Source: Candidatus Coprovivens sp.
GTDB lineage: Bacteria; Bacillota_I; Bacilli_A; RF39; UBA660
NCBI GenBank assembly: GCA_051892935.1
Contig: JBJFGS010000018.1
Coordinates: forward strand, 1-64,000
Reading direction: 5' to 3'
DNA: 64,000 nucleotides
A program made the position numbers and the translations under genes. Shown one piece after another: positions 1 through 64,000 of this stretch. Below the pieces are notes generated by a model. It was given only the letters and a program-made list of their open reading frames with translations, had not been told where the DNA came from and did not search any database. The first letter of the stretch is position 1, and every line of letters starts with the position of its first letter.

Positions 1-107
1 CTTTACCGATGTTTGTTATAATAACAAAAAACAAAAAGAAATCAAATTTTGAAAAGTGAAATCTTTATGTTCAACATTATACGTGATATAATTTATATGG
101 TGATACT

Positions 108-824
108 ATGAGAATAACAACAATCATTATTTTAGTTCTAATTCTTTTAATAATTATATCTTCTGTATGCGTATATTTTTTCTTCAAAGAAAAAATAACT
201 AGATTATCTATGAAAGTATTTGGTACAAAAGATATTATGGAAGGATTTAAAAATCAAGAATTAGAATATCAAAATACTCCTAAATCTGTTTCTAGTTTAG
301 ATTCAGTACTAAAACCCCGTATCATAAAAGACTTTCCAACTATTAACATTGAAGAATTAAAATCTATTGTTGAAAATACTATTACTTTATTATATAAGTC
401 AATAGAAGAAAATAAGTTAAGAGAAACTACTAACATAACTTATAATTTAAAAACTAAAATACAATCTATTATTGAAAAATATAATAAAAATAATATTAAA
501 ATAAGTAATATGAGAATTCACCAAACTGTAATTAATTCATACAATAACAGAAATGGTTCATGTACTATAACATTTCAAACATCTTTAGAATATATAAAAG
601 AAGAGAAAAAGAATAGAATAAAAGTTCAAGAAAGACTTAATACTGATTTAATATATATTTATGATGAAGAAGAAATAAAAGATACATATGGAGTAAGTTT
701 AAATTGTCCAAACTGTGGAGCACCAATTAAAAACTTAGGTACTAAGTTTTGTAGTTATTGCGGAACAGGAATAATAGAAAATAACCAAAAAGTATGGAAA
801 ATTAACGATATATACAAAAAGTAA
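108..824 (+). CDS. Membrane-anchored Tim44-like domain protein with C-terminal zinc ribbon
   Basis: N-terminal TM; C-terminal CPNCGAP...CSYCG followed by WKI; same layout as 42250 and 42911. Confidence 0.6.
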   Translation: MRITTIIILVLILLIIISSVCVYFFFKEKITRLSMKVFGTKDIMEGFKNQELEYQNTPKSVSSLDSVLKPRIIKDFPTINIEELKSIVENTITLLYKSIEENKLRETTNITYNLKTKIQSIIEKYNKNNIKISNMRIHQTVINSYNNRNGSCTITFQTSLEYIKEEKKNRIKVQERLNTDLIYIYDEEEIKDTYGVSLNCPNCGAPIKNLGTKFCSYCGTGIIENNQKVWKINDIYKK

Positions 825-843
825 AGATTATAACCCATAATCT

Positions 844-1269
844 TTACTTTTCTTTTTCTTGCAATTCTTTAATCTTTTTAATATCAGAAGTATACATTGA
901 ATCAAATAACAATGAACTACCAATCATAATAGAACATATAATCATAAACAAAGGAATATTCTTTTCTGTAAAAAAAGCAACAATTAATAATAAAAAACCT
1001 AAATTTTGTGTTATATTCTTAGCAATCTTCCATATTTTTAAAAATTGTCTTAATTCCATTAAAGAAGGATTATCATAATCTTCACTACTTACTTTAAAGT
1101 TCTTCATATTTTTTAAATCATAAACACTAATATAAACCCAAAAGCAAATCAAATAAATACTTAAAATAAAATAAGCATCTATTTTAGTTAAATAAAAGAA
1201 AAAAACTAATACTACAAAAATTAATAAACCAGTTAAAAAAGATTTCATTCTATCAGATAAATTATTCAT
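844..1269 (-). CDS. Hypothetical 4-TM membrane protein
   Basis: ORF with four hydrophobic segments; GGGTGA SD before ATG at 1269. Confidence 0.6.
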   Translation of the reverse strand: MNNLSDRMKSFLTGLLIFVVLVFFFYLTKIDAYFILSIYLICFWVYISVYDLKNMKNFKVSSEDYDNPSLMELRQFLKIWKIAKNITQNLGFLLLIVAFFTEKNIPLFMIICSIMIGSSLLFDSMYTSDIKKIKELQEKEK

Positions 1270-1334
1270 ATATATCACCCATTAATATAGAATACCACAA
1301 AATACCAAGTATTTAAATAATAGTAATTTCTTTG

Positions 1335-1362
1335 TTCTAAAAAAAGTATTCATACATAGTAT
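1335..1362 (+). promoter_or_regulatory. Putative sigmaE-type promoter of spoIVA
   Basis: TTCTAA-14 bp-CATAGTAT; spoIVA is sigmaE-dependent in Bacillus. Confidence 0.5.
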
Positions 1363-1388
1363 TAATTAGAAATGATAGGGGTGTTATA

Positions 1389-2867
1389 TTGAAAGATAAC
1401 AAAATATTAGAATCTATTTCTAAAAGAGGTAATGGTGAGATATATCTTGGTGTAGTAGGAGCGGTACGTACAGGTAAATCGACATTTATCAAAAGATTTA
1501 TTGAAAACCTAGTAGTTCCTCATATCACAGATGAATACGAAAAAAAACACTGTTTAGATGAAATACCACAAAGTGCCCAAGGTAAAACTATTATGACTAC
1601 AGAGCCTAAATTTGTTCCAAGTAACGGAGCAAAAATTCAAGTAGAAGAATTTACTACAAATATAAAACTAATTGATTGTGTTGGTTATGTCATCCCTGGC
1701 TCGAATGGTTACGAAGATGAATTTGGTAATCCTCGTATGGTTTTAACACCTTGGTTTAAAGAACCTGTTGATTTTGTAACAGCCGCCGAAATAGGAACAG
1801 AAAAAGTAATAAGAGATCATTCGACAATAGGTATTGTTGTAACATCTGATGGCTCATTTGGTGAAATAAAAAGAGAAAACTATATTGAGGCTGAACAAAA
1901 AGTTATTAATGAATTAAAAACAATTAATAAACCATTTATCGTTGTACTAAATACCTCACATCCAGAATCAGAACAAACTAAAAATTTAGCTCAACAATTA
2001 ACTAAAGAACACAATGTACCAGTTCTTCCTATAAGTGTTGAAAGAATGAGTGAATACGAAATATACGATGTCTTAAAAGCAGCTTTATATGAATTCCCAG
2101 TAGTTAATATAGATATTAGATTACCAGAATGGGTTCACATTTTAAATAACGAACATAAAGTAAAAGAAGAATACCTTTCCAAAATAAGAACAAGTACCCT
2201 AAGTGTTAACAAATTAAAAGATGTAGATGAAATACTAGAATATTTTAAAGATAGTAAATATATTAGTAAAGCATACATAAGCAATGTTGATACTTCAACA
2301 GGTATAGTAAATATAAATCTAGATAGTGATGAAGAACTATATCAAGAAGTCCTAAATGAAATGATGGGCGAATCAGTAAAAACGAAAGCGGGAATGTTAA
2401 AAATATTTGCTTCCTATAAAGATTCAAAAGAAGAAACTGAGATAATAAAAACCGCTATTAAAACAGCTAAACAAACAGGTTATGGAATTGTCTATCCGAC
2501 TTTAAAAGATATGCAACTTGCGACTCCACAAATAGTAAAACAGGGCAGTCGTTTTGGGGTAAAACTAAAAGCTACGGCATCTTCATATCACATAATAAAA
2601 GCAGATGTAGTTAGTGTCTTTGAACCAATTATTGGTAGTGAACTTCAAAGTAAAGAACTAATAAATTATTTAATGAAAGATTACGAAACAGATCCAACCA
2701 ATATATGGCGAAGCGAAATTTTCGGTCGAAGTTTAGACATAATAGTAAAAGAGGGAATTCAAGCTAAATTATCAGTTATTCCAGAAAGTACTAGATATAA
2801 ATTATCTCAAACAGTAACAAAAATAGTTAATAAAGGTTCTAATAATCTTATAGCCATAGTTATATAA
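1389..2867 (+). CDS. spoIVA: Stage IV sporulation protein A
   Basis: 492 aa; GEIYLGVVGAVRTGKSTFIKRF, MTTEPKFVP, DCVGY, DHSTIGIVVT motifs; TTG start. Confidence 0.97.
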   Translation: MKDNKILESISKRGNGEIYLGVVGAVRTGKSTFIKRFIENLVVPHITDEYEKKHCLDEIPQSAQGKTIMTTEPKFVPSNGAKIQVEEFTTNIKLIDCVGYVIPGSNGYEDEFGNPRMVLTPWFKEPVDFVTAAEIGTEKVIRDHSTIGIVVTSDGSFGEIKRENYIEAEQKVINELKTINKPFIVVLNTSHPESEQTKNLAQQLTKEHNVPVLPISVERMSEYEIYDVLKAALYEFPVVNIDIRLPEWVHILNNEHKVKEEYLSKIRTSTLSVNKLKDVDEILEYFKDSKYISKAYISNVDTSTGIVNINLDSDEELYQEVLNEMMGESVKTKAGMLKIFASYKDSKEETEIIKTAIKTAKQTGYGIVYPTLKDMQLATPQIVKQGSRFGVKLKATASSYHIIKADVVSVFEPIIGSELQSKELINYLMKDYETDPTNIWRSEIFGRSLDIIVKEGIQAKLSVIPESTRYKLSQTVTKIVNKGSNNLIAIVI

Positions 2868-2928
2868 TTTACTATGGCTTTTTTTGTATTTTTATATTAT
2901 AATTATAATAATAATAGGAGGAATTATA

Positions 2929-4191
2929 ATGAATAATTGTCCAAAATGTGGTAATCCCTTACAAGTAGGAACAACTTCTTGTCCTATTTGTGGTACAAAT
3001 ATAGCAAGTGCAGTTCAACCTGTACAAAATGAAAATGGTAAAACAACAGTAACAGTTGCATCAGTTGCTAAGGCTGTTCCTACTTCAAATGGAGCAAATA
3101 CACCAAATGTTCAACCAACGCAAGTAGCTCCCGTAGTCCAACCAACGCAACCAACTCAACCAGCCCAAACTCAAGTTGTCCAACAGGCAACTACAACTCA
3201 GACTACACAGCCACTTCCAGAGCAACCAGTTGCTTCTCAACCAGTCCAACCAGTAGAAAAGCCAGTAGTTGAACCAATCCAAAATGTTGCTCCAGTTGCA
3301 ACAACAGAGGCTAAGGAACAAGTACTAATTGATCCTAATTCAATTGCTCCAGTCATCCAACCAATAGAAATGTCTAGCCCTGTTCCAAGTATACCTTCAT
3401 CATTAAATGAAAGTAGTACAGTAGTAAATGCTCCTGTTGAAAATAAAAAGAGTAAAGAAACAAAAAAAATAAATAAAAACATCGTTGTAATAGCTGGAAT
3501 ATTAGCGGTTGTTGTAATAGCTGCAGTTCTTATGATGAACATGAAACCAAAGACTAATTTAAATAATAACGCTGCCAACAATAACGCTTCAACAGCTGAA
3601 ATAACAGCCGTTTCAACAAATGGCTACAAGTTTAATCTAGAAAATGGTTGGTTAATTACTGAGGATGGAACAAACGTAATAGTTACTAATAAAGAAGAAA
3701 CAGTAGCAGTTAAACTAAACTATACAAAAAACAACTTAGAAACAATATCAAAATCAACCATTGAAAGTTATTTTGCTAGTCGTACAGATTTTACAAATAC
3801 TGAAGTAATTGATACAACAATTAGTGCTAAACAAACATACTTAGTTAACACTCAAATAAATCAAGCTATGGTTCAAGTATATTATATAAATGGTGGCTCT
3901 AATTTAACGCTTGGTGCAGTAGCAGTATATCAAAGCTCTGATACAAAAGAAAAATATGAAGCAAACGTTACAGAACTTATTGGATCTTTATCATACTCAG
4001 ACGAATCATTAAAAGCAATCAATTCAATGGAAATGTATTCTAACATATTCAATGTGTATAACGGAGTATTCCAATACCAACAACAAAATATACCTATAGT
4101 AGAGGATAACAATAATAATCAACCAGTAGTTGAACAACCTACAGATAATCCAACACAAGAACAACCAACTGTTGAAAATCCAACAGAATAG
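2929..4191 (+). CDS. Zinc-ribbon / Pro-Gln-Thr-rich linker / single-TM protein with extracellular domain
   Basis: CPKCG...CPICG N-terminus, PQT-rich linker, TM IVVIAGILAVVVIAAVLM; AGGAGG SD before ATG 2929. Confidence 0.7.
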   Translation: MNNCPKCGNPLQVGTTSCPICGTNIASAVQPVQNENGKTTVTVASVAKAVPTSNGANTPNVQPTQVAPVVQPTQPTQPAQTQVVQQATTTQTTQPLPEQPVASQPVQPVEKPVVEPIQNVAPVATTEAKEQVLIDPNSIAPVIQPIEMSSPVPSIPSSLNESSTVVNAPVENKKSKETKKINKNIVVIAGILAVVVIAAVLMMNMKPKTNLNNNAANNNASTAEITAVSTNGYKFNLENGWLITEDGTNVIVTNKEETVAVKLNYTKNNLETISKSTIESYFASRTDFTNTEVIDTTISAKQTYLVNTQINQAMVQVYYINGGSNLTLGAVAVYQSSDTKEKYEANVTELIGSLSYSDESLKAINSMEMYSNIFNVYNGVFQYQQQNIPIVEDNNNNQPVVEQPTDNPTQEQPTVENPTE

Positions 4192-4224
4192 AAAACATTA
4201 GTAATAAAAAACTAATGTTTTTTT
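4192..4224 (+). terminator. Intrinsic terminator
   Basis: AAAACATTAGT/ACTAATGTTTT stem plus T tract. Confidence 0.7.
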
Positions 4225-4350
4225 GTAAAAATAAGCTTTTTTATAAGAAAATAAGCGTTTTATCTTGATTTAAATTTGTATTTTTGATATTTTTAATATG
4301 TAAGGGTAATACCTTACGAATAAAACAATTTTTATTGGGAGGTAAAGATT

Positions 4351-4623
4351 ATGGGAAAACAAGAATTAGTAGAATTTATCGCAGCTAAAGCTGGTTTAAC
4401 AAAAGCTGACGCAACTCGTGCACTAGACGCTGCATTAGAAGGAATTACAACTGGTCTTAAAAAAGAAGGCAAAGTTGCATTAGTTGGTTTCGGAACATTC
4501 AGTGCTAAGACTAGAGCTGCTAGAGAAGGAATCAATCCTTTAACTAAAGAAGCTATTAAAATCCCAGCTAAGACTGTTGCTTCATTCAAAGCTGGAAGCA
4601 AATTAAAAGCTGCAATTAACTAA
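4351..4623 (+). CDS. hup: DNA-binding protein HU
   Basis: 90 aa; GFGTFS, REGINPLTKEAIKIPA, FKAGSKLK; near spoIVA as in Bacillus. Confidence 0.97.
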   Translation: MGKQELVEFIAAKAGLTKADATRALDAALEGITTGLKKEGKVALVGFGTFSAKTRAAREGINPLTKEAIKIPAKTVASFKAGSKLKAAIN

Positions 4624-4718
4624 TCTAGTTAAATTATAAAAAAAGTCATAAATTGATTAATAATTTATGGCTTTTTTTTGCAAAGTTTATTATACTAATA
4701 TAGTAGGAGATTGATAGT

Positions 4719-5828
4719 ATGGCTAAACGAAAAAATAAAGAATTAAACATAAATATTATAATATTAATCATCTGTATATTATTCTTAACAATTGCAATTT
4801 TTATTAAAGAATCAACTCCAATAAGACCAATCTTATGGATTACAGCGATAATAATGCTTTCAATGAATATTGGTATAAAAAACAAATTTAAAATAACAAG
4901 TACTATTTTTTTTATCATAACATTCTTTTGCATTTCCATAATAACAGATGGAATAATAGTATATACATTTAAAAGATTACCTGTTTTCTCATATAATATT
5001 ATAAATACTGAAAATTCTCGAGTATATCATTCCATTGGAATGAGAGTATGGCAATGTGATAAAAACAACTACGATAATTTAATAGTTGATCCATTCTATA
5101 AAAATGGATATATGTGTAATGCTTTAGATATAACAGCCATTGAATCAAACTCTTTTCTAAATTCAGTAGTAGAAAACCATTCTGAATACCATAATAAATA
5201 CATTAAAATAAGGGGAAAAATAAGTAAAAAATCTGGTCAGAACTTAATTGAAATGCGTCCATACACTGAAACAAATAATAGTATCAATGGTTATGTAGAA
5301 TTTGCTGATAATATTACACTAAGAATAATATTCAATAATTCAGAACCTGAATTAGATAATTATGATATATATGATGAAATAACAGTAGTAGGTCTCATAA
5401 AAAATATTGAAAACAACAATAGTAAATATATAATATATATGTATGATAGTAAAGTAGTAAGTACCATTAACTTAAATGAATATGCTATTACAATAACCTC
5501 ATCAAAAAAATGCCAAAACGATCCTGTATTAATAAGTAGTAATGATAACAATGATATATATACATACTGCATAGATGATGCAATAGTATCTTATCCAGAT
5601 AACAAATACGAACTACCTCAAGCTCTATCATCAAATAAAATTACAATAGAAGATATATATAGTAATAGTAATAAAGAAGAAAAAAACCCTGAAAATAATA
5701 GCATAATATATCGCTTCGATGATTATAGTGTTCTTGTTTGTGACAATTCACTTAGTAAAGACATATATATAGCTAATAAAAAATTATCTTTTTTAGATAT
5801 TACATGTAAACCTAAAGTAGAAGAATAA
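4719..5828 (+). CDS. Hypothetical membrane protein with extracellular (possibly OB-fold, tRNA_anti-like) domain
   Basis: 3 N-terminal TMs; YHNKYIKIRGKI...DEITVVGLI pattern; several Cys pairs. Confidence 0.5.
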   Translation: MAKRKNKELNINIIILIICILFLTIAIFIKESTPIRPILWITAIIMLSMNIGIKNKFKITSTIFFIITFFCISIITDGIIVYTFKRLPVFSYNIINTENSRVYHSIGMRVWQCDKNNYDNLIVDPFYKNGYMCNALDITAIESNSFLNSVVENHSEYHNKYIKIRGKISKKSGQNLIEMRPYTETNNSINGYVEFADNITLRIIFNNSEPELDNYDIYDEITVVGLIKNIENNNSKYIIYMYDSKVVSTINLNEYAITITSSKKCQNDPVLISSNDNNDIYTYCIDDAIVSYPDNKYELPQALSSNKITIEDIYSNSNKEEKNPENNSIIYRFDDYSVLVCDNSLSKDIYIANKKLSFLDITCKPKVEE

Positions 5829-5896
5829 CTTCTACTTTTTCTTTTTCTTGTAAAAAAACATCAAATTATTTATACTATAAATTACGGGTGGTTAAA

Positions 5897-6568
5897 ATGA
5901 AAAAAAATATTGAAAAAATATATAATATAAGTTCTTCAATATTATATATTACATACATAACAATAGCTCTAATCCTTTACTTAAAATTACCTAAATACAA
6001 TATATTTTTCCCTGGATGGTGGACATTAATTCTAATAATACCTTCACTAGGAAATCTCTTATTTCAAAATAATAAAGGATTTTGCTTATATACTCTAATA
6101 ACGGGAATACTACTATTATTAAGTAGTAACAGTATTATTACATATAATAAATGTTTTACTATTTTAATTTGTCTTGCTATAATATTTATAGGTATTGATA
6201 TAATAATTGTAACATTAAGAATACCTGAAAAGAAAAAAAGTAATACCAAATATATTCCATTTTATTATGCTTTTTTTGGCTCAACAGATGAAAAAGTAGA
6301 GTCTAAGTTTTCGGGAGGCTATACTAAACTAGTATTTGGTCATCTGAGTTTAGATTTAAGTTCAGCCAAAATAGAAAAAAATTCTACATTAAAAGTATTA
6401 AGTGTTTTTGGTGAAACAGAAATAATTCTACCTTCAAATATTGAAGCAATAACAACTAATACCAATATATTAGGTGGAACAGAAAACCTAAAAAAATCAT
6501 CATCTAAAAAAAGTAATAATATATACATCGAATCAATTAGTATATTAGGTAATACCAAAATTAAGTAA
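5897..6568 (+). CDS. LiaF/DUF2154-like cell-wall-active antibiotic response membrane protein
   Basis: FFPGWWTLILIIP TM region; C-terminal AFFG..FGHLSLDLS..VFGETEIILP..ILGG repeats. Confidence 0.75.
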   Translation: MKKNIEKIYNISSSILYITYITIALILYLKLPKYNIFFPGWWTLILIIPSLGNLLFQNNKGFCLYTLITGILLLLSSNSIITYNKCFTILICLAIIFIGIDIIIVTLRIPEKKKSNTKYIPFYYAFFGSTDEKVESKFSGGYTKLVFGHLSLDLSSAKIEKNSTLKVLSVFGETEIILPSNIEAITTNTNILGGTENLKKSSSKKSNNIYIESISILGNTKIK

Positions 6569-6579
6569 GGAATGATAAT

Positions 6580-7521
6580 ATGGCTAAAGAAGAAACAAAA
6601 AAAACAACTACAAAGAAGTCTCCATCTAAGAAAAAAGTTACTCCTAAAAAAACTAAAAAAGATACTCCAGTATCTGAAACAAAAAAAACTAAAAAAGTAA
6701 CTAAAAAAAATCCTAAAGAAACAAAAGTAGTTCAGGAAGAAAATAATTATACTCGTACACTTATTGCTGCTATTTTAATTGCTTTTATCTTCTTTGGTGG
6801 CTACTTAGCCATTCAGTATAAAACAAATGGTGGTTTAGGTGAAAACAAAGAATACGTTCCAACTAGGGAAGAAAAAACATTTAAAGAAGATTATGAGAGT
6901 CTAAATGGTACTACTTCAGTTGATGGCATCAAATTTTCTAAAGTATCAATTATAAATGATAATAACATCAAATACATATCAATGGATGAAGCTTTAGAAA
7001 TAATTGATTCAAAATCAGGAGTTATTTACTTTGGATATGCCTCTTGCCCATATAGTAGAAGCGCTGTACCAGTACTATTAGATGCAATGTCATCTTCTAC
7101 ATTAGACACAATCTACTACGTAAACTTAAGACCAAAAGAAGTAGGAAACTTATCTGGTACAGGCCAAAAAGAAAATGACTTAAGAGATACTTATACCCTT
7201 AACGCTAAAAATAAAGCAAAAAGAACAAAAGAAGCAGCAAGTGATTCATACTATGAAATTTTAACATCATTAGCAAATTACCTAGATGACTATATTTTAG
7301 TTACTGAAAAAGGTAAAAAAGTATCAACTGGTGAAAAGAGATTAAATACTCCAACAGTCATTTCAGTTGTAAATGGTGAAATAGTAGGATATCATGAAGG
7401 AACAGTAGATTCTCAAAAAGAAAACGAAAAAGGTGAACTTGAAGAACTAAGTAAAGATGAAGAAAAAGAATTACTAAATGAATATACAAAAATTATTTCA
7501 GCATATTTAAAAAACAAATAA
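6580..7521 (+). CDS. Membrane-anchored thioredoxin-fold protein (bacteriocin transport accessory-like), CxxS variant
   Basis: Lys-rich N-tail, TM, VIYFGYASCPYSR, IYYVN, TPTVISVVNGEIVG. Confidence 0.7.
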   Translation: MAKEETKKTTTKKSPSKKKVTPKKTKKDTPVSETKKTKKVTKKNPKETKVVQEENNYTRTLIAAILIAFIFFGGYLAIQYKTNGGLGENKEYVPTREEKTFKEDYESLNGTTSVDGIKFSKVSIINDNNIKYISMDEALEIIDSKSGVIYFGYASCPYSRSAVPVLLDAMSSSTLDTIYYVNLRPKEVGNLSGTGQKENDLRDTYTLNAKNKAKRTKEAASDSYYEILTSLANYLDDYILVTEKGKKVSTGEKRLNTPTVISVVNGEIVGYHEGTVDSQKENEKGELEELSKDEEKELLNEYTKIISAYLKNK

Positions 7522-7542
7522 AGGACCAAAAAGTCCTTTTTT
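7521..7542 (+). terminator. Intrinsic terminator
   Basis: AAGGAC/GTCCTT stem plus T tract. Confidence 0.65.
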
Positions 7543-7691
7543 ATTGCTAAAAAATAAAATAAAACGTATAATATAGTGTATTCACAATTAAGTGAAGGTA
7601 TTAGTCAAAGTAATACCAAACAAGGCGATAAAATAGTTTGGAGGTCAAAGTGAAAAATTATTTCTTGTATATAAAAAGGAGATAATTAAAC

Positions 7692-8912
7692 ATGGAAACA
7701 AATGAACAAGGATTAACAAAAGAAGAAAAAATCATGTTTGGTATTCTCGGTGTAATCCTTATAATTGCCATAGGAGTTTTATTTATCAATTCCTTTTCAG
7801 CAAATGAACGTCAAAAAGAAGATGAAACTCCTATAACAGAAAATAAAGGTCAAGATAAAGTTGAAGATGAAACTAATGCTAATAAACAAGAGCCAAGCTT
7901 AATAGAAGATGAAACTCTTGAAGTTATAAGTAAAAAGCCATCACCTAAACCAACTCAGACTATTGTAAAAAAACCAATTAAAGAAGAAACAACTAAAACA
8001 GAAATACCTGGAATTATAGAATGGTCTTTCAAAGACAATATGATAACAGAAGCTTATAGCAATGAAACTATAATAATAGATAAAAATGTTATTCTAAAAG
8101 ATGGAACAGAAAAAGAAGCTGTAGTAACAATTAGAAAACTAATAGATAATTCTTGGAATATAATTGATATCAGCACAAACGAAATAACAGTAACTGAAGG
8201 GTTATATAAATATTATTATACTTATGGTAATCAAACCAAAGAACTGTTACTTACTGTCAAAAATAAACTAGAATTAGATAAAATAGAATTCTTAACTATT
8301 AAAGAAAACTATGAAGAAGATTACTCTATAACAGAAGAAGAATATAATAAATATCAATATACTTTATTAAATTCTAAAATATTAGATAATACTTATATAA
8401 TAGAGACAATTAAGAATGATAAAACATCAAACATAATTCCAATAGTATTAACTGTAACAGAAGAACTTATTTCTCCAACAATAACAACATCTACATTAGG
8501 AATTATTCCTACTATTGAAAACAATAACTGGTACCAAGAACTAAATAATAAGGAGATAATTCTTTGGATAGACTTAGATATAATAGATTTAACTAATCCA
8601 GAAATAAACATTAATATAAATGGTACAGATTATTATTTCAATCTTTATATAGTTGTTAACACTTCATCAGAAGAATCTACAAATAAAGAAGAAAACGAAG
8701 ATGAAAAAATAGATGAAGAAGAAATAGAAGAAAAAATAAAAGATGATCAAAGTGAAGAAAAAGAACAACCTTCACAAGACGAAGAAAATATAATAGATGA
8801 TAATACAATAGAAGAAAATTCATTAATTGAAAACAATCAAAATACAAATGAAAATATAGAAAGTTTAGAACCCCTCAACGATATCACAATATCTCGGATA
8901 AATATCGGATAA
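7692..8912 (+). CDS. Hypothetical single-TM protein with acidic linkers and beta-rich extracellular domain
   Basis: N-terminal TM; AAGGAG SD; acidic C-tail. Confidence 0.6.
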   Translation: METNEQGLTKEEKIMFGILGVILIIAIGVLFINSFSANERQKEDETPITENKGQDKVEDETNANKQEPSLIEDETLEVISKKPSPKPTQTIVKKPIKEETTKTEIPGIIEWSFKDNMITEAYSNETIIIDKNVILKDGTEKEAVVTIRKLIDNSWNIIDISTNEITVTEGLYKYYYTYGNQTKELLLTVKNKLELDKIEFLTIKENYEEDYSITEEEYNKYQYTLLNSKILDNTYIIETIKNDKTSNIIPIVLTVTEELISPTITTSTLGIIPTIENNNWYQELNNKEIILWIDLDIIDLTNPEINININGTDYYFNLYIVVNTSSEESTNKEENEDEKIDEEEIEEKIKDDQSEEKEQPSQDEENIIDDNTIEENSLIENNQNTNENIESLEPLNDITISRINIG

Positions 8913-8925
8913 GATTGACCTATAG

Positions 8926-8950
8926 AGCATGAAAAGACATGCTTTTTTTT
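8926..8950 (+). terminator. Intrinsic terminator
   Basis: AGCATG/CATGCT stem plus T8. Confidence 0.7.
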
Positions 8951-9003
8951 CTTGGAAAAAAACATACTATAGTTTATAATACTAAATGAAAGAAGGTGGA
9001 ATT

Positions 9004-10290
9004 ATGACAATGATATCACTACTACCAGCAGATACATATACTGTAGTAAATAAATCAATCATAACTGAAGATGATAAAAAAAACATAATTTCACTATATG
9101 AACCAATTATAGGACCTCTAGCAGTATGCTTATATTTTACTTTAATAAGAGACTTAAGTATTTTAGAAATAATTAGTAAAGACTATACTCATCATCATTT
9201 AATGACTATGATGAAAAGTAGTATTGACACAATAAGACAAGCTAGAGAATCTCTAGAAGGAGTAGGACTTCTAAAATCTTATTATAAAGAAGGAGAACCT
9301 AATTCCTATGTATATGAACTATATTCTCCATTAAGTCCTAAAGAATTCTTATCATCTCCAATATTTAATGTAACCCTATATAATAACGTAGGTAAAACAG
9401 AATATGAGCAAATAAAAAGCGAATATGAACTACCTAAAATAGACTTAAAAGATTATCAAGATATAACATCATCCTTAAATAAGACATATCGTTCAACATC
9501 AATAAACGAAATAATAGATGCTAAAGAAAAGAATAATTTAAATATAAAATTAGATTCAAATATAGATTTTGATTTATTAATTTCAAGTTTACCAAAAGGT
9601 CTTATAAAAGAATCAATTTTCACTAAAAAGACCAAAGAATTAATAGAACAATTATCTTTTATATATGATATAGATACATTAAAAATGGTTGAAATAATCC
9701 GTACTGTAATAACAGAAAAAGGAACAATTGATAAAGAAGAATTACGTAAAACAACTAGAAAGTATTATCAATACAACAACAATGGAAAATTACCAACACT
9801 AGTATATAGAACACAACCAGAATACTTAAAAACGCCAGAGGGAGATAACTCACCCCTAGCTCGCATAACATATATGTTTGAAAACACAACACCATATGAT
9901 TTTTTAAAAATCAAAAATAAAGGAGCTAATCCGACATCACGTGATTTAAGACTACTAGAAACTTTACTAGTAGACTTAAATCTTCAACCGGCTGTTGTAA
10001 ATGTATTAATAGATTATGTTCTAAAAAAGAATAACAACAAATTAAATCAATCATTCGTTGAAACCATTGCTGGTCAATGGAAAAGATGCGGCATAGAAAC
10101 AGCCCAAGAAGCAATGGAACTAGCTAAAAAAGAAAATACTAAATATAATAAAAAAATAGATAGCAAAAAAACCAAAACGACATCAAATAAAGATGAAGTT
10201 CCAGTATGGTTCAATCAAGAAATTGAAAAAGAAGAAATGACCCAAGAAGAACTAGCAGAAATGGAGGCCTTATTAAGTGAATTCAGATAA
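9004..10290 (+). CDS. dnaB: Helicase loader / replication initiation and membrane attachment protein DnaB (Bacillus type)
   Basis: LYEPIIG, LEGVGLLKSY, PAVVNVLIDYVL, FVETIAGQW, VPVWF motifs; overlaps dnaI. Confidence 0.93.
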   Translation: MTMISLLPADTYTVVNKSIITEDDKKNIISLYEPIIGPLAVCLYFTLIRDLSILEIISKDYTHHHLMTMMKSSIDTIRQARESLEGVGLLKSYYKEGEPNSYVYELYSPLSPKEFLSSPIFNVTLYNNVGKTEYEQIKSEYELPKIDLKDYQDITSSLNKTYRSTSINEIIDAKEKNNLNIKLDSNIDFDLLISSLPKGLIKESIFTKKTKELIEQLSFIYDIDTLKMVEIIRTVITEKGTIDKEELRKTTRKYYQYNNNGKLPTLVYRTQPEYLKTPEGDNSPLARITYMFENTTPYDFLKIKNKGANPTSRDLRLLETLLVDLNLQPAVVNVLIDYVLKKNNNKLNQSFVETIAGQWKRCGIETAQEAMELAKKENTKYNKKIDSKKTKTTSNKDEVPVWFNQEIEKEEMTQEELAEMEALLSEFR

Positions 10291-11176
10291 TCTAGAAAAC
10301 ATAAAAATAAATAGTAACGTTAATGAAAAAGCACTAAAAGCTAACTTCAACGAAGCCTGTAAAGATCAAAAATTTAGAAGACTTTTAAAAACCATAAATG
10401 TTGAAGACAAAGTAGCTATGAAATATACTTCAAGTTTAGAAAATACCATCAAAGAATTAAATAATTGCAGCAATTGTTCTGGACTAATATATTGTCAAAA
10501 CCATTTAGATGGACATGTTATGTACCCAGAATCTAAAGATAATCAAATAGTATTTTCATATGTTCCATGTAAATACGAAAAAGAACGTCGTGAAAAAGAA
10601 GCAAACAGAATGACAAGAGATAAAGAACTAGCAATGGCAAGTATGAAAGATGTAGATGGTACAGATAAAAAAAGAGAACCAGTCGTAAGATGGTTAATTA
10701 GCTTTTGTAAAACTTATGATAAAAATTCTAATCAAAAAGGATTATATCTTCACGGAACATTTGGTTGTGGTAAAACTTTTCTTATATCAGCAGTATTTAA
10801 CGAACTATCTAAAAAGAGAATAAGTACAGAAATAGTATACCTACCTGAATTATTACGTGATTTAAAAAGTGATTTCGACTCCTTTGCAGATAAAATAGAT
10901 TATCTAGAAAATGTTGATTTACTTCTAATTGATGATATTGGAGCTGAAAAAGTAACAGAGTGGAGTAGAGATGAAATTTTAGGAACAATCCTTCAACATC
11001 GAATGAATAACTATAAAACAACATTCTTCACTTCGAATCTTACTATTGAAGAATTAGAAGAACATTTAAAAATTAGTTCTAATATCGATGAAAATATAAA
11101 ATCACGTCGTATTATTGAAAGAATAAAACAACTAACTGTAGACATGGAATTAATCGGTCAAAATAAAAGAAAATAA
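10277..11176 (+). CDS. dnaI: Primosomal protein DnaI
   Basis: Cys-rich N-domain; KGLYLHGTFGCGKT Walker A; LLLIDDIGAE; TFFTSN. Confidence 0.95.
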   Translation: MNSDNLENIKINSNVNEKALKANFNEACKDQKFRRLLKTINVEDKVAMKYTSSLENTIKELNNCSNCSGLIYCQNHLDGHVMYPESKDNQIVFSYVPCKYEKERREKEANRMTRDKELAMASMKDVDGTDKKREPVVRWLISFCKTYDKNSNQKGLYLHGTFGCGKTFLISAVFNELSKKRISTEIVYLPELLRDLKSDFDSFADKIDYLENVDLLLIDDIGAEKVTEWSRDEILGTILQHRMNNYKTTFFTSNLTIEELEEHLKISSNIDENIKSRRIIERIKQLTVDMELIGQNKRK

Positions 11177-11254
11177 TCAAGATATCCTTGATTATTTTTA
11201 TTTGATATCTTCTATAAAATAGGATATTATATAAATAGAATAGGAGAAGTATAA

Positions 11255-13117
11255 ATGAAAAAAATATTTTACTTAATAATTACTTTTTTTGCCTTTATTA
11301 CAATAACAAACGCCAAAGGATGTCAAGTTATTTCAGGAAACGGCTTCAAGATTGGTGATGAAATAGCTTGTGGAAGTGAACACTTTTATGTAATGTCAAA
11401 TGATGGGACATATGTAAAAATGTTAGCTAAATATAATTTATTAGTCGAATCAGATATGTATATATTAACGTTAAATGGCTTTTCAAGCAATCATTATAAT
11501 GGATATTATGAAAATGAAGAAGTTAAAAAATTGTTACTAGAAGGATATTATGTTGATAGTAGTGATTATGATTATGATAATAATACAAATACATATTACA
11601 ATTTTAAGATTACTTTACTTAGAGACTACTATATTGATAGTAAAGCTGTATTTTTCGATACAGAAAAAACAACTCTAAAAGAAGTATATAACGATGAGGA
11701 AATAAAAAAGTATTTAAATAATGACTATATATTAAAGAATACTTTTAATATTAATAACAAATATATAGGTGCACGATTATATAAATACTATGATAATGAA
11801 TATGAATATAAAACGATAGTTTTAGATGGAACTCCCAAATCTTATTTTGAACTATATAACACAGAAGAAATAAAAACATTATTAGAAAATGGTTATTATA
11901 TATCATCATACGAATATACTATATGTAATAGTAATTCAAGTTTTAATTTTTGCGATTTTTATGCAGTTATATTAAAAAAAAATATGTATTACGACTATGT
12001 AAGTATTTTGGCTGATATGGAATACTCAAATAGTACTGATTTAACAGAATATCTAAAAACTAATACTGATTATCAAAAATATATAGATGATGGATATAAC
12101 TATGATTATTATAATTATTATAATAACTACGCTGGTGTATTATTATATAAGAGAATAAGTAGTGAACTTCATTACCAAAAAGAAATACTTCAAGATAAAA
12201 CTGCCATAGGAAGTCATGGAGTTTCAAAAGAAAGTCCGACATGGCCGGCACGTGGAATATATGCAATGTCCTATTATGAAGACTATTATAATTATTACAA
12301 TTATTACTCAGAAGATAAAGTTTATAATGATGGATTTTTTGATGTTACATTTGATACTGATAGCTATGCACTTTTTTATTTAAATATTTATAAAGATAGC
12401 TTAAATGAAAGTGGATATAATATTTCTAATATAGATTTGATTAGTGTTAAAGAATTGAATATGATACTAAAGGAGATTACTGGTAACGAACTACCATTAA
12501 ATGAGTATTATCAGCAATTATTAGAATTATGGGAAAATAAAGAACTTGATTGGTATGACATTGTTACATTAGATAGTATAAAAGACAACATTAGTACTGA
12601 GTTACAAGAAAAATATAATTGGTTATGGGGAACGACTTATTGGACAAAAACTACAAGTTTGATGAGTAATCGTATATTCATGTACTATGTTGATACATTA
12701 GGTGACTTGTGTAGCGCAGGAAACTATTGTCCAGACCCAGTTCCAGTTGGATTAAGACCAGTAGTAACAATTTCTACAGATGATTTACTATATAAGATAG
12801 AAACAAAAACAGATGGTAATGGAAGTATAGAAACAATAACAGAATCTAAAGCTGGTAAGGGAGTAACTTTTGTCGTAACACCAAACGAAGGATATACATT
12901 AAAAGAAGTAAAAGTAACAGATGCTAATGGTAATGTCCTAACATTTAAGGACTATACATTTACAATGCCTGATTCCAATGTTTTAATTGAAGCTACATTT
13001 GAAGTTGAATCACCACCGACTACAACAGCTAACATAACTATTGCAATTATCCTAATTTGTATTAGTTTAATAATAATTTTAAAATACAAAAGAAAAGGAA
13101 TTTGGCTTATTAATTAA
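11255..13117 (+). CDS. Secreted, cell-wall-anchored surface protein (paralogue A) with C-terminal divergent InlB-B/Flg_new-type repeat
   Basis: Signal peptide; YWT...GLRPVVTIS; VTPNEGYTLKEVKV..FTMPDSNVLIEATF; SPPTT-hydrophobic-KYKRK tail. Confidence 0.75.
   Translation: MKKIFYLIITFFAFITITNAKGCQVISGNGFKIGDEIACGSEHFYVMSNDGTYVKMLAKYNLLVESDMYILTLNGFSSNHYNGYYENEEVKKLLLEGYYVDSSDYDYDNNTNTYYNFKITLLRDYYIDSKAVFFDTEKTTLKEVYNDEEIKKYLNNDYILKNTFNINNKYIGARLYKYYDNEYEYKTIVLDGTPKSYFELYNTEEIKTLLENGYYISSYEYTICNSNSSFNFCDFYAVILKKNMYYDYVSILADMEYSNSTDLTEYLKTNTDYQKYIDDGYNYDYYNYYNNYAGVLLYKRISSELHYQKEILQDKTAIGSHGVSKESPTWPARGIYAMSYYEDYYNYYNYYSEDKVYNDGFFDVTFDTDSYALFYLNIYKDSLNESGYNISNIDLISVKELNMILKEITGNELPLNEYYQQLLELWENKELDWYDIVTLDSIKDNISTELQEKYNWLWGTTYWTKTTSLMSNRIFMYYVDTLGDLCSAGNYCPDPVPVGLRPVVTISTDDLLYKIETKTDGNGSIETITESKAGKGVTFVVTPNEGYTLKEVKVTDANGNVLTFKDYTFTMPDSNVLIEATFEVESPPTTTANITIAIILICISLIIILKYKRKGIWLIN
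11285..11439 (+). repeat. 155-bp direct repeat, copy 1 (identical to 13306-13460)
   Basis: Base-by-base comparison, offset 2021. Confidence 0.93.
12780..13051 (+). repeat. 272-bp direct repeat, copy 1 (identical to 14792-15063)
   Basis: Base-by-base comparison, offset 2012. Confidence 0.93.
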
Positions 13118-13275
13118 AAAATAAATATATAATAACTATAATTTAATAAAATAACTTCAGCGACTAAATTTTATTCATAATACAACCAAAGAATCAAAGA
13201 AATATTGATTCTTTTTTTCATTTGATAATATTCATAAAATGAGATATTATATAAATAAGAATAGGAGAAGTATAA

Positions 13276-15129
13276 ATGAAAAAACTATTTTATTTATTAA
13301 TTACCTTTTTTGCCTTTATTACAATAACAAACGCCAAAGGATGTCAAGTTATTTCAGGAAACGGCTTCAAGATTGGTGATGAAATAGCTTGTGGAAGTGA
13401 ACACTTTTATGTAATGTCAAATGATGGGACATATGTAAAAATGTTAGCTAAATATAATTTGTTAGTAGGGACTGATTATTTAAAAATTGAATTAGATAAC
13501 ATAGAAGGAACTTCATCAAGTGTTGTCTTTACAGATTCTAAAGTTCAAGAAGCCATAAAAAACGGATATTATCATTTGTACAATACTAATTGTACTATAT
13601 CCGATTCAATTTATACATGTGATCAAGCTATATTAACCCGCTCATCAACATATTCGTCAAAAGTAATTTTTTTTGAAAAACCAATTTCTTCGATACACGA
13701 AGTATTTAAGAGTGAAGAAGTGCAGGAAATATTTGATGATGGCTATAAATATAATGAATGTTACTCTTACAATAATTTAATTTATGGTATTTCTTTTATA
13801 AATGAAAATACAAATATTTATGATTACAAAACAGTTGTGTTTGATAAAAATTCAAGAATAACATATTCAGAACTTTTCAAAAAAGAGGAAGTGAAAAAGT
13901 TATTAGAAGATGGTTATATTTTTTCAAAAATATATGGAGAATCCTATTATACATGCGGAAATGAAAGTGAATGTTCGACAAATGTATATGCTGCTTTATT
14001 ATACAAGGATTCTAGATACGAATTTGTAAATATTTTTGCTAATACAATCTATAAAGAAACATCGGATTTAATAGATTATTTAACAAATAATGTCGCTGAG
14101 TATAATCAGTTACTAGAAAAAGGATATTATTTGAAAAATTATATTTACACTCCACATTCTATGTCTGGATCAAATATTGTATATACTTCTGATTTTACTT
14201 TAGGATTAGTTTTACAAAAAAAAGTTAAAAATCTAAATCTTTATAATTTAAGGCAAAATGAATTAGCCATCGGGGCTCATGGTAGTCAATATGGTAAACC
14301 AGAACCAGAAGAAATTGGAGTAATCAGTTCAGCTTTGATTTGGGGAAAATATGAAAACAATATAATTTATGATGAAGGATATATTGATGCTTACTTTGAT
14401 GAAGATGCAGGTTATTACCTAAATTCCTATTACGATACATTAATTAATGATGGTTATGACATAGAGGATGTAATTGTTCCTAGCGTAGGGGATTTGAATG
14501 AATTAGCTTTTAAATTAACAGAAGCATATTTGCCATTATCTAAATGGTGGTATGAATGGGAAGAAAACTATTCGGATATGTTAAATAATAAGTACTATAT
14601 AGTTGGAAGCATTAAAGATTATATTCCAGAGGAATATTCGTGGATATGGAGTACTACATATTGGACAAGAACTTGGGACCCAGATGGAAATCATGCATAC
14701 TTTGTTGATACTTTAGGAAACTTATGTTCGGCTCATTATTGCAATTATATTGTAGGTGCCGGATTAAGACCATTAGTCACAATCTCAGCAAATGATTTAC
14801 TATATAAGATAGAAACAAAAACAGATGGTAATGGAAGTATAGAAACAATAACAGAATCTAAAGCTGGTAAGGGAGTAACTTTTGTCGTAACACCAAACGA
14901 AGGATATACATTAAAAGAAGTAAAAGTAACAGATGCTAATGGTAATGTCCTAACATTTAAGGACTATACATTTACAATGCCTGATTCCAATGTTTTAATT
15001 GAAGCTACATTTGAAGTTGAATCACCACCGACTACAACAGCTAACATAACTATTGCAATTATCTTAATTTGTATAAGCTTAATAATAATTCTAAAATACA
15101 AAACAAAAGGAAAATGGCTTAATAATTAA
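13276..15129 (+). CDS. Secreted, cell-wall-anchored surface protein (paralogue B)
   Basis: Same architecture as 11255; near-identical N- and C-terminal parts, divergent core. Confidence 0.75.
   Translation: MKKLFYLLITFFAFITITNAKGCQVISGNGFKIGDEIACGSEHFYVMSNDGTYVKMLAKYNLLVGTDYLKIELDNIEGTSSSVVFTDSKVQEAIKNGYYHLYNTNCTISDSIYTCDQAILTRSSTYSSKVIFFEKPISSIHEVFKSEEVQEIFDDGYKYNECYSYNNLIYGISFINENTNIYDYKTVVFDKNSRITYSELFKKEEVKKLLEDGYIFSKIYGESYYTCGNESECSTNVYAALLYKDSRYEFVNIFANTIYKETSDLIDYLTNNVAEYNQLLEKGYYLKNYIYTPHSMSGSNIVYTSDFTLGLVLQKKVKNLNLYNLRQNELAIGAHGSQYGKPEPEEIGVISSALIWGKYENNIIYDEGYIDAYFDEDAGYYLNSYYDTLINDGYDIEDVIVPSVGDLNELAFKLTEAYLPLSKWWYEWEENYSDMLNNKYYIVGSIKDYIPEEYSWIWSTTYWTRTWDPDGNHAYFVDTLGNLCSAHYCNYIVGAGLRPLVTISANDLLYKIETKTDGNGSIETITESKAGKGVTFVVTPNEGYTLKEVKVTDANGNVLTFKDYTFTMPDSNVLIEATFEVESPPTTTANITIAIILICISLIIILKYKTKGKWLNN
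13306..13460 (+). repeat. 155-bp direct repeat, copy 2
   Basis: Identical to 11285-11439. Confidence 0.93.
14792..15063 (+). repeat. 272-bp direct repeat, copy 2
   Basis: Identical to 12780-13051. Confidence 0.93.
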
Positions 15130-15200
15130 AAAATTGTTAAATAATATAAAAAATAGCGATAATATCGCTATTTTTTGTTATAATATTTTTGGTGATATAA

Positions 15201-16136
15201 ATGAGAAATACAAAAGTAATATTTATGGGTACTCCAGACTTTGCTGTACCAGTATTAGAAGGCTTATTAGAAAATACCAATGTTATAATGGTTGTAACAC
15301 AACCAGATAAAGAAGTAGGTCGCAATCATGAAATAGTTCCGACTCCAATTAAAAAAATAGCTCAAGAACATAATGTTGAAGTATTTCAACCAATCAAAAT
15401 AAGAAATGACTACGAAAAAATTATCAACGCAGGAGCTGATATTATTATAACTTGTGCATATGGTCAAATTATTCCTGAAATAATTTTAAACAATCCTCCT
15501 TTAGGATGTATCAATGTTCATGCATCCCTATTACCTCGATTAAGAGGCGGAGCACCACTTCACCATGCTTTAATCGATGGTGAAACAAAAACCGGTGTAA
15601 CTATTATGTACATGGATAAAAAAATGGATACAGGTGATATCATATCCCAAAAAGAATATATTATTAAAAATACTGATAATGTAGGAATAATTCATGATAC
15701 TTTAAGCATTATGGGAAAAGAACTATTATTAGAAACATTACCATCCATAATAGAAAAAACCAATAATAGAACTCCTCAAAATAACGAAGAAGCAACATAT
15801 GCTTACAACATATCACGTGAGGAAGAACACATCGATTTCAATCGCCCAGCTAAGGAAATATACAATCAAGTAAGAGGATTATACCCTTGGCCAAAAGCCA
15901 ATACAATAATAGATGGTTTAGAAGTTAAAGTCCTAGAATGCTTTATAAGTGATAAAGATTCAAATTTTTCATCCGGAACAATTTGTGATATTACCAAAGA
16001 TAGTATAGGTATATGCACTAAAGACAAAGTTATTTATATAACCAAAGTAAAGCCATTCGGCAAAAAAGAAATGCTTGCCTTAGATTACATAAATGGCTTA
16101 AATAAAGAAAAAATACTACATAGTATAGTAGAGTAA
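15201..16136 (+). CDS. fmt: Methionyl-tRNA formyltransferase
   Basis: FMGTPDFA, VVTQPDK, INVHASLLPRLRGGAP. Confidence 0.97.
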   Translation: MRNTKVIFMGTPDFAVPVLEGLLENTNVIMVVTQPDKEVGRNHEIVPTPIKKIAQEHNVEVFQPIKIRNDYEKIINAGADIIITCAYGQIIPEIILNNPPLGCINVHASLLPRLRGGAPLHHALIDGETKTGVTIMYMDKKMDTGDIISQKEYIIKNTDNVGIIHDTLSIMGKELLLETLPSIIEKTNNRTPQNNEEATYAYNISREEEHIDFNRPAKEIYNQVRGLYPWPKANTIIDGLEVKVLECFISDKDSNFSSGTICDITKDSIGICTKDKVIYITKVKPFGKKEMLALDYINGLNKEKILHSIVE

Positions 16137-16140
16137 TTAT

Positions 16141-16716
16141 ATGAATAATAAAAAGTTTTTAAAAATATATGGTTTAATAATACTCCTTCTATTATTAGTT
16201 ATTTTTATTATACCAGATGAGTTTTATTTAAAATTAGTAACAAAACTTCATAAACAAGAAATAACAGTTAAAGAAAGCAAAACATATACTTTTACCGAAA
16301 TATCAAAGCAACAAGAAAAACTACTAACAGATAACTATCAATATGAATATCTTATGTTAGATAGCATTGGTGAAAAAACAATTACAGTAAGTTGTGAAGG
16401 TGAAAAAAAAGGTAACACTGATAACGGATCATGTACTCAATCAGAAGAAAAAACATATACTAAAGAAACAAAAAAAGATACAATTCTTAGTATGAATGTT
16501 AAATATATAGATTTAGAATATATTTTTAATGCAATAAAAGATATAGAACCATCTAAGATAACATATACTAAAACAAGAGAATTATTATATAAAACTAAAT
16601 TATTAGAATTAGATACAGATATTACAATATATACAGATTTAGAAAATATTACACAAATAAGTATAAGCAACGCCTATATGACATATGTATTTAAATATAT
16701 AAGTACCAACGATTGA
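16141..16716 (+). CDS. Hypothetical membrane-anchored protein
   Basis: N-terminal TM; 4 nt after fmt. Confidence 0.6.
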   Translation: MNNKKFLKIYGLIILLLLLVIFIIPDEFYLKLVTKLHKQEITVKESKTYTFTEISKQQEKLLTDNYQYEYLMLDSIGEKTITVSCEGEKKGNTDNGSCTQSEEKTYTKETKKDTILSMNVKYIDLEYIFNAIKDIEPSKITYTKTRELLYKTKLLELDTDITIYTDLENITQISISNAYMTYVFKYISTND

Positions 16717-16765
16717 CAATTAATAATTCACTTGATATCATATGAAAATGAGGGGAAATTTTGGT

Positions 16766-17620
16766 ATGAAAAAGGAAAAAGTTATTAAGATAGAAAAGGA
16801 ATCTAAGTTAGAAAAAAATCATACAAGAAATAAAATATTAGTAAACATGATAACAGGAATCCGTTCTTTAGGAACAATTGCCATAATACCTATATTTCTG
16901 CAATGTGGTTCATTTACAACCGCTCTTGCTGCCGCAGGATTCTTTGCTACTGACTTCATTGATGGTTTTCTAGCAAGAAAATTAAAAGTTCAATCATTTT
17001 TTGGCAGTTTATTAGATGCCTTATCAGACAAAGCATTTGGAATAATTTGTCTAACTTTATTATCTACACTTAATCCTATATTTATAGCTATTATCGGTAT
17101 AGAATTAGGAATATTTGCGATAAACTATCATAGTGCTCAAAACAACAACAATGTCAAAACAAGTCAAGTTGGTCGTGCTAAAACTCTATTATTAGCAGCC
17201 ACAATTGTTGGAAGTCTCTTCTGTTATGGCGCACCCACATTAAAAGAAGTTCTAAATTATATTAATATATCTTCTTTTAATACATTACTAGAAACAAACC
17301 CAAATATTTTATCAACAATTCTTGCTATACCACTAATAGGAGCCAATTTATATGTTGCAAAAGATTATCTAAATACTGCTAAAAAGCAAGAAAAAAAACA
17401 AGAACAATCTAAAGAACCACCAACTTATGAAATAGCTAAAGATAGCCTTTCTACAAATTTAGAGCAAATTGCTCAAGAAAGAGAAAAACTTCTCGGTCAA
17501 AAAGAACAACTAAAAGTATTAAAGTCACGTGAAGAAATAATCCACGACTTATTTGATACAGAATTTTATCTAAAACACAAGGATGATAAAATAAAATCAT
17601 TATTATATAAACGAAGGTAG
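16766..17620 (+). CDS. CDP-alcohol phosphatidyltransferase family protein
   Basis: NMITGIR; TDFIDGFLARK...FGSLLDALSDK signature; charged C-terminal extension. Confidence 0.88.
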   Translation: MKKEKVIKIEKESKLEKNHTRNKILVNMITGIRSLGTIAIIPIFLQCGSFTTALAAAGFFATDFIDGFLARKLKVQSFFGSLLDALSDKAFGIICLTLLSTLNPIFIAIIGIELGIFAINYHSAQNNNNVKTSQVGRAKTLLLAATIVGSLFCYGAPTLKEVLNYINISSFNTLLETNPNILSTILAIPLIGANLYVAKDYLNTAKKQEKKQEQSKEPPTYEIAKDSLSTNLEQIAQEREKLLGQKEQLKVLKSREEIIHDLFDTEFYLKHKDDKIKSLLYKRR

Positions 17621-17627
17621 TGAAGTC

Positions 17628-18140
17628 ATGAACAAACAGGATATGCAGATTTTAGTAGAACAATATTTTAAATTCATTGGAATTTCTAAAAAATATCAAA
17701 AAAGAATATTTAATATATTAAGTTATTGTAAAGAAGTTAGAGATACTGCATACCCAATGAAGAATTCAAATGTAACAGAACTTCAACTAGTAGAGTTTAC
17801 AGCTCGTAAAGAAAAAGATTTATTCTATATAAATGGTTCCTTATCTTTAGTAGATGGTGAAAAAAGTGAAAATAGAACTTTTGAAGCTTATGTATTTGAA
17901 GATAAAGAAGAAGGTAAAACAAGAGTATATATGGATATTACAAGATTATGCGTTGAAGATGAACCTAAAATGATTCGTACTAGCGAAGATATTATTGAAG
18001 ATGAGCAAAACGTTATATCAGTAACAATGTATGCTTCAAGTGATGCTTCTGAAGAAAAAATGTTTTCTGCTGAATTCCCTAAAAACCCATCTGATGACTA
18101 CGTTTTTAATCAAAAAGCCAAACAATTAAGTGCTCTATAA
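17628..18140 (+). CDS. Hypothetical cytoplasmic protein
   Basis: 170-aa ORF with SD, followed by a terminator. Confidence 0.65.
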   Translation: MNKQDMQILVEQYFKFIGISKKYQKRIFNILSYCKEVRDTAYPMKNSNVTELQLVEFTARKEKDLFYINGSLSLVDGEKSENRTFEAYVFEDKEEGKTRVYMDITRLCVEDEPKMIRTSEDIIEDEQNVISVTMYASSDASEEKMFSAEFPKNPSDDYVFNQKAKQLSAL

Positions 18141-18185
18141 GAAGCACTTATTTTTATTTATGATATAATGAAATAGGTGATTTAA

Positions 18186-19472
18186 ATGACACAAACAAAA
18201 AACATCGTTATTTCAATAATTCTTTTTTGTATAATAATTATCTTTAACATATATCAAAAAAAGAGAGTTAAAAATACATACAAAGACACTTTATATAATA
18301 AAACAAAGAATTTAAAGAAGATATTGTACATACTTAGTATTTTTACGTTTATTATAGTATTAATCCTAAATATAGTAATTTATGGAAACATTACAGATAC
18401 AAAAACGACAATATCATATATAGTTAATGCCTTATCTATTTCTATACTAATATCTCCAATTACTATAAGCAATCTTTATATTTGTTATTTTAAAGATGAA
18501 GAAAAAATATCTCATATAAAAACAATAGTGACTAATAATATTAATTCCAATCTTTTAAAAAAATTTAAAAAAGCAGATATAAATATAATATATCTTTCTT
18601 CAAAAGAAAATGATTTTAAACTAAAAACAATAGAAGAAAAAGATATACAAAAATCTCTATTAACAAAAAGTATTCAAATAAAAACAGATAATCTAAATAT
18701 AATAGATAATTTAATAAATAAGGAAAACACGATTAAAGAATATAAAAATACAACTGAATTATATAATAAAATATATAATGCTCGAGGAACACATGATAAC
18801 TTTATAAGAGGATTAAAATATACTATAAGAACATATTTAGCTATAATTATAAGCTATATGCTTTTATTAATAATGGGATTCCCATTTACTTATAATCTTC
18901 TACTAGTTATCATTTTAAAAATATTTACTATTATAACAACCAATATAATATATAAAAAAATGCCCTACGATAAAGACATAATGGAAAGAAAAGTAAAAGA
19001 TAAAAATGTAATATTAGGTAAACAAGAATTACTATTTACTATAATAGAAAGTTTCTACATATCATTTGTTATAACATTACCATATATGTATATTATGTCC
19101 CAAGGTGGAACTCAACAATTTGCTAATACAACATACTATTTAATCTTTATTTATTCAGAATTATTTATAATCTATTCTAATATAAGTGAATCATTTATCT
19201 TAATAAATATCTTTAAATCTTTAAAAAATATATATCTAATAGTATATAGTATATTTAATATACTAATAGTATTATTATTAAATTTTACAACAATATTTAA
19301 TACTAGAAACATCTATTTACATAATAATATATCATGTTTATTATTTGGTTTAATACCAATTGTTTTTATTGAACTCACCAAATTAGCAAGATACTTTACT
19401 TTGAAAGGAAAGAAAAAAAATGAAAATAAAAATAACAAAAAACAAAGAAGAAGCAAATCTAATAACTCATGA
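18186..19472 (+). CDS. Degenerate P-type ATPase-like membrane protein (cation ATPase C-terminal domain), no catalytic motifs
   Basis: ARGTHDNFIRGLKY and PYDKDIMERKVKD resemble P-type M5 and M6-7 loop; no DKTGT, TGES or GDGxND. Confidence 0.7.
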   Translation: MTQTKNIVISIILFCIIIIFNIYQKKRVKNTYKDTLYNKTKNLKKILYILSIFTFIIVLILNIVIYGNITDTKTTISYIVNALSISILISPITISNLYICYFKDEEKISHIKTIVTNNINSNLLKKFKKADINIIYLSSKENDFKLKTIEEKDIQKSLLTKSIQIKTDNLNIIDNLINKENTIKEYKNTTELYNKIYNARGTHDNFIRGLKYTIRTYLAIIISYMLLLIMGFPFTYNLLLVIILKIFTIITTNIIYKKMPYDKDIMERKVKDKNVILGKQELLFTIIESFYISFVITLPYMYIMSQGGTQQFANTTYYLIFIYSELFIIYSNISESFILINIFKSLKNIYLIVYSIFNILIVLLLNFTTIFNTRNIYLHNNISCLLFGLIPIVFIELTKLARYFTLKGKKKNENKNNKKQRRSKSNNS

Positions 19473-20334
19473 TGGAAAATTTCATCCTGATGATATTTTT
19501 TCAACAGTTCTTTTATCTAAAATTGTTGAAAAACCATGTCTATATCGTATAGGAGTAGGTCAAGTAGAAAGTGAAAAAGCTATCATCTATGATGTTGGTT
19601 TTGGTAAATTTGATCACCATGGACCAAATGCTAAAAAAAGGCCCAATAGTAATTTAAAATATTGTTCATTCGGTCTATTATGGACAGAATATGGCCATAA
19701 ATACCTTAACAAAGAAAATTATGATTACGTTGAAGAATTATATAATGCTATTGAAGAAACACTAGTAAAACAAATAGATGGTATTGATAATGGAATATTT
19801 CCTGAAATAAAAGCCGAATACAAATTATTAGATTTAGATGAAATAATTGATATGTACAATCCAACTTGGGAAGAAACCCCTGATACAGATATTAACTTTG
19901 CTAATGCTTTAAATATAGCTGAAGAAATATTTGATAACGTAATAAGAACAGAATATTCTAAAATAAAAGCAACGAAAATTGTTGAATCAAAAATTAATAG
20001 TGTCAAAAATAATATCTTGATACTTGATAAATATATGCCATATCAGCATGCTATCTTCTCATCAACAAATCCATTAGCTAAGGAAATAAAAATTATAATT
20101 CTTCCTTCCAACAGAGGTGGCTATTGTATAAAACCTATAACAGTAAGAGAAGAATCAAAAGAACTATTAATAAACTTTCCTAAAGAATATCGTGGTTTAC
20201 ATGATGAAGAATTAGCTAAAATTTCAGGAATTAAAACTGCTAAATTTGTTCACGCAAGTGGATTTTTAGCATCAACGGAAACATTAGAAGATGCAATACT
20301 TTTAGCACATAAAGCTCTTGAAAATAAGGAATAA
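19420..20334 (+). CDS. MYG1 family (UPF0160) metal-dependent hydrolase/exonuclease
   Basis: THDGKFHPDD, DVG..FDHH, IDGIDNG, FVHASGF. Confidence 0.9.
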   Translation: MKIKITKNKEEANLITHDGKFHPDDIFSTVLLSKIVEKPCLYRIGVGQVESEKAIIYDVGFGKFDHHGPNAKKRPNSNLKYCSFGLLWTEYGHKYLNKENYDYVEELYNAIEETLVKQIDGIDNGIFPEIKAEYKLLDLDEIIDMYNPTWEETPDTDINFANALNIAEEIFDNVIRTEYSKIKATKIVESKINSVKNNILILDKYMPYQHAIFSSTNPLAKEIKIIILPSNRGGYCIKPITVREESKELLINFPKEYRGLHDEELAKISGIKTAKFVHASGFLASTETLEDAILLAHKALENKE

Positions 20335-20395
20335 AATTCCTTTTTTTTTATGTATAATAATGTTATAATATATAAAGAATAAGGAGTTGTGCTAC

Positions 20396-23300
20396 ATGAA
20401 TCTAGAAAAACTATTTAAAGAACTAATAAATGAAAAAGATACTAATAAATTAACTAGTATTATAAAAGAAATTAACCAAATACTAGATACAACAGAATAT
20501 TCTTTTAATAACGAAAGCACAGAAGAACTATATAACTATATGCTTCTTTGTAATAAATTAGAAATAAAAGACACCTTAAATAGATTAATAAATAATATAG
20601 ATTTCATAAAAATATTAGATAACACTAAAATAGATGGATCTATCATACCATCTTTAACTCAAATATGCGATAAACCACGTGAATGTTTAATAAAGAATTC
20701 TAAAAAATTAAAAGAAAGCATTATAAGAGAAAATGGTTTACTAAGTGCAGCAGATATACTAGAGGATTTAACAGAAGAAGAAATAAAATTACTACGTGAA
20801 GATATCGAAATAGATAATTATTTAATAAGTCATGGTTTAAGTTTTTCAACATTAAAAGATGAAACAATAAAACGATTATTAGCAGAACCAAATATTTTTA
20901 AATTATATAACATTTATACAATAAACCAATTTGCTAATAAATATAAAGATAAAGAAGAATTAATAAATAATGAACCTTTTTTAAAAATATATTTTGAAAA
21001 ATTAACTGATAATTATAATTATGAAAACAAAATATTTAAATATTTAAATATTGATAAAATAGAAGATATTCTAGCCAAATCTCCATCACTTCACATCTTA
21101 ATTCATCTGTTAAAAGATACTAAAAAAGATATTCAAAAATTACTATTAAACAATAAAGAAATTATCGATTATCTAAAAAACTGTGTTGATATAGAAGTAT
21201 TAGTCAAAATTCCTAAGCATAAATTATTAAATATATTAAAAGAAAGAAAAAACCTTTTTCAAAGCCCAAGTTTAAAAATATTGGAACTTTTAAATGAAAA
21301 AGATTTACAGCAACTATTTAAAGATAATAAATACTTTTACGAGGAATTAATTGAAAATATAACCTCTCAAACAGAAGAAAATCTAAAACTTTTAATAAAT
21401 GCCTTACCGGATACATATTTAAGAGATTTATGTAATAATAAAATAATTAATTTAGATGTAAAAACAATCAACAAACTTCTAAAAACTGGAAATGAAGAAA
21501 TAAGAAAAGCAATCCTAAAAAATGTTGAATTAACAAATAGTATTGTTAATAAAACAACTAATAAAACCTTTGATTTATTTATGGAATTATTAGATATAGG
21601 GAAATATACAAACGAAGAAATTGTTAAACTATTAAATAATCTTACAACAATTAAAGAACCAACAATTCTAAATAAACTAATAAATATTGTTCCTGTATCT
21701 TTGAGAAAAGATATATATAATAATGATTTAATTAGAAAGGAAATTTATAAGGAAGAAAAAGAAAATTTAGATGATTATGCTTTAAATCACTTATTAAACG
21801 ATCAAACAGAATTAAAAAATCAATCAGCCGGAATAATAGCAACAGTCCTTATTGCCTCAGATAACAATTTTGTTAATCAAATAATCGATGATGATAAGGT
21901 TATAGAAAAGCTATTATCTGATAAAGAAGCTACTGATAGAATAATTAGTGTTATGAACATTCGTAAAAAAGTAATTTCTATTTTAAAGAATAAACACTCT
22001 TTAGATAAATACTCAAAAGAAAATATAAAACACATATTGAATCAATTATCTATATCAGATAAGATGAATCTTTGTAATAATGATATAGTTAGAAAACTAC
22101 TAGATAATAATGAAAATGCTTACACTTTATATAAGAAGCTATCAAACAATAATAAGTATCTAATTAATACTCTAAATTTTGATTTTTTACTTCTTCCAGA
22201 TATTTCTGAAATTAAATTAAATACCTTAGAAATAATAACAAAATATCCTAATATTCAAGAAGATATTATTACAATAAATAAACATTACAACATAGTACCT
22301 AATTTCTTAAATAACATTTTATACAATACAGATAAACTTAGTTTAAAAGATACACTTAGTAAATGTTTAAAAATATTAAGAGAAACAGCTGAAGGATTAA
22401 ATAGAAAAAAATACGGAAATATTATTAAAATGATTACAAATTATAGTGACTGCCTATCTAAAAAAGAAGGAAAAGAACTAATTAATTATTTATTGTATTT
22501 TATACCTCGATATCAAATTAATAATACATTAGTTGAAAGAACAAACATCATTGCAACACCAAATTCATTTTATGATATTCTATCATATGAAAAAAATTAT
22601 GAAGAAAAATTAACTGAATTAATAAAAAATAGTACAGAAGATACAACTAAAGAATATTTTATAATGAAGCATTTTAAATTAAATCTAGAAGAAGCTAAGA
22701 TAATGTTAAATATGTATAGCATCGATAGAATAGATAGTTCAATATACAAAAAAGAATACAATTTATTAAACGATTTAAAAAGAATAATGAACACTGATTC
22801 AGAATCATTAAAAGAAATGGATGGCCAATACTATACTATAAGTATGTTTGATTCTTTTGTTATCGAAAAACAAATAAAAGAAATGTATGCTAAAATATAT
22901 AATTATGAAATAAGAAGCAAAACATATTCTAATAAATCATTTATTAAGACAATATATGGTAAAGAATTAAAAATATATACATGTCCAAATGACTTCTTAT
23001 TCTTGATAAGTAATCTAAATATAAAAGAAGAATTCGAATATACTAATAGTTATTTTGAAGCATGGCATAATACATTAAATAAACCATCAATTGAATTAAA
23101 TACTAGTCTAATATCAAATGATAATCTTATTATAAACGATGATATATTATTTGGTTTTTATGGAGTGTTAGATTCCGGAATCGAAAAAATGTCTAATATA
23201 AATCTTTCTTCAAATAATAAGAATAACACAAATGAAAGATATATGACACCACGTGAATTAATAGATAATACAAGAAATAACAATAATACTATTATAATAG

Positions 23301-23824
23301 ACATATATGCAGTAAGACCTTATTATAACAATTCGAATATTCCGACTATAGAACCAGACTTTATCTTTGTAGACATTAATAGATTAAATGATAACAAATA
23401 CCTAGAAATGATTTCACGTGCCAGTGAAGAATTTAAAACCAAAAGAAATAAAGATGGATTACCAATAATAGCTTATGACATTAATAAAATTTCAGATAAT
23501 GAAGTAAATAAAATTGAAAAGCTATTAAATAAATATAAGAAAAATTATGATATGAATCTATTGCCTGGAATAATTAGTAAGATAGAAAATAACTATACAG
23601 CCTATAAACTAAATAATCCAAAGATAGCTGAAAAATTCAAAATATCTACTCTTATAAATATTGTCTATGAAAGAATTTCTAAAACAAACTCTCTAGCTGA
23701 ACTTGATTTTATTGAAGAATTATTTACAAGAGAGAATAATAAACTAAAAGAACAAACTAGTAACATTAATTTAAAAGAGCTAAAAGAACATATTAAAGAA
23801 AGAAAAAATATTATAAGTAATTAG
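20396..23824 (+). CDS. Large hypothetical protein: helical-repeat N-region plus distinct C-terminal alpha/beta domain
   Basis: About 1140-aa ORF; AAGGAG SD; no TM. Confidence 0.7.
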   Translation: MNLEKLFKELINEKDTNKLTSIIKEINQILDTTEYSFNNESTEELYNYMLLCNKLEIKDTLNRLINNIDFIKILDNTKIDGSIIPSLTQICDKPRECLIKNSKKLKESIIRENGLLSAADILEDLTEEEIKLLREDIEIDNYLISHGLSFSTLKDETIKRLLAEPNIFKLYNIYTINQFANKYKDKEELINNEPFLKIYFEKLTDNYNYENKIFKYLNIDKIEDILAKSPSLHILIHLLKDTKKDIQKLLLNNKEIIDYLKNCVDIEVLVKIPKHKLLNILKERKNLFQSPSLKILELLNEKDLQQLFKDNKYFYEELIENITSQTEENLKLLINALPDTYLRDLCNNKIINLDVKTINKLLKTGNEEIRKAILKNVELTNSIVNKTTNKTFDLFMELLDIGKYTNEEIVKLLNNLTTIKEPTILNKLINIVPVSLRKDIYNNDLIRKEIYKEEKENLDDYALNHLLNDQTELKNQSAGIIATVLIASDNNFVNQIIDDDKVIEKLLSDKEATDRIISVMNIRKKVISILKNKHSLDKYSKENIKHILNQLSISDKMNLCNNDIVRKLLDNNENAYTLYKKLSNNNKYLINTLNFDFLLLPDISEIKLNTLEIITKYPNIQEDIITINKHYNIVPNFLNNILYNTDKLSLKDTLSKCLKILRETAEGLNRKKYGNIIKMITNYSDCLSKKEGKELINYLLYFIPRYQINNTLVERTNIIATPNSFYDILSYEKNYEEKLTELIKNSTEDTTKEYFIMKHFKLNLEEAKIMLNMYSIDRIDSSIYKKEYNLLNDLKRIMNTDSESLKEMDGQYYTISMFDSFVIEKQIKEMYAKIYNYEIRSKTYSNKSFIKTIYGKELKIYTCPNDFLFLISNLNIKEEFEYTNSYFEAWHNTLNKPSIELNTSLISNDNLIINDDILFGFYGVLDSGIEKMSNINLSSNNKNNTNERYMTPRELIDNTRNNNNTIIIDIYAVRPYYNNSNIPTIEPDFIFVDINRLNDNKYLEMISRASEEFKTKRNKDGLPIIAYDINKISDNEVNKIEKLLNKYKKNYDMNLLPGIISKIENNYTAYKLNNPKIAEKFKISTLINIVYERISKTNSLAELDFIEELFTRENNKLKEQTSNINLKELKEHIKERKNIISN

Positions 23825-23882
23825 CAAAATTTGCTAATCCTCAACCCAAAATGATATAATCTAAATAGGTTGGGGATTTTTT

Positions 23883-24521
23883 ATGGAAAAAGAAAAAATA
23901 TCATTTTATGATATATTCTATATATTTTTATTTGGTTGTTTCTTTGGATGGATTGTCGAAGGAATATGGACACTACTAAAAAAAGGAGTATTAATTAATC
24001 ATTCAGCATTAATTATAGGACCTTTCAATATTATTTATGGTATAGGAGCAGTTGTTCTAACCTTATGTTTATACAAAGTAAAAGAAAAGAATATAATATC
24101 AATATTTGGTATTTCTTTTACAGTAGGAACAGCTTTAGAGTACATCATGAGCTTTCTTATGGAAAAAATAGTAGGTTTTGTTGCTTGGAATTATAAAAGT
24201 AAACTATTTAACATAAATGGTCGAGTATGCTTACTATATTCTATATTTTGGGGAATACTAGGAATTATTTGGATAAAAATAATGTACCCATTCATCAAAA
24301 AAATAATAAATAAATTTAGTAAAATAGAAGCAATAAAAATAATGAAAATAACAATAGTATTTCTAATTTGCGATATCTTATTAACACTAGGTGCAATAGA
24401 TAGAGCAAAAGAAACAGAACAAAATATTCCTCCTGGTAATAAACTAGAAGAAATATACGATAAATACTTTGGTGTTGAATACTTAAACAATATGTTTAAT
24501 AATCGCTGGAATCAAAAATAA
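23883..24521 (+). CDS. Putative ABC transporter permease (CmpB/TMEM229, DUF1113)
   Basis: FFGWIVE, GPFNIIYGIG, LEY, WNY..FNINGRVCL..SIFWG. Confidence 0.88.
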   Translation: MEKEKISFYDIFYIFLFGCFFGWIVEGIWTLLKKGVLINHSALIIGPFNIIYGIGAVVLTLCLYKVKEKNIISIFGISFTVGTALEYIMSFLMEKIVGFVAWNYKSKLFNINGRVCLLYSIFWGILGIIWIKIMYPFIKKIINKFSKIEAIKIMKITIVFLICDILLTLGAIDRAKETEQNIPPGNKLEEIYDKYFGVEYLNNMFNNRWNQK

Positions 24522-24633
24522 ATTCCAGCTTTTTTTCTTTAAATTACAAAAAAAATGTTGTATTATATAAATAGAATATACAAAAATAGACTAAATAGTA
24601 TATATTTTTGTATAAAAATAGAAGGAGGAAAAT

Positions 24634-26358
24634 ATGGAAGAAGTAAAGCCCAAAAAGAAAATAGGAATAGGTATTGGTATTAGTGTTGCTGTTTTAATAG
24701 TACTTATTGTAGTTCTCGGAATCTTTTTATTAAAAGGGAATAACGATGATATAAAACAAAGCAATCTAAATGAAACAGAACAAAAACAGCTTGAAAAATT
24801 TAATTCAGCAATGAAAGAAGATTACAAGAAAGCTTCAACAATGGAACTATCAGATGCTCAAGACTATCTAATAGATAGTGTTTATGAAAATCTTGAGTTA
24901 TATGGTGGAAATGATAGTGTTGAATACATGGCTAATTCATTGTTAAATGAAATACTAAATAGTGTAGAAACTACAGCAAATGAATTAGTTAGTGAAGTTG
25001 AAAATCTAGGAACGAGTCTTACAGACCAACTAATGGATGGTTTATTGGGACAAATTCCTGAAAATGTTACTGTAAAAAACATAACAATAAAATCAAATAC
25101 AGTATGTAACGACGGAGATATTGATGCTAAATATTGTGTTAACAAATTAAGTGCTGGAGTATATATTGTTGATGAAAACTCTGACAAATGGGCAGTAGTA
25201 GTTCATCCTGTTAATACAAGTGGATCATTAATGTATAGAATTATTGGTACAATGTATACTGAACAAGGATATAACGTAATAGCTCCAGATTTAAGGGGTG
25301 CTGGATCAAGTGATGGTAGTGTTGCAATGGGATATCTAGAAAGTTTAGATATCTATGATTGGATTAAAGATTTAAATTCAAACTATCAATCAACAGATCG
25401 CTATGGAGTAAAAGTTGCTCCAAAAACAATTATAGTTCATGGTATATCACTAGGAGCAGCTACAACACTACAACTTGCAACGAATCCAGATATAGCTGCC
25501 GCAAAAGGCGAACCATACACCAAAAATTTAACTCAATTAAATGTTAAAGCATTCGTTGATGATTGTGGATATGCATCAATGAGTGACATAATTACAGGAA
25601 TGCTATCTCTTGGTGATTTAAATCAATTAACTTCATTACTTTCTTCAATGGGAATTGATAAGGAAGAATTTATGAGTAAATTTAACGAAATCGCTGGATT
25701 ATTAAATATTCAAGGATTCGAAGGATTTGATTTATCTTCTTTAGAAGGACTAGATGAAAGTAAAATAAACGAATATTTCAAACAATTTAGTGACTCAATA
25801 TCACAATTAGAAGATCAATTCAAAAAATATGAAGATAGCAATGGAACAATAACAATACCTGGATATGATGAAAACACAATGAAAGATTTAATGGACCAAT
25901 TTAGTTCAAAAATACCTAGTGGATATCCAATCCCTGATATATCAGATGTTGGCGATTTAATTCCTAAAAATACTGCTAATACTAATACAACAAATACACC
26001 TGATACAAGTGAAATCCTAAATGGTATCATAGGTAAAGTATTAATGGCATTAGCCGGTGTAGGCCTAAATGATGATAACTACAATTATTATTCTAACTCA
26101 TTTGCAGAAGGAAGACACTTCCCAGAGGGAGCGAAAGTAATGATTATTCATGGTACAGCTGATACAATTGTCCCTCATGACAATGCAGAGGAAGTAGCAT
26201 CTAACATAAGCCCTGCAATATTGGTTCATAAGTGGGATGTTGAAAGAGCACCACATGCCTTCATTGTAGTAGGTCAAAAGAAAGATGAATACAAAGCACT
26301 AGTTACAAATTTTACAAAATGTGTAAGTGATAATACTTGTACATCAATAACTAAATAA
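24634..26358 (+). CDS. Membrane-anchored alpha/beta hydrolase with large helical insertion
   Basis: PDLRGAGSSDG; HGISLGA nucleophile elbow; IIHGTADTIVP; APHAF. Confidence 0.85.
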   Translation: MEEVKPKKKIGIGIGISVAVLIVLIVVLGIFLLKGNNDDIKQSNLNETEQKQLEKFNSAMKEDYKKASTMELSDAQDYLIDSVYENLELYGGNDSVEYMANSLLNEILNSVETTANELVSEVENLGTSLTDQLMDGLLGQIPENVTVKNITIKSNTVCNDGDIDAKYCVNKLSAGVYIVDENSDKWAVVVHPVNTSGSLMYRIIGTMYTEQGYNVIAPDLRGAGSSDGSVAMGYLESLDIYDWIKDLNSNYQSTDRYGVKVAPKTIIVHGISLGAATTLQLATNPDIAAAKGEPYTKNLTQLNVKAFVDDCGYASMSDIITGMLSLGDLNQLTSLLSSMGIDKEEFMSKFNEIAGLLNIQGFEGFDLSSLEGLDESKINEYFKQFSDSISQLEDQFKKYEDSNGTITIPGYDENTMKDLMDQFSSKIPSGYPIPDISDVGDLIPKNTANTNTTNTPDTSEILNGIIGKVLMALAGVGLNDDNYNYYSNSFAEGRHFPEGAKVMIIHGTADTIVPHDNAEEVASNISPAILVHKWDVERAPHAFIVVGQKKDEYKALVTNFTKCVSDNTCTSITK

Positions 26359-26449
26359 AAAACAAAAAGTAAAACAAATATACTTTTTGTTTTTTTTATT
26401 GAAAAGAATGGTATAATATAGATAATAGATATAATAGATAATAGGTATA

Positions 26450-28756
26450 ATGGACGTGATAAGAATGAATAATAAAAAGACAAAATATACAGTATCAATA
26501 ATTGAAAACGGAACAATAACTAGTTATTCTTTATCATCTTTTTCTAAAAATGAAATATCTTTTGGACGTGATTCCAAAAATGATATAGTATTAAATTCAC
26601 CAGTCGTTTCAGCATTTCATGGGCACTTCACAATAGAAAACAATACAGTAACTATCCATGATGACAATAGCTTAAATGGTTTTTTTATTAATAGCTTTAT
26701 CAAAAAAGAAAGCTTTTTATTACACGATGGAGATATAGTAAAAATAGATAACCCAGAATATCCTTTATACGAAGGAATTCTAATGTATATAGATACCAAT
26801 GAAAATAAAAACAAATGGGTAGAATATGATTTGTCCAATAAAAACAAAATATATATTGGAAGAAGCAAAGAATGTGATATTAAATTAGATAAAATAAATA
26901 TTTCTTCTAAACATGCCAAATTAATAAAAAATGGTAACAATTATAGCATAGATTACGAAGGCAATAACATTGGAATACTTTTAAATAATGCTATTCTGTC
27001 TTACGAAACGCCATTAAGAGACAAAGATGTCTTTGAAATAAATGGTATAAAATTTATATATAGTCAAAACAAAATATTTTATCAATTAAGTTACAATGGT
27101 GTTCGCATAGATGCCTTCGACATAGTAAAAACTGTTCGTTTAAAATTCAAGAAAAAAGACATATCGCAACACATTGATTTTTCAGCCGAACCAGGACAAT
27201 TTGTCGCTTTTGTTGGAGGCAGTGGTGCTGGAAAATCAACATTTATGAAGTGTATAAGTGGTGTAACCAAACCAACTAGTGGAAAAGTACTGATAAATGG
27301 TAATGACTTATATACTAATTATGATGTACTAAAAAATCTAATAGGGTATGTTCCTCAAGAAAACATTATATTTGATGATTTAACACTAATAAAAATGTTA
27401 AGATATGCAGCAAATCTTCGTATGCCAGATGACTCAAGTAGAGCAGAAAAAGAAAAACGAATAGAAGATGTTTTAACAATGGTAGAAATGCTTGATAAGA
27501 AAGACGTTATGATAAAAAACTTATCAGGAGGTCAACAAAAAAGAGCTTGTATTGCAGTAGAACTTATCGCTGACCCTAATTTATTTTTCTTAGATGAACC
27601 AACTAGCGGTCTAGATCCAGGTACAGAGAGAAATTTAATGAAAACCTTAAGAAAAATGGCTGATAGTGGAAAAACCATTATTCTTGTAACTCACAATACA
27701 TTGAATTTACATCTTTGTGATAAAGTAGTTTTCTTTGGATATGGTGGCAAAATATGCTTTGATGGAGCTCCATCAGATGCTCTTAACTTTTTTGAAGTTG
27801 ATGACTTCGTTGATATCTATAACATTATTACTAATGAACCTGATAAATGGCACAAGAAATTTAATGAATCTAAATATGCTACTCATAATACTATTCCACA
27901 AAGTCAATCCAATAATTACAAAGGTAAAAAAAGTAAAAAGTTCCTCAAACAATTTTTCACCTTATTAACAAGAAAGATTAACATGTTAGTTAATAATAAA
28001 CAACAAATGCTTCTATTATTTGGCCAAGCTCCATTAATAGCATTCCTATTATCATTTGTTGTAACAGATAACTTATTTTATTCCTATGAAGATACCAAAG
28101 CTATTCTATTTACTTTTTCAACAGCAGCAATATGGATAGGTCTATTAAATTCTATTCAGGAAATATGTAAAGAAAGAGTAATATTAGAAAAAGAATACAT
28201 GGCCAATTTAAGAATATCATCATATATTGCTTCTAAAGTTGTATACCTCTTATTAATAGCTTTCATTCAATCTATTTTACTTTTAGTAACATTTACACTA
28301 GTTGTAGAAGTACCACAAACTGGGCTATTATATAATTGGTTTATAGATTCATTAATAACAATATTCCTAACAATTACATCGGCTTCCACCATTGGTCTTT
28401 TAGTTTCAGCATTTTCAAAGGATTCAGCAGTTGCTTTAACTATGCCAGCAATCTTACTAGTGCCTCAATTACTTTTTTCTGGAATGCTTTTTCCGTTAGA
28501 TGGTATTGTTGATAAAGTATCAAATTTCATTTTATCTCGTTGGTCTGTAGAGGCTCTAGGAACAATTAACGATCTAAATAGTTTAGTTGGACTTGTTCAA
28601 GAAGCCATCCCTGGATATGTAAGAACAGCTGAATCATATTATGAATTTACTTTAGAACACTTATATTCAGATTTAGGAATTATTACTATTATGTCCTTAA
28701 TATTTATAATAGCAAGCTACATAATATTAAGAATTCAAATGGAAAAGGGGAAATAG
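26450..28756 (+). CDS. FHA-FHA-ABC ATPase-ABC2 permease fusion (Rv1747-like)
   Basis: Two FHA domains (FGR..S..H..NG; IGR..S..H); GGSGAGKST; LSGGQ; LDEPTSGLD; 6 TMs. Confidence 0.92.
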   Translation: MDVIRMNNKKTKYTVSIIENGTITSYSLSSFSKNEISFGRDSKNDIVLNSPVVSAFHGHFTIENNTVTIHDDNSLNGFFINSFIKKESFLLHDGDIVKIDNPEYPLYEGILMYIDTNENKNKWVEYDLSNKNKIYIGRSKECDIKLDKINISSKHAKLIKNGNNYSIDYEGNNIGILLNNAILSYETPLRDKDVFEINGIKFIYSQNKIFYQLSYNGVRIDAFDIVKTVRLKFKKKDISQHIDFSAEPGQFVAFVGGSGAGKSTFMKCISGVTKPTSGKVLINGNDLYTNYDVLKNLIGYVPQENIIFDDLTLIKMLRYAANLRMPDDSSRAEKEKRIEDVLTMVEMLDKKDVMIKNLSGGQQKRACIAVELIADPNLFFLDEPTSGLDPGTERNLMKTLRKMADSGKTIILVTHNTLNLHLCDKVVFFGYGGKICFDGAPSDALNFFEVDDFVDIYNIITNEPDKWHKKFNESKYATHNTIPQSQSNNYKGKKSKKFLKQFFTLLTRKINMLVNNKQQMLLLFGQAPLIAFLLSFVVTDNLFYSYEDTKAILFTFSTAAIWIGLLNSIQEICKERVILEKEYMANLRISSYIASKVVYLLLIAFIQSILLLVTFTLVVEVPQTGLLYNWFIDSLITIFLTITSASTIGLLVSAFSKDSAVALTMPAILLVPQLLFSGMLFPLDGIVDKVSNFILSRWSVEALGTINDLNSLVGLVQEAIPGYVRTAESYYEFTLEHLYSDLGIITIMSLIFIIASYIILRIQMEKGK

Positions 28757-28759
28757 AAC

Positions 28760-30910
28760 ATGGAAGTATTATCATTATTTAATTTTAAACCCCTTAAAAC
28801 AATCTATGAAAATAGTATTTTCAAAATATACAAAGTTGAAAAAGAGGACGGAACAATCGCTGTAGTAAAAAAATTAACACTTCCAATAAGCGATGATGAT
28901 GCCGTAAAACTAATGGAAAGTGGCAAAATTCTTTTTTTACAAGATGCAACAAACTATTATTTACAACAAATGAATAAAGAAATAGAAACATTAAAAAAAC
29001 TTAATAACGAAAAAAATATTTTGCATTACCAAGATAAATATGAAGAAACAATAGATGGCAAAACAAGTTATTACATAATAATGGAATATGCTGAAGATTG
29101 TTCATCCTACTTTCAAAGAGAAGGTGTAAGCGAAAGTGATGTTATAAAACTTGGTATTGATATTTGCAGAGCTTTAGAAGCATGTCAAAAAAATAATATA
29201 TACCATAATGACATTAAACCAGCTAACATCTTCTATAATGGGGAAGAATATAAACTAGGAGATTTTGGAAATAGCACACAAGGTTCCGATAATAACATTA
29301 TCAATTTTGGTAGTATGAACTACATATCTCCAGAAATATATGAAAGAAAACCAACTACTTCAACAAGTGATATTTACTCATTAGGAATAGTAATGTATCA
29401 ACTCTTAACTAATCACTTACCATTTACAACTACAGAAGAATCAGAAGAAAAAGCTTTAGAAAAAAGAATGAGTGGTAAAGAAATACCACCAATTGATACA
29501 TCAAATAAAGAACTTGCTAATATAGTGTTAAAAGCTTGTTCTTATGATATTAATAATCGTTACCAATCAGTATCAGAATTAAAAAAAGATTTAGAACAAA
29601 TTGTTAATCCAAGTACCGAAAAGAAAGAAATAACTTTTAGCAAAACCAAAATGAATGACACAATAAGCGTTTTTGATAAAAGTCTAATCGAAAAACAAGA
29701 TAAAAAAATGCAGGAAATCTATACCCAACAAAGAAAAAACAAAAAAATGTCTTCCATCAAAAAAGTGCTAAAAAAAGGATTATTAATAGCTTTATTACTT
29801 ATCTTAATAGGAGTTAGTTCATTTATTTATGCTTTTAATAGAGAATGTGAACCAGGATATATTAATAAAAATGGTATTTGCACTAAAGGATATTATTATT
29901 GTGATACAGGATATTCATTAAATGAAAAAAATCAATGTCAAAAAACTATAAAATCAATCGATGCAAAAGTAACATATAGCTGTCCGAATGGATACACTTA
30001 TACAAACGATACTTGTGTAAGCAATGAGATTCAAGAACCAACCTTCACATATCAATGTATTGATGGATTTACACTAAATGGCAAAAAATGTGAAAAAACA
30101 GAAAGCAACGATGCTGTAGAAACATATACATGTCCTAAAGGATATGCCAATATGAATGGTATATGTGTAAAAGGTGATGAAAAAGATGCAACAGCAAAAT
30201 ACAGTTGTCCAAGTGGTTATACTAAAGGTCCATTTAAAGAAGATGGAACATATAAATGTTCTAAATATGTAACATCCTCATCATCAATAGATGCCACTCC
30301 TAAATATAGTTGTAGTAGTGGTACCCTTAATAGCAATAATAAATGTGTAGTTGTAACAAACAATGTATCTAAATCATCGTGTAATGGAGTAACAAGCAAT
30401 GAAAAATGTACAACAACAGGAGGAACATGGTGCGAATATTATCCATATACTGCAGGTTGTACAAAAACATGTACTTATACTTGTACAGTAACATCCGAAC
30501 CAAATGTAACATATAGTTGCCCAAATGGTGGAACATTAAACGGAACAAAATGCAACTTTTCCGGAGGAAACACAATTAAAGTAAATGCAGATGTAACATA
30601 TAGTTGTCCAAGTGGATACGAACGAATTGGTTCGAAATGCATATACGGAAAACAAATAAACGGAACAAAAGTTTATACTTGTTTAGATAGCCAAACACTA
30701 GTTGGTAACAAATGTTACACCACAATAACAACAGATGCTGTTGGAATGTACACATGTCCAGAAGGCTTTATTGCCAGCGGAGTTACATGTATTCAAAACG
30801 ACTTCCCTCAACCAGTAAAAAAATATACATGTTCAAGAATATATACCTTAAATGGTGATAAATGTGAAGAATATGAAACAAAGCCAGCAAAAGCCGAATA
30901 TACAAAGTAA
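28760..30910 (+). CDS. Transmembrane Hanks-type Ser/Thr kinase with Cys-rich repeat ectodomain
   Basis: HNDIKPANI, DFG, YISPE, SDIYSLG; TM; twelve Y-x-C-x-x-G-(Y/F)-x5-C-like repeats. Confidence 0.9.
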   Translation: MEVLSLFNFKPLKTIYENSIFKIYKVEKEDGTIAVVKKLTLPISDDDAVKLMESGKILFLQDATNYYLQQMNKEIETLKKLNNEKNILHYQDKYEETIDGKTSYYIIMEYAEDCSSYFQREGVSESDVIKLGIDICRALEACQKNNIYHNDIKPANIFYNGEEYKLGDFGNSTQGSDNNIINFGSMNYISPEIYERKPTTSTSDIYSLGIVMYQLLTNHLPFTTTEESEEKALEKRMSGKEIPPIDTSNKELANIVLKACSYDINNRYQSVSELKKDLEQIVNPSTEKKEITFSKTKMNDTISVFDKSLIEKQDKKMQEIYTQQRKNKKMSSIKKVLKKGLLIALLLILIGVSSFIYAFNRECEPGYINKNGICTKGYYYCDTGYSLNEKNQCQKTIKSIDAKVTYSCPNGYTYTNDTCVSNEIQEPTFTYQCIDGFTLNGKKCEKTESNDAVETYTCPKGYANMNGICVKGDEKDATAKYSCPSGYTKGPFKEDGTYKCSKYVTSSSSIDATPKYSCSSGTLNSNNKCVVVTNNVSKSSCNGVTSNEKCTTTGGTWCEYYPYTAGCTKTCTYTCTVTSEPNVTYSCPNGGTLNGTKCNFSGGNTIKVNADVTYSCPSGYERIGSKCIYGKQINGTKVYTCLDSQTLVGNKCYTTITTDAVGMYTCPEGFIASGVTCIQNDFPQPVKKYTCSRIYTLNGDKCEEYETKPAKAEYTK

Positions 30911-30940
30911 AACACATAGAAACAAAACTATGTGTTTTTT
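30909..30940 (+). terminator. Intrinsic terminator closing the FHA-ABC/kinase operon
   Basis: AAACACATAG/CTATGTGTTT stem plus T tract. Confidence 0.75.
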
Positions 30941-30941
30941 A

Positions 30942-30970
30942 TTGACTAAACCAAACTCATAATATAAAAT
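30942..30970 (+). promoter_or_regulatory. sigmaA promoter
   Basis: TTGACT-17-TAAAAT. Confidence 0.6.
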
Positions 30971-30998
30971 TATATAGATGAAAAAGGGAGTTGATATA

Positions 30999-31856
30999 AT
31001 GGATATAATTATTGATATTTTATTAGATACTATATTAGATACAATAAAATTAATTCCATTCCTAGTAGTTGCATTTCTTATAATAGAATATATAGAACAT
31101 AAACTATCTAAAAAAAGTAAAAAAATAATTAGTAAATCAGGAAAATTTGGTCCAATAATAGGAAGTTTACTAGGATTAATTCCTCAATGTGGATTTTCTG
31201 TATTAGCAACAAATCTTTATATAACAAGAATAATATCTTTAGGTACTTTAATAGCAATTTATTTATCTACTAGTGATGAAATGTTACCAATCCTTATATC
31301 TGAAAATGCTCCCCTAAAAACAATTATTCTTATATTAGGAATAAAACTTATTGTAGGTTTATTATCAGGTATAGTAATTGATTTAATTTTTAAAAATAAA
31401 ACTAAAGAAAAAGAGACATATGATATATGTGAACATGAACATTGTGGTTGTAATCATGATCACAATATAATAAAATCCAGTATAATTCATACAATCAAAA
31501 CAATATCTTTTATTTTTATAATCTCAATAATAATAAATGTTATATTCGCCTATGGAGAAGAACAATTATTATCTAAATTATTACTAAAAGATAGTCTCCT
31601 AGCTCCCTTCATAACAAGTTTAATAGGATTAATTCCCAATTGTGGAGCAAGTGTTGTTTTAACAGAATTATACTTAAATAATGCTTTAAGCTTAGGTGGT
31701 ATAATAGGTGGTTTATTAACCAATAGTGGTGTAGCTATATTAGTATTATTTAAATCAAATGATAACATCAAAGATAGTATAAAAGTATTAGGTATAACAT
31801 ACTCAATAGGAGTTATAACCGGTATTATAATCGAAATAATAACTTTAATAATATAA
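30999..31856 (+). CDS. Putative manganese/metal transporter (DUF2899-like permease)
   Basis: Duplicated GLIPQCG / GLIPNCG motifs, STSDE, His/Cys-rich loop CEHEHCGCNHDH. Confidence 0.8.
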   Translation: MDIIIDILLDTILDTIKLIPFLVVAFLIIEYIEHKLSKKSKKIISKSGKFGPIIGSLLGLIPQCGFSVLATNLYITRIISLGTLIAIYLSTSDEMLPILISENAPLKTIILILGIKLIVGLLSGIVIDLIFKNKTKEKETYDICEHEHCGCNHDHNIIKSSIIHTIKTISFIFIISIIINVIFAYGEEQLLSKLLLKDSLLAPFITSLIGLIPNCGASVVLTELYLNNALSLGGIIGGLLTNSGVAILVLFKSNDNIKDSIKVLGITYSIGVITGIIIEIITLII

Positions 31857-31935
31857 AAGACAAAAGTCTTTTTTTTATTTCCAATATAAAAAACTATATA
31901 ACTAGAATTTTCCTATCTAATATGATAAAATTATC

Positions 31936-32034
31936 TTACAGGATAAGGGAGTATTTTGCATATTTATATGTTCTATAATCAACAAACTCGAATATTATTC
32001 TGGTTATAGATTAAATAAAGAGACTTATATGTAA
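31936..32034 (+). ncRNA. yybP-ykoY (Mn2+) riboswitch-like leader
   Basis: P1 ATAAG/CTTAT flanking GGAGTA and GAGA; P3 TCTATAATC/GGTTATAGA with AACAAAC loop; upstream of a type IIA P-type ATPase. Confidence 0.8.
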
Positions 32035-32061
32035 ATAATTATATAAGAAAGGAATATAAAA

Positions 32062-34677
32062 ATGAAATACTACAATAAAAAAATTGAGGAAGTATTAAAA
32101 GAAGTTAATAGTACTGAAGATGGCCTAACAGCAGAAAAAGCCAGTCAATTACTAGCAACAAATGGTAAAAATGAATTACCTAAACCAAAACAAGATAGTG
32201 TTATAAAGTTATTCTTTGATCAATTTAAAAATCCAATTGAACTAATATTAGTAGTAACAGTTGTTTTATCTTTCGTAGCCAAAGAAACAGTTGATGCAAT
32301 AGCTCTTATCTTTATAATAATGGTCGACGTAATAATGGGAACATATCAAGAATGGAAAGCACGAAAAGATGCTGAAGCCTTAGTCAATATGATAAAATCA
32401 ACATCTCGTGTTATAAGAGATGGCAAAGAAATAGAAATAGAATCTTCTGAACTAGTCGTAGGAGATATTATCCTTCTAGAAAGTGGTGACAAAATAAGTG
32501 CCGATGCTAGAATAATCGAATGTCACAACTTTCAAGTAGATGAATCCGCCCTAACAGGAGAAAGTGTTAACGAAGTAAAAAGTACAGATATTCTAGATGA
32601 AGATACACCATTAGCTGATCGTAGTAACATGGTATATGCTGGTACTGCAGTAACTACTGGACGTGCAAGAGCAGTTGTTATTGGTACTGCTCTTAATACC
32701 GAAATAGGAAAAATAGCTGATAAAGTAACAAATACTAAAGAAGAAAAATCTCCATTAACAATAAGAACAGAAAAATTTTCAAGACAAATAAGTATAATAA
32801 TTATTATAGTAGCAATAATTACAACAATAATTCTAATAGTCAAAGATTATGCATGGAATGAAATATTCTTATGTGTAATTGCTCTATCAGTATCAGCAAT
32901 GCCAGAAGGTCTACCTCTAGCATTAACAATGGCACTAACAGTAGCTTCACAAAGAATGGCTAAAAAAAATGTTATTGTAAAAAAACTAAATGCTGTTGAA
33001 TCATTAGGAAGTTGTACTGTAATAGCATCAGATAAAACAGGAACACTAACAGTAAATGAACAAACAGCTAAAGAAATACTCTTAGCTGATGGTTCAAACT
33101 ATAAAATAAGTGGAACAGGATATAACGATAAAGGTTACGTTCTACCTATTGATGGTGCAGATATCAAAAAAGCAGAATACATTGCTTTATTAGGAGCAAT
33201 TAACAATGAAGCTCACCTTGAAAAACAATCTAACGGCACATGGGAATCATTTGGTGATTCAATAGACATAGCCTTTCTAAGTATGGCAGAAAAACTAAAA
33301 GTAAAAGAAAAACCCAAAGTAATTGAAAGTATCCCATATGAATCTGAAAATCAATATTCAGCAGTATTTTATGAAAAAGATGGTGAAACATACTGTACAG
33401 TAAAAGGATCACTAGAAAAAGTAATGTCTTTTTCCAAAGAAAATGAAAAATATCAAAAACAAAATATCGAATTAACAAGTAAAGGTTATCGTGTTATTGC
33501 AATAGCCGATGGTAAAGTAAAAGGAACTAATAAAAAAGATATAAAAAATCTCGAATTTATCGGTATGGTTGCATTTATCGATCCAATAAGAGTAGAAGTA
33601 AAAGACTCACTAAAAGAATGTGATGAAGCTGGAATCAAAGTCGTAATGATTACCGGTGACCATCCTCTAACCGCTTTTGCTATTGCCAAAGAACTAGGTA
33701 TGTGCGAAAAAAAATCAGAAGTCGCAACCGGAAAAGATGTTGAAGAATATCTTGCTAAGGGAGAAGAAGAATTTGATAAATTTGTTAGCAAAATCAGAGT
33801 ATTCTCTCGTGTTACCCCAATGGATAAACTAGAAATAGTAAACTCATTCAAACGCCAAGGAGAATTCGTAGCAGTAACAGGAGATGGAGTAAACGATGCA
33901 CCAGCCATTCGCGCTGCAAATATAGGTATAGCAATGGGAAGTGGTACAGATGTTGCCAAAGAAACAGCTTCAATGATTGTTGCCGATGACAACTTCACAT
34001 CAATAGTATCAGGAGTAAAAGAAGGACGTACAGCTTATAGTAATATTCGTAAAATAACATTATTCTTATTAAGTTGTGGCTTTGCCGAAGTATGTTTCTT
34101 TCTATTATCAATTGCTTTTGGCTACGATATACCTCTAGTAGCAATTCAATTACTATGGTTAAATATTGTAACAGATGGTCTCCAAGATATAGCTCTATCA
34201 TTTGAAAAAGCCGAAGAAAGCATAATGAAAGAAAAACCAAGAGATACCAAAGAATCACTATTCTCAAAAGATTTAATGATTGAAGTATCAATATTAGGTA
34301 TTGCAATAAGTGCTATCATCTTTGGTATATGGAAATATTTAAATGACACAGGAACAAGTATAGAAGTAGCAAGAGCAGTTACAATGATGTTAATGGTATT
34401 CATTCAAAATATCAATGTTCTAAATTGTCGTAGTGAAAAACGTTCTGTATTTAAAGAATCATTAAAAGACAATCCACTTGTTATTGGAACAATCCTATTA
34501 TCAATAGCTCTTCAAATAATTATGGCAGAAATACCACTAACTGCTAAATTCTTAAGCGTTGTTCCATTATCAATAACAACAATCATAAAACTATTATTAC
34601 TATCATTATTAATAATAGTAGTATTTGAAATATACAAAATAATACAAAGATTAATAAACAAAAATAAAGAGGTGTAA
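32062..34677 (+). CDS. Cation (Ca2+/Mn2+)-translocating P-type ATPase, type IIA
   Basis: TGES, PEGL, DKTGTLT, MITGD, GDGVND. Confidence 0.95.
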   Translation: MKYYNKKIEEVLKEVNSTEDGLTAEKASQLLATNGKNELPKPKQDSVIKLFFDQFKNPIELILVVTVVLSFVAKETVDAIALIFIIMVDVIMGTYQEWKARKDAEALVNMIKSTSRVIRDGKEIEIESSELVVGDIILLESGDKISADARIIECHNFQVDESALTGESVNEVKSTDILDEDTPLADRSNMVYAGTAVTTGRARAVVIGTALNTEIGKIADKVTNTKEEKSPLTIRTEKFSRQISIIIIIVAIITTIILIVKDYAWNEIFLCVIALSVSAMPEGLPLALTMALTVASQRMAKKNVIVKKLNAVESLGSCTVIASDKTGTLTVNEQTAKEILLADGSNYKISGTGYNDKGYVLPIDGADIKKAEYIALLGAINNEAHLEKQSNGTWESFGDSIDIAFLSMAEKLKVKEKPKVIESIPYESENQYSAVFYEKDGETYCTVKGSLEKVMSFSKENEKYQKQNIELTSKGYRVIAIADGKVKGTNKKDIKNLEFIGMVAFIDPIRVEVKDSLKECDEAGIKVVMITGDHPLTAFAIAKELGMCEKKSEVATGKDVEEYLAKGEEEFDKFVSKIRVFSRVTPMDKLEIVNSFKRQGEFVAVTGDGVNDAPAIRAANIGIAMGSGTDVAKETASMIVADDNFTSIVSGVKEGRTAYSNIRKITLFLLSCGFAEVCFFLLSIAFGYDIPLVAIQLLWLNIVTDGLQDIALSFEKAEESIMKEKPRDTKESLFSKDLMIEVSILGIAISAIIFGIWKYLNDTGTSIEVARAVTMMLMVFIQNINVLNCRSEKRSVFKESLKDNPLVIGTILLSIALQIIMAEIPLTAKFLSVVPLSITTIIKLLLLSLLIIVVFEIYKIIQRLINKNKEV

Positions 34678-34678
34678 T

Positions 34679-35191
34679 ATGGATTCACGAATCATTGCTT
34701 TAATAGCAATTATAATAGGTATTGTTATCTGTCTTGCTGGCTTTAAAATTCAAAAACTAGTAATAACACTTGCTTGGTTTGCTCTTGGATTTTATATTGC
34801 TGGTCAAATAGGTGGTAACTTTATTGAAGCATCAACTACTTTGATAATCATTCAAGTAGTCACGGGATTAATCCTTGCATCCTTAGGATATAAACTAGAA
34901 AAACTAGCACTTGCAATAGCTGTTGGTTACCTAACATATTCATCAATCGGCCCTTATATTACTGGATTTGAAGAAAATATGGTAATAGCTGTTCAAATAG
35001 GTATATCTATTCTAGTCGGAATTCTATCAATGTTATTTATAAAACCAATAGTAATAGTAGTTACAAGTGTAGCAGGAGCTACCTTAATAAAAACCTATTT
35101 ACCAACATTTATAGCATTACAATCATCAGTCTTAACCATAATATTTATTGGTTGTGTAGCAATTGGTATAATAGCTCAATTAAAATCATAA
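34679..35191 (+). CDS. DUF4203/TMEM198-like membrane protein
   Basis: ICLAGFK..., TSVAGA; 7 TMs. Confidence 0.7.
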   Translation: MDSRIIALIAIIIGIVICLAGFKIQKLVITLAWFALGFYIAGQIGGNFIEASTTLIIIQVVTGLILASLGYKLEKLALAIAVGYLTYSSIGPYITGFEENMVIAVQIGISILVGILSMLFIKPIVIVVTSVAGATLIKTYLPTFIALQSSVLTIIFIGCVAIGIIAQLKS

Positions 35192-35247
35192 AAGATGGAA
35201 TATTCCATCTTTTTTAATATTATGATAAAATATACATAGGTGATAAT

Positions 35248-36012
35248 ATGAAAAAAAGAATAATAATTCTTCTAATTATTTTAATCTTTCTTACATCAGG
35301 ATGTAATAATAAAGAAAAGATAGAAGAAACAACTACTACTAAAGTAAATACAACTATTTCAGATATAACTAATATAACACCAGACTATATAAAAGAAAGT
35401 TACATATACATAAAAGATAACTATCAAAACTATAAAAAAGACGATATCTATGAAAATCTTCTATATCACATAAAATACTTAGAAGAATTAGGTAAATATA
35501 GTAAAGAAAATGAACTAACAATATTAGCAGATAATGTATCAGATTACCTAAAAAAAAGTAATAAAGAAAATAAACAAAAAATAATTAAAATAATAGAAGA
35601 AATAGAAGAAGATGAAGAAAAAATTATCAAAGAAATTTATAATAATTATTTAAAACTAAAAACAATAAAAGAAATAGTAGAAAAACAAACACCAATTGTT
35701 GAAGGTGACCTTAATGATAAGAATCTAAAAACTATTTCTAATATAAATAAAGCAATTGATTATTTAAGTAAGCATGGTCAAAACCCTTTTAAAAATGATG
35801 AAATCTTAGAAAAGTCTATTTACTATTCAATGTTTCTAAGTAACCAAGGAAAAAAAGAAAATAATATTACAAAACTAGGTCAAAAAATGTATAATTATAT
35901 TACAACTTTAGATGAAAAAGAAAAAGATGAATTTACTACTATTTTAAATAGCATAAATAAAAATCAACAATCTCAAGTCCAAGTATATTGTAATGAAATA
36001 AATACGCAATGA
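35248..36012 (+). CDS. Lipoprotein with internal duplication
   Basis: LTSGC lipobox; two similar helical units. Confidence 0.75.
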   Translation: MKKRIIILLIILIFLTSGCNNKEKIEETTTTKVNTTISDITNITPDYIKESYIYIKDNYQNYKKDDIYENLLYHIKYLEELGKYSKENELTILADNVSDYLKKSNKENKQKIIKIIEEIEEDEEKIIKEIYNNYLKLKTIKEIVEKQTPIVEGDLNDKNLKTISNINKAIDYLSKHGQNPFKNDEILEKSIYYSMFLSNQGKKENNITKLGQKMYNYITTLDEKEKDEFTTILNSINKNQQSQVQVYCNEINTQ

Positions 36013-36046
36013 AAAATTGCGTATTTGTCTGAAAGGAAGTAAAAAA

Positions 36047-36784
36047 ATGTTACGTGAATTCTTTGTAAACGAAGAACCAAAATTCTTATTTAAACAATTT
36101 GGTCTTATTCATATTATCTTCTGTCTAATACCAGTAATTGCTTTAATAATAATCTATCTTAATAGAAATAAGATATCAAAAATACCAAAAGAAAAATCTA
36201 AAAAAATCCTAAAAATCTGCGCTATAATTCTCTTATTAAATATGCTTATATTTACAATAGGATTCCTATATTATGGCGTATTTGATTATAAAAAACATCT
36301 CCCATTTCATTTATGTTTCATAGCAAACTACATGTTTATGTACGGTATATTATTTGATAAAGAATGGATATTAAAATATACAATATTTCTATGCTTTATA
36401 GGGCCAATCCCAGCTATTCTATGGCCTGATATGGTATCAACAATAGATAACTACGAATGGTGGCAATATGTAATTTCACACCATTTCTTCATTAGTGTAA
36501 GTTTCTTTTCATACTATGCCCTTGGATACAATGTCAACTTTAAAGATTATATAAAAGTATTTATATTTACCAATATTTTAATGCTAATAATGTATCCATT
36601 CAATATAACATTTGATACTAATTATATCTTCTCAACTAAAATACCTGACAATGTAATGATTCTATATCCTTGGCTAAAGTATTTCCCACCAATGTTAGTA
36701 TTAGAAGTAGTGGGGTTAATTATATCAGGACTAATATATTATTTTATAATTAGAAAAAGAAATTTAGAATTAACGAGCAATTAA
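36047..36784 (+). CDS. YwaF/TMEM164-family integral membrane protein
   Basis: FGLIH, LPFHLC, YVISHH, TNYIF. Confidence 0.82.
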   Translation: MLREFFVNEEPKFLFKQFGLIHIIFCLIPVIALIIIYLNRNKISKIPKEKSKKILKICAIILLLNMLIFTIGFLYYGVFDYKKHLPFHLCFIANYMFMYGILFDKEWILKYTIFLCFIGPIPAILWPDMVSTIDNYEWWQYVISHHFFISVSFFSYYALGYNVNFKDYIKVFIFTNILMLIMYPFNITFDTNYIFSTKIPDNVMILYPWLKYFPPMLVLEVVGLIISGLIYYFIIRKRNLELTSN

Positions 36785-36836
36785 TTTGCTCTTTTTTAAT
36801 ATTTATGATAAATTAAGCACACGAAAGAGGGATTAT

Positions 36837-37643
36837 ATGGGAAAATTCGTTAATAACTTAGATGATTACATAGAGTTAGTTCAAATTCTAGAAATGAAAG
36901 AATCTCATCAGCAAGCATTTACAAGATATAATAGACAAGCTTTAGCTAAACTATCATTATGTACAGGAGCCATAGCAACCTCAGCATATTTTAGTATACT
37001 TTATCAAAAACCAGAAACCATAGTAATAGGTTTAGCAAGCATGGCCTTAATAACTTCAGCATTTAGTTTATATAACTCAAGACCATTAAAAAGTGATTAT
37101 AAAATAGATTATGAAAACTTAGATAAAATAGATTATAAAGCCTTAAAAAGAAGCCAAAGAAAAAGAGAATTCTATACAGGTAAATTAAAATATACATCAC
37201 CTAAAAGTCTATATAGAAAAGATGCCGAAAATATTAGTGAATTTTTTGGGTATGAAAGCGATAACGATCTTCCAATTCATTTTCTTAAAAAAGAAGATGT
37301 CCAACCTCGTTTACTAAGAGAATATGATTTATATAATTTAAAATACAACCTACCAGAATTAAAAATATCCGAAAACGAATTAACTATCTTTATAGATACT
37401 TTAGAATCTTGGTTAAAACCACTTATTCAAGCTCAAAGAATCTATGCTTATTCAAGTGAATACCTTAAATACCTATATGCAAAAGGATTATTAAACTACT
37501 GGGATGAAATAACTATTGAAGAAATTATTAATCATTTATATATCTTAGAAAACGATGATATTTCGATAGAACAAATAAAACAATTACAAGCAAAATTAAA
37601 AGACAATCTAAATAATAGTAAAAATAACTCATTAAAGAAATAA
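36837..37643 (+). CDS. Hypothetical 2-TM membrane protein
   Basis: GAGGG SD; two hydrophobic helices. Confidence 0.6.
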   Translation: MGKFVNNLDDYIELVQILEMKESHQQAFTRYNRQALAKLSLCTGAIATSAYFSILYQKPETIVIGLASMALITSAFSLYNSRPLKSDYKIDYENLDKIDYKALKRSQRKREFYTGKLKYTSPKSLYRKDAENISEFFGYESDNDLPIHFLKKEDVQPRLLREYDLYNLKYNLPELKISENELTIFIDTLESWLKPLIQAQRIYAYSSEYLKYLYAKGLLNYWDEITIEEIINHLYILENDDISIEQIKQLQAKLKDNLNNSKNNSLKK

Positions 37644-37676
37644 TGAGTTTTTCTATTATAATATGATATAATCTTA

Positions 37677-38408
37677 ATGAAACAAGGTGAAAATGTGGAA
37701 AGTGAAAATAAAAACATCGTAAAAACTTTTGGTTTCATTTCATTTATTATTATTTTTACCATAATAGTAATGCTATTAATGAATAAATATCAATTAGTAC
37801 CAAAAGATTATTACAAAGCCTCTGATTTTAAAATAAAGACTATCTACGGTTCTGTAGATTATGATAAAGACAATATAGATGATTATACAGACTTTGTTTT
37901 AGGAGCTCGAAAAGATGCTGAAAATAATCCTAAATATGTAAGTAAATATTATGACACATCATATCCACCTGATAATGAAGGAGTTTGTACAGATACAATA
38001 TGGCGAGCATTTAAAAATGCTGGATATTCATTAAGAGATATGATTGATAACGATATTTCTTTATATCCAGAAGACTATCAAAATATAAAAGATAAAGATA
38101 TTAATATCGATTTTAGACGTGTTAATAATTTAAATATCTTCTTTTCAAAATATGCTCAAAGTTTAACACTAAATCCGAAAGAAATAGAAAGTTGGCAACC
38201 AGGTGATATCGTAATATTCGAAGATGACCATATAGGAATAATATCAGATCGTCGTAATAGTGAAGGAGTTACTTTTGTAATTCATAATGGTGGTCAAAAA
38301 AACCGTGAAGAAGACTATCTAACTAAAAGTACTATAACAGCTCATTATCGTTTTGATGCCTCAAAAATACCAGAAAATGTATTGAAAAAATGGTCAGAAA
38401 ATAAATAA
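37677..38408 (+). CDS. DUF1287 (YijF-like, NlpC/P60-superfamily) protein
   Basis: GVCTDTIWRAF, NIDFRRV, WQPGDIV, HIGIISD, IHNGG. Confidence 0.88.
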   Translation: MKQGENVESENKNIVKTFGFISFIIIFTIIVMLLMNKYQLVPKDYYKASDFKIKTIYGSVDYDKDNIDDYTDFVLGARKDAENNPKYVSKYYDTSYPPDNEGVCTDTIWRAFKNAGYSLRDMIDNDISLYPEDYQNIKDKDINIDFRRVNNLNIFFSKYAQSLTLNPKEIESWQPGDIVIFEDDHIGIISDRRNSEGVTFVIHNGGQKNREEDYLTKSTITAHYRFDASKIPENVLKKWSENK

Positions 38409-38433
38409 AAAACTTACTTGAAAAATTTAAAAA

Positions 38434-38497
38434 TGTTATAATACAAATATACAACGAGTAGCTTATGGCGTAAGTCCAGTTGAGCTACTCTTTTTTT
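38434..38497 (+). promoter_or_regulatory. Extended -10 promoter followed by a terminator-like hairpin in the carD leader
   Basis: TGTTATAAT at 38434-42; stem GAGTAGCTTA/TGAGCTACTC (38456-90) plus T7. Confidence 0.6.
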
Positions 38498-38513
38498 AAA
38501 AGAGGGGATAAAT

Positions 38514-39002
38514 ATGTACAAAATTAACGATATAATCATCTACAAAAGAGAAGTATGTATTATTAATAAAATAAAAAATAATTACTATAATGGAAAAGAC
38601 TATTATAGTGTATCACCAATTAGTGATAAAACATTAACATTAAATATTCCAACAGATTCACCTCAAATAAAAAATCTCCTAACTAAAAAAGAAGCACTAA
38701 ATATAATAGAAAAGATACCTACTATAAACGAAATAAAAGCAGATGATAAGTCACTAGAAAACATTTACAAAGAATTATTAAGCACAGATAAAGAAGAAGA
38801 CTTAGTAAAAATAATAAAGACAACGTATTTAAGAAATAAAAAGAGAGTAGATTCAGGTAAAAAAATCGGAGATAAAGATGACATATATTTTAAGAAAGCC
38901 GAAAGTTTACTATATAATTCACTAGCTACATCACTTAATATGACATTTAACGAATGTAAAGAATATATAATTAATCACATTGATAAAAAAGAGGTGAGAT
39001 AA
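38514..39002 (+). CDS. CarD family transcriptional regulator
   Basis: MYKINDIIIY..VCII; LNIPTD; D..YFKKAESLLYNSLA. Confidence 0.85.
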   Translation: MYKINDIIIYKREVCIINKIKNNYYNGKDYYSVSPISDKTLTLNIPTDSPQIKNLLTKKEALNIIEKIPTINEIKADDKSLENIYKELLSTDKEEDLVKIIKTTYLRNKKRVDSGKKIGDKDDIYFKKAESLLYNSLATSLNMTFNECKEYIINHIDKKEVR

Positions 39003-39214
39003 TGTATAGTATCAACGACTCAATAACAGAATTAAACCTATCTTCAACATTAACAAAAAAACTAAAATCATTAAATTTAAATATAATAAATGATATTTGG
39101 ATATTAAAAAGAAAAGAATTAAAAGAAAAAGGACTTACTGACAATGAAATAAAAAGTATTATAATAGCTCTTCAATTAGCAGGTTTAGACCTTAATAAAA
39201 AGATATATGACTAA
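39002..39214 (+). CDS. Stand-alone RNA polymerase alpha-CTD-like protein
   Basis: SITELNLS..LTKKLKSLNLNIINDI...EIKSIIIALQLAGLDL parallels RpoA IEELDLS..SYNCLKRAGINTV...EVKAKLEELGL. Confidence 0.65.
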   Translation: MYSINDSITELNLSSTLTKKLKSLNLNIINDIWILKRKELKEKGLTDNEIKSIIIALQLAGLDLNKKIYD

Positions 39215-39255
39215 TCATATATCTTTTTATGTTATAATCTAATAGGTGAAGATAC

Positions 39256-39915
39256 ATGAAATTAAGCAGTTTAAATAAAGAATACGATAAATTACAAAAA
39301 ATATATGGTGATCCAAATCTACATTCCATATATAATGGTGGATGTGAAGAAAACCCTGATATATGTTTTGTCTTTATGAATCCAACAGGTCGAAATATTG
39401 CATCCCTCCCTGGTTGGAAAGGACCATACCACCCTTGGTTAGGAACAAAACAAATATGGGATTTATTCTTCGCTACCAACCTTCTAGATGAAAAAATATA
39501 TCAAGAGATAAAATCTCTCAAAGGAAGCGAATGGACACCAGAATTTTGTACAAAAGTCTACCAAAATATAAAAAAACACAAAATATTTATAACTAATTTA
39601 GGTAAATGTACTCAAATAGATGCACGTCCCTTAAAAGATAGTTACTTCAAAGACTATCTCCCATTACTTGAAAAAGAAATAAAAATAATAAAACCCAAAA
39701 TAATAATCCTTTTTGGTAATCAAGTGAGTTCAATCTTCCTAGATAAAAAGATTTCAGTATCTCAAACAAGAAAAGAATACTATGAAAAAAAACTAAGTAA
39801 ACAAACATATAAATGTTTTCCTGTATTCTACCCAGTAGGTAATGGTAGATTTAATATTGATAAATCAATCGAAGATATAAAATATATAATAGATAAATAT
39901 ATAAAGGAGAATTAA
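39256..39915 (+). CDS. Uracil-DNA glycosylase superfamily protein
   Basis: FITNLGKC, LEKEIKIIKPKIIILFG, FYP. Confidence 0.8.
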   Translation: MKLSSLNKEYDKLQKIYGDPNLHSIYNGGCEENPDICFVFMNPTGRNIASLPGWKGPYHPWLGTKQIWDLFFATNLLDEKIYQEIKSLKGSEWTPEFCTKVYQNIKKHKIFITNLGKCTQIDARPLKDSYFKDYLPLLEKEIKIIKPKIIILFGNQVSSIFLDKKISVSQTRKEYYEKKLSKQTYKCFPVFYPVGNGRFNIDKSIEDIKYIIDKYIKEN

Positions 39916-39916
39916 C

Positions 39917-40453
39917 ATGAAACTAATAATAGCATCCGATATCCACGGATCATTAAAATATACCAAAAAATTAGAAGAACTAATTACAAAAGAAAATCCA
40001 GATACCATTATTTTACTTGGTGATTTACTCTATCACGGAGCAAGAAACGATTTACCAGATGAATATTCAACTATGGAAGTAGCAAATATCCTAAATAAAT
40101 ATATGTCTAAAATAATAGCTGTCCGAGGAAACTGTGATTCAGAAGTTGATAATATGGTAACAAACTTCGATATAACATCAGATTATAAAACTATTGATAT
40201 TGACGGAACACTATTCTATCTAACACATGGCCATCTATTAAATAAGTATGACTATCTATTTAAAGATAACTACATAATATCAGGACATACACATGTCTAC
40301 AATCTAGAAGGAAAACATTTAAATCCTGGAAGTGTTGGCATACCAAAAATAAACAAAGAACATACTTGTCTATTATATAGTGATAATACTTTTAAACTTA
40401 TTAACTTAGAAGACTTAAGTATAATAAAGGAACTTAAAATAAATGAAAAATAA
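39917..40453 (+). CDS. YfcE-like metallophosphoesterase
   Basis: SDIHGS, LGDLLYHG, RGNCD, THGH, GHTH, NPGS. Confidence 0.92.
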   Translation: MKLIIASDIHGSLKYTKKLEELITKENPDTIILLGDLLYHGARNDLPDEYSTMEVANILNKYMSKIIAVRGNCDSEVDNMVTNFDITSDYKTIDIDGTLFYLTHGHLLNKYDYLFKDNYIISGHTHVYNLEGKHLNPGSVGIPKINKEHTCLLYSDNTFKLINLEDLSIIKELKINEK

Positions 40454-41198
40454 TATAATATCTATCAATACTACAAAAGAATATTCTCTTCATGTTGATA
40501 AACTTCTAGAAAGAGGAAAAAGTATAATCTTAGAATGGTTTGAAAAACCTAAAACAGATTTTAAAGTGAATACATATATTTATCAAAATAACGAATTACT
40601 AAGAGAAGGATTAAAAAGAAGAGGATTAGGTTTATATCCTGCTCATATGGTAGCATGTATGGTCGATGAAGATGAAGAAAAGGGAATAAGAAGAAGTATT
40701 AACTTATATGAACCTCCAATTATATCAGAAATATCATATACAAAGAAAGAATATGATAGCGTAATCTTTCATGAATTAATTCATTATATAACAAATGTTT
40801 TATATGGCAAATTACCTGAATGGCTTACAGAAGGTATAGCTAAATACTTAGATGGCACATATAAAGAAGATTTAACTAATTTAATAGCAATTATTGAAAC
40901 CTATGAAATTCCATCAATAAGTGATATGAAAGATGATTTTTTTGTATATAAAAAATACGAAAAAATCAAAACACCTAATGGTGAAGAACTAAAAGAAATA
41001 ACCATATATGATGGATATGATCTAAGTTATTTAATGGTAAGATATATAATCGAAGTATATGGTAAAGACTATCTATTAACACTATTATCTACTAAAGATA
41101 ATATTACTAAAATAGAGCAACAAACATTAATTGATGCGATAGAATATTATAAAAATATTTATTTTACAGAAAATACTATAAAAAATAGAAAAATATAG
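40443..41198 (+). CDS. Peptidase MA-like zinc metallopeptidase domain protein
   Basis: FHELIH...PEWLTEGIAKY gluzincin pattern. Confidence 0.75.
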   Translation: MKNNIISINTTKEYSLHVDKLLERGKSIILEWFEKPKTDFKVNTYIYQNNELLREGLKRRGLGLYPAHMVACMVDEDEEKGIRRSINLYEPPIISEISYTKKEYDSVIFHELIHYITNVLYGKLPEWLTEGIAKYLDGTYKEDLTNLIAIIETYEIPSISDMKDDFFVYKKYEKIKTPNGEELKEITIYDGYDLSYLMVRYIIEVYGKDYLLTLLSTKDNITKIEQQTLIDAIEYYKNIYFTENTIKNRKI

Positions 41199-41224
41199 TA
41201 TAATAATGCTAGGTGGGTGGTATC

Positions 41225-42160
41225 ATGAGGTTGAAGTACATCGACGGACTAATGGGCTTCGTAATAGGCGATGCTATGGGAGTACCTTTAGAATTCAAAA
41301 GTAGAGAAGAACTATTAAAAAAACCAGTTACCAAAATGATTGGCTACGGAACTCATAATCAACCAGAAGGAACTTGGTCAGACGACACATCAATGATGAT
41401 TGCGACAATCGACTCAATAAATGCCAAAAATGGTATCGATTTATACGATATTGCCTTAAAGTTTGCTGCTTTTAAAAATCATGCTCAATACACACCAAAT
41501 AGAGAAGTATTCGACATTGGTGGTACTTGCGCAAAAGCTATAGATAAATTTGAAGAAGCCCACGAAGATCCAACACAATGTGGTCTAACCGATATAAATT
41601 CTAACGGAAACGGCTCTCTAATGCGAATCTTACCAATAGCTTATTACGCAATAGCTAAAAAATTAAAAGATTTTGAAATATTAGACTTAGTAAGAAAAAT
41701 ATCATCAATTACTCACGCCCACGATATAAGCGTAATGGGATGTTATATATATACAAGATTTGCTATTTTCCTTTTAAATGGTAAAGATAAGTATTCAGCA
41801 TATAGCATGACAAAATGTGTAGATTATACAATGTTTAGTGTAGAAGCTCAAGAAGCATATAGTAGATTATTAAAAGAAGATATAGGTAAACTAACCATTA
41901 AAGATATAAAGTCAAGTGGATACATAGTTGATACTTTAGAAGCTGCTATATGGGTGCTCCTAAAATCAGAAAACTATAAAGAAGCTATAATAGGTGCAAT
42001 AAACCTTGGAGAAGATACAGATACAATCGGAGCACTAACAGGCGGACTTGCAGGCATAGTATTTGGATACGACTACATACCTGAAGAATGGAAAAACAAA
42101 ATAGTCAGAAAAGAATACCTACTAGATATCTTTGAAGAATTTAGCGAAAACAAATATTAA
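41225..42160 (+). CDS. ADP-ribosylglycohydrolase (DraG family)
   Basis: GDAMGVP, WSDDT, GNGSLMR, GEDTDT. Confidence 0.93.
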   Translation: MRLKYIDGLMGFVIGDAMGVPLEFKSREELLKKPVTKMIGYGTHNQPEGTWSDDTSMMIATIDSINAKNGIDLYDIALKFAAFKNHAQYTPNREVFDIGGTCAKAIDKFEEAHEDPTQCGLTDINSNGNGSLMRILPIAYYAIAKKLKDFEILDLVRKISSITHAHDISVMGCYIYTRFAIFLLNGKDKYSAYSMTKCVDYTMFSVEAQEAYSRLLKEDIGKLTIKDIKSSGYIVDTLEAAIWVLLKSENYKEAIIGAINLGEDTDTIGALTGGLAGIVFGYDYIPEEWKNKIVRKEYLLDIFEEFSENKY

Positions 42161-42249
42161 TAAGGAGTCATCTCCTTTTTTTTATGTATTTATAATACTT
42201 ATAAAATAAGATTTATGATATAATTCTAATTAGAAAGTAGGAAAAAAAT

Positions 42250-42924
42250 ATGTTATTAGAAAGTTATATATACTCAATGCCAGATTTTATAGATATATTT
42301 TTATTATTATTAATAACCTTTGTTGTTATAGGTTTATATATTATTCGAAAAAAAGGTAGTCCAGAAAATGATATATATAAAAGTAATGAAACATTATTAA
42401 AAAAATACAACATAACAAATAAAGAAGTGTTAACTAAAGAAATATTTAATCTTTTTTCATCAACTGAAGAAGCAAGAACTCGTGAGGACAAAAAAGCAAT
42501 AGAATACCTATGTAGCCAAGAACTATCTAAGCAATATATTAAAGAATTATCTAATCTTCATGAAATGGAACTAGAATACACAAATAAAAATTATGAACTA
42601 GTAACATTAAAATTAAAAGAAATAAAAGAAGAAAATAACACTTTAAAAATAACGGCAGTTATCAAAACAAAATGTATATCTTATGTACAAAGTACTGAAG
42701 GCGAAATGTTAGATGGAGATATAGATGATAAAGAAGATAGAACAAATACCATTATTGTAAAAAAAGATTTAAATAAACCAACAGTAAACTGTTTAAACTG
42801 TAATGCTCCTTTAGAAGAACAAGCAGAAAATAAATGTCCATATTGTAATACGCCATTTAACTATAAATCAACCAAATGGACAATGCTATCTAACAAAAAA
42901 GGTGACTTATATGAAGAAAAATAA
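42250..42924 (+). CDS. Tim44-like domain + zinc ribbon membrane protein
   Basis: TM; CLNCNAP..CPYC..W. Confidence 0.6.
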   Translation: MLLESYIYSMPDFIDIFLLLLITFVVIGLYIIRKKGSPENDIYKSNETLLKKYNITNKEVLTKEIFNLFSSTEEARTREDKKAIEYLCSQELSKQYIKELSNLHEMELEYTNKNYELVTLKLKEIKEENNTLKITAVIKTKCISYVQSTEGEMLDGDIDDKEDRTNTIIVKKDLNKPTVNCLNCNAPLEEQAENKCPYCNTPFNYKSTKWTMLSNKKGDLYEEK

Positions 42925-43624
42925 AAATATTTTAATATCCATTTATTTAATAGGTATTATACTAGTACCATTAATAATCCATGCATTTCCACCAATTATT
43001 TTAATCGTAACACTTATATTTATATTTTCTCCAATCTTTGCTTATTTTAATGAAATACATTGGACTAACGGAAAATACAAAAACAAATATCGTATTCTAA
43101 GTGACAAAAGTATTAGTGATTTAGGCATTGAAAACAAAGAAGAAACAATCGAAGAACTACAAGATTTACTATCAAAATTCTTAATTGAATACACAAAAGT
43201 TAATATTGAAGAACTAAAAAAATATAGCGTAGAATTAGCTTTCCATAATGCTAAGTATCATCTTGAAAACAATGAAAAACCTAATTCTATAAGCAACATA
43301 AAATACCTTGATTCTAAAATATTTGAAATTCAATCAACTCACGATCTTATAAAAATATATATTCTTTTAAAAGCAGAATATAACGTAATAAATAACAAAG
43401 AAAAATCAAAACAAACTTCAACATTTGAATGCGTTTTTAAAGCAGATAATAAAAAAGAATACTTTGATAACTGCCCTAATTGTGGTGCTCCTTTAAAAAA
43501 AATATCTAATCACGAATGTGAATTCTGTAAGCAGAAAATATATCATAAAAATTGGAAATTAGCTGAACTAAAAGAAATAAAAGAAGATTATAAAGAAATA
43601 TATGAAAAGGAAAAAGAGTCTTAA
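42911..43624 (+). CDS. Tim44-like domain + zinc ribbon membrane protein
   Basis: 2 TMs; CPNCGAP..CEFC..WKL. Confidence 0.6.
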   Translation: MKKNKNILISIYLIGIILVPLIIHAFPPIILIVTLIFIFSPIFAYFNEIHWTNGKYKNKYRILSDKSISDLGIENKEETIEELQDLLSKFLIEYTKVNIEELKKYSVELAFHNAKYHLENNEKPNSISNIKYLDSKIFEIQSTHDLIKIYILLKAEYNVINNKEKSKQTSTFECVFKADNKKEYFDNCPNCGAPLKKISNHECEFCKQKIYHKNWKLAELKEIKEDYKEIYEKEKES

Positions 43625-43649
43625 AAGACTTTTTTTTATGAATAAAATA

Positions 43650-43684
43650 AACTCCTTTCACCCTAAATACTTATGAAAGGAGTT
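43650..43684 (+). promoter_or_regulatory. SD-sequestering hairpin of sigG
   Basis: Perfect 11-bp IR AACTCCTTTCA/TGAAAGGAGTT. Confidence 0.75.
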
Positions 43685-43687
43685 ATT

Positions 43688-44461
43688 ATGTACAATAAGA
43701 AAGTTGAAATACCAGGAGTAAATACAAGCGAATTAAAAACCTTGAGTAATGAAGAAATGACTGAATTATTTATCGCATATCAAAATGGTGATAAAACAGC
43801 CAAAGATAAATTAGTAGAAAGTAATCTTAAATTAGTTTTAAGTATCTTAAAAAGATTTAAAACTAATGAATCTAATATAAATGATCTTTTTCAAATAGGA
43901 TGTATAGGTTTAATTAAAGCTATTGATAATTTCGATTTATCACTAAATGTATGCTTTAGTACATATGCTGTATTTCTAATCAAAGGAGAAATATTACGAG
44001 CATTTCGTGATTCAACTCCCATAAGAGTAAGCCGAAGTACCAAAGATATTGCCAACAAAATCTTAGATTATAAAGAAGAATACTATAATCAACATGGGCA
44101 TGAACCAACCAACGAAGAAATATCAAAAAAATTAGGAATAGATGAATACTACATAGGCTATGCTCTAACATCACTAAAAGAACCAATAAGTATTTATAGT
44201 CCTATATACAATGATGGTGGTGACACAATTTACTTACTAGACCAAATTGCTACCAAAGAACCAGTTTATGATAAAGAAACATTACTATCATTAAGAAGAG
44301 CCCTAGGAAAACTAAAAGATCGTGAAAAACAAATAATATATAGTAGATATATCTATGGTAAAACCCAAACTGAATTAAGTGAAGAACTAAACATCTCCCA
44401 AGCACAAGTATCACGAATCGAAAAAACCGCCCTTGAAAACATTAAAAAATTAGTAAAATAA
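43688..44461 (+). CDS. sigG: Forespore sigma factor SigG
   Basis: KVEIPGVNTSELKTL N-terminus; DLFQIGCIGLIKAIDNFD; PIYNDGGDTIY; GKTQ; SQAQVSRIEK. Confidence 0.9.
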   Translation: MYNKKVEIPGVNTSELKTLSNEEMTELFIAYQNGDKTAKDKLVESNLKLVLSILKRFKTNESNINDLFQIGCIGLIKAIDNFDLSLNVCFSTYAVFLIKGEILRAFRDSTPIRVSRSTKDIANKILDYKEEYYNQHGHEPTNEEISKKLGIDEYYIGYALTSLKEPISIYSPIYNDGGDTIYLLDQIATKEPVYDKETLLSLRRALGKLKDREKQIIYSRYIYGKTQTELSEELNISQAQVSRIEKTALENIKKLVK

Positions 44462-44492
44462 TGATATAATATTCATAAGAAGGATGATGTTT

Positions 44493-45554
44493 ATGAATAA
44501 GAAAAAAATACTAACCATAATAGCAATTATTATAATAATTATCTTATCAATAGTATTAATTGTAAAAAAAGAAGATGAAAAGAAAGACGAAGAACCAATA
44601 AATAAAGATTATATATTTATTAATTCCCAGAAACTAAATCAAGACTTTGAAATAAACACTAATAATGATGGATATTCTACATTAGGAATTGCAACTAATC
44701 AAGAAGAATACGAAAAAATATTAACTCAATATAATATTAATATCGAAAATGAATCAAAAAAAGACTATTCTAAAAATAACTATGCTCTTATTGTTATAAG
44801 ATATATTGAATGTAATGAAGAAATAGAACCTAAAAACATTACGACTTCTAAAGATAAAGTAACACTAAAATTCAATGTTATTGGCTTGTGTGGCTTATGT
44901 AGCCCAAGTTACAACTTATACGAAGCCGAAATACCAAAAAACATTACATCAAAAGATAATGTTAATATAGAATATGAATACAAAAAAAGTGATTGTGATA
45001 TAAATGTCGAATATAAACCAGTATTGTATCTATATCCAAAAAAGACAACAACTATAAAAGTTAATTTTGAACATGAAGAAAGACTTACAACAACATATCC
45101 AAAATATAAAGAAGAATGGCAAGTAATTGCTAATCCTAATGGTGATTTATATGATAGTAATAACAACTATTACTATGCCCTATATTGGGAAGAAGTTTCT
45201 AAAAGAAATATCGACTTTAGTGAAGGATTCTACGTAACAAAAGATAATGCAATATCATTTCTTGAAGAAAAACTAACTATTCTAGGATTAAATCCAAAAG
45301 AAAGAAATGAATTCATTATGTACTGGTTACCAGTATTAGAAAACAATCAACAAAGTATAGTATATTTTGAACTAACTAAAGAACTTCAAAATAATAACAA
45401 ATTAATAATAAGTCCAGAACCTGATACATTAATTAGAATAAGAATAAATATAAAGAAAGTATCAGAAAAACCAATAATCAAAGAGCAACAATTAACTAAA
45501 CAAGAAAGAAACGGATTTACAGCTATTGAATGGGGTGGCGTAATCCATAACTAA
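44493..45554 (+). CDS. Membrane-anchored protein with conserved KPVLYLYP...EWGG domain
   Basis: TM; KPVLYLYP, YYALYWE, NEFIMYWLP, IEWGG. Confidence 0.65.
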   Translation: MNKKKILTIIAIIIIIILSIVLIVKKEDEKKDEEPINKDYIFINSQKLNQDFEINTNNDGYSTLGIATNQEEYEKILTQYNINIENESKKDYSKNNYALIVIRYIECNEEIEPKNITTSKDKVTLKFNVIGLCGLCSPSYNLYEAEIPKNITSKDNVNIEYEYKKSDCDINVEYKPVLYLYPKKTTTIKVNFEHEERLTTTYPKYKEEWQVIANPNGDLYDSNNNYYYALYWEEVSKRNIDFSEGFYVTKDNAISFLEEKLTILGLNPKERNEFIMYWLPVLENNQQSIVYFELTKELQNNNKLIISPEPDTLIRIRINIKKVSEKPIIKEQQLTKQERNGFTAIEWGGVIHN

Positions 45555-45574
45555 AATATTTAAGTAATAAAATA

Positions 45575-45615
45575 ATAAAAACATATAATTATAATAGGTG
45601 ATTATATGTTTTTAT
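45575..45615 (+). promoter_or_regulatory. Hairpin covering part of the ylmC SD and the start codon; CATATAAT -10 in the left arm
   Basis: 17-bp stem with one G-U pair. Confidence 0.55.
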
Positions 45616-45830
45616 CTGAATTACAAAGTAAAGATATTATAAGTACAAAAGATGGCCGCCGTCTTGGAAGAATAATAGATGCCGAAATAAATAACCAAGG
45701 TCAAATAATAACTCTAGTTTTAGAAGAAAAAAAATCATTTAAAAAAATAATGATGTCAACAAATGACTCCAAAGTTCCCTTTACCAGTATAACCAAAATA
45801 GGTGAGGATGTAATTTTAGTAGATATATGA
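45606..45830 (+). CDS. ylmC: YlmC/YmxH PRC-barrel sporulation protein
   Basis: LSELQSKDII..DGRRLGRIID...ITKIGEDVILV; downstream of sigG. Confidence 0.88.
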   Translation: MFLSELQSKDIISTKDGRRLGRIIDAEINNQGQIITLVLEEKKSFKKIMMSTNDSKVPFTSITKIGEDVILVDI

Positions 45831-45854
45831 TATAATGTAGCGGAGGTGTAACCA

Positions 45855-46361
45855 GTGAATAAAAAAATATTAATAATAGCCATAATTGCCTTAGCACTTG
45901 ATCAAATAACTAAAGTAACATTTAGCATTTTTCTTACAATAAATCAATCCATAAAAGTAATTCCAAACTTTTTTTATTTGACTTTAGTTCATAATAAAGG
46001 AGCAGCTTGGGGAATATTTAGTAATAGTCGAGCTATAATTGCTATAGGTACGATAATATCTTTAATTCTAATATATCATTTTATATATTGTTTTAAACAA
46101 AATAGTAGAAATAATTTAGCTTTTGGGTTATTATTAGGTGGACTAGGTGGAAACTTAATAGATCGTATATTATTTGGTTACGTAAGAGATTTTTTAGATT
46201 TTTATATTTTTAATTATGATTATCCTGTATTCAATGTAGCAGATATAGCTATAGTACTAGGTGTAATCTTATTAATAATAGCAGTAATAAAGGGGGAAGA
46301 TGTTAATGAAAATAATAGTAACAGAAAACAAAGAAAGACTAGACAAATATCTAGCAAATAA
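45855..46361 (+). CDS. lspA: Lipoprotein signal peptidase
   Basis: DQITK, NKGAAWG, GNLIDR, VRDF, PVFNVAD. Confidence 0.96.
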   Translation: MNKKILIIAIIALALDQITKVTFSIFLTINQSIKVIPNFFYLTLVHNKGAAWGIFSNSRAIIAIGTIISLILIYHFIYCFKQNSRNNLAFGLLLGGLGGNLIDRILFGYVRDFLDFYIFNYDYPVFNVADIAIVLGVILLIIAVIKGEDVNENNSNRKQRKTRQISSK

Positions 46362-47202
46362 TACGGAATACTCTCGTTCAACAATTATGAAAATGCTTGA
46401 TGCTGAATACATAAAAGTAAATGGTAAACAAGAAAAAGCTTCATATAAAGTAAGAATAAATGATGAAATAGAAATAAAAGATGGTTTTATCGAAGAAAAT
46501 GATATTACACCAGTAGAAATGCCTATTGATATAGTATATGAAGATGATGATATACTTGTTGTAAACAAACCAAGTGGTTTAGTAGTTCATCCTGGTTCGG
46601 GAAATTACGATAATACACTTGTAAATGGTTTAATGTATTATACTAATACACTAAGTGATATCAACGGTGAAGAAAGACCAGGTATTGTTCATCGTATTGA
46701 TAAAGATACATCAGGTTTATTATTAATAGCTAAGAATAATAAATCTCATGCTATACTTACAGAATACTTTAAAGAACATCAAAATATCAAAAGAGAATAC
46801 ATAGCCTTAATATGTGGCAACTTCCCTCATGAATCGGCAACAATAGATGCTCCAATAGGTAGAGATCCAAAAGATAGAAAAAAAATGACAGTTACTGCAG
46901 ATAATTCTAAAGAAGCAATAACTCATTTAAAAGTACTAAAAAGATATCACGACTACACACTAGTAAGTTTAGTTCTCGAAACAGGTCGTACACATCAAAT
47001 AAGAGTACATATGAATTATATAGGATATCCTATATATAATGATCCTGTATATAATACAAAAAAATGTACAGAATTTGGCCAATTCTTACATTCATACAAA
47101 ATGGATTTTATTCATCCAATAACCAAAAAAGAGATGCACTTTGAAGCTCCACTTCCAAAAGAATTTCAAAACTTTATAGACTCATTAGATAAAGATCTAT
47201 AA
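46306..47202 (+). CDS. rluD: RluA-family pseudouridine synthase
   Basis: S4 domain; VHRIDKDTSGL; GRTHQIRVH; follows lspA. Confidence 0.9.
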   Translation: MKIIVTENKERLDKYLANNTEYSRSTIMKMLDAEYIKVNGKQEKASYKVRINDEIEIKDGFIEENDITPVEMPIDIVYEDDDILVVNKPSGLVVHPGSGNYDNTLVNGLMYYTNTLSDINGEERPGIVHRIDKDTSGLLLIAKNNKSHAILTEYFKEHQNIKREYIALICGNFPHESATIDAPIGRDPKDRKKMTVTADNSKEAITHLKVLKRYHDYTLVSLVLETGRTHQIRVHMNYIGYPIYNDPVYNTKKCTEFGQFLHSYKMDFIHPITKKEMHFEAPLPKEFQNFIDSLDKDL

Positions 47203-47509
47203 TAAGATAAAATAAAAAAACAATATATATTAGATATGGAATAGATAACAATCTATATTTATCATATGTTATCTTAATTTCATAATTCAAAAAAATTGTA
47301 TTTAAAAGTAAAAAAAACATATTAACTAAACTAAATAAATAATCTTTATAGTAGAATAAAAAAACTAAAAAAGAAAATGACAAAATAAAATTAGATATAA
47401 CAAAAAAGACTAAATCATTTTTCATTTTCTTTTCAAAAATAAGCCTACAAAAAAGAATAGATATCAATAATAAGACAATTAAATAAATAATAACCAATAT
47501 ATTAAACAT
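47174..47509 (-). CDS. Truncated TspO/MBR-like membrane protein
   Basis: GAGGTG SD; C-terminal LLSIPYLIY resembles TspO LL.PYL.W. Confidence 0.5.
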   Translation of the reverse strand: MFNILVIIYLIVLLLISILFCRLIFEKKMKNDLVFFVISNFILSFSFLVFLFYYKDYLFSLVNMFFLLLNTIFLNYEIKITYDKYRLLSIPYLIYIVFLFYLIIDLYLMSL

Positions 47510-47568
47510 TATCCCACCTCATATTAAATAATATGTAATAAAGATAATTATATGAAAACGAGGAAAAC

Positions 47569-49437
47569 ATGAAAGATTATACATTATTAAAAGACAGATT
47601 AACAAAAGAAAAACAAATAACTACCAAAGACATAGTTTCTTTAGGCTTTAGCCAATATGATATAAAAGTATTTATTGAAAACAACATTTTAACTAAAGTA
47701 TCTAGAGGTTTATATTACTATCGTCCTTCTTTAATTGCAGAAGAAACAGAAAAAAACAATATAGAAGAACAAATGCAAGAAAAAAAAACAGAAGAACAAG
47801 AAAAACAAAATATAAAAGATGACCTAAATTATCAAGTTAAAAATGCAACATATCTAATGATAAAAAAAGAAACAGATAAAGCTATTAAATCATTTGAAGA
47901 AGTACTAAAAAAAGACCCAAGCAATCAATATGCAAGATTTGCTATCTTTGCATGCTTTATGTTTAAAAAAGATTTTGCAACTGCTTATAATAAATTAATT
48001 CAATTATATAATAATCGAATAAATGATGAACTTTTATTTAATATATATTATTATATGTTACTCTTAAAAGAGTTAATTCCAATAGATGAAAAAATATTAA
48101 ATGATATAGCAAATATTATAGCAACAGAAGGAACAAATATTAAAAGACCACAAGAAGGTTCAACCACTAAAAAATTAATAAGAGCTATCAGTAAAGAAGA
48201 TTGGGAAAAAGCTTTTAAGTATGCAAACATTAATATAAGCATTGATAGAAATCAAAGAAAATATCATCTCACTAATCAATGTTATAGATTTTTAGTAATA
48301 GCAGTTATTAAAAGTAAAAACTTAATATTCGAAAGAAAACAAGAAGAACCAGTCCCAGAAATAGAAATTGAAGAAGAACCAACTATCATTGTTCCACAAA
48401 CTACAATAGATCAAACAATTAAACAAAATTTACTATTAGAAGCAATCAATAGTAATGATTATCAAACAGCACTAACTCTTTTAGAACAAGAAAAAATAGA
48501 TAATCCTGAATTAATAATAAAAACTCTATTAACAAAACTTCATAGTATTCAAAGTCTAATAACCACAACAATCCCAATAAAAGTAACTACTACAGAAAAT
48601 GTAAGATTAGTAGATGAAAATGAATTAGAAACACCAAAACTAACTGAAAAAGCTTTTGAGGAAGAAAAAAAAGTTGAACCACCAATAGTAACACCAACTA
48701 ATCCTGAATCAAGCAAGAGTAATCCAGAACAACTAATAAATACTGCTTATATGGCATACAAGGAATTTTTAACTATACAAAACTTCGAAGAAGCTCGACG
48801 TAATCTACAAAGATATGAATACTTAATTAATAATAACGGAGCACATCGTAATATAAAATACCACTATAATAGAATAGCATTATTAGAACAAGAATATACT
48901 TCCAATCCAAACAGATACTTTCAACATCAAGATTTACAAGAAAAAATTTTTCAAGCTAAAAAAAGAAAATCTTATAAAGAAGTTTTATCTTTAATATCTG
49001 AATATAAAAGATTAGGCGGTATAATCCAGCCAATAGTTCAAGTAATAGAAGCCGAAATGTACATAATGCAAAACGACCTTGAACAAGCAGAAATAATACT
49101 CTCTAATATAAAAGATAATGAAGAACCTGAGTACTTTACTGCTAAAGCACGTATTTACTATGAGCAAAGAAAATTTGAAGAATGTATAAAAATGTGTATT
49201 GCTTATAATGAGAGAAGACCATCATATAATGCCGCTAATTACATTATGTTAGCTAATTGTTATAAAAGGTTAAATAAACCAAGTAAAGCATTAAAAGCAC
49301 TACGTAAAGCAGATGAAATAAATAAAGCAAAAAATTATATTAAAGATTTATCCAGTGATATAGCTGATTTAGAATATCAATCAGATATTCAAAAAGAAAT
49401 ACGATTATCTATGACCCCTAAAAAAAATAAAAAATAA
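47569..49437 (+). CDS. AbiEi-type winged-helix N-terminus fused to TPR repeats
   Basis: ITTKDIVSLGFS...LTKVSRGLY; TPR-like AIKSFEEVLKKDPSN and YIMLANCYKRL..ALKALRKA. Confidence 0.65.
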   Translation: MKDYTLLKDRLTKEKQITTKDIVSLGFSQYDIKVFIENNILTKVSRGLYYYRPSLIAEETEKNNIEEQMQEKKTEEQEKQNIKDDLNYQVKNATYLMIKKETDKAIKSFEEVLKKDPSNQYARFAIFACFMFKKDFATAYNKLIQLYNNRINDELLFNIYYYMLLLKELIPIDEKILNDIANIIATEGTNIKRPQEGSTTKKLIRAISKEDWEKAFKYANINISIDRNQRKYHLTNQCYRFLVIAVIKSKNLIFERKQEEPVPEIEIEEEPTIIVPQTTIDQTIKQNLLLEAINSNDYQTALTLLEQEKIDNPELIIKTLLTKLHSIQSLITTTIPIKVTTTENVRLVDENELETPKLTEKAFEEEKKVEPPIVTPTNPESSKSNPEQLINTAYMAYKEFLTIQNFEEARRNLQRYEYLINNNGAHRNIKYHYNRIALLEQEYTSNPNRYFQHQDLQEKIFQAKKRKSYKEVLSLISEYKRLGGIIQPIVQVIEAEMYIMQNDLEQAEIILSNIKDNEEPEYFTAKARIYYEQRKFEECIKMCIAYNERRPSYNAANYIMLANCYKRLNKPSKALKALRKADEINKAKNYIKDLSSDIADLEYQSDIQKEIRLSMTPKKNKK

Positions 49438-49505
49438 TTAAAAAAGGATAGAGTTATTTGAAAATACTTAAAATTTGATATAATATAATTAATAGGAGGT
49501 ACAAT

Positions 49506-50666
49506 ATGAGTACTATTGTTATGAATAAAAAAGATGAAATAATTATGAAATTAGTTCATTATTTCATTACCGAAGAAAATTATAATCCTATAGTAGTTAA
49601 TGGAGTAAAAGATGAAATATGGTTAGAAAACTCTGAAGGACCATATCGTATCATAAGAATTAATTCGAATAATATTTTTAATAAAGAACAATTAAATTAT
49701 GATTTTTTCAAAATAGAAAGTATTGTTCGTCAAATAAAAAAGAAAACATTATCATTTAATGTTAATACTCTAAATATATTATTAGATGTTAATGAAGATT
49801 TAAAAATAGAAGCACCTAAAAATATAAAACCAGTACCATTAATTGGAAATGATTTAAATATTACTGATGAAGATATCTTAGAAGCTTTTCCAAACATTAA
49901 TGAGAAACTACTAAAAGATTCAACTGGAGTAGATTTAATAATAAATGTAACTAAAGATATCAATGAAAAAACAGAAAAAGATAATAGAATATATGAAAAA
50001 ACATTTAAACCTAAAAAGATTGTTTTTACAAATCTAATAATTATTGCTTGTATCATAATGTTTATCATAGAATGCATTATGGATGGAGCAGGTGTTCTAT
50101 TTAAAGGAGTAACTACTTCTACGGCAATTAATCTAGGAGCTAATATAAGAGCGCTATTACAAGCAGGAGAAATATGGCGATTAGTTACAGCAGCATTCTT
50201 ACATGCCAATTTAATTCACTTAGCACTTAATATGTATTCATTATATATAGTTGGTAGTCAAATAGAAACATTCCTAGGTAAAGTAAAATTCCTTATAATA
50301 TACTTTATAAGTGCAATAGCCGGATGTTTATTATCAGCAGTTTCTTCAGGTTCTCCATCTGTTGGAGCATCTGGAGCAATATTTGGTCTACTAGGAGCAT
50401 TATTATATTTTGGATATCATTATCGTACTTATTTAGGTAATGTTGTTAAAACACAAATATTACCAATTATAGTTTTAAACTTAGCTATCGGATTTATGTC
50501 AACAAGTATTGACAACTTTGCTCATATAGGTGGTTTAATAGGTGGAATATTCACAACAATGGCTCTTGGTGTAGATGGACGATCTAAAACATATGAGAAA
50601 ATAAATGGTTTCCTATGTTTAATTATTTTTATAGGATTCCTTAGTTATTTATTATTCTTTGCATAA
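49506..50666 (+). CDS. Rhomboid intramembrane serine protease (GluP-like)
   Basis: WRLVTAAFLH, HLALNM, GASGAIFG, AHIGG; long N-terminal domain. Confidence 0.93.
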   Translation: MSTIVMNKKDEIIMKLVHYFITEENYNPIVVNGVKDEIWLENSEGPYRIIRINSNNIFNKEQLNYDFFKIESIVRQIKKKTLSFNVNTLNILLDVNEDLKIEAPKNIKPVPLIGNDLNITDEDILEAFPNINEKLLKDSTGVDLIINVTKDINEKTEKDNRIYEKTFKPKKIVFTNLIIIACIIMFIIECIMDGAGVLFKGVTTSTAINLGANIRALLQAGEIWRLVTAAFLHANLIHLALNMYSLYIVGSQIETFLGKVKFLIIYFISAIAGCLLSAVSSGSPSVGASGAIFGLLGALLYFGYHYRTYLGNVVKTQILPIIVLNLAIGFMSTSIDNFAHIGGLIGGIFTTMALGVDGRSKTYEKINGFLCLIIFIGFLSYLLFFA

Positions 50667-50696
50667 AAAAACTTAATCACATGATTAAGTTTTTTT
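50665..50696. terminator. Bidirectional terminator between rhomboid and lexA
   Basis: A7-CTTAATCA/TGATTAAG-T7. Confidence 0.75.
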
Positions 50697-50717
50697 CTAT
50701 TCCTTCTTCTTTAATTA

Positions 50718-51338
50718 TTATAAACTTCTATATAAGCCAATAGCTTTACCTAATATTGTACAATTATCTAATATAATAGGACTCATTGTATCATTCTCAG
50801 GTTGTAATCTAATATAATCCTTTTCTTTATAAAAAGTCTTCAACGTAACATCTCCATCATCAGTCATAGCAACAACTATTTCACCATTACGAGCAACTTT
50901 TTGCTTTTGAACTATAATTATATCTCCATCATAGATACCTACATTTATCATTGACTCACCACTAGCTTTCAAAGTAAATATAGTCTCCCTAGCAGGAATT
51001 AAACTAGCGGGCAATGTAAACCATTCATCAGGATTTTCAATTGCTTCAATTGGATTACCACAAGAAACAGTACCTAATAACGGAACTTTAACTAATTCTT
51101 CATCTTTTTTAGCAAATTCATTATCACCAACAATTTCAATTGTTCTAAATTTTGAATTAGTTTTTCTTATACAACCAGCATCTTCTAATTTTTTTAAATG
51201 TGTATGTACAGTAGCAGGTGATGATAAACCAAGTGCTGAACCAATTTCTCTTGTTGAAGGTGGAAATCCATGCTCAACTACATATTTTTTTATATAGTTA
51301 AGAACATCTTCTTGTCTTTTTGTAATGTTTTTATCCAT
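50718..51338 (-). CDS. lexA: SOS repressor LexA
   Basis: GFPPSTREIG..LSSPATVH; VSCG.P cleavage site; GESM; TLK; GGAGG SD. Confidence 0.96.
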   Translation of the reverse strand: MDKNITKRQEDVLNYIKKYVVEHGFPPSTREIGSALGLSSPATVHTHLKKLEDAGCIRKTNSKFRTIEIVGDNEFAKKDEELVKVPLLGTVSCGNPIEAIENPDEWFTLPASLIPARETIFTLKASGESMINVGIYDGDIIIVQKQKVARNGEIVVAMTDDGDVTLKTFYKEKDYIRLQPENDTMSPIILDNCTILGKAIGLYRSL

Positions 51339-51382
51339 ATGCTTACCTCCATTTAAATAATAGCATATCAAGTGTAAAAAGT

Positions 51383-51434
51383 CAAACAAATGTTTTATTA
51401 TATTATTGACACGAACGAATGTATGTAATATAAT
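51383..51434 (+). promoter_or_regulatory. Consensus sigmaA promoter with LexA (Cheo) boxes
   Basis: TTGACA(51406)-17-TATAAT(51429); CGAACGAATGTATG in the spacer; CAAACAAATGTTTT at 51383. Confidence 0.8.
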
Positions 51435-51465
51435 AAAGATGGTAAAAGGAAGAAGGAGTGATTAT

Positions 51466-51600
51466 ATGAAAAATGAAACTATTAGAAATATGGCAGGAAT
51501 TATACTATTTTATTTATTTATAGTATTAGGTGTTGTTGCAATTAATGCTAGAATGGCAAGTATTTCTGAAAATGCCAATGTAGTAACCATGTCTAATTAA
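51466..51600 (+). CDS. 44-aa single-TM peptide, putative SOS division inhibitor (YneA/SosA position)
   Basis: AAGGAG SD; MKNETIRNMAGIILFYLFIVLGVVAINARM...; terminator follows. Confidence 0.65.
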   Translation: MKNETIRNMAGIILFYLFIVLGVVAINARMASISENANVVTMSN

Positions 51601-51658
51601 TATCAGTTTTAACTGATATTTTTTTATGATATAATAAAAAAATAGAAGAGGTGTTCAT

Positions 51659-52756
51659 ATGAAAGATAACAACGAAAATAATAACGATAATCTATTTACC
51701 CAAATGTTCGGAATTGAATCAGAACAACAAACTCCACCGATTACAAAAGAAGAGCCAATTATGCAAGAAAATCCATTCCAAACTCTCGATTCATCTGAAC
51801 AACACCCAAATATAAAAGAAGAACAAAATACTCTGGAAGACAACAAATCAATTCAATCATTAAATCAAAACAATCCCAATAAACCAAATAATGAACCAGA
51901 TATAATAACATTAACTTCTACTCCAAAAGAAGAACCAAATACAATAAAAGAACAACCTCCACAAGAAAATATCATTCCAAAATTTGATTCAAATGCTATC
52001 CCAACAAATCAATATAATCAGTACTCAGATAATAATCAATTAGATAATGATGATATATCTACAAACGGAACAGGTTTAAAAATCTCGTTAGTATTAATAG
52101 GAATCATAGTTCTCTCATTTGGATGGTTATATTTTTATAATTTTGTTCTTAATCCTAGCACAGAAAATCCTAACCAACAATTAGAAAAAAACTCATCAAC
52201 TGATGAAAAAGAAGACGAAGAAACAGAAGAACCAATTGTAATTAACTTTTCTCAAAATCTAAGTTTTTATAAAGGTTTAGTAGATGATGAAAACGAACTA
52301 AATCAAGAAACACCTTACGAACCAGCAGCCAAAACAGGAGTTATAAAATGTGAATTAATTGAACCATTAAAAGATAGTTCATTAACTACTAATACAATCA
52401 CATATTTATATTACGAAAAAAACTTATTAAAAAAATCATATATGCAACAAATGATTAATATTAGTGATAAAAATACATTTACTACTTTAGCAAATTACTA
52501 CAAAGAACTTGAAAGTCAATATACTAACACTGAAAATTTTACTCTTGATATTCAAATAGATTATATATCTCAAACTATTACTGTCGGAATATTTTCTAAT
52601 TTAGCATATGGTAGTTATGTAAAATCTCCAATAGAAGGAATGAATCTCCAAATAAAACTAAATTATAACGATACAATAAAGAAATCAATGGGAGTTCTTC
52701 TTGGTGCTGAAGAAACTCTAGGTAACGTAAAATGTAGTTCAGTTAAAACATCATAA
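51659..52756 (+). CDS. Hypothetical single-TM protein with disordered N-region
   Basis: N/Q/P/E-rich N-terminus; TM ISLVLIGIIVLSFGWLYFY. Confidence 0.6.
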   Translation: MKDNNENNNDNLFTQMFGIESEQQTPPITKEEPIMQENPFQTLDSSEQHPNIKEEQNTLEDNKSIQSLNQNNPNKPNNEPDIITLTSTPKEEPNTIKEQPPQENIIPKFDSNAIPTNQYNQYSDNNQLDNDDISTNGTGLKISLVLIGIIVLSFGWLYFYNFVLNPSTENPNQQLEKNSSTDEKEDEETEEPIVINFSQNLSFYKGLVDDENELNQETPYEPAAKTGVIKCELIEPLKDSSLTTNTITYLYYEKNLLKKSYMQQMINISDKNTFTTLANYYKELESQYTNTENFTLDIQIDYISQTITVGIFSNLAYGSYVKSPIEGMNLQIKLNYNDTIKKSMGVLLGAEETLGNVKCSSVKTS

Positions 52757-52830
52757 GCAAATTATCAATTTGCTTTTTTATTTTAAATTAAAAAAATATA
52801 TTGTATAATCTTAATAAGAGGTTGGTAAAC

Positions 52831-53964
52831 ATGAAAAAAAGAATTTTGTTAACTTATGCAATGTATGGTAATGGGCATCGTGCAGTTGCACAATATATTG
52901 AGAGTTATTTCAAATCCCAAGATCCAGAACTTGAAATATTAGCAATCGATTTACTTAAATATTCAACACCAGTTATAGGAAGACTTAGTCAAAAAGTAAC
53001 CGACTTTTTTCTTCTAAAATTTCCCGCTGGATGGTCTTTTATATATAATTTATTTGATTCAAAATTAAGTGCAGCAATAGCTAGTAAAGCTAGTATGGGC
53101 GTTTTTCAAAATAAACATATGAGAAAAGTCATTACAGATTTTAATCCTGATTTAACGATATCTACCCATTTCTTTGGTAGCAGTTTAATTGACTATTACA
53201 ATCGTAAAGGTATAACAAATAGTAAACTTATTACAGTAGTAACTGATTACGAAGCCCACGCGTTATGGTTAAGAGGATACAAAAGGGAACAAGCTATCAT
53301 AGTAGGTGATAAAGATGAAGTATCATACCTAGTTAAAAAAGGTGTTGAACGCTCTAAAATCAAACCAATTGGTATTCCGATAAATCCAATTACTAGTAAT
53401 AACTTTAATGTTGAAAAAGCAACTAAAAAATATGGTTTTTCTGGAGTAAGACCAATCTGCTTATTCTTTGGTGGTGGTGGAAATGGTGGTACATTATCAT
53501 TACCATATATTAAAGGTATAATTAAGAATAATCTAAATATTGATTTTATCTATGTTGCCGGTAAAAATCAAAAATCAAAAGAAAAAGTAGATAAGTGGAT
53601 AGAAGAATACGGAGTAACTAATATCAAAACACTAGGTTTTGTAAATAATGTACCAGAACTATTACAAATCTGTGATTTCGTCGTATCAAAACCAGGTGGA
53701 GCTCAATCAACAGAAAGCCTATATTTTAAAAAGCCAATTATTATGATTAATTGTAGTGGTGGTCAAGAAGTAGCTAATTTCAAATACTTTGAAAAAAATG
53801 GTTACGGAAAAAGATTCAGAACATCATTTATGTTTAACATATACATGAAAAGAATATCTGAAAATCCTAGTATAATTGATAAAATGAAAAAGAACATGAG
53901 TAAAAATAAAAACAATCAAGCTATGGAAAAACTATATAAAATAGCTCTTCAACATCTAAAATAA
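52831..53964 (+). CDS. MGDG synthase/UgtP-like GT28 diacylglycerol glycosyltransferase
   Basis: YGNGH..A, STHF, VVTDY, GIPI, SKPGG, GQE..N. Confidence 0.88.
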   Translation: MKKRILLTYAMYGNGHRAVAQYIESYFKSQDPELEILAIDLLKYSTPVIGRLSQKVTDFFLLKFPAGWSFIYNLFDSKLSAAIASKASMGVFQNKHMRKVITDFNPDLTISTHFFGSSLIDYYNRKGITNSKLITVVTDYEAHALWLRGYKREQAIIVGDKDEVSYLVKKGVERSKIKPIGIPINPITSNNFNVEKATKKYGFSGVRPICLFFGGGGNGGTLSLPYIKGIIKNNLNIDFIYVAGKNQKSKEKVDKWIEEYGVTNIKTLGFVNNVPELLQICDFVVSKPGGAQSTESLYFKKPIIMINCSGGQEVANFKYFEKNGYGKRFRTSFMFNIYMKRISENPSIIDKMKKNMSKNKNNQAMEKLYKIALQHLK

Positions 53965-54069
53965 GTCCTATCAAGGACTTTATTTTAATTTACTACAAAA
54001 AGAAACTTAATTTTTTTAATTTACTATTAACTAAAAATTGGTATAATTATAAAGTAGGAGAGTGATAAT

Positions 54070-56052
54070 ATGAACCCTGAACTTCATTCACTTAATAGTT
54101 TAAGAGTCTTAAGTGTCGACATGATATCATATGCCAAAAGTGGACATCCTGGTATTTGTCTGGGCGCAGCTCCAATTATATTTAGTTTATACACAAATCA
54201 CTTAATAGCAAATCCAGCTGATCCAAAGTGGCCTAATAGAGATCGTTTTGTAATGTCAGCAGGACATGGGTCAGCATTACTTTATGCAATGCTATTCATG
54301 GCCGGATATGATATATCAATTGATGATTTAGTTGACTTCAGAAAAATATCATCAAAGACACCAGGACACCCTGAATATGGAGTAACACCAGGCGTTGAGG
54401 TTTCAACTGGACCATTAGGACAAGGGTTAGCAAACGCAGTTGGAATGGCTATGGCTGAAAAATACCTTGCAGCATTAGTTGAAGAAGAAATACCTAAACA
54501 AAAAGTTATTAATTATCATGTTTACTGTCTTGTTGGTGATGGTGACTTAATGGAAGGTATAGCTGATGAAGCAGCTTCTTTAGCTGGTAATCTTGCATTA
54601 GATAACTTAATAGTATTATATGATTCAAATGATATAACGTTAGATGGTGAAATGAAAAAAACATCTAATACCAACATCATTCAAAAGTATATTAATATGG
54701 GTTGGGAAGTAGACTTTGTCGGTGAAGGAAATGAAATAAAAGAAATTGATAAAGCAATTGAAAGAGCTAAAATAAATCGTAAACCAACCTTAATAGAAAT
54801 CAAAACTGTAATAGGCCGTGGTTCTCAGCACGAAGGAAAAAACCTTGTTCATGGAAAACCATTAAGTAGAGAAGACCTAGTAATTGTAAGAAAAAAATAT
54901 GGTATAGAAACAAACACAATGGAAATAACAGAAAACGCTGTTAAATATGTTCGTGAAACAATTAATAGTCGTGTACGTAATCAATACACAACTTGGAAAA
55001 AATCCCTTGAACAAATAAAAAGAGATGGACCAACTGAAAAATTAAAAAGTATCTTAAATTTCATTGAAACTGGCGATGATGGCTTAAATTTTAGTAGTTC
55101 TAGTTTTAAAATACAAAATAACTATAGTGAAGAATTACGTGAATCAAATTCAAAAATAATGAATATAGTAAGCGATCGCTCAAAATTTTTCTTAGGCGGT
55201 AGTGCTGATTTATCTACATCATGTCATACAGCTTTATATAAAGAAGTAGACTATAGTAGAAAAGAAAGAACAGGAAGAAACATTTTCTTTGGTGTAAGAG
55301 AACATGCTATGGCTGCTATTTTAAATGGAATGTCCTTAAGTGGCTTAAGAACATTCGGTTCAACATTCCTAGTTTTTTCTGACTATCTAAAACCAGCTCT
55401 AAGAATGACTGCTCAAATGAACTTACCAGTTACATATATCTTTACTCATGACTCCGTATCCATAGGGCAAGACGGACCATCCCATCAACCAATAGAACAA
55501 CTAGCAATGCTAAGAACAACTCCAAACTTAATAGTATTCCGCCCTGCAGATATTAATGAAGTAATTGGCAGTTGGGATTATATCATAAGTAATAAACGTC
55601 CAGTAGCTATCGTATTATCCAAAGATGAAGCTCATATCCTTGCTGGAACAAGTGGAGAACAAACTAAAAATGGTGCATACATAATCAAAAAAGAAACATC
55701 AAGATTAGATGCTGTTTTAATAAGTACTGGAATAGATCTAACAACAACTTATTTAATAAGTGAAGAATTACGTAGTAGAGGAATAGATACTAGATTAGTA
55801 TCAATGCCATCTGTCGAAGTCTTCCTAAATCAATCAGAAAGTTATCAAAACGAAATTATTCCACCAAATGCCAAAGTAATAACCGTGGAAGCATCCTCAA
55901 CAATGCCTTGGTATCGTTTTGCTTCACGTGGTTGTGCAATAGGTATGGATGAATTTGGTTATAGTGGTAAAAAAGATGATGTTTTAGAAAAAATGAACTT
56001 TGATTACGATTCAATAATGAAAAAAGTAGAAAACTGTATTAGAAATAACTAA
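54070..56052 (+). CDS. tkt: Transketolase
   Basis: SGHPG, RDRFVMSAGH, GDGDLMEG, FGVREH, THDS..GQDGPSHQP. Confidence 0.97.
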   Translation: MNPELHSLNSLRVLSVDMISYAKSGHPGICLGAAPIIFSLYTNHLIANPADPKWPNRDRFVMSAGHGSALLYAMLFMAGYDISIDDLVDFRKISSKTPGHPEYGVTPGVEVSTGPLGQGLANAVGMAMAEKYLAALVEEEIPKQKVINYHVYCLVGDGDLMEGIADEAASLAGNLALDNLIVLYDSNDITLDGEMKKTSNTNIIQKYINMGWEVDFVGEGNEIKEIDKAIERAKINRKPTLIEIKTVIGRGSQHEGKNLVHGKPLSREDLVIVRKKYGIETNTMEITENAVKYVRETINSRVRNQYTTWKKSLEQIKRDGPTEKLKSILNFIETGDDGLNFSSSSFKIQNNYSEELRESNSKIMNIVSDRSKFFLGGSADLSTSCHTALYKEVDYSRKERTGRNIFFGVREHAMAAILNGMSLSGLRTFGSTFLVFSDYLKPALRMTAQMNLPVTYIFTHDSVSIGQDGPSHQPIEQLAMLRTTPNLIVFRPADINEVIGSWDYIISNKRPVAIVLSKDEAHILAGTSGEQTKNGAYIIKKETSRLDAVLISTGIDLTTTYLISEELRSRGIDTRLVSMPSVEVFLNQSESYQNEIIPPNAKVITVEASSTMPWYRFASRGCAIGMDEFGYSGKKDDVLEKMNFDYDSIMKKVENCIRNN

Positions 56053-56066
56053 AAACGACAAAAACT

Positions 56067-56100
56067 AATCACCAAGTTTTATAAAATAAACTTGGTGATT
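56067..56100 (+). promoter_or_regulatory. SD-sequestering/terminator-like hairpin before sirA
   Basis: Perfect 13-bp IR AATCACCAAGTTT/AAACTTGGTGATT; loop TATAAAAT. Confidence 0.7.
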
Positions 56101-56103
56101 TTA

Positions 56104-56517
56104 ATGAGAACTTTCTACCTATTTAAAATAAAACCAGAATACTCAATACTAACAAAAGAAAATCCCTATAACCTATATAAAGCAATAGAAGGAATATACC
56201 ACTTAAAACAAGAAGAACTAACAAATGGATATAACTTCTTTAATCAAATAAGAGATACATTTAATAAAGAATACCTAGATAACAACATATTTGAATACTA
56301 TAAAAATAAGTATACTTATACTAAAGTAAATAACACACATATAATAAATGATTATTATACAGAAGAAAAATCAAAACTAATAATAAACAAAACATACCTT
56401 ATAATTAAAACAACTCTAGAATATTCTTCATTCTTAAAAGCTATAACTAAGAAAAAAAATATCTTTGTTTGTGATTTTGATAATATAGATTACTTTTGGT
56501 TAGAAGAATATCAATAA
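56104..56517 (+). CDS. sirA: Sporulation inhibitor of replication SirA (YneE)
   Basis: MRTFYLFKIK start and FVCDFDN..YFWL end; tkt-sirA-yneF synteny. Confidence 0.8.
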   Translation: MRTFYLFKIKPEYSILTKENPYNLYKAIEGIYHLKQEELTNGYNFFNQIRDTFNKEYLDNNIFEYYKNKYTYTKVNNTHIINDYYTEEKSKLIINKTYLIIKTTLEYSSFLKAITKKKNIFVCDFDNIDYFWLEEYQ

Positions 56518-56574
56518 TCACTTGTTAAATACATAAATATTTAGTAAAATAAACATACAAAGGAGAGTGCTAAT

Positions 56575-56784
56575 ATGTGGATAGACATCTTATATATAGT
56601 AATAGGCTTAGTAGTAGGATTTATTATAGGATTTCTTATTACTAGAAAAATATTTAAAAAACAATTAGAGGAAAATCCTCCAATAAATAAAAAAATGATA
56701 GAAGCTATGATGAGTAGTATGGGAAGAAAACCAAGTCAAAAACAAGTAAGACAAGTAATGCAACAAATGAATAAGTTCAGATAA
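56575..56784 (+). CDS. yneF: YneF (UPF0154) protein
   Basis: [22 protein letters not shown]. Confidence 0.92.
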
Positions 56785-56922
56785 AAAGATATTTTTAAAT
56801 ATCTTTTTTTAAATATCTTTAAAAAAATAAAAAAATGTCGTACAATATTTTTATAAATAACAATTGAGAAATATACATATTTTATGTTATTCTTAATATA
56901 TAGAATAAAAGGGTGTGCGACA

Positions 56923-57420
56923 ATGAATTTACTAATCGTTTTAAATATAATTAATCAAATATATGAACATGAACTATTTCCTAAAGTTTTAACATGCGCA
57001 ATTATACTCCTAATATTTTTATTTATTTTAATCTTTATAATAGGTCTTCGTGACGCAAAAAAAACAAAAAATCCCCCTAAAATTGAAGAAGAAGATATAA
57101 AAGATATTACATTTGATGTTGTAAAAGAACAAAATCAAATAAAAGAAGATGTTACATTTGAAATGCCCGTTTTGACAAAAAATCTAGAAGACTTCAAAAA
57201 AAACCTTGAAGAAGAAATTCAAAAAGAATCAGAAGTAGAAATAATGAAAACAATAAATCCAGATATTCCAGAAGAAAAAGCAACCAAAATTCTTGATATT
57301 AAAGAAATAGAAGATACCGCGATACTTCCTGAACTAGTTACTGAAAGAATCGAGAAACTAAAAGAAAATAGTGAAAAAGAAATGGAATTACCAAAATATT
57401 CAAACAAGTCCGAAAAATAA
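56923..57420 (+). CDS. Hypothetical membrane protein with acidic tail
   Basis: TM followed by an E/K-rich region. Confidence 0.55.
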   Translation: MNLLIVLNIINQIYEHELFPKVLTCAIILLIFLFILIFIIGLRDAKKTKNPPKIEEEDIKDITFDVVKEQNQIKEDVTFEMPVLTKNLEDFKKNLEEEIQKESEVEIMKTINPDIPEEKATKILDIKEIEDTAILPELVTERIEKLKENSEKEMELPKYSNKSEK

Positions 57421-57422
57421 AG

Positions 57423-57462
57423 GAGAATTGACATTATCAATCGTCAAATCTCTTTTTTTTTT
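57423..57462 (+). terminator. Intrinsic terminator
   Basis: GAGAATTGAC/GTCAAATCTC stem plus T10. Confidence 0.7.
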
Positions 57463-57499
57463 CACCAAACTTGTGTTATACTAGCTATGGTGAAAAAGA

Positions 57500-59410
57500 A
57501 TGACAACAACAAAATATGACGAAACATCTATAAAAATATTAGAAGGCCTAGATGCCGTAAGAAAACGTCCTGGTATGTACATTGGATCTACAGATAAAAG
57601 AGGACTTCATCATTTAGTTTGGGAAATTGTCGATAATGCCATTGATGAAAGTATTAACGGCTTCGGCGACTACATAAAAATTACCCTTAATAAAGATGGC
57701 TCAGTAACAATAGAAGACCATGGTCGCGGAGTTCCAATAGGAAAACACGAAAGTGGAATGTCAACTCCAGAAGTAGTATACACAATACTTCATGCCGGAG
57801 GTAAATTTGAAGAATCAGGATACAAAGTATCAGGAGGACTACATGGAGTAGGTGCATCAGTAGTTAATGCTCTTAGTAAAAAAATGGAAGTAACAATTTA
57901 CAAAGAAGGCGTTATAAGTAATATAAAATTTGAAAATGGTGGCCATACTGTCCAAAAACTAAAACAAATAGGTACAACAAATAGAACTGGTACAACAGTA
58001 ACATTTTTACCAGATCCAGAAATATTTAAAAGTACTAATTTTTCATTTACAACAATTACTGAACGTATGCAAGAAAGCGCATTTTTACTTAGCGGTTTAA
58101 CTATTGAAGTAATAGACGAAGAAGATAATCGTAGTGCTAAATTTTTCTACGAAAATGGTTTAATAAACTTCGTTGAATACATTAACGAAGGAAAAACAGT
58201 TCTACATAAAGTAATCAGCTTTAATGGTATAAAACAAGGTATAGAAGTAGATATAGCACTTCAATATCAAGAAGGCTATAACGAAAATATTTTATCATTT
58301 GTAAATAACGTTAAAACAAGCGATGGTGGTACACATGAAACCGGATTTAAATCAGGTATTACTAAAGCTTTTAATGACTACGCAAAAGAAAATAATATCT
58401 TAAAAGGAAAAGATGCTACATTCGAAGGCTCAGACGTCCGTGAAGGATTAAGTGCTGTAATTAATCTAAAAATACCAGAAGCACTTCTTCAATTCGAAGG
58501 TCAAACTAAAGGAAAATTAGGTACACCAGAAGCACGTACTGTAACAGAACAAATAACATATGAAAATATGAAATTCTTCTTAGAAGAAAACCGTGAAATA
58601 GCATTAACTATTGTTGAAAAAGCATCTCGTAGTAAAGTTGCCCGTGAAGCCGCACGAAAAGCCAGAGAAGCAGCACGAAGTGGTAAAGGTAAAGAAAAGA
58701 AAGAAAAAATACTTAGTGGAAAACTAGCTAAAGCAACAGGTAAAGACTTTACCAAAAATGAACTGTTCCTAGTCGAAGGAGACTCTGCTGGAGGTTCAGC
58801 TAAAACAGGAAGAAATAGAGAAACACAAGCAATTTTACCATTAAGAGGTAAAGTTCTTAATTGTGAAAAAGCATCTAATAATGATATAAATAGTAACGAA
58901 GAATTAAATACCTTAACATATGCTATAGGTGCTGGAATAGGTAATGAATTTGACCCAGCAGAATCAAACTATGGAAAAGTAATAATAATGACCGATGCCG
59001 ATGATGATGGCGCTCATATTCAAATACTTCTTTTAACATTTTTCTATCGTTTCATGCGCCCTTTAATAGAAGCAGGAATGTTGTATATTGCTAATCCCCC
59101 TTTATATGCCCTTGATTTTGGAAAATATAAAGAATACGTAGCAACAGACGAAGACTTAGAAAAAAGAAAAAAAGAAGTAAAACAAGCATACAAAGTTCAA
59201 CGATTTAAAGGTTTAGGTGAAATGGATGCCGATGAACTATACGAAACAACAATGAACCCTGCAACAAGAAGTTTAATAAAAGTAACCATTGATGATGCAG
59301 CATTAGCTGAAAAACGTGTTTCAGTACTTATGGGTGATAAAGTTGAACCACGTAAAGAATGGATAGAAGAAAACGTTGACTTTACATTAGAAGATGGATT
59401 TAGGAGGTAA
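57500..59410 (+). CDS. parE: DNA topoisomerase IV subunit B
   Basis: RKRPGMYIGST, EGDSAGG, PLRGK, MTDADDDGAHI, VEPRKEWIE; paired with parC. Confidence 0.93.
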   Translation: MTTTKYDETSIKILEGLDAVRKRPGMYIGSTDKRGLHHLVWEIVDNAIDESINGFGDYIKITLNKDGSVTIEDHGRGVPIGKHESGMSTPEVVYTILHAGGKFEESGYKVSGGLHGVGASVVNALSKKMEVTIYKEGVISNIKFENGGHTVQKLKQIGTTNRTGTTVTFLPDPEIFKSTNFSFTTITERMQESAFLLSGLTIEVIDEEDNRSAKFFYENGLINFVEYINEGKTVLHKVISFNGIKQGIEVDIALQYQEGYNENILSFVNNVKTSDGGTHETGFKSGITKAFNDYAKENNILKGKDATFEGSDVREGLSAVINLKIPEALLQFEGQTKGKLGTPEARTVTEQITYENMKFFLEENREIALTIVEKASRSKVAREAARKAREAARSGKGKEKKEKILSGKLAKATGKDFTKNELFLVEGDSAGGSAKTGRNRETQAILPLRGKVLNCEKASNNDINSNEELNTLTYAIGAGIGNEFDPAESNYGKVIIMTDADDDGAHIQILLLTFFYRFMRPLIEAGMLYIANPPLYALDFGKYKEYVATDEDLEKRKKEVKQAYKVQRFKGLGEMDADELYETTMNPATRSLIKVTIDDAALAEKRVSVLMGDKVEPRKEWIEENVDFTLEDGFRR

Positions 59411-59415
59411 TCAAA

Positions 59416-61962
59416 ATGGCAAAGACAAAAGAAGAAAAAAATATCATCGAGAAAATATATGATTATACTCTAGAAGATATAATGGGGGATAGATTTGGAA
59501 GATATTCCAAATCTATTATCCAAGATCGTGCTCTACCAGATGTAAGAGATGGTCTAAAGCCAGTTCAAAGAAGAATTCTATATACAATGTGGGAAAGTAA
59601 AAACACTCACGATAAACCATATCGCAAATGCGCCAAAGCAGTTGGTGATGTAATGGGAAAATACCATCCACATGGTGATTCTTCAATATATGGTGCCATG
59701 ATATATATGTCTCAACCATGGAAAATGCGTGAAATATTTATTGATATTCATGGAAATAATGGTTCAATTGATGGAGATGGTCCAGCAGCTCATCGTTATA
59801 CAGAAACAAGACTTACTAAATTAGCTTTAGTAATGCTTAAAGACATTAATCGTGATGCTGTAGAAATGACCCTTAATTACGCTGATGAAGACTTAGAACC
59901 AACAGTTCTACCAGCAAACTTTCCAAACCTATTAGTTAATGGTTCTACAGGTATTTCAGCTGGATACGCAACAAACATTCCACCACACAATCTTGGTGAA
60001 ATAATTGATGCAACAATTCATCGTATTGATAATCCAAACTGCCGTTTAGATACGATTTTAAATATCGTTAAAGGACCAGACTTTCCAACAGGTGGTGTAG
60101 TTGAAGGAAAAGAAGGATTACTACAAGCATATTCAACAGGACGTGGTCGTGTTGTTGTAAAAGCTCGTACTGAAATCGTAAAAGAAAAAGGTACTCATCA
60201 AATCATTATTCATGAAATACCTTATGATGTTTTAAAAGAACAACTACGCAAGAAAATTGAAGATATCAAAATAGATAAAAAAGTAGAAGGCATTACCGAT
60301 ATAATAGATGTTTCTGATAAAGAACACATGGCCAAAATTATCATCGAACTAAAAAAAGATGCTAATGCTGAACTAATTTTAAACTATTTACTAAAAAATA
60401 CTGATTTACAAGTAAACTATAATTTTAATATGGTAGCAATTGTAAATCGTCGTCCAAAACAATTAAGTATTTTAGAAATATTAGATGCTTTCATAAGTCA
60501 TCAAAAAGATGTTATATTACGTCGAACTAGATTCGACCTTGGAAAAGCTAAAGAAAGATTACATATCGTAGAAGGCTTATTAAAAGCAGTCGATATAATG
60601 GATGAAATAATAAAGATAATTAGAGCTTCTAAAAATAAGCAAGACTCTATTGATAATCTTGTAAGTAAATTTGCTTTCACTATTGAGCAAGCAACAGCAA
60701 TCGTAATGATGCGCTTATATACATTATCAAATACAGATATAAATTTATTATTAGAAGAACAAGAAAATCTTCGTAAAATGATTGAATTCTTAACTTCAAT
60801 TCTTGAAGATGAAGAAATATTGAAAAAGCAAATGAAATCAAGTTTAATTGAAATCAAAAAAGAATTCGGAACTCCACGTCGTACAGAAATAAAAGATGAA
60901 GTTACTGAAGTTAAATTCGATCCAAAAGATATGATTCCAAAAGAAAATGTTATCGTTGTCGCAACAAATGAAGGATATGTAAAACGTATTCCTATAAAAT
61001 CATATGTTAGTGCTAGTAGTGAACCTACTACTTTAAAACCAGGAGATTTTATAAGAGGTTTATATAGTACAACTACACTTGATACATTATTAATGTTCAC
61101 TAATCTAGGTCATTATTTATATGTCCCAGTTCATGAGATAGTAGAAACAAAGTGGAAAGAATTAGGTAAACATATTAGTAATCTAATTCAAATAAGTGCT
61201 GAAGAAAAAATTATCTCTGCCATGATTCTTGATAATCCAAAAGATAATATAATAATGACAACTAAAAATGGTATTACAAAACGTACAAATCTTGAAAAAT
61301 TAATAGTAAGTAGATATACAAAACCAATAAATGCTATGAAACTAAAAGATGATGATGAAATAGTTTCTGTAGTAAAAGATAATGGCCGCGCTATTTTTGT
61401 AACAGAAACTGGATATTATGTAAACATTGATTCAAACGAAATCCCTATTGTTGGAGCAAAAGCATCAGGAGTAAAAGGAATCAACGTTAAAGACGATCAC
61501 GTAGTTACATGTATGTCACCTGCACCATATGATGAATACATAACAATATTTACTAATAAAAATACATCAAAACGTATTAAAATATGTGAACTTGATACCA
61601 TGACAAGAGCTAAAAAAGGATCAACATTAATAAAAAAAGTAAAATCTACAAATTACAAAATAACAAATGCAATATCAGTTAACAATCGTGATATTGTAAG
61701 TATAAAAACTGATGGTGATTTTAAAGAAATAAAAACTACTGAACTACCAATTATGGACTTATCATCAACAGGAAGTACTATTTCTAAAACACCAATTGAA
61801 GATAGTTTCAAAGTAGCCGAATTAGTTGAACGAAAAATAGAACTTAATGCAACAGAAGAATCCCTAAATAAGAATGTAGATAATATAGAAGAATTACCAA
61901 AAGAAAAAAAAGAAAATCAAGAACTTACAATTAATGACTTCTTAGAAGATTTTAAATTATAG
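59416..61962 (+). CDS. parC: DNA topoisomerase IV subunit A
   Basis: [35 protein letters not shown]. Confidence 0.93.
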
Positions 61963-61964
61963 TA

Positions 61965-62007
61965 AAAAAATCACTTATTAAACATAAAATTTAATAGGTG
62001 ATTTTTT
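61965..62007 (+). promoter_or_regulatory. Terminator/anti-SD hairpin before ylbD with CATAAAAT -10 in the loop
   Basis: 18-bp stem with one G-U pair, ending at the ATG. Confidence 0.7.
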
Positions 62008-62340
62008 ATGTCAAAAGAAACATTCAAAGAATTTGTAAAAACAAAACCAGAACTAGCTGACTACGTAAAAGATAATACAATGACATGGCAAAAATTTTAT
62101 GAACTATATGATTTATATGGTGAAGATAACGAAATATGGTCAAAATATGCAACGAGTAAATCTCAAACAAAAGTAACAGACTTTATCAAAAAATTTGATC
62201 CTGACACCTTTCAACACCATATTGAAACAGCTCAAAAAGCTCTTGATATATTTAGTGAACTAGCCACTAAAACAACAGATACAAAAAATCCAATCCCACC
62301 AAACGTTGAAAGACCTATAACTAAATTCTTCGGAGATTAA
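62008..62340 (+). CDS. ylbD: Spore coat protein YlbD
   Basis: FKEFVKTKPEL...TWQKFYELYDLYGED..IW. Confidence 0.85.
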   Translation: MSKETFKEFVKTKPELADYVKDNTMTWQKFYELYDLYGEDNEIWSKYATSKSQTKVTDFIKKFDPDTFQHHIETAQKALDIFSELATKTTDTKNPIPPNVERPITKFFGD

Positions 62341-62341
62341 T

Positions 62342-62560
62342 ATGGATAGAATAGTTTTAGAAAAAATCAAAAAAGATAAACTATTTGAATATTTCAAATT
62401 AAACTCCTTTTATATAAAAGAATTAAATAGAAACCCAGCATACTACGATACACTAAAAAAAATCCTAAAAGAAAAATACAATCTAAGAATTACAGATAAA
62501 GTATCAAACGTAATTAATGATATAGAATTAGTAAGTTCAATAGTAAGCTCAATAAACTAA
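62342..62560 (+). CDS. ylbE: YlbE-like protein
   Basis: LNRNP motif, 72 aa, directly after ylbD. Confidence 0.72.
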   Translation: MDRIVLEKIKKDKLFEYFKLNSFYIKELNRNPAYYDTLKKILKEKYNLRITDKVSNVINDIELVSSIVSSIN

Positions 62561-62615
62561 TATTGTATTTTTTTCTTATTTATATTAAAATAAATATATA
62601 GAAAAGATGATAAAA

Positions 62616-63200
62616 ATGGATAAAGCAAAAGAAAAATTAACATTTTCAAAAATAGAAATATTATTTATTATAGTAATGGTAGCTCTAGTTATAATAGCTG
62701 GTATTACAGTATTTTCTTTAACAACAAGAAATCAAAATATAAAGAACTTTAAAGAAGATACTATCGAATTAGTAAATCTGGCAAAAAATGCCCATGCTGC
62801 TTTTACAATGAGTGATAAAACAAGTGGAATTATATCTAGTACTGATGGAACAACTAAAGGAATGTGTATAACTATTAAAGGATTAGAAGCAAATGATTTT
62901 CCAACAAGCAATTACAAAGATTGGGATGGCTATATTGTTATTGAAGAAACAGATAAACTACAATTCAACTATAGTGTCTGGGTTACTAATGGTAAATACG
63001 TTATAGATGGCTATGACTCCAAAAAAATAGAAAGTCTAACAATCGATGACGGAATAACATCATATAATGATGATAATTTCACAAATAAAGTAAAAACATC
63101 ATTTACAGGTACTAGTGGTGATAAAGGTGGAACCGGTTCAAGTGATGGTTCAAGTTTAAAGAGATATGAAGGTGCATGCATCAACGAAAAGGTAGAATAA
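62616..63200 (+). CDS. Pilin-like secreted protein with degenerate prepilin N-terminus
   Basis: TFSKIEILFIIVMVALV resembles GFTLIELL; CITIKGL; YSVWVTNG. Confidence 0.55.
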   Translation: MDKAKEKLTFSKIEILFIIVMVALVIIAGITVFSLTTRNQNIKNFKEDTIELVNLAKNAHAAFTMSDKTSGIISSTDGTTKGMCITIKGLEANDFPTSNYKDWDGYIVIEETDKLQFNYSVWVTNGKYVIDGYDSKKIESLTIDDGITSYNDDNFTNKVKTSFTGTSGDKGGTGSSDGSSLKRYEGACINEKVE

Positions 63201-63240
63201 ACTACCTTTTTTTGATATACTAAATAGCGAAGGTGATAAA

Positions 63241-64000
63241 ATGTTAATAATAGGAAGCCATGTATCATTTGGTAAAAATCAATTATTAGGAGCTGCTGAA
63301 GAAGCAATTAGTTATGGAAGTAACACCTTTATGTTTTATACTGGAGCTCCAACTAATACAATCAGAAAAGAAATAGACAAGAAGTATATCAAGGAAGCCC
63401 AAGAGCTTATGAAAAGTAATGAAATTGATATAAATAATGTAGTGTGTCATGCTCCATATATCGTTAATCTTGGTAATGCATCAGATCAAGAAAAATATAA
63501 TTTTAGTAAGAACTTTATAAAAAAAGAACTTACAAGATGTGATGAAATGGGTATATCAAAAATGGTTCTTCATCCAGGTAATGCAATAGGCATTACAAAA
63601 GAAGAAGGTTTAGAAAACATTACTAATGCCTTAAACGAAATCTTAGATGGAACTACCAAATGTCAAATTCTTTTAGAAACAATGGCCGGTAAAGGAACAG
63701 AATGTGGCCGTACAACAGAAGAAATAGCGTATATAATAAATAGAATTGAAAGAAAAGAACAAATAGGAGTATGTTTAGATACATGTCATCTAAATGATGG
63801 TGGATATGACATGACAGACTTCGATAATTATCTTGACGAGTTTGATAAACTTATTGGTATAGATAAAATAAAATGTATTCATATAAACGATTCCAAAAAC
63901 GAAAAAGGAACACATAAAGATCGACATGCTAACCTTGGAATAGGAACAATAGGTTTCAATACATTAATAAATATAATTTATAATGAAAGACTATCAAGTA
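63241..64000 (+). CDS. nfo: Endonuclease IV (runs off the window end)
   Basis: MLIIGSHVS, HAPYIVNL, LHPG, LETMAGKGTE, CLDTCH, HINDSK; absent from the ORF track because no stop is reached. Confidence 0.95.
   Translation, partial: MLIIGSHVSFGKNQLLGAAEEAISYGSNTFMFYTGAPTNTIRKEIDKKYIKEAQELMKSNEIDINNVVCHAPYIVNLGNASDQEKYNFSKNFIKKELTRCDEMGISKMVLHPGNAIGITKEEGLENITNALNEILDGTTKCQILLETMAGKGTECGRTTEEIAYIINRIERKEQIGVCLDTCHLNDGGYDMTDFDNYLDEFDKLIGIDKIKCIHINDSKNEKGTHKDRHANLGIGTIGFNTLINIIYNERLSS

Follow-up and report, generated by a model that had tools for sequence, protein, structure and literature searches.

Background

In Bacillus subtilis, misexpression of sigG (spoIIIG) is harmful, and a large hairpin upstream of the gene has been proposed to block its translation on spoIIGA-sigE read-through RNA (PMC5942855 and its references 9 and 52, as far as the available part of that account goes). 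The same part of the account describes a small, 5-bp hairpin in the promoter-born sigG mRNA, which sequesters the ribosome site with a damping effect of 2–4 fold. For sirA, the available part of PMC4285326 reports control by Spo0A~P and, on induction in vegetative B. subtilis, a stop in replication that is lethal.

A preliminary description of a window of 64,000 nucleotides (the whole stretch of DNA analysed) from a small gut spore-former (26.5% GC; G000 in the counts below) had cited the sigG read-through hairpin as a precedent, and this is in print in the available part of PMC5942855. Judged against that part of the source, the module described here is a new variation on the B. subtilis hairpin. 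At sigG itself the two agree in the position of the 3' arm over the ribosome site, and would agree in a 5' arm upstream of the start site (here a predicted one), such that promoter-born mRNA could not fold it, and in a common purpose, the silencing of sigG on RNA from the upstream gene. They differ in the identity of that gene, which is a 237-aa gene here rather than sigE; in the stem, which is 11 bp here against 20+ bp; in the U tract found in most relatives, which gives a terminator-like look; and in the repetition of the layout at sirA, ylbD, spoIIR, spoVAC, ylmC and a 304-aa gene. The spoIIGA gene is on another contig than sigG (C14:20023–20625).

The hairpins at ylbD, and at sigG in relatives, resemble Rho-independent terminators in being post-stop stem-loops with A and T runs; unlike these, the 3' arm and U tract also supply the following gene with its SD and spacer, and promoter-like boxes are nested within the hairpin. 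As in the small sigG leader hairpin and other anti-SD traps, the SD is paired with an anti-SD segment, which would lower translation, but promoter-born RNA could not fold into the hairpins described here if the reading of the -10-like boxes is right.

Results

Hairpins over the ribosome sites of four genes

The features of the four loci are given below, all on the + strand; arms listed without further evidence were read from the sequence.

43610..43637, +, separate terminator-like hairpin that closes the 237-aa gene, made up of an A tract, a stem and T8, -9.7 kcal/mol
43640..43644, +, GAATA, -35-like box of the presumed sigG promoter (G[ACT]ATA conserved in 21/21 sigG regions)
43650..43660, +, 5' arm of the sigG hairpin, anti-SD AACTCCTTTCA, within the promoter spacer (arm-swap p = 2e-4)
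43662..43669, +, conserved -10-like box CCTAAATA in the sigG hairpin loop (conservation in relatives)
43674..43684, +, 3' arm of the sigG hairpin, including the SD GAAAGGAG
43688..44461, +, sigG CDS (NCBIfam SigG, 1e-95)
45575..45592, +, 5' arm of the ylmC hairpin, containing CATATAAT (45582–45589)
45598..45615, +, 3' arm of the ylmC hairpin: end of the SD, spacer, ATG (45606) and first codons
45606..45830, +, ylmC/ymxH-family CDS (TIGR02888, 68 bits, cut-off 44)
56054..56060, +, AACGACA, degenerate Spo0A-box-like motif just 5' of the sirA hairpin (CG[AT]CA in relatives)
56067..56079, +, 5' arm of the sirA hairpin: anti-SD AATCACC and variable inner stem (covariation)
56080..56087, +, sirA loop TATAAAAT, -10-like box (TAnnnT invariant in the seed alignment)
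56088..56100, +, 3' arm of the sirA hairpin with the SD GGTGAT, then TTTA and ATG
56104..56517, +, sirA-like CDS (marginal Pfam SirA match, 25.5 bits where the gathering score is 26; gene order)
61965..61982, +, 5' arm of the ylbD hairpin: A tract, anti-SD TCACTT and ATTAAA, 2 nt past the parC stop
61983..61990, +, ylbD loop CATAAAAT, -10-like box (CATAnnnT in 19/20 relatives)
61990..62007, +, 3' arm of the ylbD hairpin: TTTAAT, SD AGGTGAT and T6, ending at -1 and abutting the ATG
62008..62340, +, ylbD CDS (Pfam YlbD_coat, 2.5e-16)

Inverted repeats were read from the sequence and then sought with a hairpin finder, which recovered all four of those reported in the preliminary description. Each stem (-12 to -16 kcal/mol) began a short way past the stop of a co-oriented upstream gene (2 nt for ylbD, 14 nt for sirA, 20 nt for ylmC and 25 nt for sigG), in a gap of 45–63 nt, and each 3' arm covered the SD and/or start codon of the next gene, as had been claimed. 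The sigG (11 bp, -12.1 kcal/mol) and sirA (13 bp, -16.0 kcal/mol) arms both stopped 3 nt before the ATG (43688 and 56104, respectively), while the ylbD stem had 18 pairs, including one G-U (-15.0 kcal/mol). These three stem lengths were as first reported; the 17 bp given for ylmC should rather be 18 pairs, counting G-U (-15.2 kcal/mol). Here the 3' arm reached 7 nt beyond the ATG and the loop held most of the SD. The divergent gene and missing hairpin described for spoIVA (1389–2867) were also borne out, its upstream window giving z = +0.3.

Dinucleotide shuffling of the -60..+15 windows gave z = -4.7 (sigG), -4.3 (ylmC), -5.2 (sirA) and -4.8 (ylbD), with 0–1 of 300 shuffles as stable as the native window. 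When 1828 crudely called genes of G000 were ranked by simple ribosome-site hairpin, these loci took places 3, 5, 6 and 15; only 15 of the 1828 had an overlapping simple hairpin of ≤ -12 kcal/mol. On raw MFE, the four windows came only at ranks 57–70 of 1817 (top 3–4%). A simple terminator scanner did not call the four hairpins on the + strand because it requires at least 3 G-C pairs, and a comparison of sense and antisense energies gave no discrimination, since controls favoured the sense strand too. Matches to sigma-70-like promoters were not above chance (116, against 124 ± 11 in shuffles), so the -10-like strings derive their weight only from conservation in relatives.

Conservation and covariation within the genus

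Upstream regions were compared within the same genus, where the relatives are not independent of one another and the number of rows varied by locus (e.g., 21 for sigG, 20 for sirA). Loci were chosen by the presence of a hairpin in G000, yneF excepted. A hairpin was taken as kept at z ≤ -3, and the arm-swap test compared MFE with the proper and with swapped arms, p being obtained by permutation.

The sigG hairpin was kept in 18 of 21 relatives, and its MFE was -15.8 with its own arm against -11.8 when swapped (p = 2e-4). All 21 sigG and all 17 spoIIR upstream regions had G[ACT]ATA, 14–19 nt and CCnnnAn, which, by the sigma-factor consensus, is a presumed forespore promoter of sigma F/G type. 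The 5' arm is predicted to lie upstream of the transcription start because, in 21/21 regions, G[ACT]ATA is 5' of the arm and CCnnnAn is in the loop. In G000 the U tract is degenerate, with a T-run of at least 5 in 12 of 21 relatives. Here, the terminator-like hairpin at 43610..43637 overlaps the stop codon of the upstream 237-aa gene (42911–43624), for which profile searches matched no family, and lies 13 nt upstream of the anti-SD hairpin.

The identity of sirA, marginal by Pfam, is backed by the gene order tkt-sirA-yneF. Its hairpin was kept in 16 of 20 relatives, with MFE of -12.5 for the proper and -8.2 for swapped arms (p = 2e-4). In a gapless seed alignment of 8 sequences, 94.2% of cells were paired, against 29–60% when the partner was slid, and the covariation score was reached by 0 of 500 shuffles; T19, A20 and T24 of the loop TAnnnT were invariant. 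Both sides had changed in 5 of 13 pairs, whereas a CIRCE-like protein operator palindrome would keep its half-site and leave changes in one arm uncompensated. An alignment of 16 sense rows made with the covariance model, and hence biased towards it, was 90.9% paired, and one-sided changes retained a G-U pair in 8/8 cases. The T-run was T4 in G000, at least 4 in 14 of 20 relatives and at least 5 in 8 of 20.

Upstream of sirA, 17 of 20 relatives had CG[AT]CA, for the most part at -49, and 9 of 20 had the complete TTCG[AT]CA. The Spo0A-box (0A) core is TGTCGAA (PMC3485338), the reverse complement of which is resembled by AACGACA in G000, a candidate box only. The conserved box with CGACA, which precedes the TAnnnT box by about 22 nt, would be in keeping with the Spo0A-activated promoters of that source, unlike which the candidate is degenerate in G000 and the promoter spacer also serves as a hairpin arm. 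The CGACAAAAT string of this region is also present upstream of spo0A.

At ylbD the hairpin was kept in 20/20 relatives, all with a T-run of at least 5 (T6 in G000); the repeat was nearly invariant across the 20 genomes, leaving little variation to test (arm-swap p = 0.44). The three middle bases of CATAnnnT varied, the upper stem had been rebuilt in L019, and the C/U opposite GG had been swapped in L010. The ylmC hairpin was kept in 7 of 15 relatives with weak covariation (p = 0.011), and CATAWAAT was found 22–25 nt before the ATG in 15/15; this is a weak case of the design. The covariation sought in relatives was present at sirA and sigG and weak at ylmC, and the -10-like boxes reported in the loop or 5' arm correspond to conserved promoter-like boxes.

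None of the hairpins at the vegetative control genes was conserved: z ≤ -3 was seen in 1 of 15 relatives for parE (p = 0.56), 1 of 14 for maf (p = 0.64) and 1 of 9 for a gene of 1142 aa (p = 0.013), while the yneF upstream region gave 0 of 19 (p = 0.69).

Other loci

Three further cases were found, at spoIIR, spoVAC and the 304-aa gene, which has no assigned function. The spoIIR and spoVAC hairpins were modest (median z of -2.8 and -1.9), and arm-swap p was ≤ 6e-4 at each of sirA, sigG, spoIIR, spoVAC and the C22 gene. GHATA, 16–19 nt and CAnnHTA preceded spoVAC in 18 of 20 relatives. A T-run of at least 5 between SD and ATG occurred in 8 of 9 regions for the C22 gene, the background being 3.7% of 1394 genes. 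By sequence, then, the design appears to recur at a minimum of seven loci: sigG, spoIIR, spoVAC, sirA, ylbD, ylmC (weakly) and the 304-aa gene.

Sporulation genes account for most of these loci, though not for every case of the design, which is not universal among them either. In G000 it was absent from spoIIGA and spoIVB, where the promoter is preceded by a separate terminator instead, and an upstream hairpin was not found at spo0A, spoIID or a spoVT-like gene. A vegetative CmpB-like gene carried the design in 3 of 23 relatives, these being three close species. The suggestion that the genome had generalised the trick was not supported for sporulation genes as a whole.

Discussion

The observations of the preliminary description were confirmed, and its interpretation was partly supported. 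Most likely, given the sequence features, the module combines the intrinsic terminator of the upstream gene, an anti-SD hairpin and a nested promoter in a single element. The inverted repeat would fold on RNA arriving from the co-oriented gene (the 237-aa gene, tkt or parC) and, where a U tract lies 3' (ylbD, sirA, and sigG in most relatives), would act as that gene's intrinsic terminator. On read-through RNA, the anti-SD 5' arm would pair with the SD or start codon and leave the sporulation gene untranslated. In the nested promoter, the -35 or activator box would immediately precede the hairpin, whose 5' arm would form the spacer and whose loop would hold the -10-like box. Whether this box is in the loop or in the last part of the 5' arm, RNA started there must be without this arm; promoter-born RNA, beginning in or after the loop, would form neither terminator nor SD trap and would be translated. 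Translation is probably limited to RNA begun at the gene's own nested promoter. A box in the loop predicts a leader of only about 11–16 nt, which is unusually short, with the SD at its extreme 5' end. Transcript starts, termination, the translational block and the sigma factor of each promoter are what we infer from the sequence.

One could suppose instead that the upstream genes simply end in ordinary intrinsic terminators, squeezed against the next gene by compaction, with SD overlap a by-product and promoter overlap incidental. The hairpins do match ordinary G000 terminators in shape (A tract, stem, T tract) and post-stop position (2–25 nt), and have U tracts at ylbD, sirA and, in relatives, sigG. 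Of four genus members without ylbD, three had an unrelated, ordinary terminator after parC, leaving the next SD free. The overlaps are also confined to short gaps (20–120 nt, with 11/13 in 40–80 nt bins). Yet overlap was rare: only 13 of 213 intergenic hairpins of ≤ -10 kcal/mol between co-oriented genes reached the next SD or start, ordinary terminators ending at least 15 nt before it in about 200 of the 213 cases. Furthermore, the 5' arms are specifically anti-SD; a T-run of at least 5 was missing at spoVAC (0/21) and ylmC (0/15), which nevertheless kept pairing or co-varied; sigG in G000 retains its anti-SD hairpin despite a separate terminator 13 nt upstream; and parE and the 1142-aa gene, vegetative neighbours whose gaps are just as short, have a separate terminator with the promoter after it. 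This explanation is considered unlikely, though the strongest of the alternatives.

The repeats might otherwise act on the overlapped promoters as DNA, either as operators for a dimeric sporulation regulator or as cruciforms. They do overlap presumed promoters, the ylbD repeat is as near-invariant across 20 genomes as expected of an operator, and the same scan caught the CIRCE-like repeat at hrcA, which is a genuine operator palindrome. What makes this very improbable is that the sirA and sigG arms vary in sequence while retaining complementarity (arm-swap p = 2e-4), that, apart from the anti-SD/SD pair, no half-site is common to the four loci, that the one-sided changes at sirA all gave G-U, which pairs in sense RNA and not in DNA, and that L019 had rebuilt the upper stem of ylbD. 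Equally little credence is given to chance complementarity at 26.5% GC, where T-rich spacers and TATAAT boxes would pair with a purine-rich SD or ATTATATG-type starts. Many such pairings do occur at sigma-A-type promoters of G000 (maf, parE and others), where they are not conserved; the ylmC stem is largely CATATAAT with ATTATATG, plus A5 with a Phe-Leu codon run; and the sigma-70-like matches did not exceed shuffles. Against this are the shuffle z of -4.3 to -5.2, the genus-wide conservation with compensatory changes at sirA, sigG, spoIIR, spoVAC and the C22 gene, and controls with p = 0.56–0.69, so that the arm-swap test was not positive by default.

The three-in-one module of terminator, SD trap and nested promoter is preferred as the best explanation, with somewhat better than even confidence. 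Genus conservation and compensatory changes in the sirA and sigG stems argue that the hairpins are under selection. A broader proposal, which we hold tentatively and at slightly short of even confidence, is that this would be a reusable terminator-promoter-ribosome-site cassette, a selected regulatory device of developmental genes in a reduced-genome lineage of spore-formers, in which one hairpin of 35–45 nt would have three roles and which would have arisen independently at no fewer than seven loci and in at least three promoter classes. If true, a single hairpin would end the housekeeping transcript, disable read-through RNA and hide a stage-specific promoter, and genes as harmful as sirA and sigG could sit 45–63 nt behind tkt or other vegetative genes.

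Hairpins over the ribosome sites of sporulation genes

The draft genome under study (G000) was 1.81 Mb in size with 26.5% GC; the window was the first 64 kb of its contig C18, on which the forward strand carried 66 of 71 called genes. Many proteins of the lineage had no NCBIfam or Pfam family match. Eight sporulation families were looked up in G000 and conservation was examined at 12 loci; spoIIID, spoIIAA and spoIIIAA gave no match to their NCBIfam models in this 92%-complete genome.

Sporulation genes of the window, with upstream neighbours and hairpins
1389-2867: spoIVA; divergent gene upstream
43688-44461: sigG (NCBIfam SigG, 1e-95), after an uncharacterised 237-aa gene (not sigE); arms 43650-60 / 43674-84, 11 bp, -12.1 kcal/mol
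45606-45830: ylmC/ymxH-family gene (NCBIfam-family match), after an uncharacterised 353-aa gene; arms 45575-92 / 45598-615, 18 pairs, -15.2 kcal/mol
56104-56517: sirA-like gene (25.5 bits, gathering score 26; gene order), after tkt; arms 56067-79 / 56088-100, 13 bp, -16.0 kcal/mol
62008-62340: ylbD (Pfam YlbD_coat, 2.5e-16), after parC; arms 61965-82 / 61990-62007, 18 pairs with one G-U, -15.0 kcal/mol

The score of the SirA-like protein fell just under the gathering score, and its identity was supported by the order lexA ... tkt-sirA-yneF. The 353-aa gene (44493-45554) separates sigG from ylmC in G000; most relatives have ylmC immediately after sigG, with an invariant CATATAATTA box adjoining the sigG stop codon.

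The preliminary description had placed a long inverted repeat before each of four sporulation genes, and all four were recovered as described, both in the sequence and by a hairpin finder. The SD lay within the 3' arm at sigG, sirA and ylbD; at ylmC the 3' arm comprised the end of the SD and the ATG. As had also been claimed, spoIVA, with its divergent upstream gene, had no such hairpin: by dinucleotide shuffling of the region from -60 to +15 its z was +0.3, against -4.7 for sigG, -4.3 for ylmC, -5.2 for sirA and -4.8 for ylbD. Simple hairpins with a 3' arm overlapping positions -14 to +2 were then ranked across a crude, ORF-based list of 1828 genes, in which the miscalled starts of tkt and spoIVA exemplify the noise that affects genome-wide ranks. 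Just 15 genes reached -12 kcal/mol or lower, with sirA ranked 3, ylmC 5, ylbD 6 and sigG 15. Raw MFE made the four loci less extreme (ranks 57-70 of 1817). An intergenic hairpin of -10 kcal/mol or lower was present at 213 co-oriented junctions, and at only 13 of these did it overlap the next ribosome site.

The scan recovered a CIRCE-like inverted repeat (TTAGCACT...AGTGCTAA) over the ribosome site of hrcA (C38:65901-66899), which served as a sanity check. Its strongest hairpins lay in two small divergent ORFs (C2:24301-25025) rich in GGTCC/GGACC repeats, which encode collagen-like Gly-Pro repeats; these hairpins probably arise as an artefact of the coding repeats. First place in the ranking went to C31:19989 (DUF6997), a gene without relatives in the genus. 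A looser MFE screen returned 96 genes at -10 kcal/mol or lower; vegetative genes such as RNase R, ispH and transporters were numerous among them, and the 96 were not counted as members.

Conservation and covariation within the genus

Upstream regions were excised by tblastn from the 27 genomes of the genus, about 20 of which have sporulation genes, and each was folded singly, with z calculated against 100 mononucleotide shuffles. Rows in which the protein alignment started past residue 3, loci of insufficient length, ylbD from outside the genus and homologues of the 1142-aa control gene below 39% identity were left out. In the arm-swap test, the 5' half from one species was joined to the 3' half from another (5000 permutations).

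Hairpin conservation, arm-swap p and T-runs of at least 5 between SD and ATG
ylbD: z <= -3 in 20/20 relatives (median -6.1); p = 0.44; T-run in 20/20
sigG: 18/21 (median -6.0); p = 2e-4; 12/21
sirA: 16/20 (median -4.2); p = 2e-4; 8/20 (14/20 for runs of at least 4)
ylmC: 7/15 (median -2.8); p = 0.011; 0/15
spoIIR, nested layout: 7/17; p = 6e-4; 5/17
spoVAC, nested layout: 5/20; p = 2e-4; 0/21
304-aa gene (C22:7685-8599), nested layout: 8/9; p = 2e-4; 8/9
maf, control: 1/14; p = 0.64
parE, control: 1/15; p = 0.56
yneF, control: 0/19; p = 0.69
1142-aa gene, control with classic terminator, promoter, SD layout: 1/9; p = 0.013

Compensatory change in relatives was evident for the stems of sirA (own versus foreign arms, -12.5 vs -8.2) and sigG (-15.8 vs -11.8), so that the expectation of covariation was borne out at two of the four loci; the effect was weak at ylmC, and the test was uninformative for ylbD because its element hardly varies. 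That element was near-invariant, whereas protein identity was only 52-85%; its loop varied at three positions, and the exceptions were a rebuilt upper stem in L019 and C/U swapped opposite GG in L010. In a gapless seed alignment of eight sirA sequences 94.2% of cells were paired, falling to 29-60% when the partner was slid; both sides had changed in 5 of 13 pairs, and the covariation score was reached by none of 500 shuffles. A covariance model was built from this seed; the cmsearch alignment contained both strands, and of its 32 matches only the 16 sense-strand rows located at sirA were counted. These rows, which lean towards the seed-built model, showed 90.9% pairing, and all eight one-sided changes were C-to-U opposite G.

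RNAalifold returned no pairs when the regions upstream of sirA and sigG were aligned with MAFFT, because the stems were out of register; per-sequence folds, arm-swap permutation, the gapless seed and the covariance model were used in its place. Sense and antisense folding energies did not discriminate, since controls also favoured the sense strand and sirA did so in 10 of 20. The nested architecture, in which the 3' arm covers the SD or start codon and a promoter-like box occupies the loop or 5' arm, is present and under selection.

The hairpins that G000 carries at vegetative control genes were not conserved in relatives. At the 1142-aa gene the SD region can pair over a long stretch (20335-20388) with the preceding gene's terminator and U tract; this alternative pairing was strong in G000, at -15.2 kcal/mol, and not significant in relatives.

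Reach of the nested design

The suggestion that this genome has generalised the design held in part. It recurred at spoIIR, spoVAC and the 304-aa gene, and was missing from spoIIGA and spoIVB, where the terminator was separate in G000, and from spo0A, spoIID and a spoVT-like gene, which had no hairpin there. The 304-aa gene has a very conserved hairpin (ATACTTCCT...AGGAAGT followed by T7), and its protein had no Pfam or NCBIfam match (L145, L178). Apart from the 65%-complete G020, every genome in which it was found also had sporulation genes, and this phyletic pattern makes it a candidate lineage-specific sporulation gene. Six genomes (G011, G015, G016, G020, G021 and G041) had no match for sigG, sirA, spoVAC or spoIIR and kept parC and a CmpB-like gene; they may represent a branch of the genus that does not sporulate. 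Two of the six, G016 and G020, are only 64-65% complete.

The CmpB-like gene (PF06541; 23883-24521) is vegetative and carries a nested hairpin only in G000 and the two relatives closest to it. The element (23836-23878; AATCCTCAACC...GGTTGGGGATT plus T6, with TGATATAAT in the loop) ends 4 nt before the ATG and shows compensatory differences among its three carriers; in the remaining 20 relatives the promoter is retained without the hairpin. Given this carrier and the five exceptions, the nested design is found mostly at sporulation genes, and is neither universal nor exclusive.

Terminators and promoter-like boxes

Ordinary terminators in G000 consist of an A tract, stem and T tract, starting -2 to +20 nt from the stop codon and ending at least 15 nt ahead of the next start. 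The ylbD element matched this form exactly, 2 nt past the parC stop. Among four genus members without ylbD, three had an unrelated ordinary terminator after parC, with the next SD free. The background frequency of a T-run of at least 5 between SD and ATG was 3.7% of 1394 genes; judged by the counts at each locus, nested hairpins seem to come in two flavours, one combining a terminator with an SD trap and the other trapping the SD or start alone. In G000, a separate terminator (43610-43637) lay ahead of sigG, and the U tract of the sigG hairpin itself was decayed.

A consensus promoter and terminator scan gave no information in DNA this AT-rich, and sigma-70-like matches were not in excess of shuffles, so the -10-like strings carry no weight alone. 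Their weight came from conservation in relatives. The motif G[ACT]ATA, 14-19 nt, CCnnnAn was common to all 21 sigG and all 17 spoIIR upstream regions, with the spacer occupied by the 5' arm and the loop by the second box; in B. subtilis both genes depend on sigma F. Other conserved boxes were GHATA, 16-19 nt, CAnnHTA at spoVAC (18/20), CATAWAAT at ylmC (15/15) and CATAnnnT at ylbD (19/20). Upstream of sirA a CG[AT]CA core occurred in 17/20 sequences and the full TTCG[AT]CA in 9/20, for the most part at position -49, and the loop kept TAnnnT (T19, A20 and T24 invariant in the seed). In reverse complement the box matches the 0A core, TGTCGAA, given in PMC3485338. CGACAAAAT was common to the sirA and spo0A upstream regions; at spo0A (C24:103286-104056) it precedes the start by about 60 nt, where it would fit autoregulation through a putative 0A box.

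The 5' arm cannot be part of RNA from a promoter whose -10 box sits in the loop, irrespective of where exactly transcription begins. The leader of RNA from a nested promoter would be very short, about 11-16 nt, and this is a weak point of the nested-promoter reading.

Function and significance

Passages of PMC5942855 describe a very large hairpin in B. subtilis, proposed to block translation of sigG RNA read through from spoIIG and unable to form in transcripts that start at the sigG promoter, and show that misexpressed sigG harms vegetative cells. PMC4285326 places sirA under Spo0A~P control and states that its induction during growth halts replication and is lethal. The openly accessible literature searched contained no account of the design at several sporulation genes or fused with a terminator; the main text of PMC517825 mentions neither ylbD nor ylmC, and PMC3890552 proved unrelated. 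Among public sequencing runs, none listed as RNA contained the sequence, and three runs of unspecified type from a single study shared 0.47 of its words. The insulator interpretation was supported in part: the architecture and the selection upon it were shown, and from these the nested hairpins are predicted to silence read-through RNA, with RNA from the internal promoter, lacking the 5' arm, being translated.

Comparative evidence turns the single sigG anecdote of B. subtilis into a recurring design with clear support, and candidate forespore and Spo0A promoter motifs are now on offer for an uncultured gut lineage. If true, terminator, translational trap and promoter would be combined in a single hairpin, a very small natural insulator part of possible use in synthetic circuits. 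Working as predicted, it would allow a very compact genome whose genes lie almost entirely on one strand to silence harmful developmental genes beside highly expressed housekeeping genes.
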